The position numbers were made by a program, and so were the translations under genes. From positions 195,339 to 259,338 of the IMG/VR virus record IMGVR_UViG_3300046660_000716: a stretch of DNA of 64,000 bases, one strand, 5' to 3'. The notes below the pieces were generated by a model. That model searched no databases, was not told the origin of the DNA, and saw only the letters and a program-made list of their open reading frames with translations. Shown in pieces: positions 1-64,000 of the stretch (positions are counted from its first letter, which is position 1; each line of letters starts with the position of its first letter).

Positions 1-1359
1 GGTGGAGGCGAGTGAAGACGCCGCGTTGTACTGGGCGTTGGAGTAGGTGGACCGGCGGCACTCCAGCGCGGCCAGCAGCGCGTCGATCAGGGACCGCGCG
101 ATGTTGCCGTTGAGGATCTGGCCGATCGCGTTGAAGATCGCGGAGTTGAACGAGCACGCCTCGGCCAGGGCGCCGGAGACGCCGCGCGCCACGGCGGTGG
201 AGGATCCGCCCCACGCCACGCTGCTGTCCGACGAGAGGAACGAGCCCGTGATAGGCGGCGAGGTGCCGAGCAGCGAGGCCAGGCGCACGGCGGCGTCCGA
301 GCCGGAGCCGGAGCGGCCGGCGGTCGTCAGGCCCGGATCGCCCCTGAGCGGAGCGTACTGCGGATTCCCGCTCACGATGACAGTCGCGTCCTTCCAGCCG
401 TCCCCGTCCAGCAGGCCGGTCCCCTGGAGGCGATCCGCCGTGTCCTCATCGGACTCGTCCTCGCCTTCGTCCGGGCCGATGGCTGCGTCGGGGTCGTCCT
501 CGGCATCGAGCTGGTCGCCGACGGCCTCGCCGATCTTGGCGCTGACCGCGTCGGCCGTCTCCTCGGAGAGGTCGCCGATCGCGCCGTCGATGTCGCCGAC
601 GCCGGGCGGGAGCTCGGTGATCGGGAAGAGCGCCGAGATGTCGGCCATCTCCAGCGAGGGGGCAATGGGGGTGAAGACCCCGTAGTCCTCCAGCTCCTGC
701 TTGAGGTTGAGGTCGTCGCCGGTCAGGTTCCCGGTGTCCAGGCCGGCCAGGCCGGAGAGGCGGTCGGTCTCCCCGGAGATGAACTCGCCTGGGTCCAGGT
801 CGCCGCCCACGCTCAGCTCGCCGCGGGACGCCATCTGGAAGCCCTTGGAGAACTTGTCGGTGGTCCTGGCTCCGATCTCGACGAGCTGGGACGCGGCGCC
901 GAGCATCTTCCTCGCGTCGGAGGGGCTGGCCGTGAGCGACCTCTCGATGAGGGAACCGATCGCGGAGGCCTGGCTGGCGATGCTGTGAGCGAGGCCGGCG
1001 GCGAGCGACTGCATCGTGGCGGAGACGGACAGGTCGCCGATGGTGGACCGCAGAGAGCCGGAGCCGGCCTGCATGACCCTGCCAAGCCCCGCCGTGTCGA
1101 AGGAGTAGTCGGATCTGCCGAAGCCCAGGGCGTCGGCGCCCAGGTTCCCGAGGCCGGACGAGCCCAGGCATCCAAGGGATGTGGAGGGCGAGGACGACAG
1201 CGAGGTGGCCCGGCCCATGGCGTCCCTCGACCACCGCGTGTCCAGCAGGTTCATCAGCTCCGTCTTCTGGACGGTGCCGGTGTTCGGCGGCGCGGAGTAG
1301 CCCGAGGTGGAGAACGCCCCGGTGGAGGGGAAGCCCGTGAGTGTCTGTAGAGAGAACAT
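1..1359 (-). CDS. Hypothetical protein, probably virion-associated; runs off the left edge (at least 453 codons)
   Basis: Manual translation from ATG at 1359 (MFSLQTLTGFPSTGAF...) stays open to base 1 with GC3-biased codons. Contains an acidic stretch (EDDPDAAIGPDEGEDESDED). Absent from the ORF track because it has no stop in the window. AACA-N6-TG motif just upstream. Confidence 0.75.
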   Translation of the reverse strand, partial: MFSLQTLTGFPSTGAFSTSGYSAPPNTGTVQKTELMNLLDTRWSRDAMGRATSLSSSPSTSLGCLGSSGLGNLGADALGFGRSDYSFDTAGLGRVMQAGSGSLRSTIGDLSVSATMQSLAAGLAHSIASQASAIGSLIERSLTASPSDARKMLGAASQLVEIGARTTDKFSKGFQMASRGELSVGGDLDPGEFISGETDRLSGLAGLDTGNLTGDDLNLKQELEDYGVFTPIAPSLEMADISALFPITELPPGVGDIDGAIGDLSEETADAVSAKIGEAVGDQLDAEDDPDAAIGPDEGEDESDEDTADRLQGTGLLDGDGWKDATVIVSGNPQYAPLRGDPGLTTAGRSGSGSDAAVRLASLLGTSPPITGSFLSSDSSVAWGGSSTAVARGVSGALAEACSFNSAIFNAIGQILNGNIARSLIDALLAALECRRSTYSNAQYNAASSLAST

Positions 1360-1381
1360 GGCTAGCTTCCATGGAAAAGAT

Positions 1382-1393
1382 CATCGGTTTGTT
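1382..1393 (-). promoter_or_regulatory. Putative late promoter AACAaaccgaTG
   Basis: Matches AACA-N6-T(A/G), 23 nt upstream of the ATG at 1359; divergent from the copy at 1402. Confidence 0.7.
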
Positions 1394-1401
1394 ATGCCCG
1401 C

Positions 1402-1413
1402 AACAGGAAATTG
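1402..1413 (+). promoter_or_regulatory. Putative late promoter AACAggaaatTG
   Basis: Matches the motif, 28 nt upstream of the tape-measure GTG start. Confidence 0.7.
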
Positions 1414-1441
1414 ACAGAAACGACACTCTCAAGGACCAACC

Positions 1442-4400
1442 GTGGCATCCATCCTCCGATACGCCGGGAACGTCGGCCGCAGCGCCGCCTACGCACTGCC
1501 CCAGATCATCAAGGGCCGCCTGCCCTCCGTGCACGCTCTCACGAGCCAGTTCACCGACAAGGGCCAGCGGGAGAACACCGTCGACGCCTTCCGCGAAATG
1601 AAGGGCATCCTCAAGGAGGACGTCCTCGGCCTGATGCGCAAGGGCCTCGACAACGCGAACAAGGAACTCAAGTCCGGCAAGTTCCACCAGACCGAGGCCG
1701 AGCAGAACGCATCGTTCGATTCGTCCATGGGCTTCGACGCAGGCGCGTTCGACAACTCGTTCCTGGAGGAGCACGGCTCCACCAACGCCGCCGATTCCGG
1801 CACCGCCCGCGTGGCGGCGGCCGCGGCGGCTGAGGGCGCGTCGGCGGGCGTGGCGGCGGCCGCGGCTCGCATGGGCGACAGCCCGGCGGCCCGCGTGGGC
1901 GCGCAGGCGTCAGTGGCGACGGCCAAGTTCAGCCGCGCGTCGCTGGGCGCGCAGATGGCGGTCGGCAACATGCTCAAGGGCGCCATCATGGCGAACGCCC
2001 AGGTGCTGTCGCAGATGCACAAGTTCCAGGTCACGACGCAGCACCAGTTCTACCGCCAGCAGCTCGAGCACAACATGGCCATGGCCGGCATGACGTCGGA
2101 GCTGATCTCCCAGATCCGCGACCTGCGCAGCTCGTCCAACGTCGCGGCCGCCGCGTCCGACCAGATCATGCAGGCGTTCACCGGGAAGCAGTCCGACTTC
2201 TCCCGCGTGTTCGACAGCAAGGGCGGCATGGACGTCGGCGCCTACCTCGGCGTGATCAACAGCCGCTTCAAGAAGTCCGTCGGCGACGGCTCGATGTTCA
2301 AGATGATGGGCAATTCCATCGCTGCGGCCCCTCTGGCCGCGGCCTTCAGCCGCACGCTGGAGGCCCTGATCCCGAAGAACTTCGGCAAGCAGCTGGAGCA
2401 GTTCAACGACTTCGCCAGCAAGCTCGGCACGGTGCTGAACCAGCGCGCCCGCCACGTCGCGGGCGGCCTGCGCGGCAGCAACAGCGCCGGAAAGCGCGGC
2501 CTGGGCAAGGTGCTGGAGTTCTTCAGCATCGACGCGCCGACCTCTGCGGCCGGCCCGGACCTGTCCCGCCAGGTGCGCGGCAAGGCCGTCGCGTTCGACG
2601 GCTACGCCCACCGCTCCATCGTCGAGGTGATCCCGAGCCACCTGGCCGACATCCACGCCGAGCTGGTGGCGCAGCGCCGGGCCAAGGGCATCGCGGACCC
2701 GACCGACCGCAAGCTGTACGACTTCAAGACCGGTCGCTTCTCCAGCGAGAAGGCCAGCCGGCAGGCGCACGAGAAGCGCGTGGACCGCGAGTCCATCGCC
2801 CACTTCGACCGCGTCCACCGCGCCATCGGCGACGGCGGCGATCGCCAGACCGCCGCCGACCTGAAAGAAGCGTTCAAGGTCCTGCGCAACGACCAGTTCT
2901 CGGTCAAGAAGGGCAGCTCCGCAGACCTCGGCGGCCAGATCGACTCGCTGGCGCAGCGCCTGCGCACCCAGGGCAAGGGCGCGGAGGCCGACAAGCTGCT
3001 GAAGGCGCGCGACAAGATCGTGAAGGCGCGCGAGAAGCACGGCGCCCGCTTCTCCTACGAGCTGCAGACCGCCGTGAACCGCTCCGACGCGTCGCGCTCG
3101 AAAGCGTACGACGGCATCGAGAACGAGGAGGGCGTCCACCGCATGATGTACAGCGGCGGCATCTACGACGCAGAGTCGCAGCGCGACGGCGGGAGACTGG
3201 ACATCGGGGGCGGTCGAGGCCGCGGAGGCCGGGGCGGCAATCGCCGTCGCCGCGGCGGCCCCGGTCCAGGCCCCGCGCCGTCCGGCAATCCGCTGGACAG
3301 CGTGCTGCCCACCGGCGACGCCCAGGGCTTCGAGAAGGGCGCGTCCGACCAGAAGCTCTTCCGCGACGCGACCGGCAAGATCACGCTGAAGAGCATCCTG
3401 CAGACCCCGATGGTCCTCGCCTCCAAGGCCATGAACACGCTCGAGACCAAGATCTCCGGCGTCCTGTTCGGCGACGGCACCGGCCAGCGCGCCGGCCTGT
3501 TCACCCGCATGAACCGCATGCTCATGGGCGACGTGGACCCGACCACCGGGCGCCGCACCGGACCCCTTGGCCGCATGGTCGACTTCGTCAAGAAGGACAT
3601 CTTCGGCCCGCTGAAGAAGGCGATGGTCGGCGACCCGTCCGACCCCGCCAGCCAGGCAACCTCGATCGTGGGCACGACCAAGCGCTGGTTCCGGGAGGCC
3701 GTCGACAGCGGCAAGAAGTTCCTGTTCGGCGACCGCACCGAGGCCGAGGACGGCACCGTCACCCGCAAGGGCGGCCTGTTCGGCGGCGTGGTGAACTACT
3801 TCTCCGGCAAGAGCAAGCAGCTCAAGGACTACCTGCTCGGCAAGGGCGACGACGGCAAGAACCCGGGCCTGCTCGTCAACCTGAAGGAGAAGTTCACCGG
3901 GATGGTGGACCGCATGAACAAGTCCCTCTTCGGGACGAAGGACGCGGACGGCCGCCGCAGCGGCGGCGTGTTCGGCGACGGCATCCAGAAGGGCAAGGAC
4001 TTCATGGTCTCGCTCTGGGACAAGTTCCAGGAGAAGGCCGTGCAGCCCCTGGGCAAGCTCCTCTTCGGCGAGGTGGGCGCGGACGGCAAGCGCTCCGGCG
4101 GCGCGTTCGGCTCGGCCTGGCAGAAAGGCAAGGACTTCGTCTCCAACCTGGGCGCCCAGGTCTCGACCTCGATCATCAAGCCCATGCAGGTCGCCCTGTT
4201 CGGCAAGGGCACCACGGTCGACGACGGCTTCGGCAACGTCACCTACAAGGGCCGCGGCATCTTCCCGACCCTCGGCGACACCCTGAAGACCAGCGTCATC
4301 GCTCCAATGATGACCTCGCTGTTCGGCGAGAAGCAGTACAAGGGCATGGACGCATCCGGCAAGCCGATCTTCAAGCGCCAGGGCGGCGCCTTCGGCATGC

Positions 4401-7400
4401 TCGGCCAGTCCCTCAAGGACGCCTTCGCCCCGCTGAAGAACACCTTCGTCGGCCCGGACGGCATCTGGACCAGCCTCAAGAAGGGCGTCAAGGACACCTT
4501 CGCCGACCTGAAGGTCGCGATCTTTGGCGAGGCCAAGGAGGGAGAAGGCTCGCTCGCCGATCGCATCGGCGCCAAGATTTCCGACGGCATCAAGCGCGTC
4601 GGCGACTGGATGCAGGACAAGCTGAAGCCCGTGACCGAGTGGATCCAGAAGGGCGGCGACTGGCTCAAGACCAAGGTGTTCGAGCCGTTCGGCAAGTGGC
4701 TGAACGATCCCAAGTCGGGCTTCATCGTGCGCATGCGCGAGGGGACCGCCTCGTTCTTCTACGGCAAGAAGAACGCCGACAGCGGAATGCGCGAGGGCGG
4801 CCTGTTCGGCGCCGTGAAGAAGCAGATGGACCACTTCTTCTACGGCAATCCCGACAAGGGCACCAAGGGCTTCGTCGAGCGCGTGGTCGAGCCAGCCAAG
4901 AAGTTCGTGCTGGAAGAGATCTGGAACCCGCTGAAGACCAAGGTCAGCGACATGTGGGACGGCACCAAGCAGTTCTTCAAGGACGAGATCCTCTCGCCGC
5001 TGAAGGGCGTGATGGAGCCGTTCGTCACCGAGGCCAAGGAGCAGTGGCGCCTCCTGAAGGAGTGGGTCAAGGGCCCCCTGTGGGAGACCGTGAAGGGCGT
5101 CGGCGCGCAGATCGACGGCGTGTTCAAGAACACCTTCGGCACCGGCCTGTCCGAGATGCTGCGCAAGAACGTCCTGGATCCGATCAAGGACGCGCTGAGC
5201 AGCGTGCAGAAGTTCCTGGGAACGGCGCTGAAGTCGGTCCTGAAGCTGCCGGTCAACATCCTGCGTGGCGCCGCCGACGAGCTGAAGGCATCGCAGATCC
5301 GCCGCGGGATCGCGGGAGGCATGTCGCAGGCCGAGCGCGAGCGCATCATCCGCGAGAAGGGCATCGATCCGGCAACTATCCCCGCTGGCTCCGGTTCCAG
5401 CCTGCGCAATCGGGCGGCTCCGGGAGTCGCCGGTGCGAACCCTGCTTCCCCTGGAGGCCCTGCCGGCCCTGGCGGTTCGGCGGCTCCCGGCGTGCGCTCG
5501 GCGGGCGGCCCTCAGTCGGTCGCAGCCGGTTCCCCAGGTTACACGGCTCCGGGCGTAGCGGGCTCTGCTGCCGCTCCCGGCGGCGTGCGCCAGGCTGGCG
5601 CAGCGGGCGCTCCGTCGGTTTCCGGCGGCGGCCACGGCAGCGTGGGCTCCCCGTCGCACCCGGACTCCGGTTCGGCAACGATGGCCAAGCCGCACGATAT
5701 CGACAAGGCGATCATCGCTACAGCTGACAACACCCACAACATCTACCAGTTTGTCAGCAAACACCTGTGGGGCGTGGGCAAGAACGTCGAGCGTATCGTC
5801 GACCACTTCAAGATCCAGGACATCGCCACCGGCGGCAACAGCTCCGACCGACGCCCTTCCGGCCTGCTCGGCAAGCTGCGCAAGCTGATCACGAACCCGC
5901 TGGGCTTCGTGCGCGACGTCGTGACCGGTGCCTTCGACTACATGCGCAAAGCCGTGTCGAAGGTGTTCGACGCAGCGAAGGGCCTGATCATGGTCCCTAT
6001 CAAGGGCCTGATCAAGGGCTTCGAGCTGCTGAATAAGACGTTCGGCGTGATGCGCAAGATGTTCGGCGAGATGGCCGGCATGGCCAAGGATCTGATCGTC
6101 AACACGCTGGGCGGCGCCGCCAAGGTCGCGGGCACCATCCTGCGCGAGACGGCGAAGGCCACCAGCACCGCGTTCGTGTCGATCACCAAGGCCATTCCGG
6201 CCGTGGTCTCGTCCATCACCAGCGCCTCCGTCAGCATCCTCAAGGCGGGCGGCCAGATCCTGGGCGCGGCCGCCAAGATCGTCGGCTCCATCGCGACCAC
6301 CCTCGTCAAGATGGCCGGCGCGATGATCACGACCGCGGTCAAGGTGACCAAGGACATCGTGACGGGCCTGGCCCGCATCACGTTCGACGCGATCGGCACG
6401 GTCGTCGGCACCATCACGGGCCGCGGCAAGAAGAACGCGCGCGGCAAGCTGACCCCGGTCTACGTGGTCGGCGGCTACCTGGCCGGCACCACCGGCGGCG
6501 CCAAGTCGCTGGAGGAGGCCGAGGCTGGCGGCGGCATCCGCAAGGCTGTGAACCGCGTGACGGGCGCGATCGGCGACGCCGTTGACAAGGTGAAGAATGG
6601 CTTCCAGGCGGTCAAAGATCGCATGAGCGCCAAGGACACCGTGACCAACGACGGCAAGTGGAAAGCCCGCCTGCTGTCCGCGGGCGAGAAGTCGCGCGAG
6701 GCGCTGGCCGGGATCGGCAGCGGCATCAAGTCGTTCGGCTCCTTCCTGATGAGCGCGATCCCGATGGTCATCTCGGGAATCGGCGCGCTGGTGTCCTTCT
6801 TCACCCAGGGCAAATTCATCTCCATGCTCGGCAGCCTGCTCAAGGGCAACGTCGGCGGCATGCTGAAGGGCGGCGCCGGGATGGTGATGGACGCCGGCAA
6901 GGGGCTCGTCGGCAAGATGGGCGGCCTGAAGGGCGTGGGCCTCGCCGCGGGCGCCGGCCTGATCGGCACGGGCGTCAACGCTCTGGCCGACAACTACATG
7001 GACGAGGGCGTAGGCAAGAAGATCGTCAAGACCGGAGGCACCGCGCTGCAGTACGGCGCGATGGGCGCGACGATCGGCTCCGTCATCCCGGGCGTGGGCA
7101 CCGCCGTTGGCGCAGGCGTGGGCGCGGCGATCGGCGCCGTGGTCGAGAACTGGGACGACATCGCCAAGGCCGCCAAGGCCCTGGGTGAGATGATGTGGTC
7201 GCTGCCCAAGAAGATCCTGGGCTTCTACGAGGACGCCGGTAAGTTCCTGCTGGACGGCATCAAGGCGATCCCTGGCATGCTGCTGGACGGCCTGAAGGCC
7301 ATGGTGGGCCTGGGCTCGCAGGCTGCGGACGGCGTGAAGAGCGCCGCCTCCAGCGCGTGGGACTGGATCTCGGGCGGTTCGTCGTCTGACGCTCCGGTCG

Positions 7401-9049
7401 AGAACCGGGCGGAGGGCGGTCCGCTGGGCTCCAAGGCCACCATGGTTGGCGAGCTCGGTCCGGAGGTCCTCAACCGCAGGGGTGAGGTCATCTCCGGCGG
7501 CCGTCAGGGTGGCAAGTTCAGCAATCCATCGCTGGTCAAGGCCGCCCAGGGCCGCGAGGACTCGGTCTCCGAGATTCTGCGTCGCATCTCCACCAACACG
7601 CTCTACAGCGCTCGCGCTCTGGAGGCGATCGTCAACGGGTCCGGCTTCGGCCCGCTCGAAGACGACGACTCTGTGGAGTTCAAGCCGCTGAAGAACGTGC
7701 GCAGGCCGTCCAACTCGGGCGGCGGCGGGGGCTCCTCGTCCGGCGGCATCATGGACAACATCGGTGAGCTGGGCCGGACCATCGGCCAGGGCGCATCGAG
7801 CGTTGGCCACGCTGCCTTCGGTGCAGCCAAGAACGTCGGCTCGAAGATCATGTCGGGCGACTTCTCCGGGGCCGCGAGCAGCGCCTGGAGTGGTCTGAAG
7901 AGCGTTGGCTCGGCGATCGGCCAGGCCGGCTCGGCCATCGGCCAAACGTCCATCGGCTCGGCCATCACGGGCTCCGGCAGCGAGGGTCAGAAGGCCCTGA
8001 TGGACGCCGCTGTGAAGGCTGGCATCACCTCTCCGACCGAGCAGGCGATGTTCCTCGCACAGATGGACACCGAGTCGGGCGGCTTCCGCAAGCTGTCCGA
8101 GAGCTTCGCCTACAGCCCGGACAGGCTGGCGGCCGTGTTCCCCAAGTACTTCAAGTCCCCAGCCGATGCCGCGCAGGTGGTCCAGCAGGGTCCTGAAGCG
8201 ATCGCCGAGAAGGTCTACGGCGGCCGGATGGGCAACAAGGACCAGGGCGACGGCTTCAAGTACCGCGGCCGCGGCTACATCCAGCTGACCGGCAAGGCGA
8301 ACTACGAAGCGGCGGGCAAGGCGCTGGGCATCGACCTCGTCGGCAGCCCGGACCTGGCGGCCGATCCGGCTACGGCGGCGGCGATCGCCACGTGGTTCTG
8401 GAAGAGCCACGGCATCTCCGGTCCGGCGTCGAAGGGCGACGTGGCAGGCACCACCAAGATCATCAACGGTGGTGAGAACGGCCTGTCGGACCGCCAGGCG
8501 AAGTACACTGGCTATCTAGCCAAGCTGCAGCAGGCGCCGACTGGCGGGACCGCGGAAGCGAACCCGCTGAAGACGGCCATGCTCGGCGGCTGGATGGGCG
8601 ACTCGCCGACCCTGGTGGGCGAGCGCCAGCCGGAGGTGCTGTCGCCGGACGGCCAGATTCACCCGTCCGTCGACGCGTACCTGAGCTCCTCCAGCGCCGA
8701 CCCTTCCAGCCTCGCCGTCAACACGGCGGTCAAGGAGGCGGTTCGTCGCTCCGGCGCCGGTCCCGACAACGCAGGAGCCAACGACGCGATGAGCAAGATC
8801 GCGGCGGCGGCTGGCGGCGGAGGGATGGCTCCGGAAGCGATGGAGCTCTTCACGAAGATGCTGGAGGCGCTGAACGCCGTGGCAAACAACACCGCCGGGA
8901 TCTCGAACCTGGTGGCCGCGGCGCCGCAGGCGAACAGCCCCGTAGGCATCGACGCATCGAAGCAGACCAAGAACGTCTTCACCCTCGGCAGTGCAGCGCC
9001 TCGCGGCGACGGCATGAGCCCGATGATGGAGCGGCTCGCGGTAGGCTAA
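1442..9049 (+). CDS. Giant tape-measure-like tail protein with a C-terminal GH19 (chitinase-class) lysozyme domain
   Basis: 2535 aa, long Gly/Ala/Lys-rich helical repeats (GGxFG...KGKDF). GH19 motifs at about 8040-8520: AMFLAQMDTESGGF, DGFKYRGRGYIQLTGKANY, AATAAAIATWFW, TKIINGGENGLSDR. Tape-measure-type GG..VGE.GPE motifs flank the domain. Confidence 0.85.
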   Translation: MASILRYAGNVGRSAAYALPQIIKGRLPSVHALTSQFTDKGQRENTVDAFREMKGILKEDVLGLMRKGLDNANKELKSGKFHQTEAEQNASFDSSMGFDAGAFDNSFLEEHGSTNAADSGTARVAAAAAAEGASAGVAAAAARMGDSPAARVGAQASVATAKFSRASLGAQMAVGNMLKGAIMANAQVLSQMHKFQVTTQHQFYRQQLEHNMAMAGMTSELISQIRDLRSSSNVAAAASDQIMQAFTGKQSDFSRVFDSKGGMDVGAYLGVINSRFKKSVGDGSMFKMMGNSIAAAPLAAAFSRTLEALIPKNFGKQLEQFNDFASKLGTVLNQRARHVAGGLRGSNSAGKRGLGKVLEFFSIDAPTSAAGPDLSRQVRGKAVAFDGYAHRSIVEVIPSHLADIHAELVAQRRAKGIADPTDRKLYDFKTGRFSSEKASRQAHEKRVDRESIAHFDRVHRAIGDGGDRQTAADLKEAFKVLRNDQFSVKKGSSADLGGQIDSLAQRLRTQGKGAEADKLLKARDKIVKAREKHGARFSYELQTAVNRSDASRSKAYDGIENEEGVHRMMYSGGIYDAESQRDGGRLDIGGGRGRGGRGGNRRRRGGPGPGPAPSGNPLDSVLPTGDAQGFEKGASDQKLFRDATGKITLKSILQTPMVLASKAMNTLETKISGVLFGDGTGQRAGLFTRMNRMLMGDVDPTTGRRTGPLGRMVDFVKKDIFGPLKKAMVGDPSDPASQATSIVGTTKRWFREAVDSGKKFLFGDRTEAEDGTVTRKGGLFGGVVNYFSGKSKQLKDYLLGKGDDGKNPGLLVNLKEKFTGMVDRMNKSLFGTKDADGRRSGGVFGDGIQKGKDFMVSLWDKFQEKAVQPLGKLLFGEVGADGKRSGGAFGSAWQKGKDFVSNLGAQVSTSIIKPMQVALFGKGTTVDDGFGNVTYKGRGIFPTLGDTLKTSVIAPMMTSLFGEKQYKGMDASGKPIFKRQGGAFGMLGQSLKDAFAPLKNTFVGPDGIWTSLKKGVKDTFADLKVAIFGEAKEGEGSLADRIGAKISDGIKRVGDWMQDKLKPVTEWIQKGGDWLKTKVFEPFGKWLNDPKSGFIVRMREGTASFFYGKKNADSGMREGGLFGAVKKQMDHFFYGNPDKGTKGFVERVVEPAKKFVLEEIWNPLKTKVSDMWDGTKQFFKDEILSPLKGVMEPFVTEAKEQWRLLKEWVKGPLWETVKGVGAQIDGVFKNTFGTGLSEMLRKNVLDPIKDALSSVQKFLGTALKSVLKLPVNILRGAADELKASQIRRGIAGGMSQAERERIIREKGIDPATIPAGSGSSLRNRAAPGVAGANPASPGGPAGPGGSAAPGVRSAGGPQSVAAGSPGYTAPGVAGSAAAPGGVRQAGAAGAPSVSGGGHGSVGSPSHPDSGSATMAKPHDIDKAIIATADNTHNIYQFVSKHLWGVGKNVERIVDHFKIQDIATGGNSSDRRPSGLLGKLRKLITNPLGFVRDVVTGAFDYMRKAVSKVFDAAKGLIMVPIKGLIKGFELLNKTFGVMRKMFGEMAGMAKDLIVNTLGGAAKVAGTILRETAKATSTAFVSITKAIPAVVSSITSASVSILKAGGQILGAAAKIVGSIATTLVKMAGAMITTAVKVTKDIVTGLARITFDAIGTVVGTITGRGKKNARGKLTPVYVVGGYLAGTTGGAKSLEEAEAGGGIRKAVNRVTGAIGDAVDKVKNGFQAVKDRMSAKDTVTNDGKWKARLLSAGEKSREALAGIGSGIKSFGSFLMSAIPMVISGIGALVSFFTQGKFISMLGSLLKGNVGGMLKGGAGMVMDAGKGLVGKMGGLKGVGLAAGAGLIGTGVNALADNYMDEGVGKKIVKTGGTALQYGAMGATIGSVIPGVGTAVGAGVGAAIGAVVENWDDIAKAAKALGEMMWSLPKKILGFYEDAGKFLLDGIKAIPGMLLDGLKAMVGLGSQAADGVKSAASSAWDWISGGSSSDAPVENRAEGGPLGSKATMVGELGPEVLNRRGEVISGGRQGGKFSNPSLVKAAQGREDSVSEILRRISTNTLYSARALEAIVNGSGFGPLEDDDSVEFKPLKNVRRPSNSGGGGGSSSGGIMDNIGELGRTIGQGASSVGHAAFGAAKNVGSKIMSGDFSGAASSAWSGLKSVGSAIGQAGSAIGQTSIGSAITGSGSEGQKALMDAAVKAGITSPTEQAMFLAQMDTESGGFRKLSESFAYSPDRLAAVFPKYFKSPADAAQVVQQGPEAIAEKVYGGRMGNKDQGDGFKYRGRGYIQLTGKANYEAAGKALGIDLVGSPDLAADPATAAAIATWFWKSHGISGPASKGDVAGTTKIINGGENGLSDRQAKYTGYLAKLQQAPTGGTAEANPLKTAMLGGWMGDSPTLVGERQPEVLSPDGQIHPSVDAYLSSSSADPSSLAVNTAVKEAVRRSGAGPDNAGANDAMSKIAAAAGGGGMAPEAMELFTKMLEALNAVANNTAGISNLVAAAPQANSPVGIDASKQTKNVFTLGSAAPRGDGMSPMMERLAVG

Positions 9050-9056
9050 GCAGCAC

Positions 9057-9078
9057 CGGGAGGGCCTCGGCCCTCCCG
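9057..9078 (+). terminator. Intergenic hairpin CGGGAGGGC-CTCG-GCCCTCCCG (terminator or processing site)
   Basis: Perfect 9-bp stem directly after the tape-measure stop; U-tract weak. Confidence 0.45.
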
Positions 9079-9101
9079 TCTCACCAACACAGAGAGAACA
9101 C

Positions 9102-10607
9102 ATGGACCTCTTCCCCACAGAACTCAAGACGCAGAGCAAGCAGGCGAACCAGCAAGGGTTCGGCAACGATCCGCGCAATCTGACGCCGGAGGGTCTGTTC
9201 GACAACCTCAACAACGTCATCGGAAGGCCCTACAGCTTCCTGGACAACACCGACCCGAAGGGCCGGACCTTCGCGCGGCACATGGTCCCGGCCTCCCCGC
9301 TGGTCATGATCCGCCCGGGCCGCATCAAGTTCTCCGAGTCGCCCAACCAGTTCATCAAGGACGCGCTGACCAAGTTCGGCGTGGCCGTCGGCAGCGACGC
9401 GGACGTGGACAAGGTGCTCAAGGGCGGCAAGGACTCGGCCGGCAAGCCGGGCGGCGGCACCCTCTTCGGCGGCGAGTACGGCGTGACGGCGGCCGACAAG
9501 GCGGCCATCGAGGCGGCGATCGCCGAGAAGACCCGCGGCACGGTCGGCAGCTTCGACATCAGCAAGCACGACGGCTCCATCCGCTACTTCGACTTCAGCT
9601 CGACGCCGACCATCCAGCGCGAGTACCAGTCCGTCCTGTCCACCCTGTCGGGCCGCATCTACTCGCGCATGAAGGGCGAGACGATCGCCTGGGCCGACAT
9701 CGGCGGCAAGTGGGACCCGGGCAAGCTCTCCAACGGCGGCTTCTACACCTTCTGGGCGGACAACGCCTCGTCGGTGTCCGAGTCCGCCTCTTCCAACGTC
9801 GGCGCCACCAAGCTGGCCGGCCTGGTCAAGGGCGTGTCCGAGATCAGCCGCGAGGCCCAGTTCTTCCTCGGCAGCAACCTGGCCGGCGGAGCGACGGAGG
9901 GTCAGCGCGCGGGCGCCGTGGACGGAGCCATCAAGGGCATCGCGGACTACATCGGGGCCGGCGACTCGGGCGGGCTGCGCGCCAGCCTGGGTGATGCCAT
10001 CCTTGGCATGAACCCGATGTTCCCAGAGGTGTGGAAGGACTCGTCCTTCAGCCGCAGCTACAACCTGAGCTTCAAGTTCTTCAGCCCGTACGGCGCGCCC
10101 GCTGCGATCTACCAGAACGTGCTGCAGCCCTTCATGATGCTCATGAGCCTGGTCTTCCCCGTGGAGGCCAACCCCGGCGTGTACACCGAGCCGTTCATCT
10201 TCCAGGTGGACTGCCCCGGCTACTTCGCCTGCGACCTCGGCATCTGCACGGACTTCTCGTTCGTCAAGGGCGGCGCGGACAACCTGTGGACCGTGGACGG
10301 TCTGCCGCGCCAGATCGACGTCACCATGTCGGTTCGCGACCTGTACCCGGTGCTCGTGGCCTCGAAGAACAACCAGTCCATGTACTTCAACGTGGGCATG
10401 GGTACCTTCCTGGACAATCTGGCGGGCATCAGCCTCTTCAAGGGCAACGCGGGGGAGGGCGACCTCATCCAGCGGACGCGCGCCAACATCAACTCGACGC
10501 TGGGCCAGGCCAGGGCGATCCCCGGGCAGCTAGTGAGCGCCGGCCAGGTGTTCCTGGAGAACAGCACGCCCATCCCGGGCATCTTCAGGTCGTTCAGGGA
10601 CCGTTAA
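9102..10607 (+). CDS. Baseplate tail-tube cap/initiator-like protein (T4 gp48/gp54-like C-terminal domain)
   Basis: WKDSSFSRSYNLSFKFFSP and WTVDGLPRQIDVTMSVRDLY resemble the gp48/gp54 tube-fold pattern; directly follows the tape measure. Confidence 0.6.
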   Translation: MDLFPTELKTQSKQANQQGFGNDPRNLTPEGLFDNLNNVIGRPYSFLDNTDPKGRTFARHMVPASPLVMIRPGRIKFSESPNQFIKDALTKFGVAVGSDADVDKVLKGGKDSAGKPGGGTLFGGEYGVTAADKAAIEAAIAEKTRGTVGSFDISKHDGSIRYFDFSSTPTIQREYQSVLSTLSGRIYSRMKGETIAWADIGGKWDPGKLSNGGFYTFWADNASSVSESASSNVGATKLAGLVKGVSEISREAQFFLGSNLAGGATEGQRAGAVDGAIKGIADYIGAGDSGGLRASLGDAILGMNPMFPEVWKDSSFSRSYNLSFKFFSPYGAPAAIYQNVLQPFMMLMSLVFPVEANPGVYTEPFIFQVDCPGYFACDLGICTDFSFVKGGADNLWTVDGLPRQIDVTMSVRDLYPVLVASKNNQSMYFNVGMGTFLDNLAGISLFKGNAGEGDLIQRTRANINSTLGQARAIPGQLVSAGQVFLENSTPIPGIFRSFRDR

Positions 10608-10618
10608 AGCGCGGGTGC

Positions 10619-10630
10619 AACATTCCGTTG
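10619..10630 (+). promoter_or_regulatory. Putative late promoter AACAttccgtTG
   Basis: Intergenic motif match upstream of rusA. Confidence 0.65.
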
Positions 10631-10652
10631 GACAACCAACGAAAGACGCACC

Positions 10653-11279
10653 ATGACGGACACCAAACTCGCCGAGCAGATCTCCGAGCTCGCCAACCGC
10701 TTCCACTCCGACGACGTCGAGTCGGTGAAGCAGAGCATCCTCGCCTCGGCGCAGCACCTCGGCCTGGGCTTCAAGGACGTGCAGCGCGCCGTCGCCTTCA
10801 TGGACGACATGGTCGCGACGAACTCGATGTCGTCCGTGGAGTTCACCATCCTGGGCGACCCACCGATCTCGAAGCGCCCCCGCTCCGCTCGCCTGAAGAA
10901 CGCGGCCGGCGACGTGGTCGGCATGCGGGTGTACGCTGCGGACGGCGACGACCAGCTAAACATCAAGGACAGCGTGGCCCTGCAGCTGCCGCGCGACCAC
11001 GTTCCCTACGCGGGCGAGGTCGAGCTCGAGATCACGATCTACCGGCCGATGCTGGCCAGCTGGGCTCCGTACAAGCGCATGCTGTGCGAGCTGGGCGTCA
11101 TCCGGCCGGAGTCGAAGCCGGACTACGACAACTTCTCAAAGATCATCACCGATGCCATGCGCGGCATCGTCTTCGTCGACGACGGCCAGGTGGTCGTCGG
11201 GAACGTGTCCCTGTACTACTCCGTGCGCCCGCGCATGGTCCTCAACGTGGCAGGTCGCCCGCGGAGGATGAACAAGTGA
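10653..11279 (+). CDS. rusA: RusA-family Holliday junction resolvase with an N-terminal extension
   Basis: KPDYDNFSKIITDAMRGIVFVDDGQVV matches the RusA signature KPDxDNxxKxxxDxLxGxxxxDDxQV. Confidence 0.9.
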   Translation: MTDTKLAEQISELANRFHSDDVESVKQSILASAQHLGLGFKDVQRAVAFMDDMVATNSMSSVEFTILGDPPISKRPRSARLKNAAGDVVGMRVYAADGDDQLNIKDSVALQLPRDHVPYAGEVELEITIYRPMLASWAPYKRMLCELGVIRPESKPDYDNFSKIITDAMRGIVFVDDGQVVVGNVSLYYSVRPRMVLNVAGRPRRMNK

Positions 11280-11287
11280 GGTAATCC

Positions 11288-12199
11288 ATGTCTGCATCCG
11301 GCCTCATGCTGAGAGGCGTTCCGCTCGAGGTCGCCCACCAGTTCCTGGCGTCCGAGGCCGCCAGCTCGGCGTACAACGAAGCGCAGGTCGCTTTCACCCT
11401 GGCGCGCGGCCCCGGCACCCCGCTGCTGCCGTCCGCTGCGGCGGGGGGTGACCGCGGGCCTGCGCCGTACCTGCGCCAGGTCATAACCGACATGCTGTCC
11501 CGCTACGCCGACGGGGGCGCGGCCGCCCCGGTGGGTGACAGCGAGCTGCGCATCGCGGCCGAAGCTCACCTGGCGCTGGTGCAGACCGTGGCCGGCCGCA
11601 TCGTCAGCGCGGGCGTGCTGCCCCCCGACCCCCTTCTTCCGGCCGCAGCCGAAGGCTTCGCCTTCGGAATGGTCCAGGTCGACAGGCCGGACTGGCTGGG
11701 GGACGCGTACATCGCCAGCCTCCTACGCCGCGAGAGCGCCCCGCCGTCTTCCTCGGCCGACGTCCCGGACCACCTCGGCCAGGCCCACGAGCGACTGGCC
11801 GCCGAGTCGCAGTACTGGCGCGGCATACCCGCCCACGGCGGCAAGGACCGGGCCGCTGCGGAGGGGCGAGCCACCGCGCTCGGCCTTGTCAGCGCGTCGC
11901 CCGAGATCGATTTCCCGGACGCCGCGATCGACTACGAACCGAGCCCGATCGCAGGCCCCGACGGGTGGGTGCCGGACGCCGCCGCCCAGCTCGGCGGACG
12001 CGCGGACGCGCTGGTGGCGCTCCCTCCGGCTCCGGGCAGAGACTCGCTGGAGGAGGCCATCATGGCGCGGTTCGCCGCCGGGGCCGTCGCAACAACCGAG
12101 CCGCAGGGAACCCCCGGCGCATCCGTGTGGGAGGGCAGTGTGGCCTCCATCCTGACAACCCTGGACGTGATGAGGAACTATGTCTACCAACCCGTGTAA
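11288..12199 (+). CDS. Hypothetical protein
   Basis: 303 aa, GAGG RBS, operon-like spacing after rusA, Ala/Pro-rich, no recognised domain. Confidence 0.6.
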   Translation: MSASGLMLRGVPLEVAHQFLASEAASSAYNEAQVAFTLARGPGTPLLPSAAAGGDRGPAPYLRQVITDMLSRYADGGAAAPVGDSELRIAAEAHLALVQTVAGRIVSAGVLPPDPLLPAAAEGFAFGMVQVDRPDWLGDAYIASLLRRESAPPSSSADVPDHLGQAHERLAAESQYWRGIPAHGGKDRAAAEGRATALGLVSASPEIDFPDAAIDYEPSPIAGPDGWVPDAAAQLGGRADALVALPPAPGRDSLEEAIMARFAAGAVATTEPQGTPGASVWEGSVASILTTLDVMRNYVYQPV

Positions 12200-12461
12200 C
12201 GCCGCGTCCCTCCTCGGGATCCTGTCGTCGCTCCAGGGCTCATCCCTCTCGGCGCAGCAGCAGGCGATCGCCTCGGCGAACCTCGCTAACCAGGCCAGGT
12301 CCGTGGCGGTCGCCTCCAACTCCAACAACGTGGCCTTCGGCTCGGCCGCGACAGGCGAGATCATCAGGGGGCTGCGCAACCGCCTCTTCCTGAAGTACGC
12401 CGGGATCGACTACGAATTTTACAATCGTCAGGACTTGCAGTACAGGAGCGACGCGCCATGA
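12180..12461 (+). CDS. Hypothetical protein
   Basis: 93 aa, GAGG RBS, overlaps both neighbours (ATGA coupling at 12458). Confidence 0.6.
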   Translation: MSTNPCNAASLLGILSSLQGSSLSAQQQAIASANLANQARSVAVASNSNNVAFGSAATGEIIRGLRNRLFLKYAGIDYEFYNRQDLQYRSDAP

Positions 12462-13441
12462 AGAACTGCCAGGGAACCCCCCAGGCCAAGCAGGGCGCAC
12501 TGAACGACCTTCTGGCCCTGCTCAAGGCCCTCATGAACAAGGGCAAGTTCGACGCCAGCCTCCTGGACGGCGTCTTCAGCTCGATGGTCGGCCTGCTGGG
12601 CGCCAAGTTCGCGCTCGGCCTGAGCGGCGCCGACATGCGCACGCTCGTGGCGAGGTACCTCGCACAGGCCGTTGCCCAGGCCAGCCTCGCGAAGAACGCG
12701 GGCCTCCAGGCCGGAGCGACCGCCTCCGCGGTCGGGAGGTTCGGCAGCACCGGCTCGTCGGTGATCAGCTCGCTCTTCCCCTCGCGCAACGCCAACGGCG
12801 GCTTCTCCGACCCGACGCGGACTGACCCGTCCGGCCCCTACGGCCGCCCCGGCGTCGTGCCCACGCAGACCCCCTACTCCCCCACGACGGGAGGACCCAC
12901 CGGCGTGGCGGTGGCCGGCACGGCCATCACCAGCGACGAGGTGGCCGACTACTTCAACGGAGTCGTGCGCGGCGACACCGACGCGTTCGCCATAGGGCTG
13001 TGGATCGGGCGCGGCAAGAACCCGATGCTGATGCTGGAGGCGCTGTCCTACGCCAAGACGCTGCACAACGACGTCATCCTGCCGGCGGCGTCCTACTACA
13101 AGACGCTGGTCTACGGCCGCCCGGACTACCCCATCCGCCTCGGGCAGGTGATCTACGGCATCGTGGAGCAGGACGTCGTGAGGGCCGAACTGCAGGGCGG
13201 CCCGCCGTCCCGACACCTCGTGGGACAGGCTGTGAACTTCAGGATTAACGGCATCGATCCGTACAGGGTGGTGCAGGACCTTTCGAACGGTTCGATCCCG
13301 GCGGTCTACGGGACCCTGGCGCTCTCCGCCGGCATCCACGCCTCCCTACCCTTCTACGGCGCCAACGGCCAGATCGTCCAGCACCTGTACCTCTGGAGCG
13401 ACAACGGCGTGCCGAACTTCGTCGGCTACCAATTCAACTGA
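12458..13441 (+). CDS. Hypothetical protein
   Basis: 327 aa, typical codon bias, translationally coupled to the upstream ORF. Confidence 0.7.
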   Translation: MKNCQGTPQAKQGALNDLLALLKALMNKGKFDASLLDGVFSSMVGLLGAKFALGLSGADMRTLVARYLAQAVAQASLAKNAGLQAGATASAVGRFGSTGSSVISSLFPSRNANGGFSDPTRTDPSGPYGRPGVVPTQTPYSPTTGGPTGVAVAGTAITSDEVADYFNGVVRGDTDAFAIGLWIGRGKNPMLMLEALSYAKTLHNDVILPAASYYKTLVYGRPDYPIRLGQVIYGIVEQDVVRAELQGGPPSRHLVGQAVNFRINGIDPYRVVQDLSNGSIPAVYGTLALSAGIHASLPFYGANGQIVQHLYLWSDNGVPNFVGYQFN

Positions 13442-13464
13442 GCACCAAACGGAACCAAACTACA

Positions 13465-14064
13465 ATGACACAGGAAACCAGCACCGACATCTTCGACGCC
13501 GCCCAGGTGATCGACGACCTTCTCAGCGACGACGACGGCGCCATGCTGGCCGCCATGGCCCGCTACCGATACGCCATCATCACCCTCTTCGGGCGCCAGG
13601 GCGTGGTCGAGATCCTCCGCAAGGCGGTTGACGAGGCCGAGAACGTCGACTACTTCTCCGCCCGCCGCTCCCGCAAGGAGATCGACCCGACCCGGCCGGA
13701 GGTCAACCTGCGCGTGGACTGGCGCGTCGCGCTGGCCAACGACCCCGAGCTGCGCAGCCGCTTCGCCGCCAAGGGCGATCCGGACAAGGACATCAAGCTG
13801 ATGACCGAGGTCAAGGCCGCCGTGATCCACCAGCAGGTGTGCCGCCCGATGCTGACCCAGATGTCCGACGCGCTGGCGCCGCACTGGAAGAAGGCCAAGG
13901 CCACTTACGCGGCCATGCGCGCCGCGCGGCCCGTCCAGCCGGACCCGGCCAAGAAGGAGCGCGACCTGACCATGCTGATCTGCGCCATGTTCAGCGTGCG
14001 CATCGGAACCGACGAGGGCAAGGCCCCGGACGAGCGCATCTGCGCCCTGAAGCTCTTCCTGTGA
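13465..14064 (+). CDS. Hypothetical protein
   Basis: 199 aa, typical codon bias, followed by a strong hairpin. Confidence 0.7.
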   Translation: MTQETSTDIFDAAQVIDDLLSDDDGAMLAAMARYRYAIITLFGRQGVVEILRKAVDEAENVDYFSARRSRKEIDPTRPEVNLRVDWRVALANDPELRSRFAAKGDPDKDIKLMTEVKAAVIHQQVCRPMLTQMSDALAPHWKKAKATYAAMRAARPVQPDPAKKERDLTMLICAMFSVRIGTDEGKAPDERICALKLFL

Positions 14065-14075
14065 CGGAGAGGAAC

Positions 14076-14101
14076 GCCCATACCCCGCGCGGGGTATGGG
14101 C
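14076..14101. terminator. Bidirectional hairpin GCCCATACCCC-GCGC-GGGGTATGGGC
   Basis: Perfect 11-bp stem between convergent genes. Confidence 0.7.
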
Positions 14102-14106
14102 CTCTC

Positions 14107-14505
14107 TTACGCGCTCAGGTGGTGGGCGGCGAAGTGCCCGCCCTGGTGGCCTGCGTGGGACGCGGCGTGCGCGGCACCGGCCTGGGAGCGGGCCAGGTTT
14201 GCCCGGTGCTTCTCCTCCTCCTCCCGCTGGGTCGCCTGGGCCGCGTCGCGCTTGCGGTGCAGGTCGGTCACGCGGGCCGAGTAGGTGCGCTCCAGGCTCA
14301 TGAGTCCGGCGTCGTGGGGCTTGGCCCGCAGTTCCTTGCGGACCTTGTCGTGGTCGGCCGCGGCCGCGGCTATCAGGCGACTGTACTTGTCGCTGAGCTC
14401 GGCGCGCTGCATCACCAGGTGGTCGAGGCGGCCGTCCTCGTCGAAGCAAACGGCCTCGTTCATGCCGGTAGCTCCCGACACGATGCAGAAGTCGGCGAGG
14501 TCCAT
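14107..14505 (-). CDS. Hypothetical protein (coiled-coil, His-rich C-terminus)
   Basis: 132 aa, GGAGG RBS, follows the 283-aa gene. Confidence 0.65.
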   Translation of the reverse strand: MDLADFCIVSGATGMNEAVCFDEDGRLDHLVMQRAELSDKYSRLIAAAAADHDKVRKELRAKPHDAGLMSLERTYSARVTDLHRKRDAAQATQREEEEKHRANLARSQAGAAHAASHAGHQGGHFAAHHLSA

Positions 14506-14509
14506 GGGA

Positions 14510-15361
14510 TCACGCCTCCTTGCGGGAGACGAGGCGCCGGGCCACGTTCTCCACGTCGAGCTTTTCCAGGGTGATCACGCCGATCGAGGACAGCGCCTCC
14601 AGCAGCGTGTACTGGCTGACGGCCTCGATCATCAGGACCGGGGCGGCGACCTCCTGGCCGGTGCCCTCCGACAGCATGCGGCGGTTCGCCACGAAGAGCG
14701 CCTCGATCAGGGTCGGGGGCGCGCTGCGCTGGGCGCGGCGGATGCGGGTCTGGTCGAGCTCGGCGTCGCCGGTGGCCAGGGCGGTGGCCTCGGCCAGGCG
14801 CTGCTCGGTCTCCATCGAGCGCTCGCGGGAGTCGGCCAGGGCTGCGATCACGCGGTTCTCGACCTCTGCGCCGACGCGCTCGATCAGGGCGGACAGCTCG
14901 CCCGATGCCACGGACTCCGCCACGGCGGCCTGGACCTCCAGCAGGTCGTGGCTCTCGACCGAGTCGGCCGCGATGCCGGCGGCCTCCAGCAGGTCGGTGC
15001 CGGTCTTGGTCAGGTTCCAGTCGCCCAGCGACTTGACCATCTCGACGGTCTGCGACAGCACCGCTTCGCGGAACGGCGCCTTCTCGGCCTCGTCCAGCGG
15101 GAGGGCGCGGTAGACCAGCTCGCCCATGGCGTGCAGGGCGGCGCCCTTGCGGGCGGCGGCGGCCGCCTCGCGCATGGCGGCGCGCGACTTGGTTGCGGCG
15201 ATGCGTGGGTCGGTCGGCATGGCCACCACGGGGGCTGCCTCGGCCGGCTTCGGCATCAGGGTCACGGCCATGGCGGCGGTCTGCTCGGACAGCACGAACG
15301 CCTTGCGATCGGTGATGGTGCGGTCGCGGTTCGGGGTGTCTGGGTTGCTGTGAATGCTCAT
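14510..15361 (-). CDS. Hypothetical protein, probably virion structural
   Basis: 283 aa, helical Ala/Glu-rich, AACA-type promoter upstream, structural gene context. Confidence 0.65.
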   Translation of the reverse strand: MSIHSNPDTPNRDRTITDRKAFVLSEQTAAMAVTLMPKPAEAAPVVAMPTDPRIAATKSRAAMREAAAAARKGAALHAMGELVYRALPLDEAEKAPFREAVLSQTVEMVKSLGDWNLTKTGTDLLEAAGIAADSVESHDLLEVQAAVAESVASGELSALIERVGAEVENRVIAALADSRERSMETEQRLAEATALATGDAELDQTRIRRAQRSAPPTLIEALFVANRRMLSEGTGQEVAAPVLMIEAVSQYTLLEALSSIGVITLEKLDVENVARRLVSRKEA

Positions 15362-15428
15362 TGGATTCTCTCGCTGTTGGTCGTTCGTGTTGGCCCGGCC
15401 GGGGGTATCCCGGACCGGGCCTTCCGGC

Positions 15429-15440
15429 TATGGTGATGTT
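15429..15440 (-). promoter_or_regulatory. Putative late promoter AACAtcaccaTA
   Basis: Intergenic motif match; the predicted transcript starts with a GC hairpin at 15392-15421. Confidence 0.7.
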
Positions 15441-15446
15441 GCCCCG

Positions 15447-17993
15447 TCAGATGAATTCGACGGCCACGTCCGGCACGTACGGGTCTTGGTTGAGGTTGCT
15501 CTGGAGGATGGTCGCCACGCTCAGATACTCCGGCACGCGCAGGTTGTCCTGCAGCAGGGCCGCCGGCGCGTAGATGATCTCGGCGTTCTGCGCGGCCACG
15601 CCGTTCATGCTGACGAAGCGCAGGTACGAGATGTCCGGCAGCGTCTTCTCCAGGTAGCTGAAGAGGTTCGAGATGCTGAACCGCGACTGATCGTTCTCGT
15701 TGCAGGTCTGGACGAACGCGGCGGCGGCGTTCCTGACCGCGACGCGCAGCTCCTCGGTGGCCTTGCCGCGCGGCTTGACCTGGAGGGACAGGCTGATGTT
15801 CGGCCGGTCCAGGTTGAACGACTTGCTCGGTCCGTACGTGTTGTAGAACTTCACGTCGACGCTCGTGTTGTTGTGCAGCAGATCAAAGACGTCCAGCACC
15901 GCGTTGTGGTACTTGCCGACCACGCCCATGGCCTCCTGGCCGATGCGCGGGTTAAGGAAGAAGCTGGCGCCGACCAGCGGCACGCCGTCCACGTGGAACG
16001 TGCCGGCCTCGGTGACGTACATGCCCGAGGACATGACGCGCTCCAGGCTCTGGTACAGGCTGACCGGGTCGACCGTCTGGAAGACGTGGGTCAGCTGGAA
16101 CACGCGGCCACCGCGCTGCACGTTGGCCACCGCCGTGTTGGTGTCGGCGCTGTCGTAGTACAACTCCAGGCGCATGGTCACGTTCTCCGGCAGCGGGGCC
16201 GACGGCATCAGCGAGTCGTCGTCCTCGTTGCGAAGCGAGTCGGTGAACACCATCCGGCTCGACTCGTCGAAGGCGTCGCCCGTGCTCACGATCGCGCGGA
16301 AGATGCTGGTGCCGTCGACGTGGGAGCACTCGGCGTAGCCCAGGCGCTCGCCGTTCGCGGCGCGGAAGAGGACGCGAACGATGACCTTGCTCCCCAGCGC
16401 GTCCGTGCCCAGGTTGCTGGACACGGTCAGGTCGATCTGGTAGGCCGAGTCGAACGTGCTGTTGCGCTTGACCGTGACGGAGTTGGCGATGAAGCTGTCC
16501 GCGGACGGGATCGCGCCCGGCAGCGAGGACAGGGGCGCGTCGATGTCCACCTGATTGCGGTAGTAGACCAGGCGCGGGAACGGGTGCGTCTGGAACTGCA
16601 TCAGGAACGGCACGCAGTAGACGAACGAGTTCGGGTCCGACACCATCCTGTCCGGGTACTCGCCCTGCGCCAGCAGTCGGTAGATGCCGTTGCGGCGGTC
16701 GTAGACGATCAGGGTGCCGGGGCGCAGGCTCCAGCCGCGCTCCTCCAGGTCCGCAACCTCGAGGTCCAGGCTCACCGTGTTGGTCGGCACGATGTGGGCC
16801 GCCTGGTCGCGGATGACCAGGCAGGCGGCGAAGAGGCGGCGCTGGATATCGTCGCGGCGCTTGATGAACGTCAGCACGGACTGGTTGACCGACGTGCGGT
16901 CCACGGCGCCCGTGAGGTAGTTCTTCAGGTCCTCCTCGATGATGATGTTATTCCGCTCCAGGACCTTGCGCAGGATGCCGCGCTTGACGGCCATGAGCGA
17001 TTCGCCGTCGCTGCCGCCGGCGGGCTGCGTCACCATCTCGACCAGGGTCGTCAGGGTCTCGCCGGCCACGGTCAGCACCGGCACGCCGGTGAAGTCGAAG
17101 TTGCCGGCCATGCCGGTCGTCGTCAGGAACTCGACGCGCAGCTGGCTGTTGTAGGCCGGGCGGAAGAGGCCGGGCAGGGGCGAGAAGTAGATCTCGAGCT
17201 CGTTCGCCGCGGTGAAGGAGTAGAAGCAGTACTCGCTGCCGGTGGGCGAGGACGTGTCGTTGAAGATCGCCTCGATCTCGCGGAAGTTGGCGTCGGACGC
17301 CTTCTTGTACATCACGCGGAACTTCGCCATCTGCTCGCCGGCCGGGACGGTGACCTGGTAGTACGAAGTCTCCAGGACGTCCGAGCTGAGTACCTGGAAC
17401 GTGGTGGCGCGCGGCACGACCTGGTGGGCGCGGACCTCCATATACACGACCGTGCGCACGGTGCCGGCCGAGTCGACGACCTGCGCCGTGACGAACGTCC
17501 GGATGTACGAGTCCTGGTTAGTCTCGGCGAAGTCCATCTGCGCGAGGTCGTAGTTGGCCGCCACGCGGCCCTGCGCTAGCAGCGTCAGGTTGACGGCGCC
17601 GGCCAGGGCGAACGCCGCGCCGCCCAGGTAGACGGCCTGCCCGCGCGGCAGCGACAGCGTGCCGACCGAGGAGCCCAGCGCCGCGACGACCTCGTCGAGG
17701 TACACGCCCAGCAGGATGCGGCACTGCGACGGCACCGCGAGGCCGATGGTATAGTTGTTGATCTTGGCGTAGTTGTAGATCGAGCGCGGCATCGAGGCCG
17801 TGTTCAGGAAGTTCTCGCCGTACATGACGTTGCGGTGGAACACGCCCTCGGCCGAGACGCGGGCCATGGCGCCGGTCATGTAGCCGAAGAAGCCGCTCTT
17901 GAGCGTGGAGTACGAGCCGGGCTGGAGGTACGTGTCCGCCAGGTCCAGCATCGCCGACTCGGCGCCGTACACGGATGGGGAGATGTCTGCCAT
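15447..17993 (-). CDS. Baseplate wedge subunit (gp6/J-like)
   Basis: 848 aa. N-terminal ENFLNTASMPRSIYNYAK and central TTTGMAGNF...PAGGSDGESL...IIIEEDL match the baseplate J/gp6 pattern. Confidence 0.8.
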   Translation of the reverse strand: MADISPSVYGAESAMLDLADTYLQPGSYSTLKSGFFGYMTGAMARVSAEGVFHRNVMYGENFLNTASMPRSIYNYAKINNYTIGLAVPSQCRILLGVYLDEVVAALGSSVGTLSLPRGQAVYLGGAAFALAGAVNLTLLAQGRVAANYDLAQMDFAETNQDSYIRTFVTAQVVDSAGTVRTVVYMEVRAHQVVPRATTFQVLSSDVLETSYYQVTVPAGEQMAKFRVMYKKASDANFREIEAIFNDTSSPTGSEYCFYSFTAANELEIYFSPLPGLFRPAYNSQLRVEFLTTTGMAGNFDFTGVPVLTVAGETLTTLVEMVTQPAGGSDGESLMAVKRGILRKVLERNNIIIEEDLKNYLTGAVDRTSVNQSVLTFIKRRDDIQRRLFAACLVIRDQAAHIVPTNTVSLDLEVADLEERGWSLRPGTLIVYDRRNGIYRLLAQGEYPDRMVSDPNSFVYCVPFLMQFQTHPFPRLVYYRNQVDIDAPLSSLPGAIPSADSFIANSVTVKRNSTFDSAYQIDLTVSSNLGTDALGSKVIVRVLFRAANGERLGYAECSHVDGTSIFRAIVSTGDAFDESSRMVFTDSLRNEDDDSLMPSAPLPENVTMRLELYYDSADTNTAVANVQRGGRVFQLTHVFQTVDPVSLYQSLERVMSSGMYVTEAGTFHVDGVPLVGASFFLNPRIGQEAMGVVGKYHNAVLDVFDLLHNNTSVDVKFYNTYGPSKSFNLDRPNISLSLQVKPRGKATEELRVAVRNAAAAFVQTCNENDQSRFSISNLFSYLEKTLPDISYLRFVSMNGVAAQNAEIIYAPAALLQDNLRVPEYLSVATILQSNLNQDPYVPDVAVEFI

Positions 17994-17996
17994 GTC

Positions 17997-18875
17997 TTAT
18001 CCTGCGATGTATTTGTCGAGGGTGATGCCCTCGGTGAATTTGAGCTTGAAGACCTTGCGCTGCGACTGCGGCAGGGTCTCAACCGTGATGGCGACGCCCT
18101 GGTTGGCGGCCGAGGTGTTGAACTCGTAGAAGATCGCGCCGTCCATCGGCTCCGAGTAGGTGTAAGCGTACGGGACCTGGATCTTGATGGTCTCGCTGTT
18201 GCCGATCTTGCCGCCCCACACGGAGTACGGGACCCCGACCGGATAGCACCCGGTCCAGCGCGTTCCGAACTCGATGGTCTCGCCGTCGGGCTGCATCTGG
18301 AAGGCGTAGATCGACACCGCGTAGTCCAGCATGCGCTTGCTGATGTAGTTCGGGGCGTCGAACTTGGGATTCAGCAGGCCCTTGGTGACAGCCTCGATGT
18401 AGTCGAACCAGATCTTGTGCAAGATGGTGTTGGGCGTACCGGTCAGCTCCATGTACTCGAGCTGCAGCGTGCCGTCCTGCCGGCTGTTCAGGCTGGACTT
18501 GGGCACGGACACCTTGGCGCCCTCCCAGTTCTCGCCCGTGGCGTGCACGTCCATGACGAGGTCCTGGACCGAGTAGCCGTCGCACAGGTTGGTCAGCATC
18601 TTGATGAAGCTGTTGGCCCCGCCGCCCGTGAGCATCGCGGCGATATTGTCCGGCGCGGTCGGCTGGCCGATCCCGAGGAACTTCTTGGCGCTGTCGGTGG
18701 AGAGGTTCAGGTCCGGCCTCGTCACGAAGACGTACCAGGGACCGGTGGACGCCGGGTCGGCGCCGTGGCCCTGCGCGGCGAGGCGGAGCGGGTTGAACTC
18801 CGTCAGCAGCTTGGCCGCTGTGGTGTTCCGCTTCTCGTAGAAGGACGTGAGGTCGGTGGGTGTCGTCAGTGCCAT
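17997..18875 (-). CDS. Tail tube-fold structural protein (gp19/gp54-like)
   Basis: WYVFVTRPDLN, LHKIWFDYI, YAVSIYAFQMQPDG..IEFGTRWTGCYPVGVP match the tube-protein pattern; next to the wedge gene. Confidence 0.65.
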   Translation of the reverse strand: MALTTPTDLTSFYEKRNTTAAKLLTEFNPLRLAAQGHGADPASTGPWYVFVTRPDLNLSTDSAKKFLGIGQPTAPDNIAAMLTGGGANSFIKMLTNLCDGYSVQDLVMDVHATGENWEGAKVSVPKSSLNSRQDGTLQLEYMELTGTPNTILHKIWFDYIEAVTKGLLNPKFDAPNYISKRMLDYAVSIYAFQMQPDGETIEFGTRWTGCYPVGVPYSVWGGKIGNSETIKIQVPYAYTYSEPMDGAIFYEFNTSAANQGVAITVETLPQSQRKVFKLKFTEGITLDKYIAG

Positions 18876-18895
18876 GTCTTCGGCTTCCTATAGGT

Positions 18896-18907
18896 TATCC
18901 GACTGTT
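18896..18907 (-). promoter_or_regulatory. Putative late promoter AACAgtcggaTA
   Basis: Motif match 20 nt upstream of the tube-fold gene. Confidence 0.7.
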
Positions 18908-18917
18908 CCCGACGCTG

Positions 18918-18927
18918 CGATATCATT
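18918..18927 (+). promoter_or_regulatory. Putative early or sigma70-like -10 element CGATATCATT
   Basis: Identical 10-mer at 41116 (intergenic) and 44146; related TGATATAATT at 39513. Confidence 0.4.
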
Positions 18928-19055
18928 CTCCCGCACAGGCAGCGGGATCCCCTCGCTGCGGACAGCCCAAGGAGCAAGCACGGGATGAGCATAGCAGTAC
19001 CTCCCTACAACGACGCGGTAGCACGGCGCACGTCAGCGCACATCCGCACTCCCTC

Positions 19056-19409
19056 GTGGAGCTGCACTACCTAGAAGAGCGAGACCGAAGAAAGTTAGGA
19101 AGTCCCGCCGCCAGCCCCAGCCATGAGGCCGCAGTGTTCTTCAACTGCACCACCCAGGCGACGAGCATGTTCGTGCGCCAGTTTGTCAGTCTGATCGATC
19201 CATCCGTGTTGGGAACCATGGGTGACGATCCGATCCTAGACGCCAGTACCAGGAAGCGCCTACACGAGCACGTCGCCGCATGCTGGGGCGACGAGTTCAT
19301 GAGTACCTACGCACGCGAAGCGAACGCGATCCGGGAGATTGTGGACGGATTGATAGACGGCAGCTACGTGTCTCACTGCATCAGGCAGATGAGATCGGCA
19401 CCGGTTTAG
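19056..19409 (+). CDS. Hypothetical protein with atypical codon usage; possibly frameshifted or degenerate
   Basis: 117-aa ORF with CTA/TTA/AGA/CGA codons. The best RBS (AAGGAG)+ATG at 18985 opens a different, 29-codon frame. Confidence 0.35.
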   Translation: MELHYLEERDRRKLGSPAASPSHEAAVFFNCTTQATSMFVRQFVSLIDPSVLGTMGDDPILDASTRKRLHEHVAACWGDEFMSTYAREANAIREIVDGLIDGSYVSHCIRQMRSAPV

Positions 19410-19536
19410 CGAAGCACCATCACAGCCGGAATGGCGCTCGGCTCCAGACACAGCCGAACCGAATCCGGTCGAGAGAACGAATGCAGTACGGGGCGGTCCA
19501 GGCCGCCCCACAAACGCCGCTTTTTTGGAGGCCAAC

Positions 19537-19956
19537 ATGGCAAGCATAGAATTCGACGACGACCCATGCGCGGTGCAGCGCGCCACGGTCCAGCTCGGGG
19601 GCTGGCAGCTCATCGTGGGCTGCATGATGCTCAACAAGACGCACAGGAAGCAGGCCAGGCCGGCCCTGCAGCGCATCTTCGACCTCGCCCCGATACCGGA
19701 GGAGTTCGCGGACGTTCCGATGGAGGACCTGGTGGAGGCGATCAGGCCCTGCGGCCTGTACAACCGGCGCGCGCTGATGCTCAAGCGCATGACGGAGGAC
19801 TGGATGGCCGGCGTGGCCGTCGAGAAGCTCAGGGGCACCGGCCCCTACGCGTGGGACAGCTACGACATTTTCGTCCGCGGCATAGACCTCGAGCCGCGCC
19901 CGGACATGGACGCCGAACTTGTCCGTTACTTGGAGCACAGGAGAACAGAGCGTTAG
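19537..19956 (+). CDS. MBD4-like HhH-GPD DNA glycosylase
   Basis: WQLIVGCMMLNKT...IRPCGLYNRRA...LRGTGPYAWDSYDIF parallels the MBD4 catalytic domain (WKLLIATIFLNRT, LKPLGLY, LHGIGKYGNDSYRIF); catalytic Asp retained; GGAG RBS favours the 19537 start. Confidence 0.85.
   Translation: MASIEFDDDPCAVQRATVQLGGWQLIVGCMMLNKTHRKQARPALQRIFDLAPIPEEFADVPMEDLVEAIRPCGLYNRRALMLKRMTEDWMAGVAVEKLRGTGPYAWDSYDIFVRGIDLEPRPDMDAELVRYLEHRRTER
19944..19955 (+). promoter_or_regulatory. Putative late promoter AACAgagcgtTA
   Basis: Motif overlaps the glycosylase stop codon, 33 nt upstream of the next ATG. Confidence 0.6.
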
Positions 19957-19987
19957 TCCGATTCCACTCAACGAAAAGACCCACACC

Positions 19988-21802
19988 ATGACCATCATCA
20001 GCGATATCGCCGGAGTAATCGGCGACGTACAGAAAGCGCTCGGCTCCATGGCCCAAGCCAAGAATCGCCTCACCGACGGCGGCCAGCAGGCCGCGGACGA
20101 GAAGCGGTTCTTCGAGCGCCCGATGGCGTCCGTCGCCCGCTCGGCCAAGAAGAGCATCCTCTACTTCCCGGTCGTCATCTCCGAGAGCCTGAGCGCCGAG
20201 ACGGCGGCCACCGTGGCCAAGGCCGTCCAGGTGCGCGCCGCGGAGTACGTCCGCCTGTGGGTGTCCAACATGGACCCCATCTCCAGCGTCGGCCCGAATT
20301 CCGGCAAGAACGGCATCGTCGACGCGCTGCGCGGCGCCACCCTGAAGGACGCGTTCCTGAAGGACCCGGAGTCCGTGACCGAGCACACCGCCGCGGTGCA
20401 CGCACTGCTGCGCACCAGGATGTCCGAGCTGGTGGAGCACTGCTTTCCGGAGGACGGTCTGCGCCAGCCTCTGTTCGAGGCAATCCCGGGCGGCCCTAAG
20501 GGCGGCAAGCCGGGTGTAGGCGTCCCAGGTAGCAATATCCCGGGCGTCGCACCGTTCGCCCATCTTGGCAAGCCGGCCGGTCCTGCGTCCCAGTACCAGT
20601 CGGCCACCAGCCGCTCGAACACCGGCAAGACGCCGGCCGAGCAGCTCGACGCCGCCAAGAAAATTTTTTCCAACGGCACCCTCACGGGCCGCGAGGAAGC
20701 GAAGAAGATGGTCGCGCAGATCATGCGCCAGGGCGACAAGGGCATTATCCAGGACATCAAGGACGCCGGCCTGGGCTCGCTCGTCGACCAGCTCGAGACC
20801 GAGATGCACGACAAGCTGAAGCAGGACGCCGAGAACCACCCGTCGCTGGCGGACAAGAAGCGGCTTGACGCGGCCCTGCAGAGCGACATCCTCCGCTCGA
20901 AGGAGATGGTCGACACCGCCATCCGCCTCGCCACCAAGGCGACGCCCCAGTCCCGCGACGCCGCGATCCGCGCCGTCCAGGAGATCATGGCCGCCAACGA
21001 CGAGACCGACCTCGCACGCCTGCGCGCCGACAAGAACACCCGCGACATCGTGGAGATGCTCGAGAAGCTCCCGCCCGGCGTGATCGAGGACGGCTCCTAC
21101 GACATCACCCGCACCGGCAACACGGTGAACGTGGCAAGCAACGTCGACTTCAACAAGGTCAACCAGTTCCTGCCCGTGCTGCTCGACCTGACGGTCCGCT
21201 ACCAGACCGGCTCCGGCGGCATCTCGACCGTGACCGACCACCTGGTCATGGGCGTGAAGGGCGTCGCCCACCCGGTCCCGAGCATGGACCTGGTGACCGG
21301 CCTCGGCACCGCCCTGCAGCGCGACAACCTCGTGCTCCAGTTCTTCCGCATGACCTCCGGCGAGACCTCCTTCGTCAAGGACTTCGTGCTGAACCTGGGC
21401 GTGGCCAAGACCCGCGCGTCCGGCCGCACCGCGACCGGCACCAAGGTGCTGGAGACCCTGCGCCGCCAGGCCGAGTGGAACGACCGCCGCGGCAACTGGG
21501 TGATCGCCTCGATCTCCAAGCGCGGCTTCGTGCCTCCGACCACCACCATCTGCGTCACCGCGGACGAGGTGGACAAGATCCGCACGCTGTACGGCGTGGA
21601 CTTCACCAAGCCGAGCGCCGTGCGCGCCCTGATGCAGAGCCACAACCTGATGGGCTTCATGATCGTGGACGAGGCAATCGGCTTGGTGCGGGTGTTCGAG
21701 GACGGCGACGACGACTTCGACCGCCTGCCGATCGCGACCCTGAAGACCCAGGGCAAAGAGACGTCCGTCAAGGACATCATGACCATCCTGGCAAGGAGCT
21801 AA
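19988..21802 (+). CDS. Virion structural protein (about 604 aa)
   Basis: SVARSAKKSILYFPVVISES and PTTTICVTADEVDKI patterns recalled from conserved jumbo-phage structural genes; late promoter upstream; start trimmed to ATG 19988. Confidence 0.6.
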   Translation: MTIISDIAGVIGDVQKALGSMAQAKNRLTDGGQQAADEKRFFERPMASVARSAKKSILYFPVVISESLSAETAATVAKAVQVRAAEYVRLWVSNMDPISSVGPNSGKNGIVDALRGATLKDAFLKDPESVTEHTAAVHALLRTRMSELVEHCFPEDGLRQPLFEAIPGGPKGGKPGVGVPGSNIPGVAPFAHLGKPAGPASQYQSATSRSNTGKTPAEQLDAAKKIFSNGTLTGREEAKKMVAQIMRQGDKGIIQDIKDAGLGSLVDQLETEMHDKLKQDAENHPSLADKKRLDAALQSDILRSKEMVDTAIRLATKATPQSRDAAIRAVQEIMAANDETDLARLRADKNTRDIVEMLEKLPPGVIEDGSYDITRTGNTVNVASNVDFNKVNQFLPVLLDLTVRYQTGSGGISTVTDHLVMGVKGVAHPVPSMDLVTGLGTALQRDNLVLQFFRMTSGETSFVKDFVLNLGVAKTRASGRTATGTKVLETLRRQAEWNDRRGNWVIASISKRGFVPPTTTICVTADEVDKIRTLYGVDFTKPSAVRALMQSHNLMGFMIVDEAIGLVRVFEDGDDDFDRLPIATLKTQGKETSVKDIMTILARS

Positions 21803-21804
21803 GC

Positions 21805-22101
21805 GTGGAACTCATCGACGAAGAATCGCAGTGCATCGAGATGGGCCTCGAGCCCCTCGAAGAGGCCGGCGGCCTGGTGTCGTGGCTGAAGCGCCTCGTG
21901 CGCGGACGCGACGACGCCCTGCCGGCCGAGCTGACGGCCGAGGTCGGCAAGATCAAGACCAAGGCCGAGAAGGACAAAGCGCTGGAGGAGGTCGACGGGT
22001 ACATCTCGAAGACCGCCGACAGCAAGGACAGCGCCGTACGCATGTACGCCGTGAAACTCAAGGGGGTGCGCGCCAAGATCGCCGCGCTCTCCGTCAAGTA
22101 A
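21805..22101 (+). CDS. Putative internal head protein, LEEAGG-SW paralog 1 (98 aa)
   Basis: AAGGAG RBS + GTG; MELIDEESQCIEMGLEPLEEAGGLVSWL; aligns with three other ORFs in the window. Confidence 0.8.
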   Translation: MELIDEESQCIEMGLEPLEEAGGLVSWLKRLVRGRDDALPAELTAEVGKIKTKAEKDKALEEVDGYISKTADSKDSAVRMYAVKLKGVRAKIAALSVK

Positions 22102-22110
22102 GGAGCTAGC

Positions 22111-22647
22111 ATGGACCACGCAGCAATCAACGAAGCCGCGGAATGCATCGGCCTGGGCATCGATCCGGACAACGAAATGCTGGACGAGATCGACGCACTG
22201 GACGAGGCCGGCGGAATCGTATCCTGGCTGGCGCGCGCCTACACGGGCAAGGACAAGGACCTGCCCGCCGAGATCGAGAAGGAGCTGGAGAGCATCAAGA
22301 CGAAGGAAGCCAAGGAGAAGATGCTGGCGGACATCGACGACTTCATCAAGGAGGCCGAGGCGTCCGCCGCCACGAACGCGATGGACAAGCGGGCTCCCAA
22401 CGACCTCGGCAAGGGCTTCGCCATGCCCGGCAGCGAGAAGTACAAGGCTCGTATGGCCTGGATGCGCAAGAACGCGCACACCAACGCGCTGGGCGTCGGG
22501 CACGGCCAGTACGGCCACCACCTCGCGGCGGGCGCGGTCGGCAACATCGTCAAGCGCATCAATGCCCTCGACGGAACGATCGACAAGTACATCGCCGAGC
22601 TGAAGAAGGTCCGCGCCAAGGTGGCGGCCCACAAGGTGGAGGGCTAA
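22111..22647 (+). CDS. Putative internal head protein, LEEAGG-SW paralog 2
   Basis: AAGGAG RBS; acidic leader ending ALDEAGGIVSWL; shared IKTK..K...L..ID.FI and YI..L..VRAKV motifs. Confidence 0.85.
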   Translation: MDHAAINEAAECIGLGIDPDNEMLDEIDALDEAGGIVSWLARAYTGKDKDLPAEIEKELESIKTKEAKEKMLADIDDFIKEAEASAATNAMDKRAPNDLGKGFAMPGSEKYKARMAWMRKNAHTNALGVGHGQYGHHLAAGAVGNIVKRINALDGTIDKYIAELKKVRAKVAAHKVEG

Positions 22648-22650
22648 CCC

Positions 22651-23535
22651 GTGAACATGACCGGCATCCCAGTAATCGGCGCTCTCATCGAGCGCCTCCG
22701 TCGCCGCTCTGACCACGAGAGCGTCAAAGCCGCAATGGCTTCGCGCGGCGACGTCACCCGCGTCGAGGGCTACGCCAAGATGTCCGAGTGCCTGGACCGC
22801 CTCAGCATGCTCGACGCCGGCTCCGGCTCGCTCGGCAAGCCGCTGACCGTCGCCAAGCGCGTGCGCGCCGTGCTGATCAAGCAGAAGCCGGCGTTCACCC
22901 AGGCGTTCAACCCGTCCGGCAGCGAGGCGACCCGCCTCATCTACGCCAACGCGGTGGCCGGCCTGTGGCACGTCACCTCGCTGCTGTGCGCCGAGGGCGT
23001 GACCTTCATGAAGGGCGGCGACGGCACCTACGGCCCGATCGTGAACCGCGGCGCGGTGGACGGCATGGCCGGCTCCGTGGTGGTCACCCGCCTGGAGAAG
23101 TTCGCAGACGCGGCCGAGAAGTACGGCTTCGACCAGGTCGTCACGGAGACGGCCCAGATGGTCGAGAACGAGACCATGCACGAGGCGATCCCGTTCATCG
23201 TCGGCGCGGGCCTGGCCGTGACCGGCCTCGCCGCGATGCTGCTGGTCGCGCGCGACCTGGCCGAGAAGTTCTACTCGCTCCGCGGCACGTTCTCGCGCTG
23301 GCTCGAGGTCCAGGCCCGCTTCCTGGACATGAACGCAGCGACGCTCAACCGCGACGCGTCCCGCAACAAGCAGAGCGAGTACGCCGAGAAGCTGCGCGCC
23401 CTGGCGGACCGCATCAAGGTGGACGATGCGGACACCGAGAAGGACGCGAATGCGGCCATTCGCCAGGACGACAAGGAACTCGCGGCGGCCCAGACCGGCG
23501 CCGCGCCGAGCTCCGCCGGATCCCGGCTGCTCTAA
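22651..23535 (+). CDS. Virion structural protein with a hydrophobic segment
   Basis: 294 aa; internal TMHE|AIPFIVGAGLAVTGLAAMLLV; same operon as the head-protein paralogs. Confidence 0.65.
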   Translation: MNMTGIPVIGALIERLRRRSDHESVKAAMASRGDVTRVEGYAKMSECLDRLSMLDAGSGSLGKPLTVAKRVRAVLIKQKPAFTQAFNPSGSEATRLIYANAVAGLWHVTSLLCAEGVTFMKGGDGTYGPIVNRGAVDGMAGSVVVTRLEKFADAAEKYGFDQVVTETAQMVENETMHEAIPFIVGAGLAVTGLAAMLLVARDLAEKFYSLRGTFSRWLEVQARFLDMNAATLNRDASRNKQSEYAEKLRALADRIKVDDADTEKDANAAIRQDDKELAAAQTGAAPSSAGSRLL

Positions 23536-23561
23536 ACATGCGCGGACCATGATTCCCTACT

Positions 23562-23573
23562 AACAGGGGGATA
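23562..23573 (+). promoter_or_regulatory. Putative late promoter AACAgggggaTA
   Basis: Intergenic motif match, 115 nt upstream of the 327-aa gene. Confidence 0.7.
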
Positions 23574-23688
23574 GCGGGTCTGCGCATTCAACGGAGTCGG
23601 GCGCAGGTCGGCCCCGCGTCCGTCATCCGTCGCTAGCACACACAACTCCCATTTTTTTCACCTCCCAAGTTCGAACTAAGGAGCATCC

Positions 23689-24672
23689 ATGATTCTCGAA
23701 AATTACAACCCGGCCGCCATCGCCAGCGAAGAGCTGGTCGAGTCCGCAGACTTCGCGGGCGACACCGGCGAGTTCGCAGAGCTGACCGTCGCCGGTCTGA
23801 GCGAAATGCACAACCTGACCATCGCTCTGGCTCGCTTCGAGCACAAAGCGCTGACCGAAGGCACCGACGAATCGAAAACCTTGATCGAAGCCGCCGTCGG
23901 CGAGTTCTTCGCCAAGGCAGCCGAGACCGTCAAGAAGTGGTGGGCATCGTTCATCGCTTGGCTGGGCTCCATGTGGACCCGCATGAAGGACGCCTTCGTC
24001 AAGCGCGAAGAGTGGCTGGGCCGCAACAAGTCGGCAATCAGCGGCGCGACCGCCGAGCAGCTGAAGGACATCAAAGCCTCGATCGGCTCGGAAGTCCTGA
24101 ACACCAACTTCGCCGATGTCGCCTCGAAGGCCATCAACGAAGCCAAGGCAGTCATCGCTGCAGCCGGCAAGACCACCGCCGCCGAAGGCAAGTCCTTCAA
24201 AGAGCGCGCCCAGGAAGCCATCACCAAGCACCTGGCCAAGCGCGATGCGAAGAACTCGATCGGCAAGAACGTCCACGACAGCCTGATCGGCGAGTCGAAG
24301 GAAGTCGAAGTCAACTCCGGCCTGGTCGGTAAGCTGATCTCGACCGCAGAAGCCACCTTCAAGGCAGTCGGCCAAATCGGCGGCGCCAAGATGGTTGCCG
24401 ACGCAGCCGTGAAAGAAGCCGAAGGTCTGGCCCACGTCACCGGCGGCGACAAAGCTGACATCAACGCACGCATCAGCGCGCTGCGCGACGTCGGCCACCT
24501 GGTCCAGGCGACCATCTCGGCCCACGCTTCGGCCATCAGCACCGCCAACGGCCAGGTCATGCCTGTGCTGGTGCGCATCGCTGGCGCCGCTGGCAAGAAG
24601 GAAAAGGAGCCTAAAGCCGCTCCTGCAGCAGCGACCAACGAAAGCGGCTCGCTGCTGGACGCTTACCTGTAA
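23689..24672 (+). CDS. Abundant internal head protein-like (acidic propeptide + amphipathic helix)
   Basis: Strong AAGGAG RBS; acidic leader with LVE, LTE and LIE sites followed by FFAKAAETVKKWWASFIAWLGSMWTRMK, like phiKZ-type internal head proteins; GAA/AAA/GCT-rich codons suggest high expression. Confidence 0.7.
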   Translation: MILENYNPAAIASEELVESADFAGDTGEFAELTVAGLSEMHNLTIALARFEHKALTEGTDESKTLIEAAVGEFFAKAAETVKKWWASFIAWLGSMWTRMKDAFVKREEWLGRNKSAISGATAEQLKDIKASIGSEVLNTNFADVASKAINEAKAVIAAAGKTTAAEGKSFKERAQEAITKHLAKRDAKNSIGKNVHDSLIGESKEVEVNSGLVGKLISTAEATFKAVGQIGGAKMVADAAVKEAEGLAHVTGGDKADINARISALRDVGHLVQATISAHASAISTANGQVMPVLVRIAGAAGKKEKEPKAAPAAATNESGSLLDAYL

Positions 24673-24700
24673 TACGCCCCCGGGCGTGAGCAGGCTGATT

Positions 24701-24726
24701 GCCCCTACCCCTCGCGGGGTAGGGGC
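24701..24726. terminator. Hairpin GCCCCTACCCC-TCGC-GGGGTAGGGGC
   Basis: Perfect 11-bp stem plus TTT between convergent genes. Confidence 0.75.
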
Positions 24727-24730
24727 TTTC

Positions 24731-26044
24731 TCACTGCGCCCGCGCCGCGGAGGGCACGAGGATGCAGTTCACGTCGACGGCGCATGTCTCCTGCGCGCCC
24801 GGGGCCTTGGTCAGCACGGCCTCGAAGGCGGTGATCCTCCAGCGCCCCTCCATCTCGGCGCTGGTGGGCTTGTCCGTCACCAGGGTCCACTGCAGGACGG
24901 GCGTGAACGCGTCCAGGTCGCACGAGCTGAAGAACACAGAGGCCGGCGAGTACTGCTCCCGGGCCTCGATCCGCATCCGCTCCACGGTCAGCGGGTTGTC
25001 GTACGTCTGCCAGGCCACGCGCTCCTTCTTGACGTCGCTGACGCCGGACTGGTCGTCCTGCACCAGGCTCTTGCAGTTGCTGCCCGATCGCTCGTCGGCC
25101 GTGGACCGCACCAGCTTCACCCGCTCGCCCTCCACCTCGCGGCGGGCGGGGCCGTCCACTGCAGCGGCGATCCGGCGGGACGTGCGGAGACGGAACGTGC
25201 GGGTGTCTGGGTCGTAGGCGGACCCGCTGCCGCTCGACGCCGGGCCGGCCTCCTCCGGCCCGAGGTACTCGATCGTCACAGCCGTCGCTTCGTCCTTGTC
25301 GACAACCGTGGACTTGGTTGAGCTGAGGATGTAGCCCTCGTTCACGTCCAGGAAGATCGACAGGCGCCCCGCGTACAGGCCGTAGACGCGGTCCACGTGC
25401 CGCACGGCCGCCACGTAGCTCAGCGGCGGCACGAACACCGTCTCGTAGACCTTCGGGTTGTCCGACGGGGCCATGAAGAAGCGGTACGGGATGTCGGTCG
25501 GCGCGTTGTCGGCGGTCAGGGACGCCACGATGCTGGTCATCGCCGCGTCGTGGTAGGCGCCGTTGTTGACCTTCTTGTTGATCTCCAGAGCGTTCACCGG
25601 GGCGAGCTCCATCTTGAACAGCACGCTCGGCGTGTTCATCGCCGAGTCGGAGGCCTGGCCGTCCGGCACGTGCGGAGGGGCGCCGTCGCAGACCATGATC
25701 TGGAACGGGGCGTCGCGCAGGTACGTCTCGCCGGTGTCGGTCTCCACCGTGCCGGACGTGTCGTCGGCGGAGGCCCCCGACGCCGTGAAGCGACCCAGCG
25801 TGATGTACACCTTGGCCGAGCGCCACGCCGCCTGGATCTTCAGGGCGTTCACCACCGAGACGGCGACCGTCAGCCGGTAGTACGGCATGACGTGCTCGTC
25901 GTACTTCTTCACGATCCTGAGCTCCGTCATGAAGTCCGACAGGTCGATGGTGTCTTCCTCCTCGCCGTCCTTCGGGATCAGCTTGACCACGGCGCCGTAG
26001 CGCGTATGCTCGAAGTCGCTGATGTCGGATGAAATGGTGGTCAT
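24731..26044 (-). CDS. Possible baseplate hub/tail protein
   Basis: 437 aa, beta-rich; layout (IDLSDFMTELRIVKKYD, YGLYAGRLSIFLD, GRWRITAFEAVL) is reminiscent of gp27/gpD-like hubs. Confidence 0.45.
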   Translation of the reverse strand: MTTISSDISDFEHTRYGAVVKLIPKDGEEEDTIDLSDFMTELRIVKKYDEHVMPYYRLTVAVSVVNALKIQAAWRSAKVYITLGRFTASGASADDTSGTVETDTGETYLRDAPFQIMVCDGAPPHVPDGQASDSAMNTPSVLFKMELAPVNALEINKKVNNGAYHDAAMTSIVASLTADNAPTDIPYRFFMAPSDNPKVYETVFVPPLSYVAAVRHVDRVYGLYAGRLSIFLDVNEGYILSSTKSTVVDKDEATAVTIEYLGPEEAGPASSGSGSAYDPDTRTFRLRTSRRIAAAVDGPARREVEGERVKLVRSTADERSGSNCKSLVQDDQSGVSDVKKERVAWQTYDNPLTVERMRIEAREQYSPASVFFSSCDLDAFTPVLQWTLVTDKPTSAEMEGRWRITAFEAVLTKAPGAQETCAVDVNCILVPSAARAQ

Positions 26045-26077
26045 GTTGGTCCGATCGGAAAAAAATTTGGGAGGGAG

Positions 26078-26098
26078 GGGAGGGCGCGATGCCCTCCC
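26078..26098 (-). terminator. Rho-independent terminator-like hairpin
   Basis: GGGAGGGC-GCGAT-GCCCTCCC stem with a T-run further downstream on the minus strand, after the exonuclease gene. Confidence 0.55.
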
Positions 26099-26104
26099 GT
26101 TCCG

Positions 26105-27256
26105 CTAGTAGCCTTCCCCGGCGTAGAGCAGCTCCAGGGAGAGCCGGCCCTCGAAGAAGGTTGCGTTGGTCTTCTCGATCTCAGCCAGCCCGCTGCGGTT
26201 GATCAGCTGGGTGTCGATCTCGGACATCGCGCTGGATGGGATGGTCGAGGCGTAGTCCTGGTGAACCAGGAGCTTCCAGGCCAGCGCGGCGGCCTCGTTC
26301 TTGCCCTCGTCCAGCCCGCCCTCCTCGGACAGTGCGGCGAGATTGGGCGACCCGCCTGGCATCCGGCCGAGCCCGACCTGCTTGGCGATGTGCTTGGCCG
26401 CCTTGGACATCCCGAACTTCGGGATGCCGGGAACGCCGAGGTCGTCCTCCCCGGCCATCGCCAGGGTGTAGAGGTAGTGGCCGGGCTCCAGCTGCGCGGC
26501 GACCTCCTCGCCGGTCTTGGTCTCGCGGAGTGCCTCGCTCATGATGGTGTCCCGCGTTATCAGCCGCGAGTGGTCGCCGGACGCGCGCAGGACGGCCCAC
26601 TGGTAGCCCTCGTTGCCGCTGTTGCCCGGTCCCAGGGCGTACTGCAGGTCGGCCGCCCACGAGCTCAGGACGATCGCGCTGCCGTTCAGCCGCCCCTCGG
26701 AGGCCAGCGCCCAGGGCCACGGCTCGGGGTCCACGGCCCCGGTGTCGACGAGGTGGAGGTGCGGGATGAACTGGGCGACCTTCTTGGCCGTCTCCAGGTT
26801 GAAGTTCACGTAGTTGCGTATTACGTCGAATTCGGGGCCGGCGCCGCCGATGCGCTTGGCGTACATGTTGGACTTGAAGTCCGGGTTGAGCGCGAGCTTC
26901 TCCTCGCACTTCTCGGACGAGTAGTACATGATCACGGTCGTGCGGCGGCCGTAGTGCTTGAACGCGAAGTTCCGGTAGTGCCCGCCCACGTTGAGGAGCT
27001 CGGCCGCCAGCTGGCGGGGGTGGCGGTTGAACTCGCCGCGCGTCAGCTTGGCCACCGCGTGCTCGCTGAAGAGCTGGCGGAGGATGGTGTTCAGGTTGAC
27101 GAAGAAGTACAGCTCGTTTTCGGGATTCTGCGCGCTGATGAACTCACCGAGGACGTCGTGGAGGATCTCGTACCTCGGGCGGCGGAGTCCGATGAGCGGC
27201 CCGAGAGCAGAATCGCTCTCGGGCACACCGTAATTGCGGCTCGATGACATTTTCAT
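26105..27256 (-). CDS. 5'-3' exonuclease / flap endonuclease-like protein (PIN + H3TH)
   Basis: N-terminal YFFVNLNT; C-terminal LAMAGEDDLGVPGIPKFGMSKAAK resembles H3TH (LxGDxSDNIPGVPGIGxKTA); several acidic catalytic positions look substituted. Confidence 0.65.
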   Translation of the reverse strand: MKMSSSRNYGVPESDSALGPLIGLRRPRYEILHDVLGEFISAQNPENELYFFVNLNTILRQLFSEHAVAKLTRGEFNRHPRQLAAELLNVGGHYRNFAFKHYGRRTTVIMYYSSEKCEEKLALNPDFKSNMYAKRIGGAGPEFDVIRNYVNFNLETAKKVAQFIPHLHLVDTGAVDPEPWPWALASEGRLNGSAIVLSSWAADLQYALGPGNSGNEGYQWAVLRASGDHSRLITRDTIMSEALRETKTGEEVAAQLEPGHYLYTLAMAGEDDLGVPGIPKFGMSKAAKHIAKQVGLGRMPGGSPNLAALSEEGGLDEGKNEAAALAWKLLVHQDYASTIPSSAMSEIDTQLINRSGLAEIEKTNATFFEGRLSLELLYAGEGY

Positions 27257-27276
27257 TCCCTGTATCTCGTTGATGA

Positions 27277-27288
27277 CAGGGGAATGTT
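27277..27288 (-). promoter_or_regulatory. Putative late promoter AACAttccccTG
   Basis: Intergenic motif match 20 nt upstream of the exonuclease ATG. Confidence 0.7.
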
Positions 27289-27317
27289 AATGGTGCACGA
27301 TTAGCGTTTCACTTCGC

Positions 27318-27704
27318 TTACTTGTCTTCGATCTTGATCGCATTGACGCGCGCTTCGAGTTTGTCCATCGCTTTGATGTACTCTTCGGTCGTGCCGTTGT
27401 TCTTCTTGATCAGGCGCCCGACGATCCCCAGCACGACCCACATCGGTCCGATCAAGAAGGCGGCCAGCTGACCCCCCGTCAGGGTCTTCGCTTGCTTCCT
27501 GAACTTGGCGATGTCGGCCAAAATACGATCCTTGTCCTTCTCGGTGCGGATCTTCTTGATCTCTGCCTCGATGTCGTCCGGCAGGCTGGTGTCCGAGCCG
27601 CTCAACCAGCGCGTCAGCCAGGATACCAGGCCGCCGGCCTCTTCCAGGTTTTCCATGTCGATCGCGTCGGCGCCCTCGGTGAAGACGATGTTAGTATCCA
27701 GCAT
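27318..27704 (-). CDS. Putative internal head protein, LEEAGG-SW paralog 3
   Basis: NLEEAGGLVSWL, IRTEKDKDRILADIAKF, EEYIKAMDKLEARV; central hydrophobic hairpin. Confidence 0.85.
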   Translation of the reverse strand: MLDTNIVFTEGADAIDMENLEEAGGLVSWLTRWLSGSDTSLPDDIEAEIKKIRTEKDKDRILADIAKFRKQAKTLTGGQLAAFLIGPMWVVLGIVGRLIKKNNGTTEEYIKAMDKLEARVNAIKIEDK

Positions 27705-27726
27705 TGCGTGCTCCTGATTGTCGTGT

Positions 27727-27738
27727 TACGTGGTTGTT
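27727..27738 (-). promoter_or_regulatory. Putative late promoter AACAaccacgTA
   Basis: Intergenic motif match upstream of paralog 3. Confidence 0.65.
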
Positions 27739-27746
27739 GGAATGGG

Positions 27747-28580
27747 TCAGGTGAAGAACACGTCGTCGCCCACGACGACGGCCTCCCCCAGGGCGCCCTT
27801 TGGAAGGATGGCCTTCCAGAACACGCCGCCGAAGGCATTGTTGAGCACGTGGATCAGGATGGCGATCACGTAGGTCGCGCGACCGGCCTCGTCCTTGCTT
27901 TCGCCGGACAGCACGCCCTTCTGGTAGCCCCACTTCTGGAGCGCGCCAAGGAACTGGTGAAACACCGCCAGCGTGCCGCGGATGGCGACCGCGACGCCCA
28001 GCTTGATCCCGGCCTTCAGCATCATGCTGACGTAAGAGGTGAACTCGTACGTGTTGATGAGCATGGTCAAGGAAGCCAAACCCTCGCCCTGCTTCAGCGC
28101 CTGGCGGCGGGCGCTCTCCTCGACGATCGGGGCCACGAAGACCGAAGTGACCATCATGGCTGCCTGCGGACCGAGAAACACGGAGAACAGTGTCATGGCG
28201 AACGTGTTGACGATCAGGATCAGGAGGAACAGCATCAGGCCAGCGCTGAACTCGTTGCCGTCCGAGATGCCGTTGTACATGGTCACGAAGGTCTTCACAA
28301 AGCTCTCGTGCATGATGCCGGCCACCTGCCCGATGTCCGCCTTCGGATCTGAAAGCAGGGGCGCGACGGTCGTCGCCAGGCCGGAGGCAGCCGCGCGGCA
28401 CTTGGTCAGCATCTCCTCCACGTGAAAGCCGGCCGCCTTGAGCGCAGCTTTGGCTTCCTCCATGCAGGAGTTCATGCTAGCCTCGGCCGCCTCCACGCCG
28501 GCCTTCGAGCTCACCATCTCCATAAGGAGGCCCACGTTGACGCCCTCGATCAGGGCGGCCTGTTCAGCGGTGATGATCAT
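27747..28580 (-). CDS. PrsW/CPBP-family intramembrane glutamic protease-like protein with a soluble N-terminal leader
   Basis: Several TM segments with APIVEESARR (EExxxR), NTYEFTSY, LAVFHQF and IAILIHVLNN (HxxxN). Confidence 0.7.
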   Translation of the reverse strand: MIITAEQAALIEGVNVGLLMEMVSSKAGVEAAEASMNSCMEEAKAALKAAGFHVEEMLTKCRAAASGLATTVAPLLSDPKADIGQVAGIMHESFVKTFVTMYNGISDGNEFSAGLMLFLLILIVNTFAMTLFSVFLGPQAAMMVTSVFVAPIVEESARRQALKQGEGLASLTMLINTYEFTSYVSMMLKAGIKLGVAVAIRGTLAVFHQFLGALQKWGYQKGVLSGESKDEAGRATYVIAILIHVLNNAFGGVFWKAILPKGALGEAVVVGDDVFFT

Positions 28581-28583
28581 GGG

Positions 28584-30026
28584 CTAGTACTCCGCTTCCG
28601 AGGTGGCGGCCTTGTCGAGCAGGTCCCGGACCTTGGCCTTCAGCTGGTCGACGTTCTGGTTGTACTCGTCGTTGTCCCACTTCTTCGACAGCACCTTGTC
28701 GCGCAGGGCCGCCAGCTCGCGGATGGCCTCGCCGGTGCGCACGCTCATCTCCTTCGCGGCGTCGTCGCTGCCGGTGGCGCGCTGGAACCACGCCGCGCTG
28801 TCGTGGACGAACGCCTGGAACTTCGACGGACTGTGGCGGATCTGGACGAGACGCTCCAGCAAGCGCACGATCTTGGTGATGACCAGGCGCTGCTGCTCGG
28901 GGGTGGAGATGTCCTTGGCCTCGGCGGCCAGCTCCTTGATCTCCTTCTCCATGTTGCCGGTCGCCAGGTTCTTGACGAAGGAACCCAGACCCTCGTGCAG
29001 GTACTCCTTCGACTCGCTGTAGGCGATGCGGAGCGCGTCGGGGTTCACCTCGCGGGCCTCGACATCGATGCCCTTGTCCGACACGGCCCGCAGGCAGGTC
29101 ATCATGAACACGGACACGTCCTGGTAGCCTGCTACGGTGCCGCGCACAAGCGCGTTGTGGAACTGCACCACGTCGTTGCCCGCACCGCGCAGCTTGTCGA
29201 CGACGCTCTGCGGGTTGCTGAAGCGCTGGCGGTTGGACTTCAGGCGCGACTTGAGCTCCATGAACATGCCGGCGATCTTCTCGCCCGGCTGACCCTTCTG
29301 CAGCTCGTCCATGTCCTTGGTGATCATGGCGATCTTCAGCACGGCGGACTGGTAGGCTGCCGAGGTGATCTTCTGCTCGGCTGTCTGCCCCAGGTACCAG
29401 TACTCCTTGCCTTTCTCGTTCAGGGTGTCTGAGTCGTAGCCGCCCTTGTTCGCGGTGCGGTTCATGATCTCGCGCACGGTCTTCTGGAAACTGACGATGG
29501 GGTGGCCGAAGCTCATGAAGGCGGTCTCTGCCTTCCAGAGGGTCACGAACGCTTCCTCGTAGTCCTTGACCGCCGCACCCGCCATTGTGGCGCCGCACAT
29601 GACGTGCACGTCAAACGCGCGGTGGTCGGTCGGATGCACGAAGCCGGGCTTGCGCAGCAGCTGGCCGCACGTCATGCCAGGCTCCTCGGAGCGGTCCACT
29701 GCGGCCGCGCCCAGTCCGTCGGCGGCGCGGTGGAACATCGAGCGGTCCACACCCTGGGCCTCGGCCGCCGGGATCTTGGAGTTGTACTTGCCGCGCAGCA
29801 TGTCCCAGGCGCGGCGCAGGAAGGCCACGACCTTGCGGACGAACTCCTTCAGCCACTGGATGATGTGGTCGATGAGCTCGCCGATGGCGAACTCGTTCAG
29901 CACGGTGTTCTCGGTCAGGCGGCTGAAGAGGTCGTCGTACTCGCGGCGGGCGGACTCGCAGATGGCGTCGATGCCGGCCAGGATCTCGGAGTCGTTCTCG
30001 CTCAGCTGGGTGAGGGTCAGGATCAT
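28584..30026 (-). CDS. Putative internal head polyprotein
   Basis: Acidic leader (LTE, LNE) followed by an amphipathic helix IIQWLKEFVRKVVAFLRRAW; internal YLHE|GLGSFV starts a module resembling the LEEAGG-SW family. Confidence 0.65.
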   Translation of the reverse strand: MILTLTQLSENDSEILAGIDAICESARREYDDLFSRLTENTVLNEFAIGELIDHIIQWLKEFVRKVVAFLRRAWDMLRGKYNSKIPAAEAQGVDRSMFHRAADGLGAAAVDRSEEPGMTCGQLLRKPGFVHPTDHRAFDVHVMCGATMAGAAVKDYEEAFVTLWKAETAFMSFGHPIVSFQKTVREIMNRTANKGGYDSDTLNEKGKEYWYLGQTAEQKITSAAYQSAVLKIAMITKDMDELQKGQPGEKIAGMFMELKSRLKSNRQRFSNPQSVVDKLRGAGNDVVQFHNALVRGTVAGYQDVSVFMMTCLRAVSDKGIDVEAREVNPDALRIAYSESKEYLHEGLGSFVKNLATGNMEKEIKELAAEAKDISTPEQQRLVITKIVRLLERLVQIRHSPSKFQAFVHDSAAWFQRATGSDDAAKEMSVRTGEAIRELAALRDKVLSKKWDNDEYNQNVDQLKAKVRDLLDKAATSEAEY

Positions 30027-30050
30027 GTCGATCTTTCTTGTTGGTTTACG

Positions 30051-30611
30051 TTAGAGGCCGAGCGCGACCTCGTCGTCCGTGGCCTCCGCGATGGCGCGCT
30101 GCTTCACGCTGCCGATCTTGGTCACCAGGTAGTCATGCAGGCGGCCGGACGCCACGAGCTTGGCCCTGCGGCGCTTGCAGACGCCCTGCGGCGTGGCCAT
30201 GGCCGGCACGGTGAACGCGCGGCGCAGACCGGCGATGACGCACGCCTGCTCGACGAATTCGGAGCAGAAGCGAGCCTCGTCGGACTGGATCGGCATGCCC
30301 AGGGCGATGCCGATGGTGCCGCGGTAGGAGAAGCGGAAGCCGGACTTGGACATCTCCGTCACGAACTTGCGAGCCGAGGCGAGACCGGCCGGCTCGACTT
30401 CGACCTCATAGAGCTCGAACTCGGTCCAGGATGGCCACTCTTCCTTGGTCTCGCGGACGAAGCCGTCCTTGCCCATGTTGAACGAGTAGCACTCGGCCAG
30501 GCCGGGGTCGAACGAGATCGAGGCGTGGTTGAATCGCTCGCCGGTGATGGCGGTGATGATGTGCGAGACGGGCTTCTTCGTGTTGGTGGCGAGGAGGTAG
30601 ATGCTCGCCAT
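30051..30611 (-). CDS. Permuted papain-like (NlpC/P60, YiiX/YebB-type) amidase
   Basis: His-before-Cys order: FNHASISFD...YSF...FCSEFVEQ. Confidence 0.8.
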   Translation of the reverse strand: MASIYLLATNTKKPVSHIITAITGERFNHASISFDPGLAECYSFNMGKDGFVRETKEEWPSWTEFELYEVEVEPAGLASARKFVTEMSKSGFRFSYRGTIGIALGMPIQSDEARFCSEFVEQACVIAGLRRAFTVPAMATPQGVCKRRRAKLVASGRLHDYLVTKIGSVKQRAIAEATDDEVALGL

Positions 30612-30614
30612 GGC

Positions 30615-31199
30615 TCACTCCACCTTCATCGCTGCCACGTCGTCGCGCACAAGCTGCAGGGCGGCCACGTACTTGTCGAGCGAGCCCGAGTAGCGGTTGA
30701 CCGTCTTCAGCGTGATGGCGATGATGCCCAGCGAGATGGCGCCGATCGTCAGGCCCTGGACGGTGCCGTTCACGATCGTGCCGAACTGGGACGCCTTGTT
30801 GGCGGCGTCGGCCAGCTTCTGCTTGGTCTTGCGGAAGAAGATGTCCTTGACGACGGGCGCATGCATGCCGGAGGCGGACACCGCTCCGGCCGCCGCGCCG
30901 AGGATCGCTCCGGCCGCGCCGCCGACGGTGCCGATCCCCAGCGAGTTGAGCGCGTCGCCGAGCAGGCCGTTCTTCTCGGCCATGCGCGCCTCATCGAGGA
31001 AGTCGTCAATCTCGTCCAGCGCGCGGCGCTTGTCGTCCTTGGTCTTGATCCGCGCCATCTGCTCGCGGAGCTCGTTCACCAGCGCGTTGTCGACGTTGCT
31101 GAAGGCGCGCTTGATCCAGGAGATCACGCCGCCGGCCTCTTCGAGCGGCACCAGGCCCATCTCGATGCAGGCGTCCTCTTCCAGGATTTCGTTTGCCAT
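30615..31199 (-). CDS. Putative internal head protein, LEEAGG-SW paralog 4
   Basis: EEDACIEMGLVPLEEAGGVISWI, IKTKDDKRRALDEIDDFL, DKYVAALQLVRDDV; Gly-zipper insert. Confidence 0.85.
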   Translation of the reverse strand: MANEILEEDACIEMGLVPLEEAGGVISWIKRAFSNVDNALVNELREQMARIKTKDDKRRALDEIDDFLDEARMAEKNGLLGDALNSLGIGTVGGAAGAILGAAAGAVSASGMHAPVVKDIFFRKTKQKLADAANKASQFGTIVNGTVQGLTIGAISLGIIAITLKTVNRYSGSLDKYVAALQLVRDDVAAMKVE

Positions 31200-31209
31200 G
31201 TGCTGCTCC

Positions 31210-31914
31210 TTATTCGGTCGCGTTGGCGAGGTTGTCGTCCGCCTGCATGGCGGCGGCCAGGATCCCGCGGTACGCCTGCATCGCGGTGCTGATGAGGCTA
31301 AGGTACGTGCGCTCCACGTCGCTGTAAACGCTCGGTACGGCAGCGCGCAGGTTGGACTTCTCGACGAAGCCGGTCGTCTGATCGACTATCGCCTCGATCT
31401 TCTCCCATCCGTCGTGCGCCTTGTCCAGCACGTTCCCCAGCCGATGCCTGTAGCTGGCGCGCCCCGTCGGCGTGACGATCGTGGTCGGGATCGGGCGCGC
31501 GAAGCGCTCGATCGACAGCGTGATCTCCGTGCGGGCGCGTGCGAGGCCCGCCACGTCGCGATTCACCAGCTGCGAGGTGGCCTGGACGGCCCATTTCTGA
31601 ATTGCCTCGAACACGCGCACCAGGTTGGTGACGTTGTCCGACATCACGACCGGATCCGGCATGCGTGCTTCGCCGGGGGCGGTGGCATCCTTCTCGGCCG
31701 CGGCTGCCTCATCGGGCGCAGCGCGCTTGCGGCGCATGATCATGTCGACGATGCGCTTCATGAAGTTGACGATGCTCCGCCAGACGGCGTGGATCATGTC
31801 GCCGGCCGAGCTGGCTTGGGCTTCGACCAGCGCGACGTTGAAGTCGTCGAGCAGGGAGGACAGCGTGTCCTGCTCGTACAGGCCGAGCTCCATGTAGGTT
31901 TCTTGGATCAGCAT
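31210..31914 (-). CDS. Putative internal head protein (acidic leader + amphipathic helix)
   Basis: MELGL near the N-terminus; ALVE|AQ followed by MIHAVWRSIVNFMKRIVDMI. Confidence 0.65.
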   Translation of the reverse strand: MLIQETYMELGLYEQDTLSSLLDDFNVALVEAQASSAGDMIHAVWRSIVNFMKRIVDMIMRRKRAAPDEAAAAEKDATAPGEARMPDPVVMSDNVTNLVRVFEAIQKWAVQATSQLVNRDVAGLARARTEITLSIERFARPIPTTIVTPTGRASYRHRLGNVLDKAHDGWEKIEAIVDQTTGFVEKSNLRAAVPSVYSDVERTYLSLISTAMQAYRGILAAAMQADDNLANATE

Positions 31915-31936
31915 TTGGCGCTTTCTTGATTTGTGA

Positions 31937-32395
31937 TTAGAGCCCGAGCTCGATCTCCGCGGCCTCGTAGACCTGGATCTGGGCCGGGTAGACGGCGACG
32001 AGCTTGCCGCCCTTCTGCGACTCGGTCTTGGCCGGCGCGTCGCCGCGCGGCTTGGTCTCCGGGTCGGTGATGGATGTCTCAGGGCGGCGATCGATCTGCA
32101 CGTCCATGTTGCCGCCGGAGAGGGTCTGCTGCGTGACCTGCGTGGCGCCGTCGCCGCCGGCGTCCGTCACGAGCAGGGTGATGTGGCTGGCCTCGTGCAC
32201 GACCTTCGCCGTGGCGTCGGCATCGGCGTTCTTGGCGTGCTTGCCGAAGATGACCCACGCCTTCGCGTACAGGATGCGCGCCCAGTTCTGGCCGTAGCGC
32301 TTCTTGAACTCCGGCTTGTTCTTGAGGATCCATTCCTCAGCTCCCGGTGCGTCCGGCGCGGCCTCCAGCAACTGCTGGATGTTAGCGGCGATCAT
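31937..32395 (-). CDS. Hypothetical head-associated protein
   Basis: LLE|A leader; EEWILKNKPEFKKRYGQNWARILYAKAW module recalled from myophage hypotheticals; C-terminal YE|AAEIELGL. Confidence 0.7.
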   Translation of the reverse strand: MIAANIQQLLEAAPDAPGAEEWILKNKPEFKKRYGQNWARILYAKAWVIFGKHAKNADADATAKVVHEASHITLLVTDAGGDGATQVTQQTLSGGNMDVQIDRRPETSITDPETKPRGDAPAKTESQKGGKLVAVYPAQIQVYEAAEIELGL

Positions 32396-32676
32396 GACGT
32401 CGAGCTGATGAACTCGAGCTTCTCGGCCGGGATGGCCTCCGGCTCGGGGTAGAACTTCGTCGCGGCGCGGTGCGTGTAGGCGGCGTAGCCGACCTTCTCA
32501 CCCTTCTTGTCCTCGAAGTACATGACGGTGCAGTCCAGTTTGGCCTGCGGCACCTTGAGGCGGCCGGACTCCTCGCGGGTCAGGCTGCGCCGCTTGTACT
32601 TGTCCCACCAGGCCGCTTCGGTGAGGGATTCCAGGTCGGCCTCGATGGCTGACTCGACCAGCAGTTCGTTGTCCAT
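32392..32676 (-). CDS. Small hypothetical head-associated protein
   Basis: Acidic leader ending SLTE|AAWW; GYAAYTHRAATKFY...IPAEKLEFISST. Confidence 0.7.
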   Translation of the reverse strand: MDNELLVESAIEADLESLTEAAWWDKYKRRSLTREESGRLKVPQAKLDCTVMYFEDKKGEKVGYAAYTHRAATKFYPEPEAIPAEKLEFISSTS

Positions 32677-32677
32677 C

Positions 32678-33451
32678 TCAGTGCCTCCGTTTCGATTCGG
32701 TTATGTCCTGCTGTTCCAGTTGGAGCTTGATCTGGGCCAGCTTGTCCATGAGGTCGCCGTAGTCGCGGTCCTCGGTCTTGACGTACGCGTAGCCCGACGT
32801 CTCCAGCACGGCGTCCTTCGCGTGCTCGATTGCGATGTCCCGGCTCCTGTACCCTGGGTGGAGCTCGCCCTTGACCTCGATGATGAGGTTCAGGGATTCC
32901 AGGTAGCAGTCCGGGATGTAGAATCGCGTGCGGCCGTTGTCGTCCTGGTACTGGAAGTTCTGCGGGGCCGGGCAGTGGACGTCCTGGCCCGGCCATCCCA
33001 GCGCCTCGTCGAGGAACTTGAGCAGCGCGAGCTCCTCCTGGCCGGTGTAGGTTTTCTCCGTGCCGTCCGCGAACGAGTACTTGCCCGAGATCGAGCGGCT
33101 CGCCAGCATGATGCGCTGCTGGTCCGGGTCGTCGAGCAGGTGGTCCTTGCCGTGTACGCGGCGCATGCGGTCCAGGAACATCTGCCTGTACTGCTGGCGC
33201 TCCTGCTCGCTGGCGAAGCGCTCGTACCGCCCGGCTTTCTCGTTCCAGTCGGTGTCGCGGCCGCTCATGACGCTCTTGCCCTTCTTCGTGCCGAGCGGCA
33301 GTCTGTTCCTCGCATTGAACATGAGCTGGCGGGCGCTCACGCCGAACTTGTCCAGGTCCGCCGCGTTGTCCCGCTCGATGGCGGTCTCGCATGCCGACGC
33401 GCCCATGTACCGGGCGCCGGACAGAGGGTTCTTGTAAGCTCCTCCTGCCAT
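32678..33451 (-). CDS. TnsA-N / T4 gp4-like PD-(D/E)xK endonuclease (head-completion nuclease-like)
   Basis: YTGQEELALLKFLD...RFYIPDCYLESLNLIIEVKG; GGAG RBS favours the ATG at 33451. Confidence 0.8.
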   Translation of the reverse strand: MAGGAYKNPLSGARYMGASACETAIERDNAADLDKFGVSARQLMFNARNRLPLGTKKGKSVMSGRDTDWNEKAGRYERFASEQERQQYRQMFLDRMRRVHGKDHLLDDPDQQRIMLASRSISGKYSFADGTEKTYTGQEELALLKFLDEALGWPGQDVHCPAPQNFQYQDDNGRTRFYIPDCYLESLNLIIEVKGELHPGYRSRDIAIEHAKDAVLETSGYAYVKTEDRDYGDLMDKLAQIKLQLEQQDITESKRRH

Positions 33452-33475
33452 GTCGTTCTCCATTCGGTGTTGTGT

Positions 33476-33487
33476 CAAGGTTTTGTT
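33476..33487 (-). promoter_or_regulatory. Putative late promoter AACAaaacctTG
   Basis: Motif match 24 nt upstream of the nuclease ATG; heads the minus-strand cargo operon. Confidence 0.7.
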
Positions 33488-33538
33488 CCCTTCCATCCAC
33501 TAGGCTGAGCGGTGCCTCGCGGCCAGAGCGCAGGGGTG

Positions 33539-33550
33539 AACAGCAGGGTG
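33539..33550 (+). promoter_or_regulatory. Putative late promoter AACAgcagggTG
   Basis: Intergenic motif match, divergent from 33476. Confidence 0.55.
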
Positions 33551-33570
33551 TGACATCGGAGAAGTAAAGG

Positions 33571-33596
33571 CCCCTCTACTCTAAAGAGTAGAGGGG
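33571..33596. repeat. Perfect 12-bp inverted repeat CCCCTCTACTCT-AA-AGAGTAGAGGGG
   Basis: Read directly from sequence; AT-richer than background; lies between two tandem promoter motifs. Confidence 0.85.
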
Positions 33597-33625
33597 ACCT
33601 TTAAATTCATCTCGGAGTGTCGTCG

Positions 33626-33637
33626 AACACACCACTA
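33626..33637 (+). promoter_or_regulatory. Putative late promoter AACAcaccacTA
   Basis: Intergenic motif match upstream of the gp25-like gene. Confidence 0.65.
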
Positions 33638-33701
33638 GCTGGGCGGCAACCCGCCGTAGCGTCCCGTTGGGGGACGCCCGGCTATCACCAGGAGCAACAC
33701 C

Positions 33702-34127
33702 ATGGCAAGCCAAGCTGGTAAGGACGAGTTCGTCCTACAGTTCTCTGACACGAACAGCATCGAGACCATGACTGGTCCAGAGGCTGACGCTCGACGCATC
33801 CGCAACGTCTTGTTCGGACACGGGCGCGCCGGAGACTTCAAACTGGGAATCGACATCCAGTCGAACCTGTTCGAGTTCGGGGACTCCAAGACCCTCGAGC
33901 GCATAGCGAGCGACGCCAGGGAGGCGATCGGCACGTACTGCAAGGACGTGGACGTCAAGGAGCTCACCACGGCCATGCTGCCGGCCGACCAGGACCCGAC
34001 CGGGCGCAACAACGTCTCCCTGGTGATTGCGATCTCGATCGGCACTCCCTCCGGCGCCCCATACGACTTTGCGCTCGTGGCGACAAAGACCGCCAAGAAA
34101 ACCGTGATCTCGACTTTGGTTCTCTAA
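33702..34127 (+). CDS. Baseplate gp25/W-like subunit
   Basis: 141 aa; RRIRNVLF...FKLGIDIQSNLFEF...IASDAREAIGTYC matches the gp25 layout. Confidence 0.7.
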   Translation: MASQAGKDEFVLQFSDTNSIETMTGPEADARRIRNVLFGHGRAGDFKLGIDIQSNLFEFGDSKTLERIASDAREAIGTYCKDVDVKELTTAMLPADQDPTGRNNVSLVIAISIGTPSGAPYDFALVATKTAKKTVISTLVL

Positions 34128-34185
34128 ACGTTCTGGCTGAACGCTCCGTTAGTTTCCAACATCAACGTCACGAGGCGTACGACCA

Positions 34186-35427
34186 ATGACCACTCCTGAG
34201 AACCAATCCGCCGTAATGGGCAAAGCAATGTCGGCGATGCCGCCTCCTCCGCGGAAAGCGGCAGCCGCCCCGGTAGCAGTTGAGCCGGCGGACGAACTGG
34301 ACGTGGCGCTGGCGACTGCCACCGCGACCGCCGAGGCGCAGGCCGCTTCCGCTCCCGTGTCCGAAGTAGTCGTCGACGGCCCGCTGACCGGCTCCGGCGC
34401 CGTCACGGACATCAACGAAGCGCCGGCGGCACCGGCCGCCAAGGCCGCACCGAAGCCGGTAGCGGCCGAAGTCAGCGTCGCCGTCAACTCGGTCATCGAC
34501 TCCGGCGGCTCGCTGGTCATGATGCAGGCGATCAATGCGGCTCTGGCGCGCGGCAAGGCCGATAAGCCTCCGGTCTTCAAGGTCGGCGCGCTGCAGTCCG
34601 GCTACACCGCCGAGTTCCGCGCGCTGGAGTTCGCGGACATCAACCGCATCCTGGCGAGCTCGCTGGACAACTACGCGTACCGCATCAAGCTGCTGACGAC
34701 CATGTACAACATGATCCAGCAGTTCTCCTGCGACCGCCTGTCGTTCGATGACTGGCTGAAGGTCTCGGCCCAGGGCGACTACGACACGCTGATGTACGGC
34801 CTGTACGGTGCCACCTACCCGGGCGTCAACGAGTTCGACATCGGCTGCCGCCACTGCGGTCACTCGAACAAGGTTGCCTGCGACATCAACGACCTGGTCC
34901 GCGTCGAGAACGAGGACGTCTACGCCAAGATCCGCGAGCTGCTGGATCCGAAGACCGACTTCAAGGGCGCCATCGTCAACTCGCTGGTCGGCCACACGAT
35001 CCAGCGCGAGCTGCCGGAGTCGAAGATGGTCGTCGAGATCCGCAACCCGAGTCTGCGCGACTACCTGGACGGCACCCAGTGGTTCGTCCAGGTCCAGGAC
35101 AAGAACACCGGCTACCTGCCTACGCAGATGGCCGGCGCCGAGGTCACCCGCACGCTGACCATGTACGTGCAGCGCATCCTGGTCCCCGTGCCGGGCGGCA
35201 ACACCTACATGGCGATCACCAATCAGGGCGACCGTGCCAGCCTGATCGGCCGCCTGTCCCCGGTGGACGGCGCCGCGCTGAACGAGGCCGTCGGCAACGA
35301 GACCAAGCGGCTCGAGGTGTCGTACATGCTGCCGGCCTACAACTGCGCCGGATGCGGCAAGCGCAACGAGGACCTCATGCTGGACTTCGAAGCCCTGCTT
35401 TTTATCAAGCTCCAGGAGAAACGCTAG
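34186..35427 (+). CDS. Baseplate hub assembly chaperone (T4 gp26-like) with a low-complexity N-terminus
   Basis: Two CxxC pairs (CRHCG, CAGCG), YDTLMYGLYGATYP, C-terminal LDFEALLF. Confidence 0.7.
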   Translation: MTTPENQSAVMGKAMSAMPPPPRKAAAAPVAVEPADELDVALATATATAEAQAASAPVSEVVVDGPLTGSGAVTDINEAPAAPAAKAAPKPVAAEVSVAVNSVIDSGGSLVMMQAINAALARGKADKPPVFKVGALQSGYTAEFRALEFADINRILASSLDNYAYRIKLLTTMYNMIQQFSCDRLSFDDWLKVSAQGDYDTLMYGLYGATYPGVNEFDIGCRHCGHSNKVACDINDLVRVENEDVYAKIRELLDPKTDFKGAIVNSLVGHTIQRELPESKMVVEIRNPSLRDYLDGTQWFVQVQDKNTGYLPTQMAGAEVTRTLTMYVQRILVPVPGGNTYMAITNQGDRASLIGRLSPVDGAALNEAVGNETKRLEVSYMLPAYNCAGCGKRNEDLMLDFEALLFIKLQEKR

Positions 35428-35468
35428 CCTCCAAGCGCCGCCGTAGCGCCGACTTCGTCGTCAGCGTT

Positions 35469-35630
35469 ATGGACGTGCTAGGTATGAACTCGCCGGAGCA
35501 GGTCATGCACATGGAGCTGCCCCTCGCGATGGATCTGGTCAAGGCCAAGATCCGACTCGAGGAGAGCAAGTCCAAGGCCCAGAAGGCGGCGCAGGAGCTA
35601 GCGAAACTCAGCGGCGGCAAGGGCCACTGA
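35469..35630 (+). CDS. Small gp51/GT-like tail chaperone segment, possibly expressed by -1 frameshift from the upstream gene
   Basis: MDVLGMNSPEQVMHMELPLAMDLVKAK; no RBS before its ATG; lies in the -1 frame, which is open back across CTTTTT at 35398-35403. Confidence 0.55.
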   Translation: MDVLGMNSPEQVMHMELPLAMDLVKAKIRLEESKSKAQKAAQELAKLSGGKGH

Positions 35631-35655
35631 AAACACAACCCACTAGGAAGAACCG

Positions 35656-36015
35656 ATGAACACGTTGTCCCCAACAACCAGCTGGGAATCCGCCCTGGAG
35701 CAGCTGACGGCTCTTCCGGTGGAACACCAGGACGCGTACGGCGCCATGAACTTCATGCGCGCCGGTCGCTACCGAAACAACGGCAGGCGCCTCTTCGACG
35801 AGATCAAGCGCGTGCTGACCGAGAACGACCTCGACATGGAGGTGGTGACCGGCTTCGTCGACACCTCGCTCGTCGAGACGCTCGGCATCGCCAACGACGA
35901 GACCACGGTCGCTTCGTGCCCGGACTTCGTGGCGGCGTCGTGCAAGTTCCTGGCTGCGCGGCTGCGGCACCAGGAGACCGGCGTGCAGTTCATCGTCTCG
36001 GTGCAGGACCAATAA
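35656..36015 (+). CDS. Hypothetical protein
   Basis: 119 aa, AGGAAG RBS, terminator downstream. Confidence 0.7.
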   Translation: MNTLSPTTSWESALEQLTALPVEHQDAYGAMNFMRAGRYRNNGRRLFDEIKRVLTENDLDMEVVTGFVDTSLVETLGIANDETTVASCPDFVAASCKFLAARLRHQETGVQFIVSVQDQ

Positions 36016-36029
36016 GGCATTCAAGGACT

Positions 36030-36062
36030 GGGAAGCGGGCGACCGCTTCCCTCCCCTTTTTC
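36030..36062 (+). terminator. Rho-independent terminator
   Basis: GGGAAGCGG-GCGA-CCGCTTCCC stem followed by TCCCC and a T6 run. Confidence 0.65.
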
Positions 36063-36122
36063 GCAAAATGCCATGATCAACTATTTATCCGACCAGAATT
36101 CTGTCTCACATAGGGAACCCAC

Positions 36123-37937
36123 ATGAACGACAAGCTCAGCATTCGCCCGGCAGCGGGCAGCCACCTCGAAGCCGCTACCACCCTGGTAGCGCAGCACAAT
36201 GCAAACAAGGCTGCGGACGAGGTGGCAGCGGCGCCGCTGCCGAAGATCACCAAGCCTGCGTTCGAGGGTCCACGCAGCAACGTGGTGGCCGGCGACGCGC
36301 ACGCGGTGGCGATCCGCTCGGCGCTGAACACGATCGCTCGCATCGTGGGTCGCACCCTCGGCCCGCATGGCTCGAACACCCTGGTCCGCTCCGAGAGCGG
36401 CTCGCACTTCGCGACCAAGGATGGCTACACCGTCTTGCAACGCACCACGTTCGTGCAGGAGATCGCCACGATGGTCCTGGACCACGTGCGCTCGGTCAGC
36501 CGCACCATGGTGCGCAAGGTTGGCGACGGCTCCACCAGCGCGGTCGTCATGGCGGACTCCCTGTACGACACCATCATCGACACCTCGGTGCTGCGCGACT
36601 TTCCGCCCGGCGCCGTCCAGGCCGTGCTGTCGGCCATCGCCGACGTCCTGGTGGAGAAGATCCGCGAGCGCGGCACCAGCGCCATCTGCGCGGCCGATCT
36701 GCTGACCGTGGCGACCATCTCCGCCAACAACGATCCGGCCATCGGCGCCCTGATCGCCAACGCCTACGAGGCGGGCGGCGAGGAAGCCAATGTATTCGCC
36801 GAGATCGGCACGGGCGACCGCACCGTCGTGCGCAAGGAGCCGGGCTACCGCGTCATGCGCGGCATGGTCCACGAGGCGTTCGCCAACGAGGTCAGCGCCG
36901 AGGGCAGCCGCGCCACGCGCTGCCGCCTGCACGACGTCCGCGTCCTGATCTACGACGGCACCGTGGACCAGTCCACGTTCAACACGCAGATCGCCCCGGT
37001 CATGAACGGCTGCATCGAGCTCGGCGTCGCGTTCGCGCTGGTCGCGCGCGACTACGGCGACGACGTGGTGAAGATCGTCGCCGAGTTCATGCGCAAGAGC
37101 CCCGGCATCAAGCTGGTCATGCTCGACCACGCCGGCGCCACCCGCCGCGGCATGGCTCGCATGGGCGACCTCGCGGCCGTGCTGGGCACGACCGTCGTCA
37201 TGCCGGGCACCAAGATCGACGAGGACCGCCTGGGCTTCGCGGCCGAGGTGCGCTCCGGCCCGAGCGACACGGTGTTCGTGCTGGCGGGCCAAGGCACGGA
37301 CGTGGCCGAGCGCGTGGCTCAGCTGCGCGAGCAGGCCGACCGCATGGACATGAACAACCACGACGAGACCCAGGCCGACGAGATCGCAGAGCTGCGCGCC
37401 CGCATCCGCGCCATGCTGGGAAGCGAGGTCACGATCTCGGTCGGCGGCGCCACCGAGCAGGAGAAGCAGGCCCTGCACTACCTGATCGAAGACTCGATCC
37501 TGGCCGTGCGCGCCGCGAACCGCTCCGGTGTGGTCGAGGGCCTGGGCATGACGGCGCAGCGCGTGCTGGCGGACAGCTCGTCCGACGTGGCCGTCGAGAG
37601 CCTGAAGATCGCCGCGACCCGCACCTCGCTGGGAATGGGCCGCCTATCGGGCCTGGTAGCACACATGATGGTGGCCGTCCAGGCAGCATACCTCGCGGCC
37701 TCCTCCAAGGTGCTGGAGAACGCGCACCTGGATGCCGGCGAAATCATCGGCACCTGCCTGCGCGACGGGAAGTGCTTCGACGTGATGACCGGCGAGTACA
37801 CGGTCGGCGCCACCGTTCTCGCCCCCACGGACACCGACGTGGAGGTCCTGCGCGGCGCCATGTCCATCGTGAGCCTGCTCGTCAGCAGCAACCAGACCGT
37901 CCTGATCCGTCCATCGGCCGGCCTGGGACTCGACTAA
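36123..37937 (+). CDS. groEL: Phage-encoded GroEL-like chaperonin
   Basis: TLGPHG, TKDGYTV, VGDGSTS, ISVGGATEQE, GVVEGLG, GEYTV...PTDTDVEVLRGAMSIVSLL; no GroES nearby. Confidence 0.92.
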   Translation: MNDKLSIRPAAGSHLEAATTLVAQHNANKAADEVAAAPLPKITKPAFEGPRSNVVAGDAHAVAIRSALNTIARIVGRTLGPHGSNTLVRSESGSHFATKDGYTVLQRTTFVQEIATMVLDHVRSVSRTMVRKVGDGSTSAVVMADSLYDTIIDTSVLRDFPPGAVQAVLSAIADVLVEKIRERGTSAICAADLLTVATISANNDPAIGALIANAYEAGGEEANVFAEIGTGDRTVVRKEPGYRVMRGMVHEAFANEVSAEGSRATRCRLHDVRVLIYDGTVDQSTFNTQIAPVMNGCIELGVAFALVARDYGDDVVKIVAEFMRKSPGIKLVMLDHAGATRRGMARMGDLAAVLGTTVVMPGTKIDEDRLGFAAEVRSGPSDTVFVLAGQGTDVAERVAQLREQADRMDMNNHDETQADEIAELRARIRAMLGSEVTISVGGATEQEKQALHYLIEDSILAVRAANRSGVVEGLGMTAQRVLADSSSDVAVESLKIAATRTSLGMGRLSGLVAHMMVAVQAAYLAASSKVLENAHLDAGEIIGTCLRDGKCFDVMTGEYTVGATVLAPTDTDVEVLRGAMSIVSLLVSSNQTVLIRPSAGLGLD

Positions 37938-37950
37938 CCAAGGAGAGAAG

Positions 37951-38247
37951 ATGGAACCGACACCCGAACAGCTGGAGATGCTCCAGTTCGTTGAGAACTA
38001 CGCCGACAAGTACGGCGTAGAGATCGTCACCCTGGACGACATGGACGCCGCGATCGTCGGCGTCGTCGAGTCCGGCATGGTGTCCCCGCGCCTGGCCTAC
38101 GACTACAACAAGTGCGTCGAGATCATCCTGGAGCGCGACGGCGGCATCCGCGCCGACGCCGCCGAGTTCGTCGACCACAACATGGTCAACGGCGACGTGC
38201 GCGACGACTGGCCGGTCTTCCTCTTCCGTCCGGAGGCGAAAGCATGA
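37951..38247 (+). CDS. Conserved phage hypothetical protein
   Basis: AAGGAG RBS; LDDMDAAIVG...YDYNKCVEIL...AAEFVDHN...PVFL pattern. Confidence 0.7.
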   Translation: MEPTPEQLEMLQFVENYADKYGVEIVTLDDMDAAIVGVVESGMVSPRLAYDYNKCVEIILERDGGIRADAAEFVDHNMVNGDVRDDWPVFLFRPEAKA

Positions 38248-38696
38248 GCGCCGAGACCGTGAAGGACATCGTCATCTTCGACCTGGACGGCACGCTGTCC
38301 AACCCCGAGAACCGCACGCACTTCCTGCTGGGCGCCAAAAAGGACTGGCGCGCGTTCTACAAGGCGTGCGGCGGCGACGCTCCGATCAGCAACACCGTGG
38401 CCATCTTCAAGGCGCTGAAGATCTCGAAGCTGTGCTGGGTCGTTACCGGCCGCGAGGACACGGTCAAGCCCGAGACCCTCCAGTGGTTCGCCGAGCACGG
38501 CATCGAGCCCGACAACATGCTCATGCGCCCCGAGGGCGACTACCGCACGGACACCGTCCTGAAGAAGGAGCTGGTGACTAGCGGTCAGATCCCATTCGAT
38601 CGCATCCTCTGCGTGTTCGAGGACCGCAACTCGGTCGTCGACATGTGGCGCGAGATGGGCATCACGTGCTACCACGTGGCGCCAGGAGACTTCTAG
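38244..38696 (+). CDS. HAD-family phosphatase (T4 PseT 3'-phosphatase domain-like)
   Basis: IFDLDGTL, VTGRE, LMRPEGDYRTDTVLK, FEDRNSVVDMWREMGITCYHV; ATGA coupling. Confidence 0.9.
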   Translation: MSAETVKDIVIFDLDGTLSNPENRTHFLLGAKKDWRAFYKACGGDAPISNTVAIFKALKISKLCWVVTGREDTVKPETLQWFAEHGIEPDNMLMRPEGDYRTDTVLKKELVTSGQIPFDRILCVFEDRNSVVDMWREMGITCYHVAPGDF

Positions 38697-38706
38697 GAGA
38701 TAGACC

Positions 38707-39501
38707 ATGCAGCCGCAAGAACCCATGACCGTGCGCGACCTGATCACGAACCCGACGGGTCCGTACTCGAGGCAGGTCGCCGCCCGCTACACCATCCGCG
38801 ACGCGCTCAAGGCCAAGTTTCTGGCCGCGATGAAGGACCCCGCCCGCCGGAAGAGGTTCCAGGCGTCGGTCACGGGCGTGGCGCCGGACTTCGTCGTCTG
38901 GCTCCGCGTTCCCTCCGAGGAGTACGACGTTGTGTACGACGTCGTCCTGCAGCTGCACTTCCCCGAGGGCGTCCGCGCCCTGTCGAGCGCCGAGATCAAG
39001 CTGTACTGCAACTCGCCCTCCTGGGTGTTCACCACGGGCTACGCCGCCCGCGAGGCCGGGATCCTCTTCCCCGGCTGGGAGGGGGCGCTCGGCCGGGCCG
39101 CCAAGGAGAAGCCGAAGGTCACGAACCCGAACCTGGACGTGGGCTTCGACAAGGTGGTGCAGCAGGGCCTCCTGTGGGCGATGGGGCCGGGAGGGCTCCT
39201 GAGCATGGGGGACCTCCAGCGGGCGACCGTGGCCAAGTCCCTGGCTCCGGATCCGCGCGCGCCGGGCCTCTCGGCAGAGGCGAAGCTCTTCGAGTACAAC
39301 CGGGCGAAGGACAAGCACGACGCCCAGAAGCGGACCGAGAAGGCTTCGGCCAAGGCGGCCAAGGAGCTGGACGAGAAGCGCCGGAAGGCCGACGCCGCCG
39401 GCAAGCGCAACGCAACGAAAGCGGCAAAGACCGCATCGGCGTCCAAGACGGTCAAGGCCCGCAAGAGCACGACCGCGCGCAGCAGCACGAAGGCCCGCTA
39501 G
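38707..39501 (+). CDS. Conserved jumbo-phage hypothetical protein with a basic C-terminal tail
   Basis: 264 aa; VPSE..YDVVLQLHF, KLYCNSPSWVFT; Lys/Ala-rich tail. Confidence 0.7.
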   Translation: MQPQEPMTVRDLITNPTGPYSRQVAARYTIRDALKAKFLAAMKDPARRKRFQASVTGVAPDFVVWLRVPSEEYDVVYDVVLQLHFPEGVRALSSAEIKLYCNSPSWVFTTGYAAREAGILFPGWEGALGRAAKEKPKVTNPNLDVGFDKVVQQGLLWAMGPGGLLSMGDLQRATVAKSLAPDPRAPGLSAEAKLFEYNRAKDKHDAQKRTEKASAKAAKELDEKRRKADAAGKRNATKAAKTASASKTVKARKSTTARSSTKAR

Positions 39502-39512
39502 GTTGCGTAACG

Positions 39513-39522
39513 TGATATAATT
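39513..39522 (+). promoter_or_regulatory. Extended -10 element TGaTATAAT
   Basis: Perfect TGnTATAAT in a GC-rich genome, about 60 nt upstream of the sigma-like gene. Confidence 0.6.
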
Positions 39523-39582
39523 CCTTCGCATCCGCAGTGCGCTGGGCCGCACAAAAAACTAGGAAAGCAGAGAAAGAGTCAT

Positions 39583-41100
39583 ATGACAGCATCGGAAGAG
39601 GGATCCGTCACGACGGGGCCAACCGTAAGCCTCGTTGAGGGTAACATCAGCATCGATTTCTCGGGGCACTACGGCAGGCCCATCGAAGACTACAACCATT
39701 TCAGCATGAGCCGGAAGCGCAACTTCTCGGCGATGGCCGAGCGCTGCGCGGGGGGACTCGCGGCGCTCCTGGAGAACCCGGACTTCGCGTGGGGCCTGCT
39801 GAGCCTGCGCTACGACATCTCGCTGCCGGAGGACGACCCGGACTTCGTGACCGAGGAAGCCCTGGCGCAGCGCGTCGCCGACCTGATCGACGAGCGCTCG
39901 GTCGCCACGATCGGCGCGATCGTGGACCACGCCTACGCGGCCGAGGACGTCGACATCGATACCGACCACGGCGGTAAGGCGAACGAGGAGCTGCAGTTCA
40001 CGAACGACCACGCCCTGATCATCCTGCGGTGGACCTTCGCGTGCATGTCCTGTGCTCCGGTCATCACGGCGTTCATGGACGAGCGCGACATTCAGGCGCG
40101 AAACAGCATGAACGTGATCATGGGCGTCTTTACGGCCCTGCTGCGCCGGTTCGAGCCGGCCGACGGGTCCACGGACATCCTGGCCAAGATCCGCAAGCTC
40201 GTCGAGTCGCGCGTCCTCCAGACCCGCTACTCGGACAAGGTGATCTGGAACTACCTGCGCAACGTGGCCACGGACCCGCACATCTTCATCGACCAGCTCT
40301 TCCGCAAGTTCATCGCCGAGGGCATTCCGAAGCTGGAGCAGGGCACGAACGTGATCAAGTTCTTCCACACGTTTCTGCGCAACCAGATCAAGTTCCAGTT
40401 CACGGCCAAGTTCCCGATCTCCTACCGCCCCGTGCGGCAGGACGTCATGGACCCCGAGGGCGTGGGCGCCATGGAGCACCTGGAGAACGAGCTGGTCCGG
40501 CGCGACGAGTCGGCGGTGGTCATCGGGGAGCTGGTGTGCAGCCAGGCCCTGATGCAGACCTACCGGGACGTCGAGTACGAGCCCTCCGAGGAGGAGATCC
40601 TCCACTGGAGCGACATGGTCCGCGAGCACGGCATCAACGAGTGGCAGCGCGGCATGGTCACGAAGTTCTTCCTGCCCCGCATCGGGCGCGTCGAGCACAT
40701 CCTGACCAGGTCGCTCAGCGACTACGTCCGCATGTTCCTCGTCACCCGCCGCTGGCTGGTGCGCAACGACCTGCCGGCCCTGGCCGCGTACATGTCGGCG
40801 CGCGTCACCGACGGCCAGGACGCCCGCAAGCTGATGGCCCGCAAGAAGTTCATCCGCGAGTTCATCGACAGCGACGCCTACCGGGCGCTGCTTGGCGGCT
40901 GCTTCTCGACCACCAGCCAGAGCGTCATCGACAGCGGCGTCATCATCGAGATGATCAGCGCTGTCCACGTCGGCAACTTCGCCCTCCTCCCGGAGTACGG
41001 CGAGGCGGTCGAAGAGGGCCCTCGCCCGACCGTCACCCACCGCGTCGAGACGATCGCGCAGGAGGTCCTGCGCTTCATCGCCCACATCGCGCGGCCGTAA
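39583..41100 (+). CDS. Probable non-virion RNAP promoter-specificity (sigma-like) subunit, AR9 gp226 / phiKZ gp68-like
   Basis: 505 aa, helical. KIRKLVESRVLQTRYSDKVIW and IPKLEQGTNVIKFFHTFLRNQIKF resemble recalled gp226-family segments. Lies a few genes from the chaperonin, as AR9 gp226 does from gp228. Confidence 0.55.
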   Translation: MTASEEGSVTTGPTVSLVEGNISIDFSGHYGRPIEDYNHFSMSRKRNFSAMAERCAGGLAALLENPDFAWGLLSLRYDISLPEDDPDFVTEEALAQRVADLIDERSVATIGAIVDHAYAAEDVDIDTDHGGKANEELQFTNDHALIILRWTFACMSCAPVITAFMDERDIQARNSMNVIMGVFTALLRRFEPADGSTDILAKIRKLVESRVLQTRYSDKVIWNYLRNVATDPHIFIDQLFRKFIAEGIPKLEQGTNVIKFFHTFLRNQIKFQFTAKFPISYRPVRQDVMDPEGVGAMEHLENELVRRDESAVVIGELVCSQALMQTYRDVEYEPSEEEILHWSDMVREHGINEWQRGMVTKFFLPRIGRVEHILTRSLSDYVRMFLVTRRWLVRNDLPALAAYMSARVTDGQDARKLMARKKFIREFIDSDAYRALLGGCFSTTSQSVIDSGVIIEMISAVHVGNFALLPEYGEAVEEGPRPTVTHRVETIAQEVLRFIAHIARP

Positions 41101-41115
41101 AGCACCACCGCAGGA

Positions 41116-41125
41116 CGATATCATT
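41116..41125 (+). promoter_or_regulatory. Putative early or sigma70-like -10 element CGATATCATT
   Basis: Intergenic; same 10-mer as 18918. Confidence 0.45.
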
Positions 41126-41233
41126 TCGGGGATCGGGCTCGCGCTCGATCTCCGACTTTCACTTGTGCAGAGGGAAACACATGAGCAACACCAGCAGCAT
41201 CTGCCCAACAACCGAACAACCCGGAGCGCCCAC

Positions 41234-41590
41234 ATGAGAATTGAACGCCTCAAGATGGGCGTCCGCGTGCGGGTAATACTCAACCGCACGGAGGCGAGGG
41301 AGGCCGGCCTGGCCGCGCTGGTCGCTTCCGGCGCGCTGGCAAAGGACCACACGCAGCGGCCCCGCGCCGCCAAAATCTACGTCGGCGGCATAGGCCGCGG
41401 CGAGGGCGACCTGCACGTCAGACCGTCCGACCTGGAGCGGGAGGCGGTCAAGGTCGCCGCCCGCCAGATCGCCGTCCCCGGAGAAGCCAACTTCCGGGTC
41501 GGTCTGGACGACAAGGGCGAGATCGCCGGCGCCACGTTCCAGTGGTTCGAGGGCGCCGACAAGGGCGCCGCCGAGCTGGTGGCCGACTAG
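41234..41590 (+). CDS. Hypothetical protein
   Basis: 118 aa from ATG 41234; coupled (ATGA) to an 18-codon upstream ORF at 41181. Confidence 0.6.
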   Translation: MRIERLKMGVRVRVILNRTEAREAGLAALVASGALAKDHTQRPRAAKIYVGGIGRGEGDLHVRPSDLEREAVKVAARQIAVPGEANFRVGLDDKGEIAGATFQWFEGADKGAAELVAD

Positions 41591-41604
41591 CGGAGGGGAT
41601 GCGC

Positions 41605-42678
41605 ATGAGCGACGTCATCCAAACGGTCATCGATGCAATCGAGCGATCCGGACGCCCTCTGAGCATCCGGAACGGCGAGTGCAACACGCGCTGCGGGTTC
41701 TGCGGCGATTCCAGCAAGAACGCTTTCAGCAAGCACTTCTACATGAACCTGACCGCGCCCCACCCGTGCTTCTGCCAGCGGTGCGGCTTCCGGTCGGGCC
41801 ACCTCACGGTCGAGATCCTGGAGGCCCTCGGGGCGGCCGAGCGCGACGCCTCGGTGTACGCGCGCACCGTCGAGAAGAGCGAGCGGCGGTCGGGCAGGAG
41901 CAGGCGCAAGCCTCCTTCCCTGGCGGCCGGCAACTCCAGGCTCATCGTGCCGCAGCCGGACCGCTCCAACGCGGACGACGCGGCCGCGATCGGATACGTG
42001 GAGTCGAGGATTGGGGGACCGATCCTCACGCCGAGGGAGATCGAGCGCTACCGGATCGTCACCTGCGGCCTGTACGGCTTCCTGGAGATGAACGGGGTGA
42101 ACGAACTGACCATCCACGAACGCGAGGCCGACAGGCTGAACGAGACGTGCGTGGGCTTCCTCTCCGCCGACGAGAGCTACGTGATCTTCCGCACCATGGA
42201 CGCGGGCCACGTGGCGCGCGGCGGCCGGCGCTACACCAACTACAGGATCTTTCCGGAGTGGGAGGGCAGCAAGTCGTTCGCGTGCAGGTCCGACGTGAAC
42301 CTGCTGGCCCCCCGGCACGGGGTGGTGTGCTCGGAGGGCATCCTGGACCTGATCCAGATCGAGCGGCAGTTCTACCCGGACCGCCGCTGGGAACCGGACC
42401 ATATCGGCGTCGCCACCTGCGGAGCCAGCCACGAGACGATCCTGCGGCAGCTCCTGAGCCTCGGGATCCTGTCCCAGGACGTCAGCCTGTACATCGACGA
42501 CAGGGACGACTGCACGCCCGACCCGGCGATGATGAGCCGGGTGAGGAAGATTCCGGAGACCAGCCCGTTCTTCCAGACCCCGCACTTCAAGATGAGCGTG
42601 TACAGAAACGGGCACCCCGAGGAGAAAGACTTCGGCGTGCAACCAGACAGACTTAGCCGGGTGACCGCCCGGCTGTGA
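41605..42678 (+). CDS. DNA primase (Zn-finger + Toprim; T4 gp61-like)
   Basis: RCGFCGDSSKN...CFCQRCG Zn-binding domain; Toprim VVCSEGILD and LYIDDRDD; GGAGG RBS. Confidence 0.8.
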   Translation: MSDVIQTVIDAIERSGRPLSIRNGECNTRCGFCGDSSKNAFSKHFYMNLTAPHPCFCQRCGFRSGHLTVEILEALGAAERDASVYARTVEKSERRSGRSRRKPPSLAAGNSRLIVPQPDRSNADDAAAIGYVESRIGGPILTPREIERYRIVTCGLYGFLEMNGVNELTIHEREADRLNETCVGFLSADESYVIFRTMDAGHVARGGRRYTNYRIFPEWEGSKSFACRSDVNLLAPRHGVVCSEGILDLIQIERQFYPDRRWEPDHIGVATCGASHETILRQLLSLGILSQDVSLYIDDRDDCTPDPAMMSRVRKIPETSPFFQTPHFKMSVYRNGHPEEKDFGVQPDRLSRVTARL

Positions 42679-42688
42679 AGGAGCGCAA

Positions 42689-43210
42689 ATGGTTGACAGG
42701 CAACGGCTCGACGAGAAGCTGACCCGGCAGGGCCGGCTGGACTACGACTGGCTCAAGTCAATGGGCTACACCATGGCGCGCAACGCCATGGCTGGTGTGT
42801 GGGAAGTCATCGAGGGCAACGACAAGGACAATGGGCTGGTCTTCGCCCAGCCCACGCTGCAGGAGGCCGTGACGCACGCGGCCGAAGAGCTCGAATGGCA
42901 CGCCAGTACCGAGCGCCCAGCCGATCGGTTCGACGCCTTCGTGAAGCGGCTGGAGAACGTGCCGGACAATACGTGGTGGTGCATCATCGTTGTGCTGGTC
43001 GTGCTGGCTGTGTCAGGGGTGCTCGTTAAGCGCAGCGCCGCCGCGCATGAGGCCGCCGCGCGACGGACCGCCGTCTACATGGAAATGCACAACTGCCGAC
43101 GCACCGGCTTCGTGGGCACCCAGGGCCGCGTCCAGTCGACCAACGCGTGCGACAACGGACTGTGGCTGTACGACGAGCTCGAGAAGCTCGCAAAGAAGGA
43201 ATCCGAGTAA
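42689..43210 (+). CDS. Hypothetical membrane protein
   Basis: AAGGAG RBS; one TM segment (WWCIIVVLVVLAVSGVLV); C-terminal Cys pair. Confidence 0.7.
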   Translation: MVDRQRLDEKLTRQGRLDYDWLKSMGYTMARNAMAGVWEVIEGNDKDNGLVFAQPTLQEAVTHAAEELEWHASTERPADRFDAFVKRLENVPDNTWWCIIVVLVVLAVSGVLVKRSAAAHEAAARRTAVYMEMHNCRRTGFVGTQGRVQSTNACDNGLWLYDELEKLAKKESE

Positions 43211-43212
43211 GA

Positions 43213-43803
43213 ATGCAGGAAATGAACATGATACGGCTGATGATGGCCGGCGGCAGAGCCGTCAGCCTGTCGTCAGTCCTGCTCGCGCTGGACGGCGAGC
43301 GAACGAAGACAATGCCAAGGAGAGCAGAGATGATGGAAGTCAAACCGACGGTGAGCGTGCGGCGCCTGCAGGACCGCCTGCGCGCCACGCTGTCCCAGAT
43401 GGGCGTTGCCGAGGGTAGCAAGGCCGCGCTGAAGCACGAGGTGGCGTTCCTCCAGGGGGCCGCGGAAGCGCTCAGCGAGAACGTGCCGCCCGCCGTCCTG
43501 ATGTGCGCCCTCGCGGGTCGCTCGATCCTGGGGCTGGAGTCCAAGGACGAGCCGGCTCCAGCCAAGGACGAAGTGGTCCACCTGGTGGTGGACACCGTGC
43601 AGGGGTTCTCCCACCGCCTGGTGGTCAACGGCGAGGCCGGTGCGGAAGCCGGCTACGCGGACGTCGCGGAGAACGGCGTCTACCGGGCGGGCATCCCGGA
43701 CTACTGGGGCGCGGACGCTCCCCGCGTGTGGAAGGTCGTCCCGGTCGAGTACGCCGTGGACGACTCGCAGACCGGCGCCGCCGCGCCTGCAAAAACGAAT
43801 TGA
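43213..43803 (+). CDS. Hypothetical protein
   Basis: In-operon ORF; start uncertain (43213, 43222 or 43228). Confidence 0.55.
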   Translation: MQEMNMIRLMMAGGRAVSLSSVLLALDGERTKTMPRRAEMMEVKPTVSVRRLQDRLRATLSQMGVAEGSKAALKHEVAFLQGAAEALSENVPPAVLMCALAGRSILGLESKDEPAPAKDEVVHLVVDTVQGFSHRLVVNGEAGAEAGYADVAENGVYRAGIPDYWGADAPRVWKVVPVEYAVDDSQTGAAAPAKTN

Positions 43804-43805
43804 TA

Positions 43806-43817
43806 AACACAGAACTA
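43806..43817 (+). promoter_or_regulatory. Putative late-type promoter AACAcagaacTA
   Basis: Intergenic motif match 26 nt upstream of dcd. Confidence 0.65.
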
Positions 43818-43843
43818 TACAGTTCAAATAAAGAGGAACCCGA

Positions 43844-44479
43844 ATGTTCATCCCCGACTTCCAGATCGAGGCCCTCTGCGGCGACGGCTATCCGCGCACC
43901 TGGTCCCCGTCCGGCGGCCCCCACGTGGGCCAGGAGTTCCCCATCGAGAACGCCGGTCCCCTGATCTCGCCGTTCGCGGCCGAGTTCCTGGGCGCGGCGT
44001 CGTACGACATCCAGATCGGCAACAAGTTCGCGAGCCCCCTGGAGATGGAGGCGTATGTCATGCGCAGCGGCCAGGTCGTCCGCAAGCTGCCTCCGAGCAA
44101 GGAGATCGACGGTCTGCTCCTGAAGCTGCACGCGGACGAGCGCATCGATATCATTCTGCAGCCCAAGCAGCCGGTGCTGTGCCACTCGACCGAGTACGTG
44201 CGCATCCCGCCGCACCTGGTCGGCCTGCTGACCGTGCGCAGCAGCTTCGCCCGCGACTGGATCGACCACTCGTCGGCCACCTCCGTGTGGCCCGGCTTCC
44301 AGGGCAACATCACGTTCGAGCTGACCAACAGCAGCCCGTCCACGTACCGCCTGCGCTCGGGCGCGCGCGCCCTGCAGCTCGCCTTCGCCAAGATGGCGGC
44401 GGTCCCGGCCAAGCCGTACAACGGCGTGTACCAGAAGCAGGAAGGTCAGCTGCACAGCCGCATGGTGCACGAGAAGTAA
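43844..44479 (+). CDS. dcd: dCTP deaminase
   Basis: ASYDIQIG, RSSFAR, VWPGFQGNITFEL, ALQLAF, PYNGVYQKQ. Confidence 0.9.
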   Translation: MFIPDFQIEALCGDGYPRTWSPSGGPHVGQEFPIENAGPLISPFAAEFLGAASYDIQIGNKFASPLEMEAYVMRSGQVVRKLPPSKEIDGLLLKLHADERIDIILQPKQPVLCHSTEYVRIPPHLVGLLTVRSSFARDWIDHSSATSVWPGFQGNITFELTNSSPSTYRLRSGARALQLAFAKMAAVPAKPYNGVYQKQEGQLHSRMVHEK

Positions 44480-44484
44480 CACGC

Positions 44485-44513
44485 AGGCCCATGGTCAATC
44501 CGGCCATGGGCCT
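44485..44513 (+). terminator. Hairpin AGGCCCATGG...CCATGGGCCT
   Basis: 10-bp perfect stem extendable to 12 bp after the dcd stop; GCCCAT family. Confidence 0.55.
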
Positions 44514-44534
44514 CACATATCGAAGGAGAATGCA

Positions 44535-44909
44535 ATGAGCACACGAGCACGCATGGAGAAGCTCCAGGTACTGCTGGACGCCGCGCAGGACATGAAGGAA
44601 AACGGCTGGGCCGGCACCCCGACCGACATCGCGCTCTCGAAGGCGGCCAACGATGTCAAAGAAGAATTCGCGGCCGAGCTGGCTGGCGATGCTATCCTGA
44701 TCAGCTGGGGTACCGAAGACCTGACCGACGAAATCGCGCCGGGCGTCGAGTCCCTGTCCGAGGTCGAGAAGCGCGCGATCCTGGCGACGGCCGAGCGCCG
44801 CCACGACGCGAACGTCGGCATCAACCACGAGGTGCTGGGGGAGCACGCCTCCGAGCACCTGCACGACCTGAACACGGCGGCCGTCGAGGCCGGCGAGATC
44901 CCGGAGTAG
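44535..44909 (+). CDS. Hypothetical acidic protein
   Basis: AAGGAG RBS, 124 aa. Confidence 0.7.
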   Translation: MSTRARMEKLQVLLDAAQDMKENGWAGTPTDIALSKAANDVKEEFAAELAGDAILISWGTEDLTDEIAPGVESLSEVEKRAILATAERRHDANVGINHEVLGEHASEHLHDLNTAAVEAGEIPE

Positions 44910-44913
44910 CGCC

Positions 44914-45486
44914 GTGACCGTACACATAATTGCGGTCGGCATTGATCCGGACGACTCGAACTGGGACGACTACGAGGTGGTGGACAAGTTCCTCTCCGAC
45001 AACGTGGAGCCCGACACCCTGGCCCGCCAGGTCGACAGCAGCGAGTTCAACAGCCGCGTCTTCCTGCGGGCGTCGCGCATGAAGCTCGCCGTAAAGTCGC
45101 TGTACGAGCTCATGAGCAGCATCGCAGGGGACGGCAACTGCTTCGCAATCAGCGAGGATCAGGCCGACAAGTTCGACACGTTCAAGGAGGAATTCGTGGA
45201 CGTGATGGAGGGCATAGTCAACGGCAGCGCCGCCCTGCACCGCCACGCCCTCGCGAGCAAGCTGGTCCTGGAGCGCTTCTTCGAAGACTGCGAGATGAGC
45301 TTCGATTCGCTCCTGGCCGACTTGGACCACTACGGCGAGATCCCGAACGGGCTGACGCTCCACGAGCCGTACGCCCGCCACTTCGATGAAAACGCGTACG
45401 ACCTGGCGGCGGCTCTCGTCGCGGCCCACAAGTCGGCAATGGACATGATGCTGGCATACAACGACGCAACCAAGGACTTCGCATGA
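44914..45486 (+). CDS. Hypothetical acidic protein
   Basis: GTG start, 190 aa, coupled to rnhA. Confidence 0.7.
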   Translation: MTVHIIAVGIDPDDSNWDDYEVVDKFLSDNVEPDTLARQVDSSEFNSRVFLRASRMKLAVKSLYELMSSIAGDGNCFAISEDQADKFDTFKEEFVDVMEGIVNGSAALHRHALASKLVLERFFEDCEMSFDSLLADLDHYGEIPNGLTLHEPYARHFDENAYDLAAALVAAHKSAMDMMLAYNDATKDFA

Positions 45487-46133
45487 GAGAGATTCACCTG
45501 TACACCGACGGCGGACTCCGCCCCGTCCAGGGCTGGGCCGCCGGCACCGGCATGGGCGGCGCAGGCTTCATCGCGGTGGAAGCCGAGAACGGCGTGGCGT
45601 CCGACCGCCTGATCGTCAAGGCGGCGCTGCACTACGACGACGTCACCACCAACCAGCGCATGGAGCTGCTGGCGGCAATCGAGGGCATCGCAGCGGTGCG
45701 CGGAGCGCTGCACGGCGACCTCCAGACCACGAAGGTCGTGCTGCACTCCGACTCGGCCTACATGATCAACTGCATCAAGGACGCGTGGTGGTACAACTGG
45801 ATGGTGAAGCAGAACGGCGGCTGGAAGAACAGCAGCAAGCAGCCGGTCGAGAACTCCGACCTGTGGCGCGCTCTGCTCTCCCGCACGCTCGACGCCTACC
45901 ACACGCTGTCGGGCACCTACGGCCCGCGCACCCCGTGGCTCAAGCTGGCGAACGCGGACGACCGGGAGGCCGTCCGCCTGTCGTCCGAGCGCGGCATGTT
46001 CGTCCAGTTCGTGAAGGTCAAGGGTCACCGCGGCGTGCCCCTCAACGAAGTCGCAGACCAGCTGGCCACGGCCGGCAAGAATAACCAACCGCTCTGGGAA
46101 GTAGGCCAGGGTTACAAGGATACCAAAGCATGA
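45483..46133 (+). CDS. rnhA: Ribonuclease HI
   Basis: LYTDGG, TTNQRMELLAAI, HSDSAY, WKNSSKQPVENSDLW, KVKGH...NEVADQLA; about 35-aa insertion before the last strand. Confidence 0.92.
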   Translation: MREIHLYTDGGLRPVQGWAAGTGMGGAGFIAVEAENGVASDRLIVKAALHYDDVTTNQRMELLAAIEGIAAVRGALHGDLQTTKVVLHSDSAYMINCIKDAWWYNWMVKQNGGWKNSSKQPVENSDLWRALLSRTLDAYHTLSGTYGPRTPWLKLANADDREAVRLSSERGMFVQFVKVKGHRGVPLNEVADQLATAGKNNQPLWEVGQGYKDTKA

Positions 46134-46633
46134 TGCAGATCGAAACTCCCCCGACCCCTCCAGTCAACATGATCGAGCGCCTGCTCGTCACCGCCGACGG
46201 TCACATGCGCGTGGAAGAAGGCGCTGGCCTGGGCGCACTGACGGTGCTGAACGACCCGTCGCAGCACGCCTACACCGTGACCGGCTGGTTCCTGATGCCG
46301 CGCGAGATGTGGGTGAAGGGCCGCGACATCTCGCGCGCCCTGGGCCTCATGCGCAAGGGCAAGGGCGCCCCGATCGTGTCCACCTTCAAGTGGGACATGA
46401 GCTTCGGCGTGACCTGGGTCTTCTTGACCTTCGGCCTGGACGAGGAGTCGGGCAAAAGCTTCAAGCCGATGGGCCACCGCGGCGCCGTCCGCATGGCGAT
46501 CGCCAAGGGCACCGTGGGTGCAGAGCCGGGCAAGGTCCCGCCGGTCCCGACCATGGGTCGCCGCCTGCGCATCATCTCGCCGCTGGTCGGCCAGCTGATC
46601 AACCGCGCGGTCTCGGAGGGCGAGAATGTTTAA
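46130..46633 (+). CDS. Hypothetical protein
   Basis: 167 aa, ATGA-coupled. Confidence 0.7.
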   Translation: MMQIETPPTPPVNMIERLLVTADGHMRVEEGAGLGALTVLNDPSQHAYTVTGWFLMPREMWVKGRDISRALGLMRKGKGAPIVSTFKWDMSFGVTWVFLTFGLDEESGKSFKPMGHRGAVRMAIAKGTVGAEPGKVPPVPTMGRRLRIISPLVGQLINRAVSEGENV

Positions 46634-46943
46634 GGGCATCCGCTACATCGTTCCGCGCATCCCGCAGGTCATGCTGAGCCGCCCGCTGCTCATCCAGCTG
46701 ACGTCCCGGCCTAAGACGTCCGAGGTCCTGGCCATGCAGATCAACCACGCCTCCAAGGGCAACGCCCACTACATCGGCGACGACCTGCTGGGCTTCTGGG
46801 AGGTCGACGGCGCCGAGCTGGACGCAGTGCTGAGGTCCCTGCCGATGGACTGGCACCTCGTGGCCGACCGCCTCGACAGCGTGTGCACGAAGAAGTGGGC
46901 GTTCAAGTCGCTGGCCGAGGGCGGCGGGGCCGTCCTGGCCTAA
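46626..46943 (+). CDS. Hypothetical protein
   Basis: 105 aa, GGAGG RBS. Confidence 0.7.
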   Translation: MFKGIRYIVPRIPQVMLSRPLLIQLTSRPKTSEVLAMQINHASKGNAHYIGDDLLGFWEVDGAELDAVLRSLPMDWHLVADRLDSVCTKKWAFKSLAEGGGAVLA

Positions 46944-46954
46944 TCTGAAACGAA

Positions 46955-46979
46955 GACCATGCCCTCCGCGGGCATGGTC
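46955..46979. repeat. Hairpin GACCATGCCC-TCCGC-GGGCATGGTC
   Basis: Near-identical inverted copy of the 47608 hairpin with a compensatory pair change. Confidence 0.8.
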
Positions 46980-46997
46980 GCAACCAAGGAGCCGACA

Positions 46998-47597
46998 ATG
47001 GCAGAAGAGCAGAAAATTCTGGCGACTTTCACCGTCGTCCAGCATCTCTACGAGGCGGCGAAGGCCCTCCAGGCGGCCGCCGAGCAGTACCCGGCCCTGG
47101 CGGCGCTGCTGGAGACCACCGGTCTGAACGAGGCCGTGCAGAACGCCGACGATGCCATCGAGGAGCGCGAGCAGGTGGCAGAGCACGTGGCCTCCGCCCG
47201 CTCTCTCTACGCCATTCCGAGTGACGATGATGTCGAGATCGACGATGTGCCGATGGTTGCGCCCGATGACGATGGCGTGTGGGTCGCCGGCTGGCTGTGG
47301 GTCGGTAACGAGGGCACGTCGCGCCAGACCGAGCAGGTCCTGAAGAACACCAACCTGCTGTACTACGATGTGGATGCCGCGTACATCCAGTTCGACGACA
47401 TCGCGCCCGAGGGCTACGGCGAGGACGAGGCGCTGGCGCTGGTCATCAAGCTGTCCGAGGGCCGGTTCAAGGTCGGCCAGGTGACGAGCGAGAACGGCCT
47501 CATCTGCCAGGTCTCGATCATGCCTCTGAACGGTCGCCAGTTCAGCATCGAGTCGCTGGAGGAGCTGGATCTGGGCCCCGTCACCGACGAGAGCTAG
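46998..47597 (+). CDS. Hypothetical acidic protein
   Basis: AAGGAG RBS before ATG 46998; 199 aa. Confidence 0.7.
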   Translation: MAEEQKILATFTVVQHLYEAAKALQAAAEQYPALAALLETTGLNEAVQNADDAIEEREQVAEHVASARSLYAIPSDDDVEIDDVPMVAPDDDGVWVAGWLWVGNEGTSRQTEQVLKNTNLLYYDVDAAYIQFDDIAPEGYGEDEALALVIKLSEGRFKVGQVTSENGLICQVSIMPLNGRQFSIESLEELDLGPVTDES

Positions 47598-47607
47598 CAG
47601 TAAAGAC

Positions 47608-47650
47608 GCCCATGCCCGCGGAGGGCATGGGCACTTCGTCTTTTTTTTTT
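47608..47650 (+). terminator. Terminator GCCCATGCCC-GCGGA-GGGCATGGGC followed by a long T run
   Basis: 10-bp perfect stem and T run between convergent operons. Confidence 0.8.
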
Positions 47651-48917
47651 ACAGCTCGCGGCAGTACTTCGACATGTCGATGCGCGTGCGCTTCAGGCTG
47701 GAGTCGTGGAACGCCTTCAGGCTCGCGTTCATCAGGGTTGTCCCGATGCGGCCGGCGATCAGGCCGATGTTGGTCACCCCCATGCGGTGGTGCAGGGTGC
47801 CCGCGCAGCGGCTGCAGATGCCCCCGCTCGTGTCCCCGCAGTACATCGGGGAGCGGAACTGGAGCGTCTTGCCCTTCAGCCCGGCAAGATCGTCAGGCAT
47901 GATCTCGCGCAGCTTCCCGCCCTCCAGGTAGAACCGGAAGAGGTACTCGCGGGGGGAGTCCACCGTCACGCGCAGGTAGCGCGCGCTGCGGCAGTCGCTC
48001 TTCGCGTCCTCGTTGAGGCGCAGGCCCTGGAACGCGGCGTTCAGCTGCTTGGCGATGTAGCCGCCCTGGGCGGTCATCATCGAGCGACCGTAGGACGCCT
48101 GCACGATCAGGTCGGCGTAGGCCGGCATCTCGTCGACCGGAATGCCGTCTTCGAGCGACGCTGTGGAGACGGTGATCTGCGACGGATCGTCCGACTTGCG
48201 CATCGCGCCGCGCATGAGCGCCGTGTTCTTGTAGTTGTTGCCCACGGAGCCGCGCGCGCCGGACGCGAAGATGTCGAAGCCGGGGTCCTTGCCGTCGAGC
48301 TGGCCCTTGGCCGATGCCACGAGCTCCTTCTCCACGGCCCCCAGCTCGCCCAGGTCGCCCTCGCGGAGCCTCTTGCCGCGCTCGCTCGCCAGGATCTCCT
48401 TCTTCAGGCGCTTCGTCACCGGGTCGATGCGGATGGTGTCGATCGTCATGGACGGAGCAATGAAGCTGGTCGGGGCGTAGCCGAGCCACTGCATGTAGTC
48501 GATCAGGTACGCCTGGTCCTCGAACGTGATCTTGCCGGCGAGCCGCATGTCGATGGCGCGCTGCTGGATCTCGCCGACCGTCTTGTCGTCCCACGGCCTG
48601 TCGTAGTAGGGGAACGCCTCGCGCAGCGCCCTGGAGCGCGAGAAGACGAGGTTGTTGGCCACGTAGCGGCCCACGGTCGTGCTGCGGATCGAACCCCAGT
48701 TCGGTGCCCAGCGCACGTCCCACTCGCCCTCGGCGCGCTCGCCCGGCGGCGGCCGGCGGAACTCGTCCGGCACGTCCACGGTGGACTCGTGCGGGTACCG
48801 CGGGGTGGTCTTCTTGGTCGTCGCCAGCCAGTCGCGGAGCAGGTCCAGCGAGTAGGCCGAGGGCGGCGTGCGCAGCAGCTCCATGGTGGCGATGCCGGGA
48901 ATCGTCTGTCGGTCCAT
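47649..48917 (-). CDS. Split multisubunit RNA polymerase, beta-prime C-terminal subunit (probably virion RNAP)
   Basis: SGARGS, bridge helix TAQGGYIAKQLNAAFQ, SDC, Zn ligands ICSRC, trigger loop NIGL..GRIG..LMN..LKAFH; 422 aa from ATG 48917. Confidence 0.88.
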   Translation of the reverse strand: MDRQTIPGIATMELLRTPPSAYSLDLLRDWLATTKKTTPRYPHESTVDVPDEFRRPPPGERAEGEWDVRWAPNWGSIRSTTVGRYVANNLVFSRSRALREAFPYYDRPWDDKTVGEIQQRAIDMRLAGKITFEDQAYLIDYMQWLGYAPTSFIAPSMTIDTIRIDPVTKRLKKEILASERGKRLREGDLGELGAVEKELVASAKGQLDGKDPGFDIFASGARGSVGNNYKNTALMRGAMRKSDDPSQITVSTASLEDGIPVDEMPAYADLIVQASYGRSMMTAQGGYIAKQLNAAFQGLRLNEDAKSDCRSARYLRVTVDSPREYLFRFYLEGGKLREIMPDDLAGLKGKTLQFRSPMYCGDTSGGICSRCAGTLHHRMGVTNIGLIAGRIGTTLMNASLKAFHDSSLKRTRIDMSKYCREL

Positions 48918-50119
48918 CACGCGCTCCCTTCGATGTCGAAGCCAGCGGTGCGCATGGCGTTCATGAGTTCCTCCTGGCCGCTGGCGGCGGATCCGTCGCT
49001 GAGGTAGCGCAGCGTGGCCGTCAGCCATCCGGCGGAGCCCACGTGGCGGCACGTCAGGCTGCCGAAGGTCACGGCCTCGTCCGGGAGGTCGCTGTCGAAC
49101 AGCGCGCCCTTGGCGAGCTCCGGGTTGGCCTGGCCCTCGCCGCCCTCGGGGCGGACCTCGGCCTTGACCCACGCCTCGGCGATCGCGTCGCGCAGCGACC
49201 ACTCGCGGCCGTTCACTCCGTCGTGGTCGCCCTGGGTGATGCGGACGGTCAACGGCGCGCCGTCCTTCCAGCCCCCGGCGCGCAGTGCGTCCATCAGGTG
49301 CCGGAGCATAGGAATCAGCTGGTCCTGGCCGCAGATGCGCGTCTTCCCGGCCAGAGCGCGGTCGCCCACGCCGACGTCCGCCTTTCCGTTCCCGTGGCCG
49401 TGCGAGCCCTTCTCCTGAATTGCGAAGAAGATCTCGGGATCATCGGCGTGCTCCATCATGGTATTCTCTCCCATTGCGAATCCCGATGCGGCGCCGATTG
49501 CGCCCATCGTGGTACCCATCACCGCGCCCATCGCAGCGGCGCCGACCAGGCCGCCGCCGAAGGCGCCGACGCCCGCACCGGCTATTCCGTAACCCACGCC
49601 GAACGCCAGGCCCTTGGTCTTGGCGGCCTTGATGCGCTGCGCCATCGGGATCTTCTTGCGCGGGACTGAGAGCACCACCGGCTTGGGCCTCTGGATCTCG
49701 TAGGGGCTCACGTAATCCTTCAGGTGGTCCTCTTTGAAGCTCTCGAGAAAAGCCTGGTAGGAATCCTTGCAGCTGAGCCACGTGAAGCGAGCCGGCCCGA
49801 AGTAACCGTAGTTCGGCTCGCCGGGCTGCGGGTCGTCGTGGATGAATTCCCACACCTGGCCCGTTTTCTCCGACAGGAACCAGTCGTTGCCGCCGCCATC
49901 GCTGTAGATCATGTGCAGGCGCTGTTCGCGCTCGGTGACGAGCCACTCCGGCTTCAGCCAGTCGCCGAGGCCCCCGGACGCCTCCAATCCGCCGAGGTGC
50001 GGGTTCCGCTTCAGGTACGCGATCGCCTTGTCGGCTGTGGGATACTTCTCCACAAGCGCCCTCGCGCGAGCCTCATCGTTGTGGTAGTACCCGTCTCCGA
50101 AGAGCAGTTCCTTGGACAT
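48917..50119 (-). CDS. SUKH/SMI1-KNR4-like domain + glycine-zipper segment + unknown C-terminal domain
   Basis: IYSDGGGNDWFLSEKTGQVWEFIHDD...KDSYQAFLESF matches the SUKH core; GLAFGVGYGIAGAGVGAFGGGLVGAAAMG hydrophobic zipper; start set at MSKELL. Confidence 0.65.
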   Translation of the reverse strand: MSKELLFGDGYYHNDEARARALVEKYPTADKAIAYLKRNPHLGGLEASGGLGDWLKPEWLVTEREQRLHMIYSDGGGNDWFLSEKTGQVWEFIHDDPQPGEPNYGYFGPARFTWLSCKDSYQAFLESFKEDHLKDYVSPYEIQRPKPVVLSVPRKKIPMAQRIKAAKTKGLAFGVGYGIAGAGVGAFGGGLVGAAAMGAVMGTTMGAIGAASGFAMGENTMMEHADDPEIFFAIQEKGSHGHGNGKADVGVGDRALAGKTRICGQDQLIPMLRHLMDALRAGGWKDGAPLTVRITQGDHDGVNGREWSLRDAIAEAWVKAEVRPEGGEGQANPELAKGALFDSDLPDEAVTFGSLTCRHVGSAGWLTATLRYLSDGSAASGQEELMNAMRTAGFDIEGSA

Positions 50120-50146
50120 TCTGAATCCTTTCAATTACACGGAAGC

Positions 50147-50170
50147 GGGGAAGGGCTCACGCCCTTCCCC
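50147..50170 (-). terminator. Hairpin GGGGAAGGGC-TCAC-GCCCTTCCCC
   Basis: Perfect 10-bp stem between co-oriented genes; similar to the hairpins at 9057 and 26078. Confidence 0.55.
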
Positions 50171-50176
50171 TCTCCT

Positions 50177-50536
50177 TCACAGACCGAGATCGATCTCGGC
50201 CTCGGTCTGGTCGTCTTCCTCGCTGAGCTTGCGCTTCTTGAGGCTAGCATCGGTCGGCTTCTCACTGCCGCCGAAGGCGGTCGACGGAAACGGCGCGCTC
50301 AGCACCTGCGGCTTGGCGCCACCCTGCACGCCGGCCGCCACTGGAGCGATGCCGGAAATGCTGGCGTTCTCGGCCATGGCTTTCATCTGGCGGTCCTCTT
50401 CCCTACAGACCGGGCACCCGAGGACTCCCAGGGCGCCGCACTTGGCCCGCGCGCCGTCCGGCCGGGGCCGGAGGTGGCCGTGCCAGTCCGCCGGATTGTC
50501 AAAGTCGAGGCCAAGGTTGAGACTCTGCGGACCCAT
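50177..50536 (-). CDS. Hypothetical protein with possible Zn-binding motif and C-terminal TE|AEIDLGL tag
   Basis: HGH...KCG...GCPVC; alternative start at 50386. Confidence 0.6.
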   Translation of the reverse strand: MGPQSLNLGLDFDNPADWHGHLRPRPDGARAKCGALGVLGCPVCREEDRQMKAMAENASISGIAPVAAGVQGGAKPQVLSAPFPSTAFGGSEKPTDASLKKRKLSEEDDQTEAEIDLGL

Positions 50537-50545
50537 GGCGGCGCT

Positions 50546-51343
50546 CTACGCGTAGACGTTGTACTGGACTTCCAGCGCCTTGTTCGCCGACAGGTACTCG
50601 GTCGGGAACGTGATGCGGCTGAACATCTCCGGGTTGGCGAACGACACGCCGCCGCGGGCGTCCACGCCGGCCACGCGGCTGAAGTACAGGCAGAGCTCGT
50701 TGATCCAGTTCGACGTGCTGGTGCGGCAGTCGTTCGGGGTCACGCTCATCGTGATCTGCTTGTAGACCTGGTTCTTGGCCTCGTCGAAGAACCAGACGGG
50801 ATCGCGGCTGTCGAAGTGCTTCATGTAGTAGTAGAACTGGGTCGGCTGGCCGACGATGTTCTCCGCGCCGCCGTAGTTGCCGATCTCGCCGCCCGGCACG
50901 TACAGCAGGGGGTCGCCGCTGGCGCTCTTGCTGGTGTCGTGCAGGCGGAACGGCACGCGGTTGGCCAGGGCCACGCCGTTGGCGCCGGTCGGCGGAGGGG
51001 CGTAGGGGGCGAACGGATCGGACGCCGGAGCGCCGCCCTTGCCCACGCCGAACGAGATGATCTGACGGTTCAGGTCGGTGATGTACGGCTGCAGACCGCC
51101 GTTGACGCCGAACGTGTCGATGCCGTCGTTGAACAGCTTCTCCAGCGCGAACACGCGGCCGCGCAGCACGATCAGGTTCTTGCGCTCGCTGAAGACGACG
51201 CGGCCGGTCTCGTCGGTCATCGTGACGATGCCGGCCATGCCGCCGAGGCCGGCCATCTCCTCGCGGTACTCGCGGTTGATGTGCTCGTCGCGCGCCATGT
51301 CCATCGCGTCCGCGAAGTTGATGCGCTTGATGTGGTCGTTCAT
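50546..51343 (-). CDS. Baseplate/tail-fibre-associated structural protein
   Basis: RKNLIVLRGR, ISFGVGKGG, INELCLY, FSRITFP...LEVQYNV pattern typical of myophage baseplate/collar genes. Confidence 0.65.
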   Translation of the reverse strand: MNDHIKRINFADAMDMARDEHINREYREEMAGLGGMAGIVTMTDETGRVVFSERKNLIVLRGRVFALEKLFNDGIDTFGVNGGLQPYITDLNRQIISFGVGKGGAPASDPFAPYAPPPTGANGVALANRVPFRLHDTSKSASGDPLLYVPGGEIGNYGGAENIVGQPTQFYYYMKHFDSRDPVWFFDEAKNQVYKQITMSVTPNDCRTSTSNWINELCLYFSRVAGVDARGGVSFANPEMFSRITFPTEYLSANKALEVQYNVYA

Positions 51344-51351
51344 GGGTATCC

Positions 51352-54300
51352 TTAGTCGATGGTGATTCGGACTCCCTCGCCGAGGCCCTGGGTGCGGGGC
51401 TTCTCGAGGGGTTCCTGGCGGGTGTATGGCGTGACGACGACGGACTCCAGGCCGCTGCTGTCCTCGTCCGAGATCTCTCCGGGGGTGAGGTCCGGGTTCG
51501 TCTCGGGGCTGATGAACGGCAGGAACAGCCCGTCCTCGTCCGGCTCGGTGCCCGTCACCACCACGTCGCCCGCGCGCTGGGCGCGGGTGTGGACTGTGAC
51601 GGCGTCGCGCCTCGCGAAGGACGTGGTGATCGCGAACGCGTCGCGCATCACCGCCGCCGGGTCGTTGACCTCATCCCGAGCCCGGAGCTTGGCGAGGTCC
51701 AGAATCTCGGCAATGTCCTGTTGCTGCAGCCGCGCGAAGATGGCCAGGGCGTCGGACAGCAGGGACTCCGGCGAGCCCTCGTCGTACGACCACCTGGCGA
51801 TCATGGAGTACAGGTCCTTCATCTGGTCCAGCGCGTCGTCCCTGGACCACGTGGCCTTCATGCCCGCCAGCAGGTTCATCAGGCGCACGGTCTCGGTGGC
51901 CGGGCGGTCGATCAGCATGAAGGTGCTGAAGCTGCGCAGGTCGGTCGTGTACGCCTTGAAGAAGAGGATAAGGCGCTGGGCGTACATCATCACGATGTCG
52001 GTCATGCCCATCGCGGCGGGCAGGTTGAGCGTGGCGCTCTCGATCGAGTCCTCGATCAGCAGGATCAGGGACAGGATGCCGTTGACGTAGTCCTCGTCGG
52101 CGTCGATCTGCTTGATCCACGCCGCCAGCTCCGGGTTGAACTCGCCGAGCCACTCGGAGTACGTGTCCAGCTGGCCGAACGCGTCCGTCTGGTAGTCGCT
52201 GACGAACTTGTAGTCCCACATGCGGCGCAGGGCCTCGTTGCGCGGGACGGTGCGGATCTCCTCGCCGCCGCGCAGCGGGTCGTAGTCGCCCACCGCGTCG
52301 GCGAAGTGGCCCGTGCGGTCGATGGACACGTCGATGCGCTGCGCCGTGGCGACGTTGTTGTCGCTGGCGGTCGCCACAGACTGCGGGGTCAGCGGCTCGG
52401 GCAGGGTCGCCACCCGCTCCAGCACCGTGGAGTACGGCAGGAGCGAGGCCTCGTTGGGGAACGCGGAGCCGTCGGTGCGCGCCGCGATGATGCGGGACAC
52501 GCCGGCCTCGCCGTGCGGGATGATGTCGTCCACACCGAAGCGCCACAGGGTCAGCGTCATGGTCGCCACGAACGCCTCGAAGAGGTTCATGGAGATCACG
52601 CCGCTCAGCGAGCTGGCGCCCTGGATCAGCATCGGGCCGGCGCGGCCCCGGATCTGGGCGTCCTTGAGCATGCCCCACAGCACGCCCAGCGACAGGCCGT
52701 TGTACACGGTGTCGACCGCGCTGCTCATCGAGAAGTACTTGGTCTGGAGGACCGAGAACGCCAGCTTGCGCGCGTCCGGCCGGGTGGTCTCCCAGGTCGG
52801 GTCGGCGCTCACGAACTCGTCGTAGTCCGCCAGGAACGAGGTGTCCAGATTGGCCACAGTGGTCTCCGCGGCCGGGTCGTCGATGTCCACCTTCTGGAAG
52901 CCGACCTCCGGCAGGCCGTAGTCGGTGCCGCCGGTGGAGATGTCGCCCTCCTCTACGACCGCGCCGCCCTCGGTCTCCACGATGGAGACCGCCGACACGC
53001 CGCCGGCCCCGCCCTGAGCCCGGTTGAGGATCAGGGTGAGCCCGTCGCTCGAAGCCGTGAACGAGCGGTACGGACCGGCCAGCGCCACCAGCTGCGCGCC
53101 CAGCAGCTCCACCGTGGCGGCGGCCAGCGAGGTCTGGTCCTGCATGTCGACGTGCAGCTCCTCGCCCTCTCCCGCCTGACGCGGGAAGGTCAGGATCTGG
53201 GAGGTGTCGGGGAAGTAGCGCACGAGGTAGTGCTTCCAGATCTTCAGGTCGCGGTCCAGGTTGAACAGGCCCAGGATGTCGCGGAACACCTGGGTTGTGC
53301 CCTTGACGGAGATGATCTTCTGGATGCTCTTGGCCAGGCGGCGGCGGTATACGATCGGGAGGTCGTCGAACTGGTAGATGCCGAAGGAGTACAGGTGGTT
53401 GGTCAGGTCGTACGGGCTCATGCGATCCACGTCGCCGATGCCGTCCATGCGCTCGTCGCTGATGCGGTTGATCGTCATCCACGCGATGAACATGCGGCAG
53501 TAGTCGAAGTAGAGCGGGTCGCCCTCCATGGCCTCGTTGTAGAACGCCGCCTTATAGACGCGCACGCTCTCGGTGTGGGCCGCCACGAACCGGCGGGAGT
53601 CGTCGTAGGTCATGCCGGGCACAGCCTTCCACGCGATGACCTCGAACTGGTTGGCGTTGCGCGAGACGTACGGGCTGATGCCGCTGTCGCGGACGATCGT
53701 CCGGTAGTAGTCGTTGAGCTCCCCGCGGAAGGCCACCTGCACGACGCGCAGGGGGTTCACTGCGGGAACGCCGTTGTCGTCCAGGATGGGGTTCCCGCGG
53801 CCGTCGGAGGCGAAGTACGGCTGGCGCACGTCCTCCCACGGGCCGGGCTCCTCGAAGCTGGCGATGGCGGCGTCCAGCGCGGCCTCCTGCTGCGCGGTCA
53901 TCCCGCCGAGCGCCTTCTGCACCAGGGCCGTGACGTACTCCTGCGGCGCGGCGATGATGTCGCTCAGGCCGTCCGGGTGGGCGAGGCCGTTGGAGGTCTC
54001 GCCGACAAAGTCGCCGGAGCCCGGGCCGAGCGCCGAGGTCGTGCCGGTGGTGCGGTCCAGCCACACCAGGACGGGCAGCAGCGATCGGGCGCCCACGGGG
54101 TCGACCCAGCAGTCTCCCGCCGGCGCCGAGAAGAGGCGCCACGTCGGGTCGGTCGCGGTGCGGGTCTGGCCGGACGCGTTGTTCAGCCAGTTGCCGAGGA
54201 CGGACTTCTCCCACAGCGACACGGACGTGTCGACTGCCATCTGCGCCGCCGGGCTCCCGGTGGGGCGGTGGACCCACGTCGCGCCCCGCAGGGTCTCGAC

Positions 54301-54507
54301 GGTCGTGCTGCCGACCGGGACGTAGCCCACGACCTGAGCCCAGTCGCGGGTGGGGCGGTCGACGGCGATGAAGCCCTGGCCGGCCTTCTGCAGGGCGACC
54401 GTCTCGGCGGCGTCGGCCACCTCCTGCTTCTTCACGGTCAGCGCTCGCGCGAAGTCGACGAGCGAGCGGAGCTCCTCCGAGGAGGTCTGGTCAAGGGTCT
54501 TGAGCAT
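51352..54507 (-). CDS. Large baseplate wedge protein (gp7 / tail protein I-like), 1051 aa
   Basis: LAKSIQKIISVKGTTQVFRDILGLF; real start at MLKTLDQ, with a promoter motif just upstream. Confidence 0.7.
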   Translation of the reverse strand: MLKTLDQTSSEELRSLVDFARALTVKKQEVADAAETVALQKAGQGFIAVDRPTRDWAQVVGYVPVGSTTVETLRGATWVHRPTGSPAAQMAVDTSVSLWEKSVLGNWLNNASGQTRTATDPTWRLFSAPAGDCWVDPVGARSLLPVLVWLDRTTGTTSALGPGSGDFVGETSNGLAHPDGLSDIIAAPQEYVTALVQKALGGMTAQQEAALDAAIASFEEPGPWEDVRQPYFASDGRGNPILDDNGVPAVNPLRVVQVAFRGELNDYYRTIVRDSGISPYVSRNANQFEVIAWKAVPGMTYDDSRRFVAAHTESVRVYKAAFYNEAMEGDPLYFDYCRMFIAWMTINRISDERMDGIGDVDRMSPYDLTNHLYSFGIYQFDDLPIVYRRRLAKSIQKIISVKGTTQVFRDILGLFNLDRDLKIWKHYLVRYFPDTSQILTFPRQAGEGEELHVDMQDQTSLAAATVELLGAQLVALAGPYRSFTASSDGLTLILNRAQGGAGGVSAVSIVETEGGAVVEEGDISTGGTDYGLPEVGFQKVDIDDPAAETTVANLDTSFLADYDEFVSADPTWETTRPDARKLAFSVLQTKYFSMSSAVDTVYNGLSLGVLWGMLKDAQIRGRAGPMLIQGASSLSGVISMNLFEAFVATMTLTLWRFGVDDIIPHGEAGVSRIIAARTDGSAFPNEASLLPYSTVLERVATLPEPLTPQSVATASDNNVATAQRIDVSIDRTGHFADAVGDYDPLRGGEEIRTVPRNEALRRMWDYKFVSDYQTDAFGQLDTYSEWLGEFNPELAAWIKQIDADEDYVNGILSLILLIEDSIESATLNLPAAMGMTDIVMMYAQRLILFFKAYTTDLRSFSTFMLIDRPATETVRLMNLLAGMKATWSRDDALDQMKDLYSMIARWSYDEGSPESLLSDALAIFARLQQQDIAEILDLAKLRARDEVNDPAAVMRDAFAITTSFARRDAVTVHTRAQRAGDVVVTGTEPDEDGLFLPFISPETNPDLTPGEISDEDSSGLESVVVTPYTRQEPLEKPRTQGLGEGVRITID

Positions 54508-54531
54508 TTTGTGTGCATTTCTAGGGTGGAC

Positions 54532-54543
54532 TAGCTGACTGTT
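54532..54543 (-). promoter_or_regulatory. Putative late promoter AACAgtcagcTA
   Basis: Motif match 24 nt upstream of the wedge ATG. Confidence 0.7.
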
Positions 54544-54566
54544 CCGATCGCAAAAACCCGCGGGCG

Positions 54567-54578
54567 AACAGCGCCTTA
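54567..54578 (+). promoter_or_regulatory. Putative late promoter AACAgcgcctTA
   Basis: Motif match 25 nt upstream of ATG 54604; divergent partner of 54532. Confidence 0.7.
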
Positions 54579-54603
54579 TTCCATCAACTACCGGCATCCG
54601 ACA

Positions 54604-55389
54604 ATGGCCACCCGCAACAAGCCCCCGAAAAAATCCGCCGCACCCGACGCCGGCACCCAGGTCGCGGTGCCGCCGCCGGCCGTTCCCCTGGAGGTGGCCA
54701 CCGGCCTCGAGGCCATCAGGCTGTACGGCGACCGCGACGCGGAGCTCTACCTGTCCCTGGAGGCCGGCTTCTTCCAGGAGGCGTTCATGACCGACCGCAT
54801 CGTGACGGCGGAGGAGTCGGTCCGCTTCATCAAGAAGATCGAGACGCTGATCCGCACCTCGCCGGAGTACAGCCGCTGGGTGAGCCACCTGCGCATCGAC
54901 CTCGGCATGAACCACTGCTCGTTCATGAGCGGCCTGGACATGTCCGGCGGCGAGATCGGCCTGGAGATGCACCACTGCCCGCTGACGCTCTACACCCTGG
55001 TGGAGACCGTCATCAACCACCGCCTGGCGCGCGGGCAGGCCGTGACGTCCATGACCGTGGCCGACGAGGTCATGCAGATGCACTTCGAGGACAAGGTCGG
55101 AGTCGTGCCGCTCGCCAGCTCGATCCACAAACTGGTGCACAACGGCACGCTGCACATCCACCCGAGTCAAGTCCACGGCGACTGGATCGGATTCCTGCGC
55201 GACTACTCGGACGGCGTGTCCGAGGAGCTGGTGGCCGCCGTGCTGCGGTTCGTCGAGACGACCGAGGAGCAGGTTGTCGCGTCCGCGCAGAAGGTCGACG
55301 CCACGGCCGCACTGCCGCGCCTGCGGGCCGACACGCACGTCCCGAGCCGCGAGGAGGTCAGCCTCCTGCTCATGGCGCCGGCCGGCTGA
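54604..55389 (+). CDS. HNH-like (His-rich) protein, paralog A
   Basis: FIKKIETLIRTSPEY...LEMHHCPLTLY...VVPLASSIHKLVHNG; aligns with 56537..57262. Confidence 0.65.
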   Translation: MATRNKPPKKSAAPDAGTQVAVPPPAVPLEVATGLEAIRLYGDRDAELYLSLEAGFFQEAFMTDRIVTAEESVRFIKKIETLIRTSPEYSRWVSHLRIDLGMNHCSFMSGLDMSGGEIGLEMHHCPLTLYTLVETVINHRLARGQAVTSMTVADEVMQMHFEDKVGVVPLASSIHKLVHNGTLHIHPSQVHGDWIGFLRDYSDGVSEELVAAVLRFVETTEEQVVASAQKVDATAALPRLRADTHVPSREEVSLLLMAPAG

Positions 55390-55393
55390 CGGC

Positions 55394-55423
55394 AAAAAAA
55401 AAAGAAGCCCGGAGGCTTCTTTT
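55394..55423. terminator. Bidirectional terminator
   Basis: A-run, then AAAAGAAGCC-CGGA-GGCTTCTTTT, between convergent genes. Confidence 0.85.
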
Positions 55424-55429
55424 GCAGTG

Positions 55430-55879
55430 TTACGGCTGCGCGTCCGCCTCGGCAGGCGCGGCTGGGGCGCTCGCCGGATCGGCCGCGTCCGCCTTCTTGA
55501 GCGGGACGAAGCGCTGGCCGAACGCCCTGGCGCGCTCCTCCAGACGGCCCACCATGCGAGCGCCCATGCGGAAGACCGGGAACAGCGCGATGGCTATCTC
55601 GATCAGCATCGTGTAGTACTCGGTCACAAAGTCCATGGCATCCCTGATGGCATCCGGGTTCACCCAGATGCTCAGGGTGCCGTCCTCGCCGATTGTCAGG
55701 CGCACCTCGTTGGAGTTCACAACGTCGCCGACCTTGGTGACGTCGATAGGCTTGGCGGCGAATTCATCCATCGTCTTGCGGACGCCGCCGGTGCCAGGGA
55801 TGTCGCCCAGGAGGGCCGAGATCTTCTTGATTTGGTCGCGTGCTGCTTTTTGCTCGCTGGCGTCGAATTGAATCAGCAT
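55430..55879 (-). CDS. Hypothetical protein
   Basis: AAGGAG RBS, 149 aa. Confidence 0.7.
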   Translation of the reverse strand: MLIQFDASEQKAARDQIKKISALLGDIPGTGGVRKTMDEFAAKPIDVTKVGDVVNSNEVRLTIGEDGTLSIWVNPDAIRDAMDFVTEYYTMLIEIAIALFPVFRMGARMVGRLEERARAFGQRFVPLKKADAADPASAPAAPAEADAQP

Positions 55880-55978
55880 GGTTCATTACTCCTTCGGTTG
55901 GTTGTGGGTACCGGAGAGCGCGCATTGCTCTCTGATCGAAAGAATTTTAAGCGACCGTCCGAGGAGGCTCTCGCGCCG

Positions 55979-56005
55979 CAAAAAAAGAGAGGCCGCAGCC
56001 TCTCT
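55979..56005 (-). terminator. Rho-independent terminator (minus strand)
   Basis: AGAGAGGC-CGCA-GCCTCTCT with an adjacent A-run (U-tract on minus). Confidence 0.75.
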
Positions 56006-56010
56006 CGCAA

Positions 56011-56424
56011 TCACAGGTAGGCCACCCGGCCGTTGTCCACGCGACCCATGCACGCGGACACCCACCCGGTGGTCTTATTCCATGCGACGGGGCGACCCGC
56101 CGCGAGAGCGGACTTTCCCATGCGGGCGGCCTCACCGAACCCCAGGACTCGTTTCGCCTTTTCGCGGCCAACGCCGGCCTGGTTGGCATCGGCGGTGGCG
56201 ACGCAGACGAGCGTGCCGCACTCGATCCGCGCCAGCCCGAACGAGCCGGCGCAGTCGGCCCGCTCCACCAGGAACATCGGCACCCCGGACGCTGCGTCCC
56301 GCGTGTCGATTACGAAGACGCTCGCCCAATCGGACGTGTCCAGCTCCCCGAACCTGCACGCAACGACCTGGCCGAGCAGGGATTTGGGGTCGGCCGCTTT
56401 TACAGTATCCAGCTTGATGCTCAT
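56011..56424 (-). CDS. Hypothetical protein
   Basis: AGGAGG RBS, 137 aa. Confidence 0.7.
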   Translation of the reverse strand: MSIKLDTVKAADPKSLLGQVVACRFGELDTSDWASVFVIDTRDAASGVPMFLVERADCAGSFGLARIECGTLVCVATADANQAGVGREKAKRVLGFGEAARMGKSALAAGRPVAWNKTTGWVSACMGRVDNGRVAYL

Positions 56425-56495
56425 CGATTTCCTCCTGAAGTTTGAGTCTCCAGGGCGGCGCCGTGGCGAGGATTCGCCCGATCACGCTGCCCGAT

Positions 56496-56507
56496 CAGCC
56501 TCATGTT
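56496..56507 (-). promoter_or_regulatory. Putative late promoter AACAtgaggcTG
   Basis: Intergenic motif match upstream of the 137-aa gene. Confidence 0.55.
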
Positions 56508-56536
56508 AAGATAGCAACCTATAGGACCCACACGCC

Positions 56537-57262
56537 ATGGAAGCACAGATGCAAGACGAGTCGCAGACCGCGCTGGCGGCGACTCCCCTGAGCAACGAGG
56601 AGCTGAACGTCGCCCTCATCACGAACTACGGCGAGCCGACCTTCTACGGCGACGCCCTGTTCGACACCAAGGCCCGAACCGCCTTCATCAAGGGCATCGT
56701 GTCCACGGTGCGCAAGTGCCCGGAGTACGCCCGCTACCGGACGTTCATCCTGGAGAACCTGGACATGAGCACGTGCTCGATCCTGTCCAATCTCACGCCC
56801 GAGGAGGTCTCCGCCGCCGGCCTGGAGATCCATCACGCGCCGCTGGCGCTCTACGACATCGTGGAGCTGGTGCTGGGGCAGATGCAGGTAGACCGCGTGC
56901 GCCTGACCACCTTCGCCGTGGCCAACCGCGTGATGGCGTACCACTGGAAGGGCATGGTCGGGCTGGTGCCGCTGGTGCAGATGCTGCACGAGGCCGTACA
57001 CGCCGGCCAGCTGCACGTCGATCCGCGGTCCATCTTCGGCAACTGGCAGGGCCTCATCGACGAGAACCGCGCCGGGCTCACCGAACATCTGGCTGACAAG
57101 ATCCGCGCCATCGCCCTGTCCTGGGACTCGGACGCTGCCAAAGAGCAGAACGCCAAGGCCCTGAAGATCAACCTGCAGCGTTGGACCGCCATCCCGGTCA
57201 CGCGCGCCAACCTGCTGGCGCCCCCGACCGAGGCGCCGCTGCCGTCCGAGGAGGCACTGTGA
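56537..57262 (+). CDS. HNH-like (His-rich) protein, paralog B
   Basis: FIKGIVSTVRKCPEY...LEIHHAPLALY...LVPLVQMLHEAVHAG. Confidence 0.65.
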   Translation: MEAQMQDESQTALAATPLSNEELNVALITNYGEPTFYGDALFDTKARTAFIKGIVSTVRKCPEYARYRTFILENLDMSTCSILSNLTPEEVSAAGLEIHHAPLALYDIVELVLGQMQVDRVRLTTFAVANRVMAYHWKGMVGLVPLVQMLHEAVHAGQLHVDPRSIFGNWQGLIDENRAGLTEHLADKIRAIALSWDSDAAKEQNAKALKINLQRWTAIPVTRANLLAPPTEAPLPSEEAL

Positions 57263-57768
57263 CCGACATCCGCCAGAAGTCCCCAGCCCAGGCGATCGCC
57301 GAGGCGCTGGTAGAAAAGGGCATCCTGACGACCGACCGCCTGGAGGAGGCCCTCGCTCTCATCTCGCCGCTCATCCCCAAGAGCGGCGCGCACGCGTTCA
57401 CCGCCGACTCGGACTTCCTCACGTCCAGCATCGAGCACCACGTCAGGGTCTACTTCAAGACCGTGATGGAGCCGGCCGCCATGTCGCACCACGCGGCCAA
57501 GCAGACCGGCCGCCAGATGACGGACAAGGAGATCACTGACGCGTCGGTCGAGCTCACCGTGCTGGTGATGAAGGAGCTCGGCAAGCCGTACCAGCAGCAC
57601 ATGGAGCGGTACTTCGGCGGCGACGAGGGGTGCGCGGCCTTCGTCTACTCCAGGGTCCACGCCAAGCTGCTCATCGCGGCGCAGGACCACAACGACGGGT
57701 ACCTGACGCGCATCGCGCAGGCGCAGAGCTCCAAGCGCACGGCGGCCGCCGTGGCAGAAAAAACGTGA
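57259..57768 (+). CDS. Hypothetical protein
   Basis: GAGG RBS + GTG overlapping the upstream stop; 169 aa. Confidence 0.7.
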   Translation: MTDIRQKSPAQAIAEALVEKGILTTDRLEEALALISPLIPKSGAHAFTADSDFLTSSIEHHVRVYFKTVMEPAAMSHHAAKQTGRQMTDKEITDASVELTVLVMKELGKPYQQHMERYFGGDEGCAAFVYSRVHAKLLIAAQDHNDGYLTRIAQAQSSKRTAAAVAEKT

Positions 57769-57773
57769 AGGAA

Positions 57774-57796
57774 GCCCATGCCCGCGGGGCATGGGC
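57774..57796. terminator. Hairpin GCCCATGCCC-GCG-GGGCATGGGC
   Basis: Same arms as 47608; between convergent genes. Confidence 0.75.
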
Positions 57797-57802
57797 GGTT
57801 CC

Positions 57803-58375
57803 TTACATGTAGGCGCTCACCATCTCGTTGATGGTGGCGTCGCTGGTCTCGCCGCTGGGGCTGAAGGCCCAGGTGGCGCCGTTGCGCTCCAGGCGGCCGA
57901 TGTGCAGGATCGCCTTGTTGGGATACGACGACACGGAGTACTCCTGGATGGTCGCGCCCGACTCGGTCGCCAGGACGAACTTCGCGTCCGCCATCATGCC
58001 GAAGTGCTGGCGGCGCTCGGCGGCTTCGTGGATGCAGACGTACAGGTCCACGCCCGTGCGCTCGGCCGGCACCTTGCCGAGGACGATGTCGATGTGCTCG
58101 CCGTCGCCGCCGCCGGTGCGGTTGTCCGCCGGCAGGACGATCGAGCCGTTGTCGTAGGACATGTTGTGGAAGTACACGATGTCCTGCGGGCCGCGGATCT
58201 TCTCGCCGGTCAGGACGATGGCGAACAGGTCCAGGTCGAAGCCCTTGGACAGGTCGGCGCCGTGGACCGGGTGCTCGGTCCAGCTCAGCGAGGCGCGCAG
58301 GGTGGTCAGGCTCGGCGCCTCCTTGTGCAGGTCCAGCAGGGGCGCGTTCTTGCTCAGGTTCAGGGTGATGCTCAT
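57803..58375 (-). CDS. terD: TerD-family stress protein
   Basis: FDLDLFA, IVYFHN, DNRTGGGDGE.I, IHEAAERRQHFG. Confidence 0.9.
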   Translation of the reverse strand: MSITLNLSKNAPLLDLHKEAPSLTTLRASLSWTEHPVHGADLSKGFDLDLFAIVLTGEKIRGPQDIVYFHNMSYDNGSIVLPADNRTGGGDGEHIDIVLGKVPAERTGVDLYVCIHEAAERRQHFGMMADAKFVLATESGATIQEYSVSSYPNKAILHIGRLERNGATWAFSPSGETSDATINEMVSAYM

Positions 58376-58397
58376 GCGTTCTCCTTCGTTGTTGGGA

Positions 58398-58586
58398 TTA
58401 GTACAGCGTGAATTCGCTGGTTCCGTCGGCCCTCGTGTGGCCGCGGCCGACGAGCTCCTTGTTGGGCTCGGCGACCTTCTCGCACCCGTGGACCGCGATG
58501 CTCACGCCCATCGTGAGGCGAGCCTGGTACGGGATGCGGTCCAGCATGGCGTAGAGGTCCTGGGCCGTCACGACCAGCCCCTCCAC
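58398..58586 (-). CDS. Small hypothetical protein
   Basis: Fills the gap in the Ter operon; start uncertain. Confidence 0.4.
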   Translation of the reverse strand: MEGLVVTAQDLYAMLDRIPYQARLTMGVSIAVHGCEKVAEPNKELVGRGHTRADGTSEFTLY

Positions 58587-58621
58587 AACGGTGCCGCTTA
58601 CTGTGGTGGAGCCGGCCGTGA

Positions 58622-60490
58622 TCAGTCCGGAATGACGCGGATGGTGGCGATGCCCACGCCGCGTCGCACGACCTGCACGCCGCTATCCGCGGTGAGCTGC
58701 GCCAGCACCTCGGGGTCGACCTCGGACTCCTCGCTGGCCGTCGAGATGACCTGGTGGTCGCTCGGCGCCGGCTGCTCATGCGGGTCGGCGAAGGCGCGGA
58801 CGGCCGCGGTGACGCGCGTCAGCAGGCTGGGGTGCCCCAGGGCCTCGGCGGTCTCGGCCGGGGTCGCCAGCGACTGCACCGCCGGAACGCGGTTCTTCAC
58901 CTCCGTGATCGTCTCCGCGACGAGGTGGGAGCATCGGCCGCACAGCGTATTCGGATCGGTGTAGGCCGGAATATCGACCTCAGCGCACGCGTTCACCAGT
59001 GGAGTGACGGACGCCGTGATGCCTGGTTTGCCGGCTTCGACTGCGCGGGCTACTGCACCATCGTCCATGCGTGCCGAGCGGCGCGGACCAGCGGTCAGCA
59101 TGTTGCCGAGGCGCTCCATCACGCCCATCGCGTCGTCTTTCTTCACGAGCATGGCAGGCCAACCCGATACCGACACAGTGGCGTAGCCGGGAGGCGCCGC
59201 GTCCGCCGCATCGCGCGCACTGGCGATGTCGGGAGCAACTTCGCTGCCGCCATGCGAGACCATGATGGAGTGCACGTCGGAAAGGACTTCGGTTGGTTGA
59301 CCGATGTCGTTTTGATCCGAGGTGCGGCGTTGTGGTTCACCGAATGCCTTGTGGAAGTCATCGGCCGAGCGCATCATCTGGATACCGCCCGGCGTGGCGC
59401 CGATCGCGGCGCGCGACAGGTCGATTTCGCTCACCGCCACATCAGTCGCAGTGTATGCGTGGCGGCGGTTGTCGATGATCGAGTGCGCCAGAGCGCCCAG
59501 GATGATCACGATGCTGGAGCCGGCAACCATCCACTCGGGGACGTGGACGACCGCGCCCGCAAACATGAACACGCTCAGCGCGCCGATCGCCCAGAAGGCG
59601 CCGTGCTCCAGGTAGCGGTACTCGTTCAGCGTGCCCTGGTCGACCATCATGACGGTCATGCTCCGGACGAACAGCGCGCCGATGCCCAGGCCGCACATGA
59701 CCACGATCACGTCGTTGCTGATCGCGAACGCCGCGATCACGCCGTCGAAGCTGAAGCTGGCGTCCAGCACCTCCAGGTAGATGAAGGTGCCCAGGCCGCC
59801 GGCCAGGAACTTGAACGCGCCGTTCGCCAGCGCGGCGTCGAACTGCTCGAGAACTTTCTTGAGGAAGTCGACCGAGATGTACACCATGATGCCGACGAAC
59901 GCCGCGTTGAAGAACGGGTCGCCGTGCTCCTTGCCCATCAGGGTGGAGACGAAGTAGGATGCGGCGCTGGTGACGATCACGTCGAACGCCAGGATGTACT
60001 CGCCGCCCATCTGCAGCAGGCGCTCGACGCCCGGCAGCCAGTGGTCCTCCTTCCCGCCGTCGATGAAGTATCCCAGCGCGACCATCATCAGGAAGCCGCC
60101 GCCGAAGCCGGCCACGATGTGGTGGGAGCTGATCAGGATATTGGCGAACTGGGCGTGGTCGTGCATCGCCAGGTCGATCGCGTGGCCGATCGGCACCCCG
60201 CCGATGATCGACACGATCTGGATCGGGAAGTACAGGCGCATGAAGCCCACCGCGACCAGCATGCCGACGGTCAGGAAGACGCGCCGCCACAGCTTGGTGA
60301 CGTGCTGCAGGTGCGCCGCGTTGACGATGGCGTTATCGAAGCTGACCGCGATCTCGACGACGGTCAGCGTGGCCGCGGCCAGCAGGGCCTGGGCGGAGCC
60401 GGTGAAGGCGTAGAGGGCTGCGAAGGCGATCGCCATGACGATGATGCTGCCGCCGAAGTGGCGCATCGTGGAGCGGAGGAAGGCAATCAT
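58622..60490 (-). CDS. DUF475 / TerC-like integral membrane protein with a long C-terminal extension
   Basis: VEIAVSFDNAIVNA, GMLVAVGFMRLYFP, YLEVLDASFSFDGVIAAFA, EYRYLEHGAFWAIGAL; start MIAFLR at 60490; about 280 extra aa. Confidence 0.85.
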   Translation of the reverse strand: MIAFLRSTMRHFGGSIIVMAIAFAALYAFTGSAQALLAAATLTVVEIAVSFDNAIVNAAHLQHVTKLWRRVFLTVGMLVAVGFMRLYFPIQIVSIIGGVPIGHAIDLAMHDHAQFANILISSHHIVAGFGGGFLMMVALGYFIDGGKEDHWLPGVERLLQMGGEYILAFDVIVTSAASYFVSTLMGKEHGDPFFNAAFVGIMVYISVDFLKKVLEQFDAALANGAFKFLAGGLGTFIYLEVLDASFSFDGVIAAFAISNDVIVVMCGLGIGALFVRSMTVMMVDQGTLNEYRYLEHGAFWAIGALSVFMFAGAVVHVPEWMVAGSSIVIILGALAHSIIDNRRHAYTATDVAVSEIDLSRAAIGATPGGIQMMRSADDFHKAFGEPQRRTSDQNDIGQPTEVLSDVHSIMVSHGGSEVAPDIASARDAADAAPPGYATVSVSGWPAMLVKKDDAMGVMERLGNMLTAGPRRSARMDDGAVARAVEAGKPGITASVTPLVNACAEVDIPAYTDPNTLCGRCSHLVAETITEVKNRVPAVQSLATPAETAEALGHPSLLTRVTAAVRAFADPHEQPAPSDHQVISTASEESEVDPEVLAQLTADSGVQVVRRGVGIATIRVIPD

Positions 60491-61224
60491 TGGAGTCCTT
60501 GTACGTGTGGGTTGGCGAGGCCGTTGGCGGTGAGCCACGCGACGAACTTGTCGTTGCAGATGGCCTCGTACATGCTGTTGGGCGTGAGGTCGTTCGGGTT
60601 CGGGATGTTGAAGAAGGCCACGTTGTCGTACAGGCGGGCCACGCGGGTCAGGTAGTCGGTGTCGACGCTGCCGCCGATGCCGAAGATCTGGATGAAGCTG
60701 CGGGTGCCGGACACGCGCTCGAGCTCCTTCTCGAAGGCCTTGCGGTCGTCGTTCTGGCCATCGGTGCCCATCGCCATGTAGATCGGCGCCGGCGGCGTGG
60801 TCACGGCGCCGAGGATCTTGCTGAAGATGCCGCGCACGCCGCCGGACGGGATCATGCTGGCGATCGTCGGGGCGAAGCGCGTGCCGCCGTCCGCCTTGAT
60901 GCCGTGGCGCTGGATGTACACGCCCGCGTCGTCCAGCGTCGCGTTCGGGTACTCCTTGTGGCCGGTATTGAAGAAGCCGGCCTCCAGCTCGCCGTCGTCG
61001 TCGAAGCGCATCGCGGCCGCCAGGAACAGGTCGAACACGTTCTGCACCCATCCATTGCGGAACAGGCCTTCCATGGACGTGGACCGGTCCATGCCCAGCT
61101 TGGTGCGCATCACCAGGTTCTCTGGCAGGCCGACCTTGCGCAGGTTCAGCTCGAAGGTCTTCTTCAGATCGAGCACGATGTCCTTCTTGCTCAGGTTCAG
61201 GCTCAGTACATTTCCGTCAGCCAT
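60487..61224 (-). CDS. Ter-associated vWA domain protein (vWA-TerF-like)
   Basis: MIDAS DRSTS, AMRFDDDGEL, GGTRFAP, TDGQNDD, FIQIFGIG. Confidence 0.85.
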   Translation of the reverse strand: MADGNVLSLNLSKKDIVLDLKKTFELNLRKVGLPENLVMRTKLGMDRSTSMEGLFRNGWVQNVFDLFLAAAMRFDDDGELEAGFFNTGHKEYPNATLDDAGVYIQRHGIKADGGTRFAPTIASMIPSGGVRGIFSKILGAVTTPPAPIYMAMGTDGQNDDRKAFEKELERVSGTRSFIQIFGIGGSVDTDYLTRVARLYDNVAFFNIPNPNDLTPNSMYEAICNDKFVAWLTANGLANPHVQGLQ

Positions 61225-61732
61225 TGTTGCTTCCTTTGTTTTCTATGAGGTTGAATTCGCCGAGGATGGCGATGGCGCCGTCCTTGACCATCGCCATGGT
61301 GGTCGGCCCGGAGTGGACCACCTGGCAGTACTTGCTGGCTCCCCACCAGCTGTGAAACTTCGCATCGACGATCTCCATCGGGATCTTGCGAGGCTTCTCC
61401 GCGAGGGCCTTCCAGCGGTCGCGGTCGGCCACCATCTCGTCGTAGACCTTGCGGTCGACGGACGCTACGTAGAACTTGTCGCGCGTGGTCGAGAGCGCGG
61501 CGACGGCGGCCAGGTTGGCCCCGACCACCATGCCGAGGCGCGCGTGCAGGGCCGAGGCCTGGGCGTCGTCCAGGTACAGGTTGGTGAACTCGTGGGGACC
61601 GTTGCGGATGGAGAGCGCCGTCACCAGCACGCTCCGGTCGTCGAAGCCCTTCTCGTGGCAGCGTATGCAGCCGAGGCAGTTGCGGTCGTGGACCCCGATC
61701 GAGTCCACGATGACGTTGCGGTCGGTCGTCAT
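61217..61732 (-). CDS. Hypothetical protein
   Basis: 171 aa, CxxCxxC near the N-terminus, inside the Ter operon. Confidence 0.65.
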   Translation of the reverse strand: MTTDRNVIVDSIGVHDRNCLGCIRCHEKGFDDRSVLVTALSIRNGPHEFTNLYLDDAQASALHARLGMVVGANLAAVAALSTTRDKFYVASVDRKVYDEMVADRDRWKALAEKPRKIPMEIVDAKFHSWWGASKYCQVVHSGPTTMAMVKDGAIAILGEFNLIENKGSNNG

Positions 61733-61735
61733 GGC

Positions 61736-62830
61736 TCAGACCCTGCCGTGGCTCTGCAGCAGCTTCAGGTACTCGGCCTGGCCGCCCGCGATGGTCTTGG
61801 CGTCGGCCTCGCGCTGGGCGGTGGCGTCGGTCTCGATGCGGCGCACCTCGGTGACGGTCTCGATCATGCGGGTGCGGATGTGGTTCAGCACGCTGGTCTG
61901 GATGAGCGGCGCGTTGGCCACCTTGGCCGTGCGGATCGAGGCGGCCTTGGTGCTGTCCGCGCTGCGGGTCAGCGTGGTCGTCAGCAGCTGGCGCATGTTC
62001 TCGGCCAGCGTCAGCGTCTTCTGGTGGTCCAGGGTCTGCAGGTAGCGGACGAACTCGCGCTTGAGCATTGGGAAGCCCTGCTCGACGAAGTCGTTCAGGA
62101 TCTGGATGTCGGTCAGCGATCCGTTCTGCTGGTCGCGGATCGATGCGGCGCTCCCCTCGATCTGAGCCTGGAGGCGCTCGGCCGAATCGATCTTGATCTT
62201 CAGGCGGGACAGAAGGGCTTGGGCGTCGCGGATGGCCTGGCCCTTCATGACCGCGTCCGGATCGTCCTGGGAGGGAGCGGGCGTGTTCGCCAGCTGTGCC
62301 TCCATGCTGCGCTTCCAGGACTCGCCCTTCTCGATGACGCCGCGGAGCATCTTGTACTGCTCCCAGTTCTCGGCGTACATGGCCTCCAGATCGTCGACCC
62401 ACTTGGCCTGGACCGTCACGTGGGTGGCGATCTTGGCAGCCAGCTGGTCGAAAACCTGCTCGCCCTTCTTCAGGCGCAGCGTCATCTCGGCCTTGACGTT
62501 GCCGAAGCGGCGCTGGATCCAGCCGGCGACGCCGCGCTTCATGATCGAGTCCGGGTCGAGGTTCTCGGCCTCGGCCTGCACTTGGACCAGCATCGCGCCC
62601 ATGTCGCCGAAGCGGCTGACGCCCATCTCGGAGACGATGCGCTCGGTGGTGGCGCCGACGTTGCGGGCAACGTCGCCGAACAGGTCGTCCATGTCCTTCT
62701 GCGTGAATGGTAGGATGGTCAGCGGCGCGTCGGGCAGCGCGGTCGTCCGCACCACCATGGCCGTCGGGGCCGGCGGGACGGGTACTAGGCCGCGCAGGCG
62801 CGCAGCTCTAGCGAGTGGTGATTCATTCAT
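61736..62830 (-). CDS. telA: TelA/KlaA toxic anion resistance family protein
   Basis: Coiled-coil; GWIQRRFG...FDQLAAKI, LEAMYAENWEQY, SAASIRDQQN; Ter context. Confidence 0.75.
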   Translation of the reverse strand: MNESPLARAARLRGLVPVPPAPTAMVVRTTALPDAPLTILPFTQKDMDDLFGDVARNVGATTERIVSEMGVSRFGDMGAMLVQVQAEAENLDPDSIMKRGVAGWIQRRFGNVKAEMTLRLKKGEQVFDQLAAKIATHVTVQAKWVDDLEAMYAENWEQYKMLRGVIEKGESWKRSMEAQLANTPAPSQDDPDAVMKGQAIRDAQALLSRLKIKIDSAERLQAQIEGSAASIRDQQNGSLTDIQILNDFVEQGFPMLKREFVRYLQTLDHQKTLTLAENMRQLLTTTLTRSADSTKAASIRTAKVANAPLIQTSVLNHIRTRMIETVTEVRRIETDATAQREADAKTIAGGQAEYLKLLQSHGRV

Positions 62831-62839
62831 GGTGCTTCC

Positions 62840-63511
62840 TTACAGGGTGATGATGTTATCCGGACTTACTGCGCGCTCGAACATGACAGCGCGAATGTCG
62901 CGCACGACGGTGACGAGCGGGTGCTTCAGCCAGGAGCCGACGGGGCGGAACGTGATGCCCTCCACTTCCACGCCCGGCATGTGGACGAAGACTGGACGGT
63001 TCAGGCCGATGGCGATGCCGACCTCGATGAAGGCGCCCTTGAGCGGAAAGTCCTCAGCCTGCACGTGCAGCACCAGGCGCTCCGCAGCGGCGATCTCGCG
63101 AACGATGCGCTCCCACAGCTCGGCGTAGCACTCCGTCTCTCCGTGGGCCGCCTCGTCGATCCAGGTCGACGTGACGTCGGCCCCGGCCTCGCGCATCTCG
63201 CGCCACATGGCGGAGCGCTCGGGAATGCTGGCGCGGCTGGCGGCGTAGACGCGCGGCGGCGTCACCGGCTGGTTGGCTGCCAGGTACGCCGCAACCAGCT
63301 CGTGCAGCTCGCTCATTCCCGCAAAGCGCATTTGCTGTGGGGTGATATTCAGGTCGGCCGCCACATCAGTGATCCAGGTGTTCGGCAAGGCGCCGAATGC
63401 CGCGCGGTACGCGGCGGTCTCGTCCAGGGTCTTGCGCACACTGCGCAGCGTGCCGTCGATCATGAAGTACGCGTAGCGCGTCGCGTTGTCTGTTACGATG
63501 ACGATTTTCAT
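62840..63511 (-). CDS. Unknown N-terminal domain fused to a nucleoside 2-deoxyribosyltransferase-like domain
   Basis: RVYAAS...VTSTWID...EIAAAERLV...KGAFIEVGIAIGLNRPVFV. Confidence 0.65.
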   Translation of the reverse strand: MKIVIVTDNATRYAYFMIDGTLRSVRKTLDETAAYRAAFGALPNTWITDVAADLNITPQQMRFAGMSELHELVAAYLAANQPVTPPRVYAASRASIPERSAMWREMREAGADVTSTWIDEAAHGETECYAELWERIVREIAAAERLVLHVQAEDFPLKGAFIEVGIAIGLNRPVFVHMPGVEVEGITFRPVGSWLKHPLVTVVRDIRAVMFERAVSPDNIITL

Positions 63512-63512
63512 T

Positions 63513-63749
63513 CTATGCTCCCTTGATTGTGTCGAGTACGTACTGGGCCATCTTGGCGTCCGTCATGGTGCCGATGTCGCGCAGCTTGCCATCCAGGTAC
63601 ACGGTGGTGACCTGGACGTTCGGCAGCGCGTCGAGCATGTCGAGCGCACCGCCGGCCTTGAGGATGTCGTCAAACCACACCAGGACCTTGCCCTCGTGCA
63701 TGAAGACAGAGGTGCCAATCTCTGTGTCCGACGCTTCAATGATATTCAT
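63513..63749 (-). CDS. Hypothetical protein
   Basis: 78 aa, AAGG RBS, in operon. Confidence 0.6.
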   Translation of the reverse strand: MNIIEASDTEIGTSVFMHEGKVLVWFDDILKAGGALDMLDALPNVQVTTVYLDGKLRDIGTMTDAKMAQYVLDTIKGA

Positions 63750-63792
63750 GTGCAGCCTTTCATGACCCTTCGGCGCCGGGCCGAAGGGACTG

Positions 63793-64000
63793 TCATTTCG
63801 TTTTCGGTGGCACGCTGTCCGGGTCGGACAGCGTGACGGTCGTGTAGCTCACGGAGCGGAAGCCCCTGGCCTCCAGGCGCTCGCGCAGCGCCTCGCGGGT
63901 GCACGCGTCGCCCAGCTCGGACTCGGTGGCCCTGATGGCGATGCCCGCGCCCTTGCGGTCGAAGCCTGGAGGCGGGGTGAAGACGCCGGTCACGCCGCCG
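63793..64000 (-). CDS. Hypothetical protein, probably starting beyond the right edge
   Basis: Open frame with typical codon bias; no RBS visible in the window. Confidence 0.5.
   Translation of the reverse strand, partial: GGVTGVFTPPPGFDRKGAGIAIRATESELGDACTREALRERLEARGFRSVSYTTVTLSDPDSVPPKTK

Follow-up and report, generated by a model that had tools for sequence, protein, structure and literature searches.

The Bacillus phages AR9 and PBS1 (Takahashivirus), Yersinia phage phiR1-37 and the Staphylococcus S6-type jumbo phages carry dU-DNA and encode two multisubunit RNA polymerases (RNAPs). In AR9, the early consensus ends in ATATTAT-(6N)-G+1 and the late consensus is AACA-(6N)-T-A/G (PMC5312081). 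Its gp226 is the sigma-like promoter-specificity subunit of the non-virion RNAP, and the change V206G lets the enzyme accept T (PMC9209446). Concerning the biosynthesis of dU-DNA, the characterised dU phages are defined by a Dcd plus a Dtm or Dtt, and the three characterised Dcds (PBS1, DSS3_VP1 and phiR1-37) belong to the dCMP-deaminase family (PMC12697855). Three further systems are relevant for comparison: the MBD4 glycosylase domain of human and mouse (PDB 3IHO, 4EVV, 6VJW), the E. coli dCTP deaminase and the bifunctional Dcd:dut enzymes of the dUTPase superfamily, and Xanthomonas phage Xp12 and its relatives, which contain 5-methylcytosine DNA.

We analysed a window of 64,000 nucleotides (positions 195,339 to 259,338 of IMG/VR record IMGVR_UViG_3300046660_000716), which belongs to a complete phage genome of 259,338 bp with 65.6% GC from a rhizosphere metagenome. 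The phage is a distant member of the AR9/PBS1 - phiR1-37 - S6 lineage, is uncultured and has no known host. Its DNA most likely carries deoxyuridine in place of thymidine (probability of about 0.65); this is strongly inferred but is not supported by chemical or read-level evidence, and it would be unprecedented at this GC content. The features of the window are presented in Table 1.

Table 1. Features of the analysed window; positions are counted from its first nucleotide
Position	Strand	Feature	Details
14510-15361	-	ORF downstream of a late-type motif	
15429-15440	-	Late-type promoter motif AACATCACCATA(G)	Upstream of 14510-15361
17997-18875	-	Homologue of an AR9 virion structural protein	
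18896-18907	-	Late-type promoter motif AACAGTCGGATA	32 nt upstream of 17997-18875
19537-19956	+	MBD4-type HhH-GPD DNA glycosylase	139 aa from the ATG; a TTG at 19525 is also open; no MBD domain and no Fe-S cluster
27318-27704	-	ORF downstream of a late-type motif	
27727-27738	-	Late-type promoter motif AACAACCACGTA	34 nt upstream of 27318-27704
33626-33637	+	Late-type promoter motif AACACACCACTA(G)	Upstream of ORF 33702-34127
36123-37937	+	Cpn60/GroEL-type chaperonin	Pfam Cpn60; PHROG groEL E 7e-82; 28% identity to AR9 GroEL; synteny anchor shared with AR9
38112-38696	+	HAD phosphatase of the PNKP type	Pfam HAD_PNKP E 7e-26; no counterpart at this position in AR9; second candidate nucleotide or DNA-end phosphatase
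38707-39501	+	Conserved hypothetical protein	Homologue of the AR9 gene between groEL and gp226 (E 2e-21 to AR9 196041-196685)
39515-39528	+	Early (virion-RNAP type) promoter motif ATATAAT-N6-G	68 nt upstream of the gp226-like gene
39583-41100	+	Homologue of AR9 gp226	PDB 7S01_A (AR9 gp226), E 1.4e-38; 2.1bis helix YSDKVIWNYLRN
41118-41131	+	Early-type promoter motif ATATCAT-N6-G	Upstream of ORF 41165-41590
41542-42678	+	DNA primase	PHROG primase E 4e-43; AR9 hit E 2e-25; syntenic with the AR9 primase next to gp226
43806-43817	+	Late (non-virion-RNAP type) promoter motif AACACAGAACTA (AACA-N6-TA)	38 nt before the DCD ATG; predicted start site is the final A, 26 nt before the ATG
43844-44479	+	dCTP deaminase (DCD) of the dUTPase superfamily, E. 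coli Dcd type	Pfam DCD E 5e-19; PHROG dCTP deaminase E 8e-34
45483-46133	+	RNase H	Pfam RNase_H E 3e-22
47649-49202	-	Virion RNAP beta'-C subunit homologue	36% identity to AR9 220743-221975, E 2e-84

The preliminary description had reported AR9-type promoter motifs, a dCTP deaminase with its own AACA promoter and an MBD4-like glycosylase, all of which were confirmed. Its statement that known dU phages are AT-rich is only roughly true, as Roseophage DSS3_VP1 has 47.5% GC over its first 50 kb. Its proposal of a uracil-DNA (or U-sensing) phage is supported by inference, but is not proven: neither of the two conditions that it had named as speaking against the proposal holds, since there is no thymidylate synthase or separate dUTPase in the genome and the uracil pocket of the gp226-like protein is conserved.

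At least 52 genes are shared with AR9, including the MCP (40% identity) and all RNAP classes, although protein identities are only 22-45% and the GC content of AR9 is 28%. The local order groEL-x-[early promoter]-gp226-primase-...-deaminase is also conserved, and AR9 likewise has an early promoter directly upstream of gp226. A block of Cpn60-gp226-primase-DCD-RNaseH is conserved in the GC-rich relatives, with the same order in L047 and L048. In the phage collection searched, gp226 homologues are found only in AR9/PBS1-type, phiR1-37 and S6-type jumbo phages (21 records). Looking at the uracil pocket, V220, I221 and Y224 of the 2.1bis helix align with V206, I207 and Y210 of AR9 gp226. The discriminating residue is Val in 33 of 35 homologues and Ile in 2, never Gly or Ala; however, some gp226 homologues have Thr or Ser at this position, so the pocket can vary. 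The stacking Arg363 of beta-N is conserved, whereas AR9 beta-N K375 is not.

Both AR9 promoter classes are present and sort the genes as in AR9: ATAT[C/A/T]AT-N6-G precedes early genes and AACA-N6-T[A/G] precedes virion genes. The early core, which was not listed in the preliminary description, occurs 38 times against 6.1+-2.7 expected, and 36 of the 38 sites have the G. The AACA-N6-TA motif alone is only weakly over-represented (22 against 14+-5 expected), but three other measures support it. In sense upstream windows the N6 spacing is found 32 times, against 3 each for N5 and N7; 32 sites are in sense and 12 in antisense orientation; and AACA ranks first of the 256 4-mers for X-N6-TAG.

Concerning nucleotide metabolism, no ThyA, ThyX, separate dUTPase, UDG, CDA-fold deaminase or C5-methylase was found in the complete genome, and all 10 gp226-bearing IMG/VR records also lack ThyA, ThyX and Dut. 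The DCD has the metal-independent dUTPase fold, in contrast to the zinc CDA fold of the characterised dU phages. The equivalents of Ser111, Arg115 and Glu138 of the E. coli enzyme are conserved, but the Asp of the (I/V)DPG motif (motif III), which is homologous to the dUTPase catalytic Asp and whose role is documented (PMC5519681), is replaced by Trp. The same position is occupied by Trp in 15 and Met in 1 of the 16 aligned clade members, and by Gln or His in two further relatives. There is also a clade-specific N-terminal extension of about 40 residues. A homologue of the AR9 HAD deoxyribonucleotidase (gp150), the likely dTMP phosphatase, is located beside the DNA polymerase; it is present in AR9 and in 4 of 4 complete gp226-bearing genomes, and its best structural matches are 5'(3')-deoxyribonucleotidases. 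It is most likely the counterpart of Dtm_PBS1, but the equation of AR9 gp150 with Dtm_PBS1 rests on annotation and fold, not on a sequence match to the published accession. No homologue of Ugi or of any known UDG inhibitor was found, and no HAM1 or YfbR-type dT-clearing enzyme.

The glycosylase hits Pfam HhH-GPD (E 2e-8), and all 15 PDB sequence hits are MBD4 glycosylase domains (E 1e-9). An AF2 model (pLDDT 88.8) has MBD4 domains as its top 16 Foldseek hits (TM 0.75-0.83), although identity is only about 25%. The pocket 'AVQ' matches V448-Q449 of MBD4, the Tyr of 'GPYAWD' matches Y540 and the invariant Asp in 'MDAELVRYL' matches the catalytic D560, while Lys562 is not conserved. The finger motif 'LNK' matches L466-N467-R468; the R468K mutant is active (PMC12073362), and Arg is present in two orthologues, one of them from the close relative G001. 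AR9 has an annotated EndoIII/AlkA-type N-glycosylase which is not detectably related. Interestingly, the closest phage homologues (37-41% identity) lie in the base-modification module of Xp12 and its relatives. These are unrelated 64-kb siphoviruses with a ThyA-family dCMP methyltransferase module and without gp226 or multisubunit RNAPs, but they share the situation that deamination of the genome's cytosine form yields a legitimate genome base. An independent GC-rich gp226 lineage, G003, carries a different small mismatch-type (Mig/MutY-core) glycosylase, whereas the AT-rich relatives have no HhH-GPD hit. The MBD4-type enzyme is shared only with close relatives, however, and the correlation with GC content rests on two independent lineages.

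Based on homology, we propose that a virion RNAP transcribes the early genes, including the gp226-like gene, and that the non-virion RNAP with the gp226-like subunit reads 3'-UUGU-5' in the template strand of the late promoters, using the Val220/Ile221/Tyr224 and beta-N Arg pocket, which excludes a C5 methyl. Late transcription would therefore depend on uracil. Phage ribonucleotide reductase would supply dC nucleotides and the DCD would convert dCTP directly to dUTP; having lost the Asp that dUTPases need, it should not destroy its own product. The HAD enzyme would drain dTMP, and the phage is inferred to make no thymidylate itself. The weakest step concerns the glycosylase: in a dU genome a deaminated cytosine becomes a legitimate base, which is mutagenic above all at 66% GC, and the enzyme would remove U (or T) only when it is paired with G and leave A:U pairs untouched. 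It should also be noted that G003 has neither deaminase type.

The alternative that survives best, although it is unlikely, is that the phage is a thymine-DNA descendant of the dU lineage. In this case, the DCD would only boost the dUMP supply, via host Dut, for host thymidylate synthase; the gp226 homologue would tolerate T or read another feature; and the glycosylase would be a general T:G/U:G repair enzyme useful to any GC-rich genome. Genes for dcd of this fold occur in many presumably thymine-DNA phages and archaeal viruses, and the lack of a detected UDG inhibitor and the variation of the gp226 pocket also favour this view. The genome was assembled from a metagenome, although dU-DNA can fail common library preparations (PMC8323127) and the run metadata give no library type. 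T-containing palindromes (AGGCCT, AAGCTT) are avoided, but AR9 does the same. On the other hand, the discriminating Val and the whole 2.1bis helix are conserved, a conserved dTMP/dUMP-type nucleotidase would work against making dTTP, no ThyA, ThyX, DHFR-linked module or dUTPase occurs in any of 11 gp226-bearing genomes, and the DCD has specifically lost the dUTPase Asp. Moreover, the members of the lineage whose DNA has been analysed all appear to be dU phages, as is confirmed for PBS1 and phiR1-37 (PMC12697855).

A role of the glycosylase in conflict, either countering a host cytosine-deaminase defence by removing U:G lesions from phage DNA or attacking host DNA, is improbable. Its distribution among phages is sparse and patchy, as is typical of accessory conflict genes, and it lies at the edge of a structural-gene block and not in the nucleotide-metabolism block. 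In Xp12, however, it is embedded in the nucleotide-modification and replication module, it is conserved in G001, and repair of deaminase-inflicted U:G would be the same biochemical activity as that proposed above. Least likely is a different or additional pyrimidine modification, such as 5-methylcytosine (with the glycosylase repairing T:G from deaminated 5mC) or a post-replicative derivative of dU, since, despite the Xp12-type homologues and the ability of MBD4 to excise T and 5hmU as well as U opposite G, there is no ThyA-family enzyme, which pre-replicative 5-methyl or 5-hydroxymethyl pyrimidines need, and no C5 DNA methyltransferase, the gp226 pocket excludes C5 substituents on the -10/-11 uracils (PMC9209446), and the rest of the gene set is AR9-like and not Xp12-like.

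The virus record of which the window is the last 64 kb has a length of 259,338 bp and 65.6% GC; IMG/VR classes it as having terminal repeats, and CheckV rates it 100% complete. The exact direct terminal repeat is only 127 bp long and may be an assembly overlap; such a repeat is more typical of a circular assembly artefact than of a physical terminal redundancy. The only run holding the sequence in full is a rhizosphere metagenome, and a soil metagenome holds a small share. A megablast of the region against phages gave no match, so there is no close cultured relative. Because the high GC content makes raw ORF lists useless, genes were called by third-position GC; the resulting set is rough, with about 82% coding coverage. 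No tRNA genes occur anywhere in the 259 kb. The features discussed below are listed in the following table.

Coordinates of the features discussed in the text (G and L numbers are our designations for viral records and for loci or contigs, respectively)
Feature	Sequence	Coordinates	Strand	Remarks
MBD4-type glycosylase ORF	window	starts at 19537		ATG; a TTG at 19525 is also open
gp226-like protein	window	39583-41100		
DCD-family protein	window	43844-44479		AACACAGAACTA lies 38 nt upstream
Early-type motif ATATCAT-N6-G	window	44148-44161	+	inside the DCD coding sequence
Small acidic protein	window	44535-44909	+	124 aa, pI 4.5, directly after the DCD
Protein weakly similar to the AR9 tape-measure protein	window	1442-9049	+	2535 aa
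Back-to-back late-type motifs	window	1393 and 1402	both	precede the 2535-aa protein
Small acidic protein	own genome	152570-152845	+	91 aa, pI 4.2, just downstream of nvRNAP beta-N
Homologue of AR9 gp150	own genome	163067-163747		226 aa, beside the DNA polymerase
RyR and Acb2/Tad1 hairpin domain protein	own genome	168809-170290 (L034:6809-8290)	+	493 aa, outside the window
Ribonucleotide reductase and two NUDIX hydrolases	own genome	191035-194462 (L035:11035-14462)		outside the window
Exact terminal repeat	own genome	1-127 and 259212-259338		127 bp
MBD4-like glycosylase	Xanthomonas phage Xp12, MT664984.1	46973-47455 (L050:5878-6360)		unannotated
MutY-core/Mig-like glycosylase	IMG/VR record G003 (239 kb, 62% GC)	L023:1333-2022	+	229 aa
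DCD orthologue	JGI contig L048 (68% GC)	L048:13081-13731		called as a 96-aa product only

All the items named in the preliminary description, namely an MBD4-like glycosylase, a gp226-like protein, AR9-type promoter motifs and a dCTP deaminase with its own AACA promoter, are present. The glycosylase ORF encodes an HhH-GPD protein whose only PDB sequence matches are MBD4 glycosylase domains. A confident AF2 model (pLDDT 88.8) matches MBD4 domains at TM 0.75-0.83 over both full lengths, with Endonuclease III, Mig and MutY following far behind; the predicted fold is the minimal HhH-GPD fold without an Fe-S cluster. Concerning the residues whose roles are described in PMC12073362, the base-pocket Val-Gln (Gln449), the Leu-Asn-Arg finger and the Tyr540 equivalent are present. 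The intercalating Arg468 is Lys here and Arg in two orthologues, and the R468K mutant is active. An Asp which is invariant in 4 of 4 family members aligns with the catalytic D560. A word-based protein search for the glycosylase found only one relative.

The gp226-like protein matches AR9 gp226 (PDB 7S01_A) at E 1.4e-38 over residues 21-458. In about 50,700 phage records it finds only 21, all of which are AR9/PBS1-type Bacillus phages, phiR1-37, a Listeria jumbo phage and S6-type Staphylococcus jumbo phages. A local tblastn of our gene set against the annotated AR9 genome found 52 shared genes, including those of the major head protein (40% identity), sheath, terminase, DNA polymerase, topoisomerase II and SbcCD, and six RNAP subunit genes. 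Homologues of AR9 nvRNAP beta-N, beta-C and beta'-C, of vRNAP beta-N, beta'-N and beta'-C, and of gp077 were found, whereas nvRNAP beta'-N was not recovered in the rough gene set. The local order is the same in both phages; in AR9 it is groEL, hypothetical, early promoter, gp226, primase, nucleotide metabolism and deaminase. The phage is therefore a real, though distant, member of this lineage, which appears to hold all known dU jumbo phages.

The preliminary description had named a genome encoding dUTPase plus thymidylate synthase, and a gp226-like protein lacking the uracil-binding pocket, as evidence that would count against uracil DNA; neither was found. Pfam models searched in six frames over the complete genome find no ThyA and no ThyX, and the only dUTPase-fold hit is the DCD itself. 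Regarding the pocket, Fraser et al. (PMC9209446) showed that the -10 uracil is wedged between gp226 I207 and beta-N R363, that the V206 side chain would clash with a thymine methyl, that V206G makes the enzyme accept T and that Y210 stacks on -9G. In the HMMER alignment V206, I207 and Y210 correspond to V220, I221 and Y224 in an almost identical helix. Among 35 homologues the discriminating position is Val in 33 and Ile in 2. Beta-N R363 is also conserved, while K375 is not (it aligns with Ser, with an Arg adjacent), so that four of the five pocket residues are retained.

AR9 early promoters end in ATATTAT-(6N)-G+1, and its late promoters are AACA-(6N)-T-A/G (PMC5312081). The early-type core ATAT[ACT]AT, which the preliminary description had not listed, occurs 38 times against 6.1+-2.7 in first-order Markov simulations, and 36 of the 38 have G exactly six bases downstream. 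The plain late motif AACA-N6-TA is only marginally enriched genome-wide (22 vs 14+-5). As genome-wide X-N6-TAG enrichment was confounded by coding periodicity, we compared sense and antisense upstream windows instead: in the 150 nt upstream of genes, N6 spacing gives 32 sites against 3 each for N5 and N7, and 12 in antisense, and AACA is the best of all 256 4-mers before N6-TAG. Judged from sequence without transcript data, the two motifs divide genes as in AR9. The early motif precedes topoisomerase II, UvsX, nvRNAP beta-N and the gp226-like gene; the late motif precedes the tape-measure protein, virion structural homologues, the virion-RNAP beta'-N gene and the DCD. The early-type motif inside the DCD coding sequence could be due to chance, although AR9 is known to have internal promoters.

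In PBS1, DSS3_VP1 and phiR1-37 the dU pathway has been defined by experiment as a dCTP deaminase producing dUTP plus a dTMP phosphatase (Dtm) or a dTTP pyrophosphatase (Dtt) (PMC12697855). All three deaminases are zinc CDA-fold enzymes, and the authors state that they differ from the E. coli-type Dcd family. The genome studied here has no CDA-fold deaminase but has the E. coli-type DCD, which retains the equivalents of Ser111, Arg115 and Glu138, invariant in the clade; the column of the Glu is fixed by PDB 2V9X, which differs from the wild type (1XS1) at exactly this residue. The top PDB ‘dCTP deaminase’ hits (9LN0, 8Y1W) have Met at the deaminase Glu position, so they may be dUTPases, and they were not used to infer function. 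The Asp of the conserved (I/V)DPG motif is Trp here, and the protein is therefore an atypical member of the family. Of the 16 clade members aligned, 15 have Trp and one has Met; two further relatives have Gln and His, and only the outgroup keeps Asp. We infer by alignment that this Asp is homologous to the catalytic Asp of dUTPases, whose mutation leaves dUTPase practically inactive (PMC5519681). E. coli Dcd keeps the Asp yet is monofunctional, so presence of the Asp does not confer dUTPase activity, but its loss argues against such activity. From the sequence we infer that this enzyme deaminates dCTP and cannot hydrolyse the dUTP it makes.

The 226-aa protein beside the DNA polymerase is the homologue of AR9 gp150, which is annotated as a HAD 5'(3')-deoxyribonucleotidase and is also next to the polymerase. 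It is present in AR9 and in all four complete gp226-bearing IMG/VR genomes, and it has invariant HAD motifs. A six-frame search with Pfam PF06941 detected neither it nor AR9 gp150, and homology to AR9 plus a fold search were used instead. Its AF2 model (pLDDT 78.5) is closest to the cytosolic and mitochondrial deoxyribonucleotidases, the fold through which Dtm_PBS1 was recognised; that gp150 is the AR9 copy of Dtm_PBS1 is our inference. The genome also has a ribonucleotide reductase (a single 650-aa barrel-domain protein), followed by two divergently oriented 224-aa NUDIX hydrolases which could be further dNTP-pool editors, for example dTTP or dCTP pyrophosphatases. It also has a guanylate-kinase-like domain. 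It has no UDG-family gene, no C5-methylase, no HAM1 and no YfbR. There was no tblastn match to AR9 Ugi; such inhibitors are small, fast-evolving and of several unrelated kinds, so the absence of a homologue is weak evidence. Two small, very acidic proteins are only positional and compositional leads for a UDG or dUTPase inhibitor; AR9's Ugi lies next to its beta-N gene.

About 40 uncultured gp226 homologues of 30-75% identity exist, and IMG/VR holds 14 loci with 24-62% GC. None of 10 such records, four of them complete genomes of 239-320 kb, has ThyA, ThyX or a dUTPase. AR9 and the IMG/VR records G004, G008 and G009 carry the CDA-fold deaminase. The phage studied here and its relatives G001 (61% GC), L047 (61%) and L048 (68%) carry the Asp-less DCD in the same gene block, whereas a 29% GC relative does not. 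This looks like a non-orthologous replacement of the deaminase within a GC-rich sub-clade. In L048 tblastn aligns about 200 residues of the DCD orthologue; the gene call may be truncated, or the gene may be frameshifted in that contig.

Among the gp226-bearing records, HhH-GPD hits occur only in the GC-rich ones. G001 has an orthologue of the glycosylase (46% identity). G003, an independent GC-rich lineage, has a MutY-catalytic-core/Mig-like protein without MutY's C-terminal domain, which matches the G-T mismatch enzyme 1KEA over its full length; the same genome has neither the CDA-fold nor the dUTPase-fold dCTP deaminase. This rests on two independent lineages and is suggestive only; also, AR9 has an annotated EndoIII/AlkA-type glycosylase that the Pfam search missed. 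The closest phage homologues of the window's enzyme are in Xp12, which has 5-methylcytosine DNA (PMC7653180), and its relatives. The Xp12 protein (39% identity to the window's protein), for which the literature search found no paper mentioning it, is encoded between the replication genes and the HAD–thymidylate-synthase-homologue–dCMP deaminase–DHFR module, directly upstream of the latter, and is a plausible T:G repair enzyme for deaminated 5mC. In a 5mC genome deamination gives T, and in a dU genome it gives U; in both cases the product is a normal genome base, so only an enzyme that demands a G partner can repair it without attacking the genome. This fits the reasoning of the preliminary description, that a dU genome would need a mismatch-specific glycosylase to repair deaminated C, but remains an inference, and we regard the specific repair role of the glycosylase as tentative. 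The Xp12 hits also prompted the idea of 5mC in this phage, which was rejected as there is no ThyA-family enzyme and no C5-methylase.

The interpretation of the preliminary description, a GC-rich uracil-DNA jumbo phage, is supported as far as sequence can take it, and in the absence of chemical evidence we put the probability that this phage has dU-DNA at about 0.65. The genome was recovered from a metagenome, although dU-DNA can fail Nextera preparation (PMC8323127). The gp226-type subunit and the two promoter types are already known from AR9, whereas the Asp-less deaminase differs in family from those of PBS1, DSS3_VP1 and phiR1-37. Based on the records and papers examined here, uracil-DNA phages span 28-48% GC; a 66% GC example would show that dU genomes are not confined to AT-rich sequence space, and would raise directly the question of how such a genome resists C-to-U decay. 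The locus offers candidates for a new type of dU-pathway deaminase, a conserved Dtm, a phage MBD4-like glycosylase and a GC-rich set of uracil-dependent promoters. The uncultured relatives indicate an unrecognised soil clade, which may be under-sampled because dU-DNA resists common library preparations. gp226 with the Val pocket, plus absence of ThyA, ThyX and Dut, could serve as a marker set for predicting dU genomes in metagenomes.

It is possible, though in this full form less likely than not, that these soil and rhizosphere jumbo phages of 61-68% GC are the first GC-rich dU-DNA phage lineage, in which dUTP is made by a dUTPase-fold deaminase that has been disabled as a dUTPase, and cytosine deamination, which is invisible in uracil DNA, is repaired by an MBD4-type G-mismatch-specific glycosylase. 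As the same enzyme family would serve 5-methylcytosine phages such as Xp12, this reading suggests a general rule, that phages whose genome base equals the deamination product of their cytosine form carry mismatch-specific rather than base-specific glycosylases.

Outside the window, the 493-aa protein combines a RyR domain with a C-terminal Acb2/Tad1 hairpin domain (Pfam E 1e-7) and is a possible cyclic-nucleotide sponge against CBASS or Thoeris; an HNH endonuclease lies just upstream. We also examined whether GC-only palindromes show an avoidance that T-containing ones lack, but this does not discriminate, as the phage avoids both kinds and so does AR9, a proven dU phage. GGGCCC (10 observed vs 68 expected), AGGCCT (20 vs 115), AAGCTT (9 vs 33) and CTAG (105 vs 262) are strongly avoided across the whole genome, which hints at the host's restriction systems.

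Follow-up and report, generated by a model that had tools for sequence, protein, structure and literature searches.

An uncultured giant phage carries the same short peptide (approximately I-E-L-G-L), next to a probable protease cut site, on either end of unrelated proteins, which is best explained, with moderate confidence, as a removable sorting peptide that loads these proteins into the forming head; in this view it would be a two-ended version of the capsid-targeting leader of phage T4. The analysis was based on a 64,000-nucleotide window (positions 195,339 to 259,338 of IMG/VR record IMGVR_UViG_3300046660_000716), together with other sequence from the same contig and from relatives. A preliminary description had listed seven copies of the motif, each separated from the protein body by an x-x-E↓A site (the arrow marks the putative cut), and had proposed a portable, position-independent packaging tag that is subsequently trimmed off. 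Its observation was confirmed, as all seven copies were found in the genes it named. Its interpretation was supported in part.

A short terminal motif on otherwise unrelated proteins

To determine whether the motif is more than a chance resemblance, we located each copy and examined its distribution across the window. The N-terminal cores are IEMGL (21835-21849, +), IGLGI (22147-22161, +), IEMGL (31152-31166, -) and MELGL (31879-31893, -), while the cores at the exact C-terminus are VALGL (30054-30068, -), IELGL (31940-31954, -) and IDLGL (50180-50194, -), such that three unrelated proteins end exactly in LGL. A Glu followed by Ala lies between tag and body in every case, and P3 is hydrophobic in six of the seven, the exception being Q-T-E↓A in the protein encoded at 50177. 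The pattern [IVM]x[LM]G[LI] occurs nine times in 66 proteins (20,251 aa); seven of these are terminal and the other two lie in hydrophobic segments of a single paralogue family. In a motif-agnostic test, three proteins sharing any C-terminal tripeptide was reached in only 117 of 20,000 random-position controls. In addition, a core pattern trained only on the leaders of the paralogue family and tested on 203 other proteins was 5.6 times denser at termini (Fisher p = 1.6e-4). The tag codons differ at synonymous sites and the flanks are unrelated, so this is not a DNA repeat and the conservation is at the peptide level. In contrast, the bare Φ-x-E↓small site (Φ, hydrophobic) is common (0.58% per residue) and means little by itself.

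Three of the four N-terminal copies belong to paralogues (32-47% identity), hereafter the AGG..SW family, so there are five independent families rather than seven. The three paralogues are a 98-aa protein (21805-22101) with a 20-aa leader ending PLEE↓AGG (21805-21864, +), a 178-aa protein (22111-22647) with a 32-aa leader ending ALDE↓AGG (22111-22206, +) and a 194-aa protein (30615-31199) with a 21-aa leader ending PLEE↓AGG (31137-31199, -). In an AlphaFold2 (AF2) model of the 194-aa protein, the leader has low confidence and residues 14-24 are coil. A fourth paralogue of 128 aa (27318-27704) has a degenerate 22-aa leader (27639-27704, -), in which the core is lost (AIDMEN in its place) but the junction, NLEE↓AGG, is kept. 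The remaining N-terminal copy is the 31-aa leader (31822-31914, -; ends ALVE↓AQ) of an unrelated 234-aa protein (31210-31914). An ESM Atlas search gave a lead for this protein to the phiKZ internal head proteins, but no match to the Pfam phiKZ_IP model (PF12699) was found even at E <= 10.

The first C-terminal copy, ATDDEVALGL after AIAE↓ (30054-30083, -), is on a 186-aa protein (30051-30611) that is predicted to be a YiiX-like permuted papain-fold peptidase. Its AF2 model has a mean pLDDT of 89.8, Foldseek matched 3KW0 and 2IF6 (YiiX) with probability 1.0 and TM of about 0.6, and a His preceding a Cys (H29 and C116) is invariant in 31 sequences, although there was no Pfam hit. The second, AAEIELGL after QVYE↓ (31940-31963, -), is on a 152-aa protein (31937-32395) that also has an N-terminal leader, MIAANIQQLLE↓ (32363-32395, -), whose junction E↓A(A)PDAPGAEEW is conserved behind different leaders in homologues. 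The third, AEIDLGL (50180-50200, -), is on a 119-aa protein (50177-50536) encoded by the last gene of a virion-protein operon.

Further putative leaders and tails that lack the exact core were identified in the same region. A 277-aa protein (27747-28580) has the tail AVVVGDDVFFT after ALGE↓ (27750-27782, -), and its orthologues in two relatives, here L005 and L011, end AC-LIELSL-S and GLDDELLLQHITL, respectively. A 94-aa protein (32392-32676) has a 20-aa leader ending SLTE↓AAWWDKY (32617-32676, -), a junction that is conserved in relatives. A MIL-type leader (MILTLTQ..., ending AICE↓S; 29955-30026, -) is present on a 480-aa protein (28584-30026), whose C-terminal part is distantly related to the AGG..SW family, and a MILENY-type leader ending ELVE↓S (23689-23742, +) is present on a 327-aa protein (23689-24672).

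Conservation in relatives and a candidate protease

Relatives extend this finding. About 100 divergent members of the AGG..SW family share a junction L-x-E↓A-G-G, and of 104 family representatives, 68 have Φ-x-E-[A/S/T]-G-G, with Leu at P3 in 62 and Ala at P1' in 56. The corresponding columns hold Leu in 82 of 91 and Glu in 87 of 91 aligned members, although GG is nearly as conserved as L-x-E. About 20 members carry the leader E-x-C-Φ-E-L-(G/D)-L-x-P-L-x-E↓ (class A). Three different leader classes join at the same site, and in the natural fusions P0027 and P0029 the leader is an internal linker. However, many members with class B or C leaders lack the core, as does the paralogue at 27318, so the core is not required for every member.

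The tag is portable, as the same leader or tail sits on at least six unrelated families in the window and in relatives. The class A leader was found on an unrelated 166-aa family, a 198-aa protein and ferritin-like proteins (L091, L011), while C-terminal tails were found on the YiiX-like peptidase in nine phages, on the 277-aa family, and on the proteins at 31937 and 50177. It also behaves as an add-on, since remote homologues of the peptidase on large, probably cellular contigs lack the tail. A Φ-x-E site plus a tail is present in nine homologues of the peptidase, but the tails themselves vary widely (ILLDL, DLGLF, DIDFFM, EIYDWRHT), and within-genome co-variation of tag type is not clean. 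In orthologues of the 50177 protein at 55% identity, the terminal LGL is invariant, yet the junction lacks a hydrophobic P3 in all three orthologues, so that tail may not be cut.

We next looked for a candidate protease. A gene elsewhere on the same contig (L114:1330-2148) encodes a T4 gp21-family protease (Peptidase_S77, PF03420; 32.7 bits against a cutoff of 27) that also matches PHROG 207 and 3014, head maturation protease. The capsid protein is also encoded on this contig. The phiR1-37 capsid protein is experimentally cleaved at L-Q-E↓S87, where its mature N-terminus is Ser87 after M-L-Q-E, and this phage has V-F-R-E↓S in the aligned position. The tags lie next to sites that match the likely specificity of this protease, which is T4-like L-x-E, not the phiKZ S/A/G-x-E rule that the preliminary description had also cited. 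The protease itself ends FLE↓ADIRSEFRGALLSL, a 14-aa tail ending ALLSL that is similar to the cargo tails, and its homologues keep Φ-x-L-E plus a 13-16-aa tail. Four of 99 proteins from this genome end Φ-x-L-(G/S)-L, although this pattern was widened after seeing the data.

Proposed interpretation as removable sorting peptides

We propose that a cargo protein is made with a 17-32-residue N-terminal leader or a 7-11-residue C-terminal tail, whose core is an acidic-then-hydrophobic peptide, E-x-(C)-Φ-E-L-(G/D)-L. During prohead assembly, this peptide would bind a shared site on the core, scaffold or inner shell, probably the same site that the tail of the maturation protease uses. The gp21-family serine protease would then cut after (L/I/V/F)-x-E, between tag and body, such that the mature protein stays inside and the peptide is lost. 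The sequence data establish the motif, its terminal bias, portability and conservation, the conserved L-x-E junction, the S77 protease gene, Φ-x-E↓S at the mapped maturation site of the capsid protein and the similar tail on the protease, whereas binding of the tag, packaging, cleavage and the location of the cargo in the head are inferred. Neighbouring genes match AR9 virion proteins, including 47649-48920, which matches the AR9 virion RNAP beta subunit. However, the tagged cluster lies among both tail and head genes (with tail tube and baseplate-wedge neighbours), so a head location rests on the protease-site argument, and neither the AGG..SW family nor the peptidase has a homologue in any cultured phage, while no virion proteome exists for this uncultured clade.

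The closest precedent is the T4 capsid-targeting sequence (CTS) of IPI-III and Alt, a 10-20-aa N-terminal leader shared by otherwise unrelated internal head proteins, followed by an (L/I)-x-E site and removed by gp21 (PMC5694885). The core described here, Φ-E-L-G-L with a preceding Cys, is unrelated to the T4 leader, occurs also at the extreme C-terminus and internally in fusion proteins, and coexists with several leader classes. C-terminal packaging signals have been proposed for prohead proteases (PMC7411985), and in SPN3US gp245 this region is removed by self-cleavage (PMC7411985, PMC10052503). The C-terminal region of HK97 gp4 is reportedly also needed for entry of the protease into the prohead. 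In those systems the signal is described only for the protease itself, whereas here a similar tail is found on unrelated proteins. Head and ejection proteins of phiKZ and SPN3US likewise form paralogue families processed by a gp21-like protease after x-x-E (PMC10052503, PMC5694885), but their propeptides are mostly 100-250 aa, N-terminal only and cut at A/S/G-x-E, with no shared motif reported. An N-terminal stretch of about 30 aa of P1 DarB is sufficient to send a reporter protein into the capsid (PMC9024508), but this concerns a single protein, without a C-terminal counterpart, shared motif or protease-site design.

Family 1 encapsulin targeting peptides (consensus SDGSLGIGSLKRS; C-terminal, or N-terminal TVGSL on some cargo) are short Φ-x-Φ-G-x-Φ peptides on a flexible end that load unrelated cargo, including ferritin-like proteins, into an HK97-fold shell (PMC8346489), and tagged ferritin-like proteins are present in relatives of this phage. 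Tags at either terminus therefore have a precedent, contrary to the suggestion in the preliminary description that a bi-terminal tag might be undescribed. The resemblance in sequence is loose, as only the Φ-x-Φ-G-Φ skeleton is shared, with no GSL and no basic end. Encapsulin peptides are not cleaved off but stay attached and bind a pocket formed by the P-domain and N-helix of the shell protein, and there is no protease, and here the shell is a DNA-filled T4-like phage head.

Alternative readings and implications

The strongest alternative, although unlikely, is that the tags are retained, either tethering cargo permanently to the inner shell, as encapsulin peptides do, or recruiting the protease as an exosite, with the nearby Glu-Ala being incidental, at least for the C-terminal tails. 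The similar encapsulin core, the non-hydrophobic P3 of the 50177 family and the frequency of Φ-x-E↓small by chance are consistent with this. However, a protease site next to the tag argues for removal: Φ-x-E with a hydrophobic P3 is kept just upstream of the tail in all nine phage-clade peptidase homologues and all four members of the 277-aa family despite divergence of the tails, the tail of the protease follows a conserved Φ-x-L-E, and the SPN3US protease is known to lose its C-terminal propeptide (PMC10052503).

It is also improbable that the AGG..SW leaders are double-glycine or ubiquitin-like leaders cut after G-G, possibly by the cluster's own papain-like peptidase, for export or activation of small membrane-active peptides. 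GG is present in about 74-82% of members, a cysteine peptidase fold is predicted in the same cluster, and the 30615 protein gives weak glycine-zipper, bacteriocin-IIc and SseC-like hints and has a hydrophobic helix. Double-glycine leaders, however, need hydrophobic residues at -4, -7 and -12 and a C39 peptidase/ABC exporter partner, whereas position -4 here is the conserved Glu, and no C39 peptidase or ABC exporter was found among the annotated window genes. In addition, divergent members keep L-x-E but lose GG, the other tagged families share Φ-x-E and have no GG, and this reading does not explain the C-terminal tags.

Similarly improbable is a recognition or folding signal for another partner, such as the membrane or the phage-encoded GroEL-like chaperonin, whose gene (36123-37937) lies within 5 kb of the cluster in the window and in relatives. 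The N-terminus of the T4 capsid protein is reported to direct proteins to GroEL (reference 29 in PMC10052503), but AR9 has the chaperonin and lacks the tagged cluster, and neither the protease-type junction nor the similar tail on the maturation protease would be explained. Finally, a by-product of paralogy and gene fission or fusion, in which the C-terminal tags are functionless remnants of leaders from once-fused downstream genes, could draw on the three paralogous copies, the natural fusions and the fact that the 31937 protein is a shortened form of a 245-255-aa protein, but is very unlikely given that a stop codon directly after the tail is kept in nine peptidase homologues and three 50177 orthologues, that LGL is invariant while neighbouring residues change, that the tagged families are unrelated outside the tag, and that terminal enrichment is seen in non-family proteins.

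A more far-reaching possibility, which remains tentative, is that giant phages of this clade use a general, encapsulin-like cargo-loading code, in which a short Φ-E-L-G-L-type peptide at either terminus or internally would dock into one defined site of the assembling head, the same site that the protease tail uses. Any protein acquiring the peptide and an L-x-E linker would then become packaged, injected cargo (ferritin-like, HD-domain, SNF2 helicase, peptidase), which would link the phage CTS and encapsulin targeting peptides mechanistically, and perhaps evolutionarily.

These findings bear on the open question of how giant phages choose the dozens of proteins that they pack into the head and inject with the DNA, given that the propeptides of the studied giant phages are long, N-terminal and share no reported motif. 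A short, sequence-defined tag that works at either end, with a defined cut site and an identified protease, would make this selection rule directly testable, would explain how new cargo (ferritin-like, HD-domain and helicase proteins in relatives) is acquired in a modular way, and would offer a compact handle for packaging foreign proteins into large capsids, as the T4 CTS and encapsulin peptides already do. It also gives a concrete point of comparison between phage heads and encapsulins.

Conservation of the motif at the peptide level

The 64-kb window is the last part of a 259-kb IMG/VR contig and has 66% GC. Genes were called by codon-position GC and, where a name is needed, proteins are designated here by the lowest coordinate of their gene in the window. 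The phage is a distant relative of the phiR1-37, AR9 and PBS1 jumbo phages, with 26-29% identity on an 848-aa protein, and its gene order matches that of AR9 across a virion-protein block. The observation made in the preliminary description, that one short motif recurs at the ends of seven proteins, was confirmed, and all seven copies are in the positions originally assigned to them. The pattern [IVM]x[LM]G[LI] occurs nine times in 66 proteins, where four copies lie within the first 17 residues and three are the last five residues of a protein, while the other two lie in hydrophobic segments of a paralogue family.

To assess this recurrence without presupposing the motif, we first applied a pairwise test for at least 4 of 5 identical C-terminal residues, which was not significant because it is too strict. 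This was replaced by a test of how often three proteins share any C-terminal tripeptide, which was reached in 117 of 20,000 controls. The three C-tagged proteins are unrelated outside a 7-residue tail. A DNA repeat, promoter or terminator overlapping the gene ends was rejected, as the tag codons differ at synonymous sites (Gly GGC/GGG/GGT, Leu CTC/CTG, stops TAA/TGA), the flanks are unrelated and the motif always lies in the coding sense, so this is conservation of a peptide and not of a DNA element. Stop-codon readthrough joining 50177 to the RNAP gene was also rejected, given a second in-frame stop and a conserved hairpin terminator.

The count of otherwise unrelated proteins required correction. 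Proteins 21805, 22111 and 30615 are paralogues, together with 27318, that share the leader, a mature N-terminus A-G-G-Φ-Φ-S-W-Φ-K-R and a C-terminal coil, and therefore count as one family (AGG..SW), of which 27318 has lost the G-L core. In addition, the bare Φ-x-E↓small site (the arrow marks a putative cleavage site throughout) is too frequent to carry weight as evidence by itself.

Leader classes, portability and genomic context

A profile search for the AGG..SW family found 104 representatives at the 50% identity level. Of these, 68 have a strict Φ-x-E-[A/S/T]-G-G junction, with Leu at P3 in 62 and Ala at P1' in 56, and in the aligned family the columns hold L in 82 of 91 and E in 87 of 91 sequences. 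Upstream of this fixed junction the leaders fall into three classes: class A, ...E-x-C-Φ-E-L-(G/D)-L-x-P-L-x-E↓, which is the tag originally described (about 20 representatives); class B, of about 50 residues, beginning MI(I/L)L-x-E and containing AFVEAA...YT-x-EQL-x-EMV; and class C, MILTEDNFFLE. The AF2 model of 30615 is all-helical, where the leader is the least confident part and residues 14-24 (EMGLVPLEEAGG) are coil. Neither this family nor the tagged peptidase 30051 has a homologue in any GenBank phage, and the family profile finds nothing in 58 kb of AR9. A phiKZ_IP lead from the protein atlas was not confirmed.

Genes of the tagged cluster are fused in different combinations in relatives (proteins P0003, P0027 and P0029), comprising 31937-like with 32392-like, the 251-aa protein with an AGG..SW member, and the peptidase with an AGG..SW member, a pattern that looks polyprotein-like. 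In P0027 and P0029 the leader is an internal linker between two domains. The C-terminal third of the 480-aa protein encoded at 28584-30026 (-) is weakly related to the C-terminal coil of the AGG..SW family (E = 1e-5 with the family profile), and in the related locus L002 a 335-aa protein joins an AGG..SW N-terminus to this C-terminus.

Homologues of the 186-aa protein 30051 in nine related phages all keep a hydrophobic-x-E site followed by a 7-12-residue acidic-then-hydrophobic tail that ends at the stop codon in, for example, ILLDL, DLGLF, ILLNL, ELDLF or DIDFFM. Its remote homologues on large contigs, some of 0.8-1.6 Mb and probably cellular, end without any such tail. The predicted YiiX-like permuted papain fold of this protein supports its initial designation as a papain-like amidase. 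Orthologues of 50177 at 55% identity keep an invariant LGL before the stop codon while neighbouring residues change, and homologues of 31937 have different N-leaders in front of a fixed E↓A(A)PDAPGAEEW junction. In the related locus L091, a different family (166-172 aa, junction PL-x-E↓MA) carries ILIELGLDLPLSE↓ or TLLELGLDLPLRE↓ on two members and an MVIINEY leader on another, while a 198-aa protein there starts ...EDMLDLGLLEFGV. The ferritin-like proteins of L011 (another related locus) and L091 start MLDTLIALDLPFQE↓D and ...EGLDFELMAECTLLAE↓A.

The 277-aa family, represented in the window by 27747-28580 (-), has C-terminal tails after Φ-x-E in four phages, one of which reads AC-LIELSL-S at the stop codon. 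The window protein gives a sub-threshold match to the PrsW family of intramembrane proteases (20.1 bits against a cutoff of 23.5), and its orthologue in related locus L005 shows the same faint hit. When the core regex was trained only on the AGG..SW leaders, 203 unrelated proteins showed 10 terminal and 14 interior hits, a 5.6-fold enrichment (p = 1.6e-4). Within-genome co-variation of G-type and D-type tags was suggestive in places (ILLQL and LLLQHITL in L011; DIDFFM and FDLFDF in related locus L094), but not clean.

A second recurrent N-terminal signature, M-I-(I/L)-(L/T)-x-E (MILENY, MILTEDNFFLE, MILVNE, MIILNE and others), was found at window genes 23689, 27747 and 28584, at the gene just upstream of the capsid gene and at many genes in related loci L002-L006, L091-L094 and L097, and marks proteins of the cargo cluster as well as that upstream gene. 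Four of 99 proteins examined in this genome start M-I-[IL], all four in head or cargo contexts, and this may be a separate leader class.

The main tagged cluster (27318-32676) occupies a variable slot, and AR9 lacks this cluster. In the syntenic slot of relatives (L002-L006, L011, L091, L092 and L094) there are extra genes encoding ferritin-like (PF00210) and HD-domain (PF01966) proteins and, in L094, a 792-aa SNF2 helicase starting MSSFDLFDFSD, none of which is present in the window phage. A GroEL-like chaperonin encoded next to the cluster (36123-37937, +) ends ...RPSAGLGLD, but relatives end ...GGLD, so this ending looks like a family feature and not a tag. Protein 50177 is encoded by the last gene of an operon whose two upstream genes correspond, by matching PHROG profile lengths, to the AR9 virion proteins g260 and g259. 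A GC-rich hairpin (GGGGAAGGGC...GCCCTTCCCC; 50135-50176, -) lies directly after its stop codon, is conserved in orthologous loci (L097, L098) and is probably an intrinsic terminator closing the virion-protein operon. The next genes include a homologue of the AR9 virion RNAP beta subunit, at 41.5% identity.

Elsewhere in the window, the 1347-aa ORF at 51352-55395 (-) is over-extended through an antisense shadow: the real minus-strand gene starts at ATG 54507 (1051 aa, virion structural PHROG), and a separate plus-strand gene occupies 54604-55389. A 2535-aa protein (1442-9049, +) combines a tape-measure-like region with a lysozyme/endolysin-like domain (residues about 2180-2410) and resembles giant-phage tail-associated lysins. 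A run of genes at 57803-62830 (-) matches PHROGs annotated as tellurite resistance and membrane protein, or of unknown function (a TerD-like neighbourhood), which is unusual cargo for a phage structural region.

An S77-family protease gene and its C-terminal tail

An alignment of capsid proteins from cultured relatives was used to recover 21.5 kb of the same contig around its capsid gene (locus L114; capsid gene at 9980-11596). This region encodes a 272-aa protein (L114:1330-2148) that passes the Pfam threshold for Peptidase_S77, the T4 gp21 family, and matches PHROG head maturation protease. The phiR1-37 record states that the mature N-terminus of the capsid protein is Ser87, which follows M-L-Q-E, and the aligned site reads ILQE↓S in PBS1/AR9, ILQE↓A in BpSp, ILME↓S in the Staphylococcus phages and VFRE↓S in this phage. 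The protease of this lineage therefore very probably cuts after Φ-x-E, as T4 gp21 does, which matches the tag/body junctions and is not the S/A/G-x-E rule of phiKZ that was also cited in the preliminary description. The PBS1 capsid protein is predicted at 58.9 kDa but runs at about 50 kDa (PMC5646251), which is consistent with such a cut. The gene just upstream of the capsid gene (L114:9254-9889) starts MILTGYVPLNE↓A, and its acidic counterparts in phiR1-37, PBS1, LPJP1 and SA1 also begin with a short hydrophobic leader and a Φ-x-E site; leaders of this acidic protein in phiR1-37, AR9 or PBS1 read MSALFLSTLLQE↓ and ...NFFLKE↓.

PBS1 gene 4, although annotated as "capsid maturation protease", gave only a marginal M48 match. 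The S77 homologue in AR9-type phages appears to be a split gene upstream of the capsid gene, and in AR9 (L109) and several metagenomic relatives (L121, L122, L127, L131 and L137-L139) it appears split into two or three ORFs, while the MarsHill record annotates an intron with a homing endonuclease.

The protease of the window phage itself ends KVFLE↓ADIRSEFRGALLSL. Its homologues in eight other loci, including AR9, keep a Φ-x-L-E-type site (Asp in place of Glu in AR9) followed by a 13-16-residue tail of the form E-Φ-D-x-F-L-x-x-Φ at the stop codon. Among the 99 proteins examined from this genome, a set that leaves out about 175 kb of the contig, four end in Φ-x-L-(G/S)-L: the protease and the three C-tagged proteins. 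The binomial probability is about 8e-8, but the pattern was widened after seeing the data.

Candidate cleavable prohead-sorting peptides

The proposal that a portable tag loads diverse cargo into the prohead and is then trimmed off was partly supported. The most likely reading, which we consider somewhat more probable than not, is that these are cleavable prohead-sorting peptides, a variant of the T4 CTS that would also work from the C-terminus and that resembles encapsulin targeting peptides, which are known at either terminus (PMC8346489). Collectively, the sequences establish the motif, its terminal bias, its presence on unrelated families, its conservation and the existence of an S77 protease gene, whereas binding, cleavage and packaging into the head are inferred from sequence alone and by analogy, without virion proteome data. 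This reading is weakened by the position of the cluster among both tail and head genes, by the 50177 junction, which lacks a hydrophobic P3, by the absence of the core from many family members, and by the GG of the main family, which is almost as conserved as L-x-E. The alternatives are each unlikely: retained anchors rank first among them, followed by double-glycine-type processing and then recognition by another partner such as the chaperonin. Relics of gene fission or fusion are the least likely of these, while a DNA-level explanation and stop-codon readthrough were excluded.

In the literature surveyed, giant-phage propeptides are described as N-terminal, mostly long and without a shared motif, and the only C-terminal propeptide described is that of the protease. 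The proposed signal is not a new category, but would differ from the T4 CTS in also acting from the C-terminus. [quoted passage not shown] The C-terminal design of a tag plus a cut site therefore has a precedent in the protease itself, and in this phage it appears to have been copied onto cargo.
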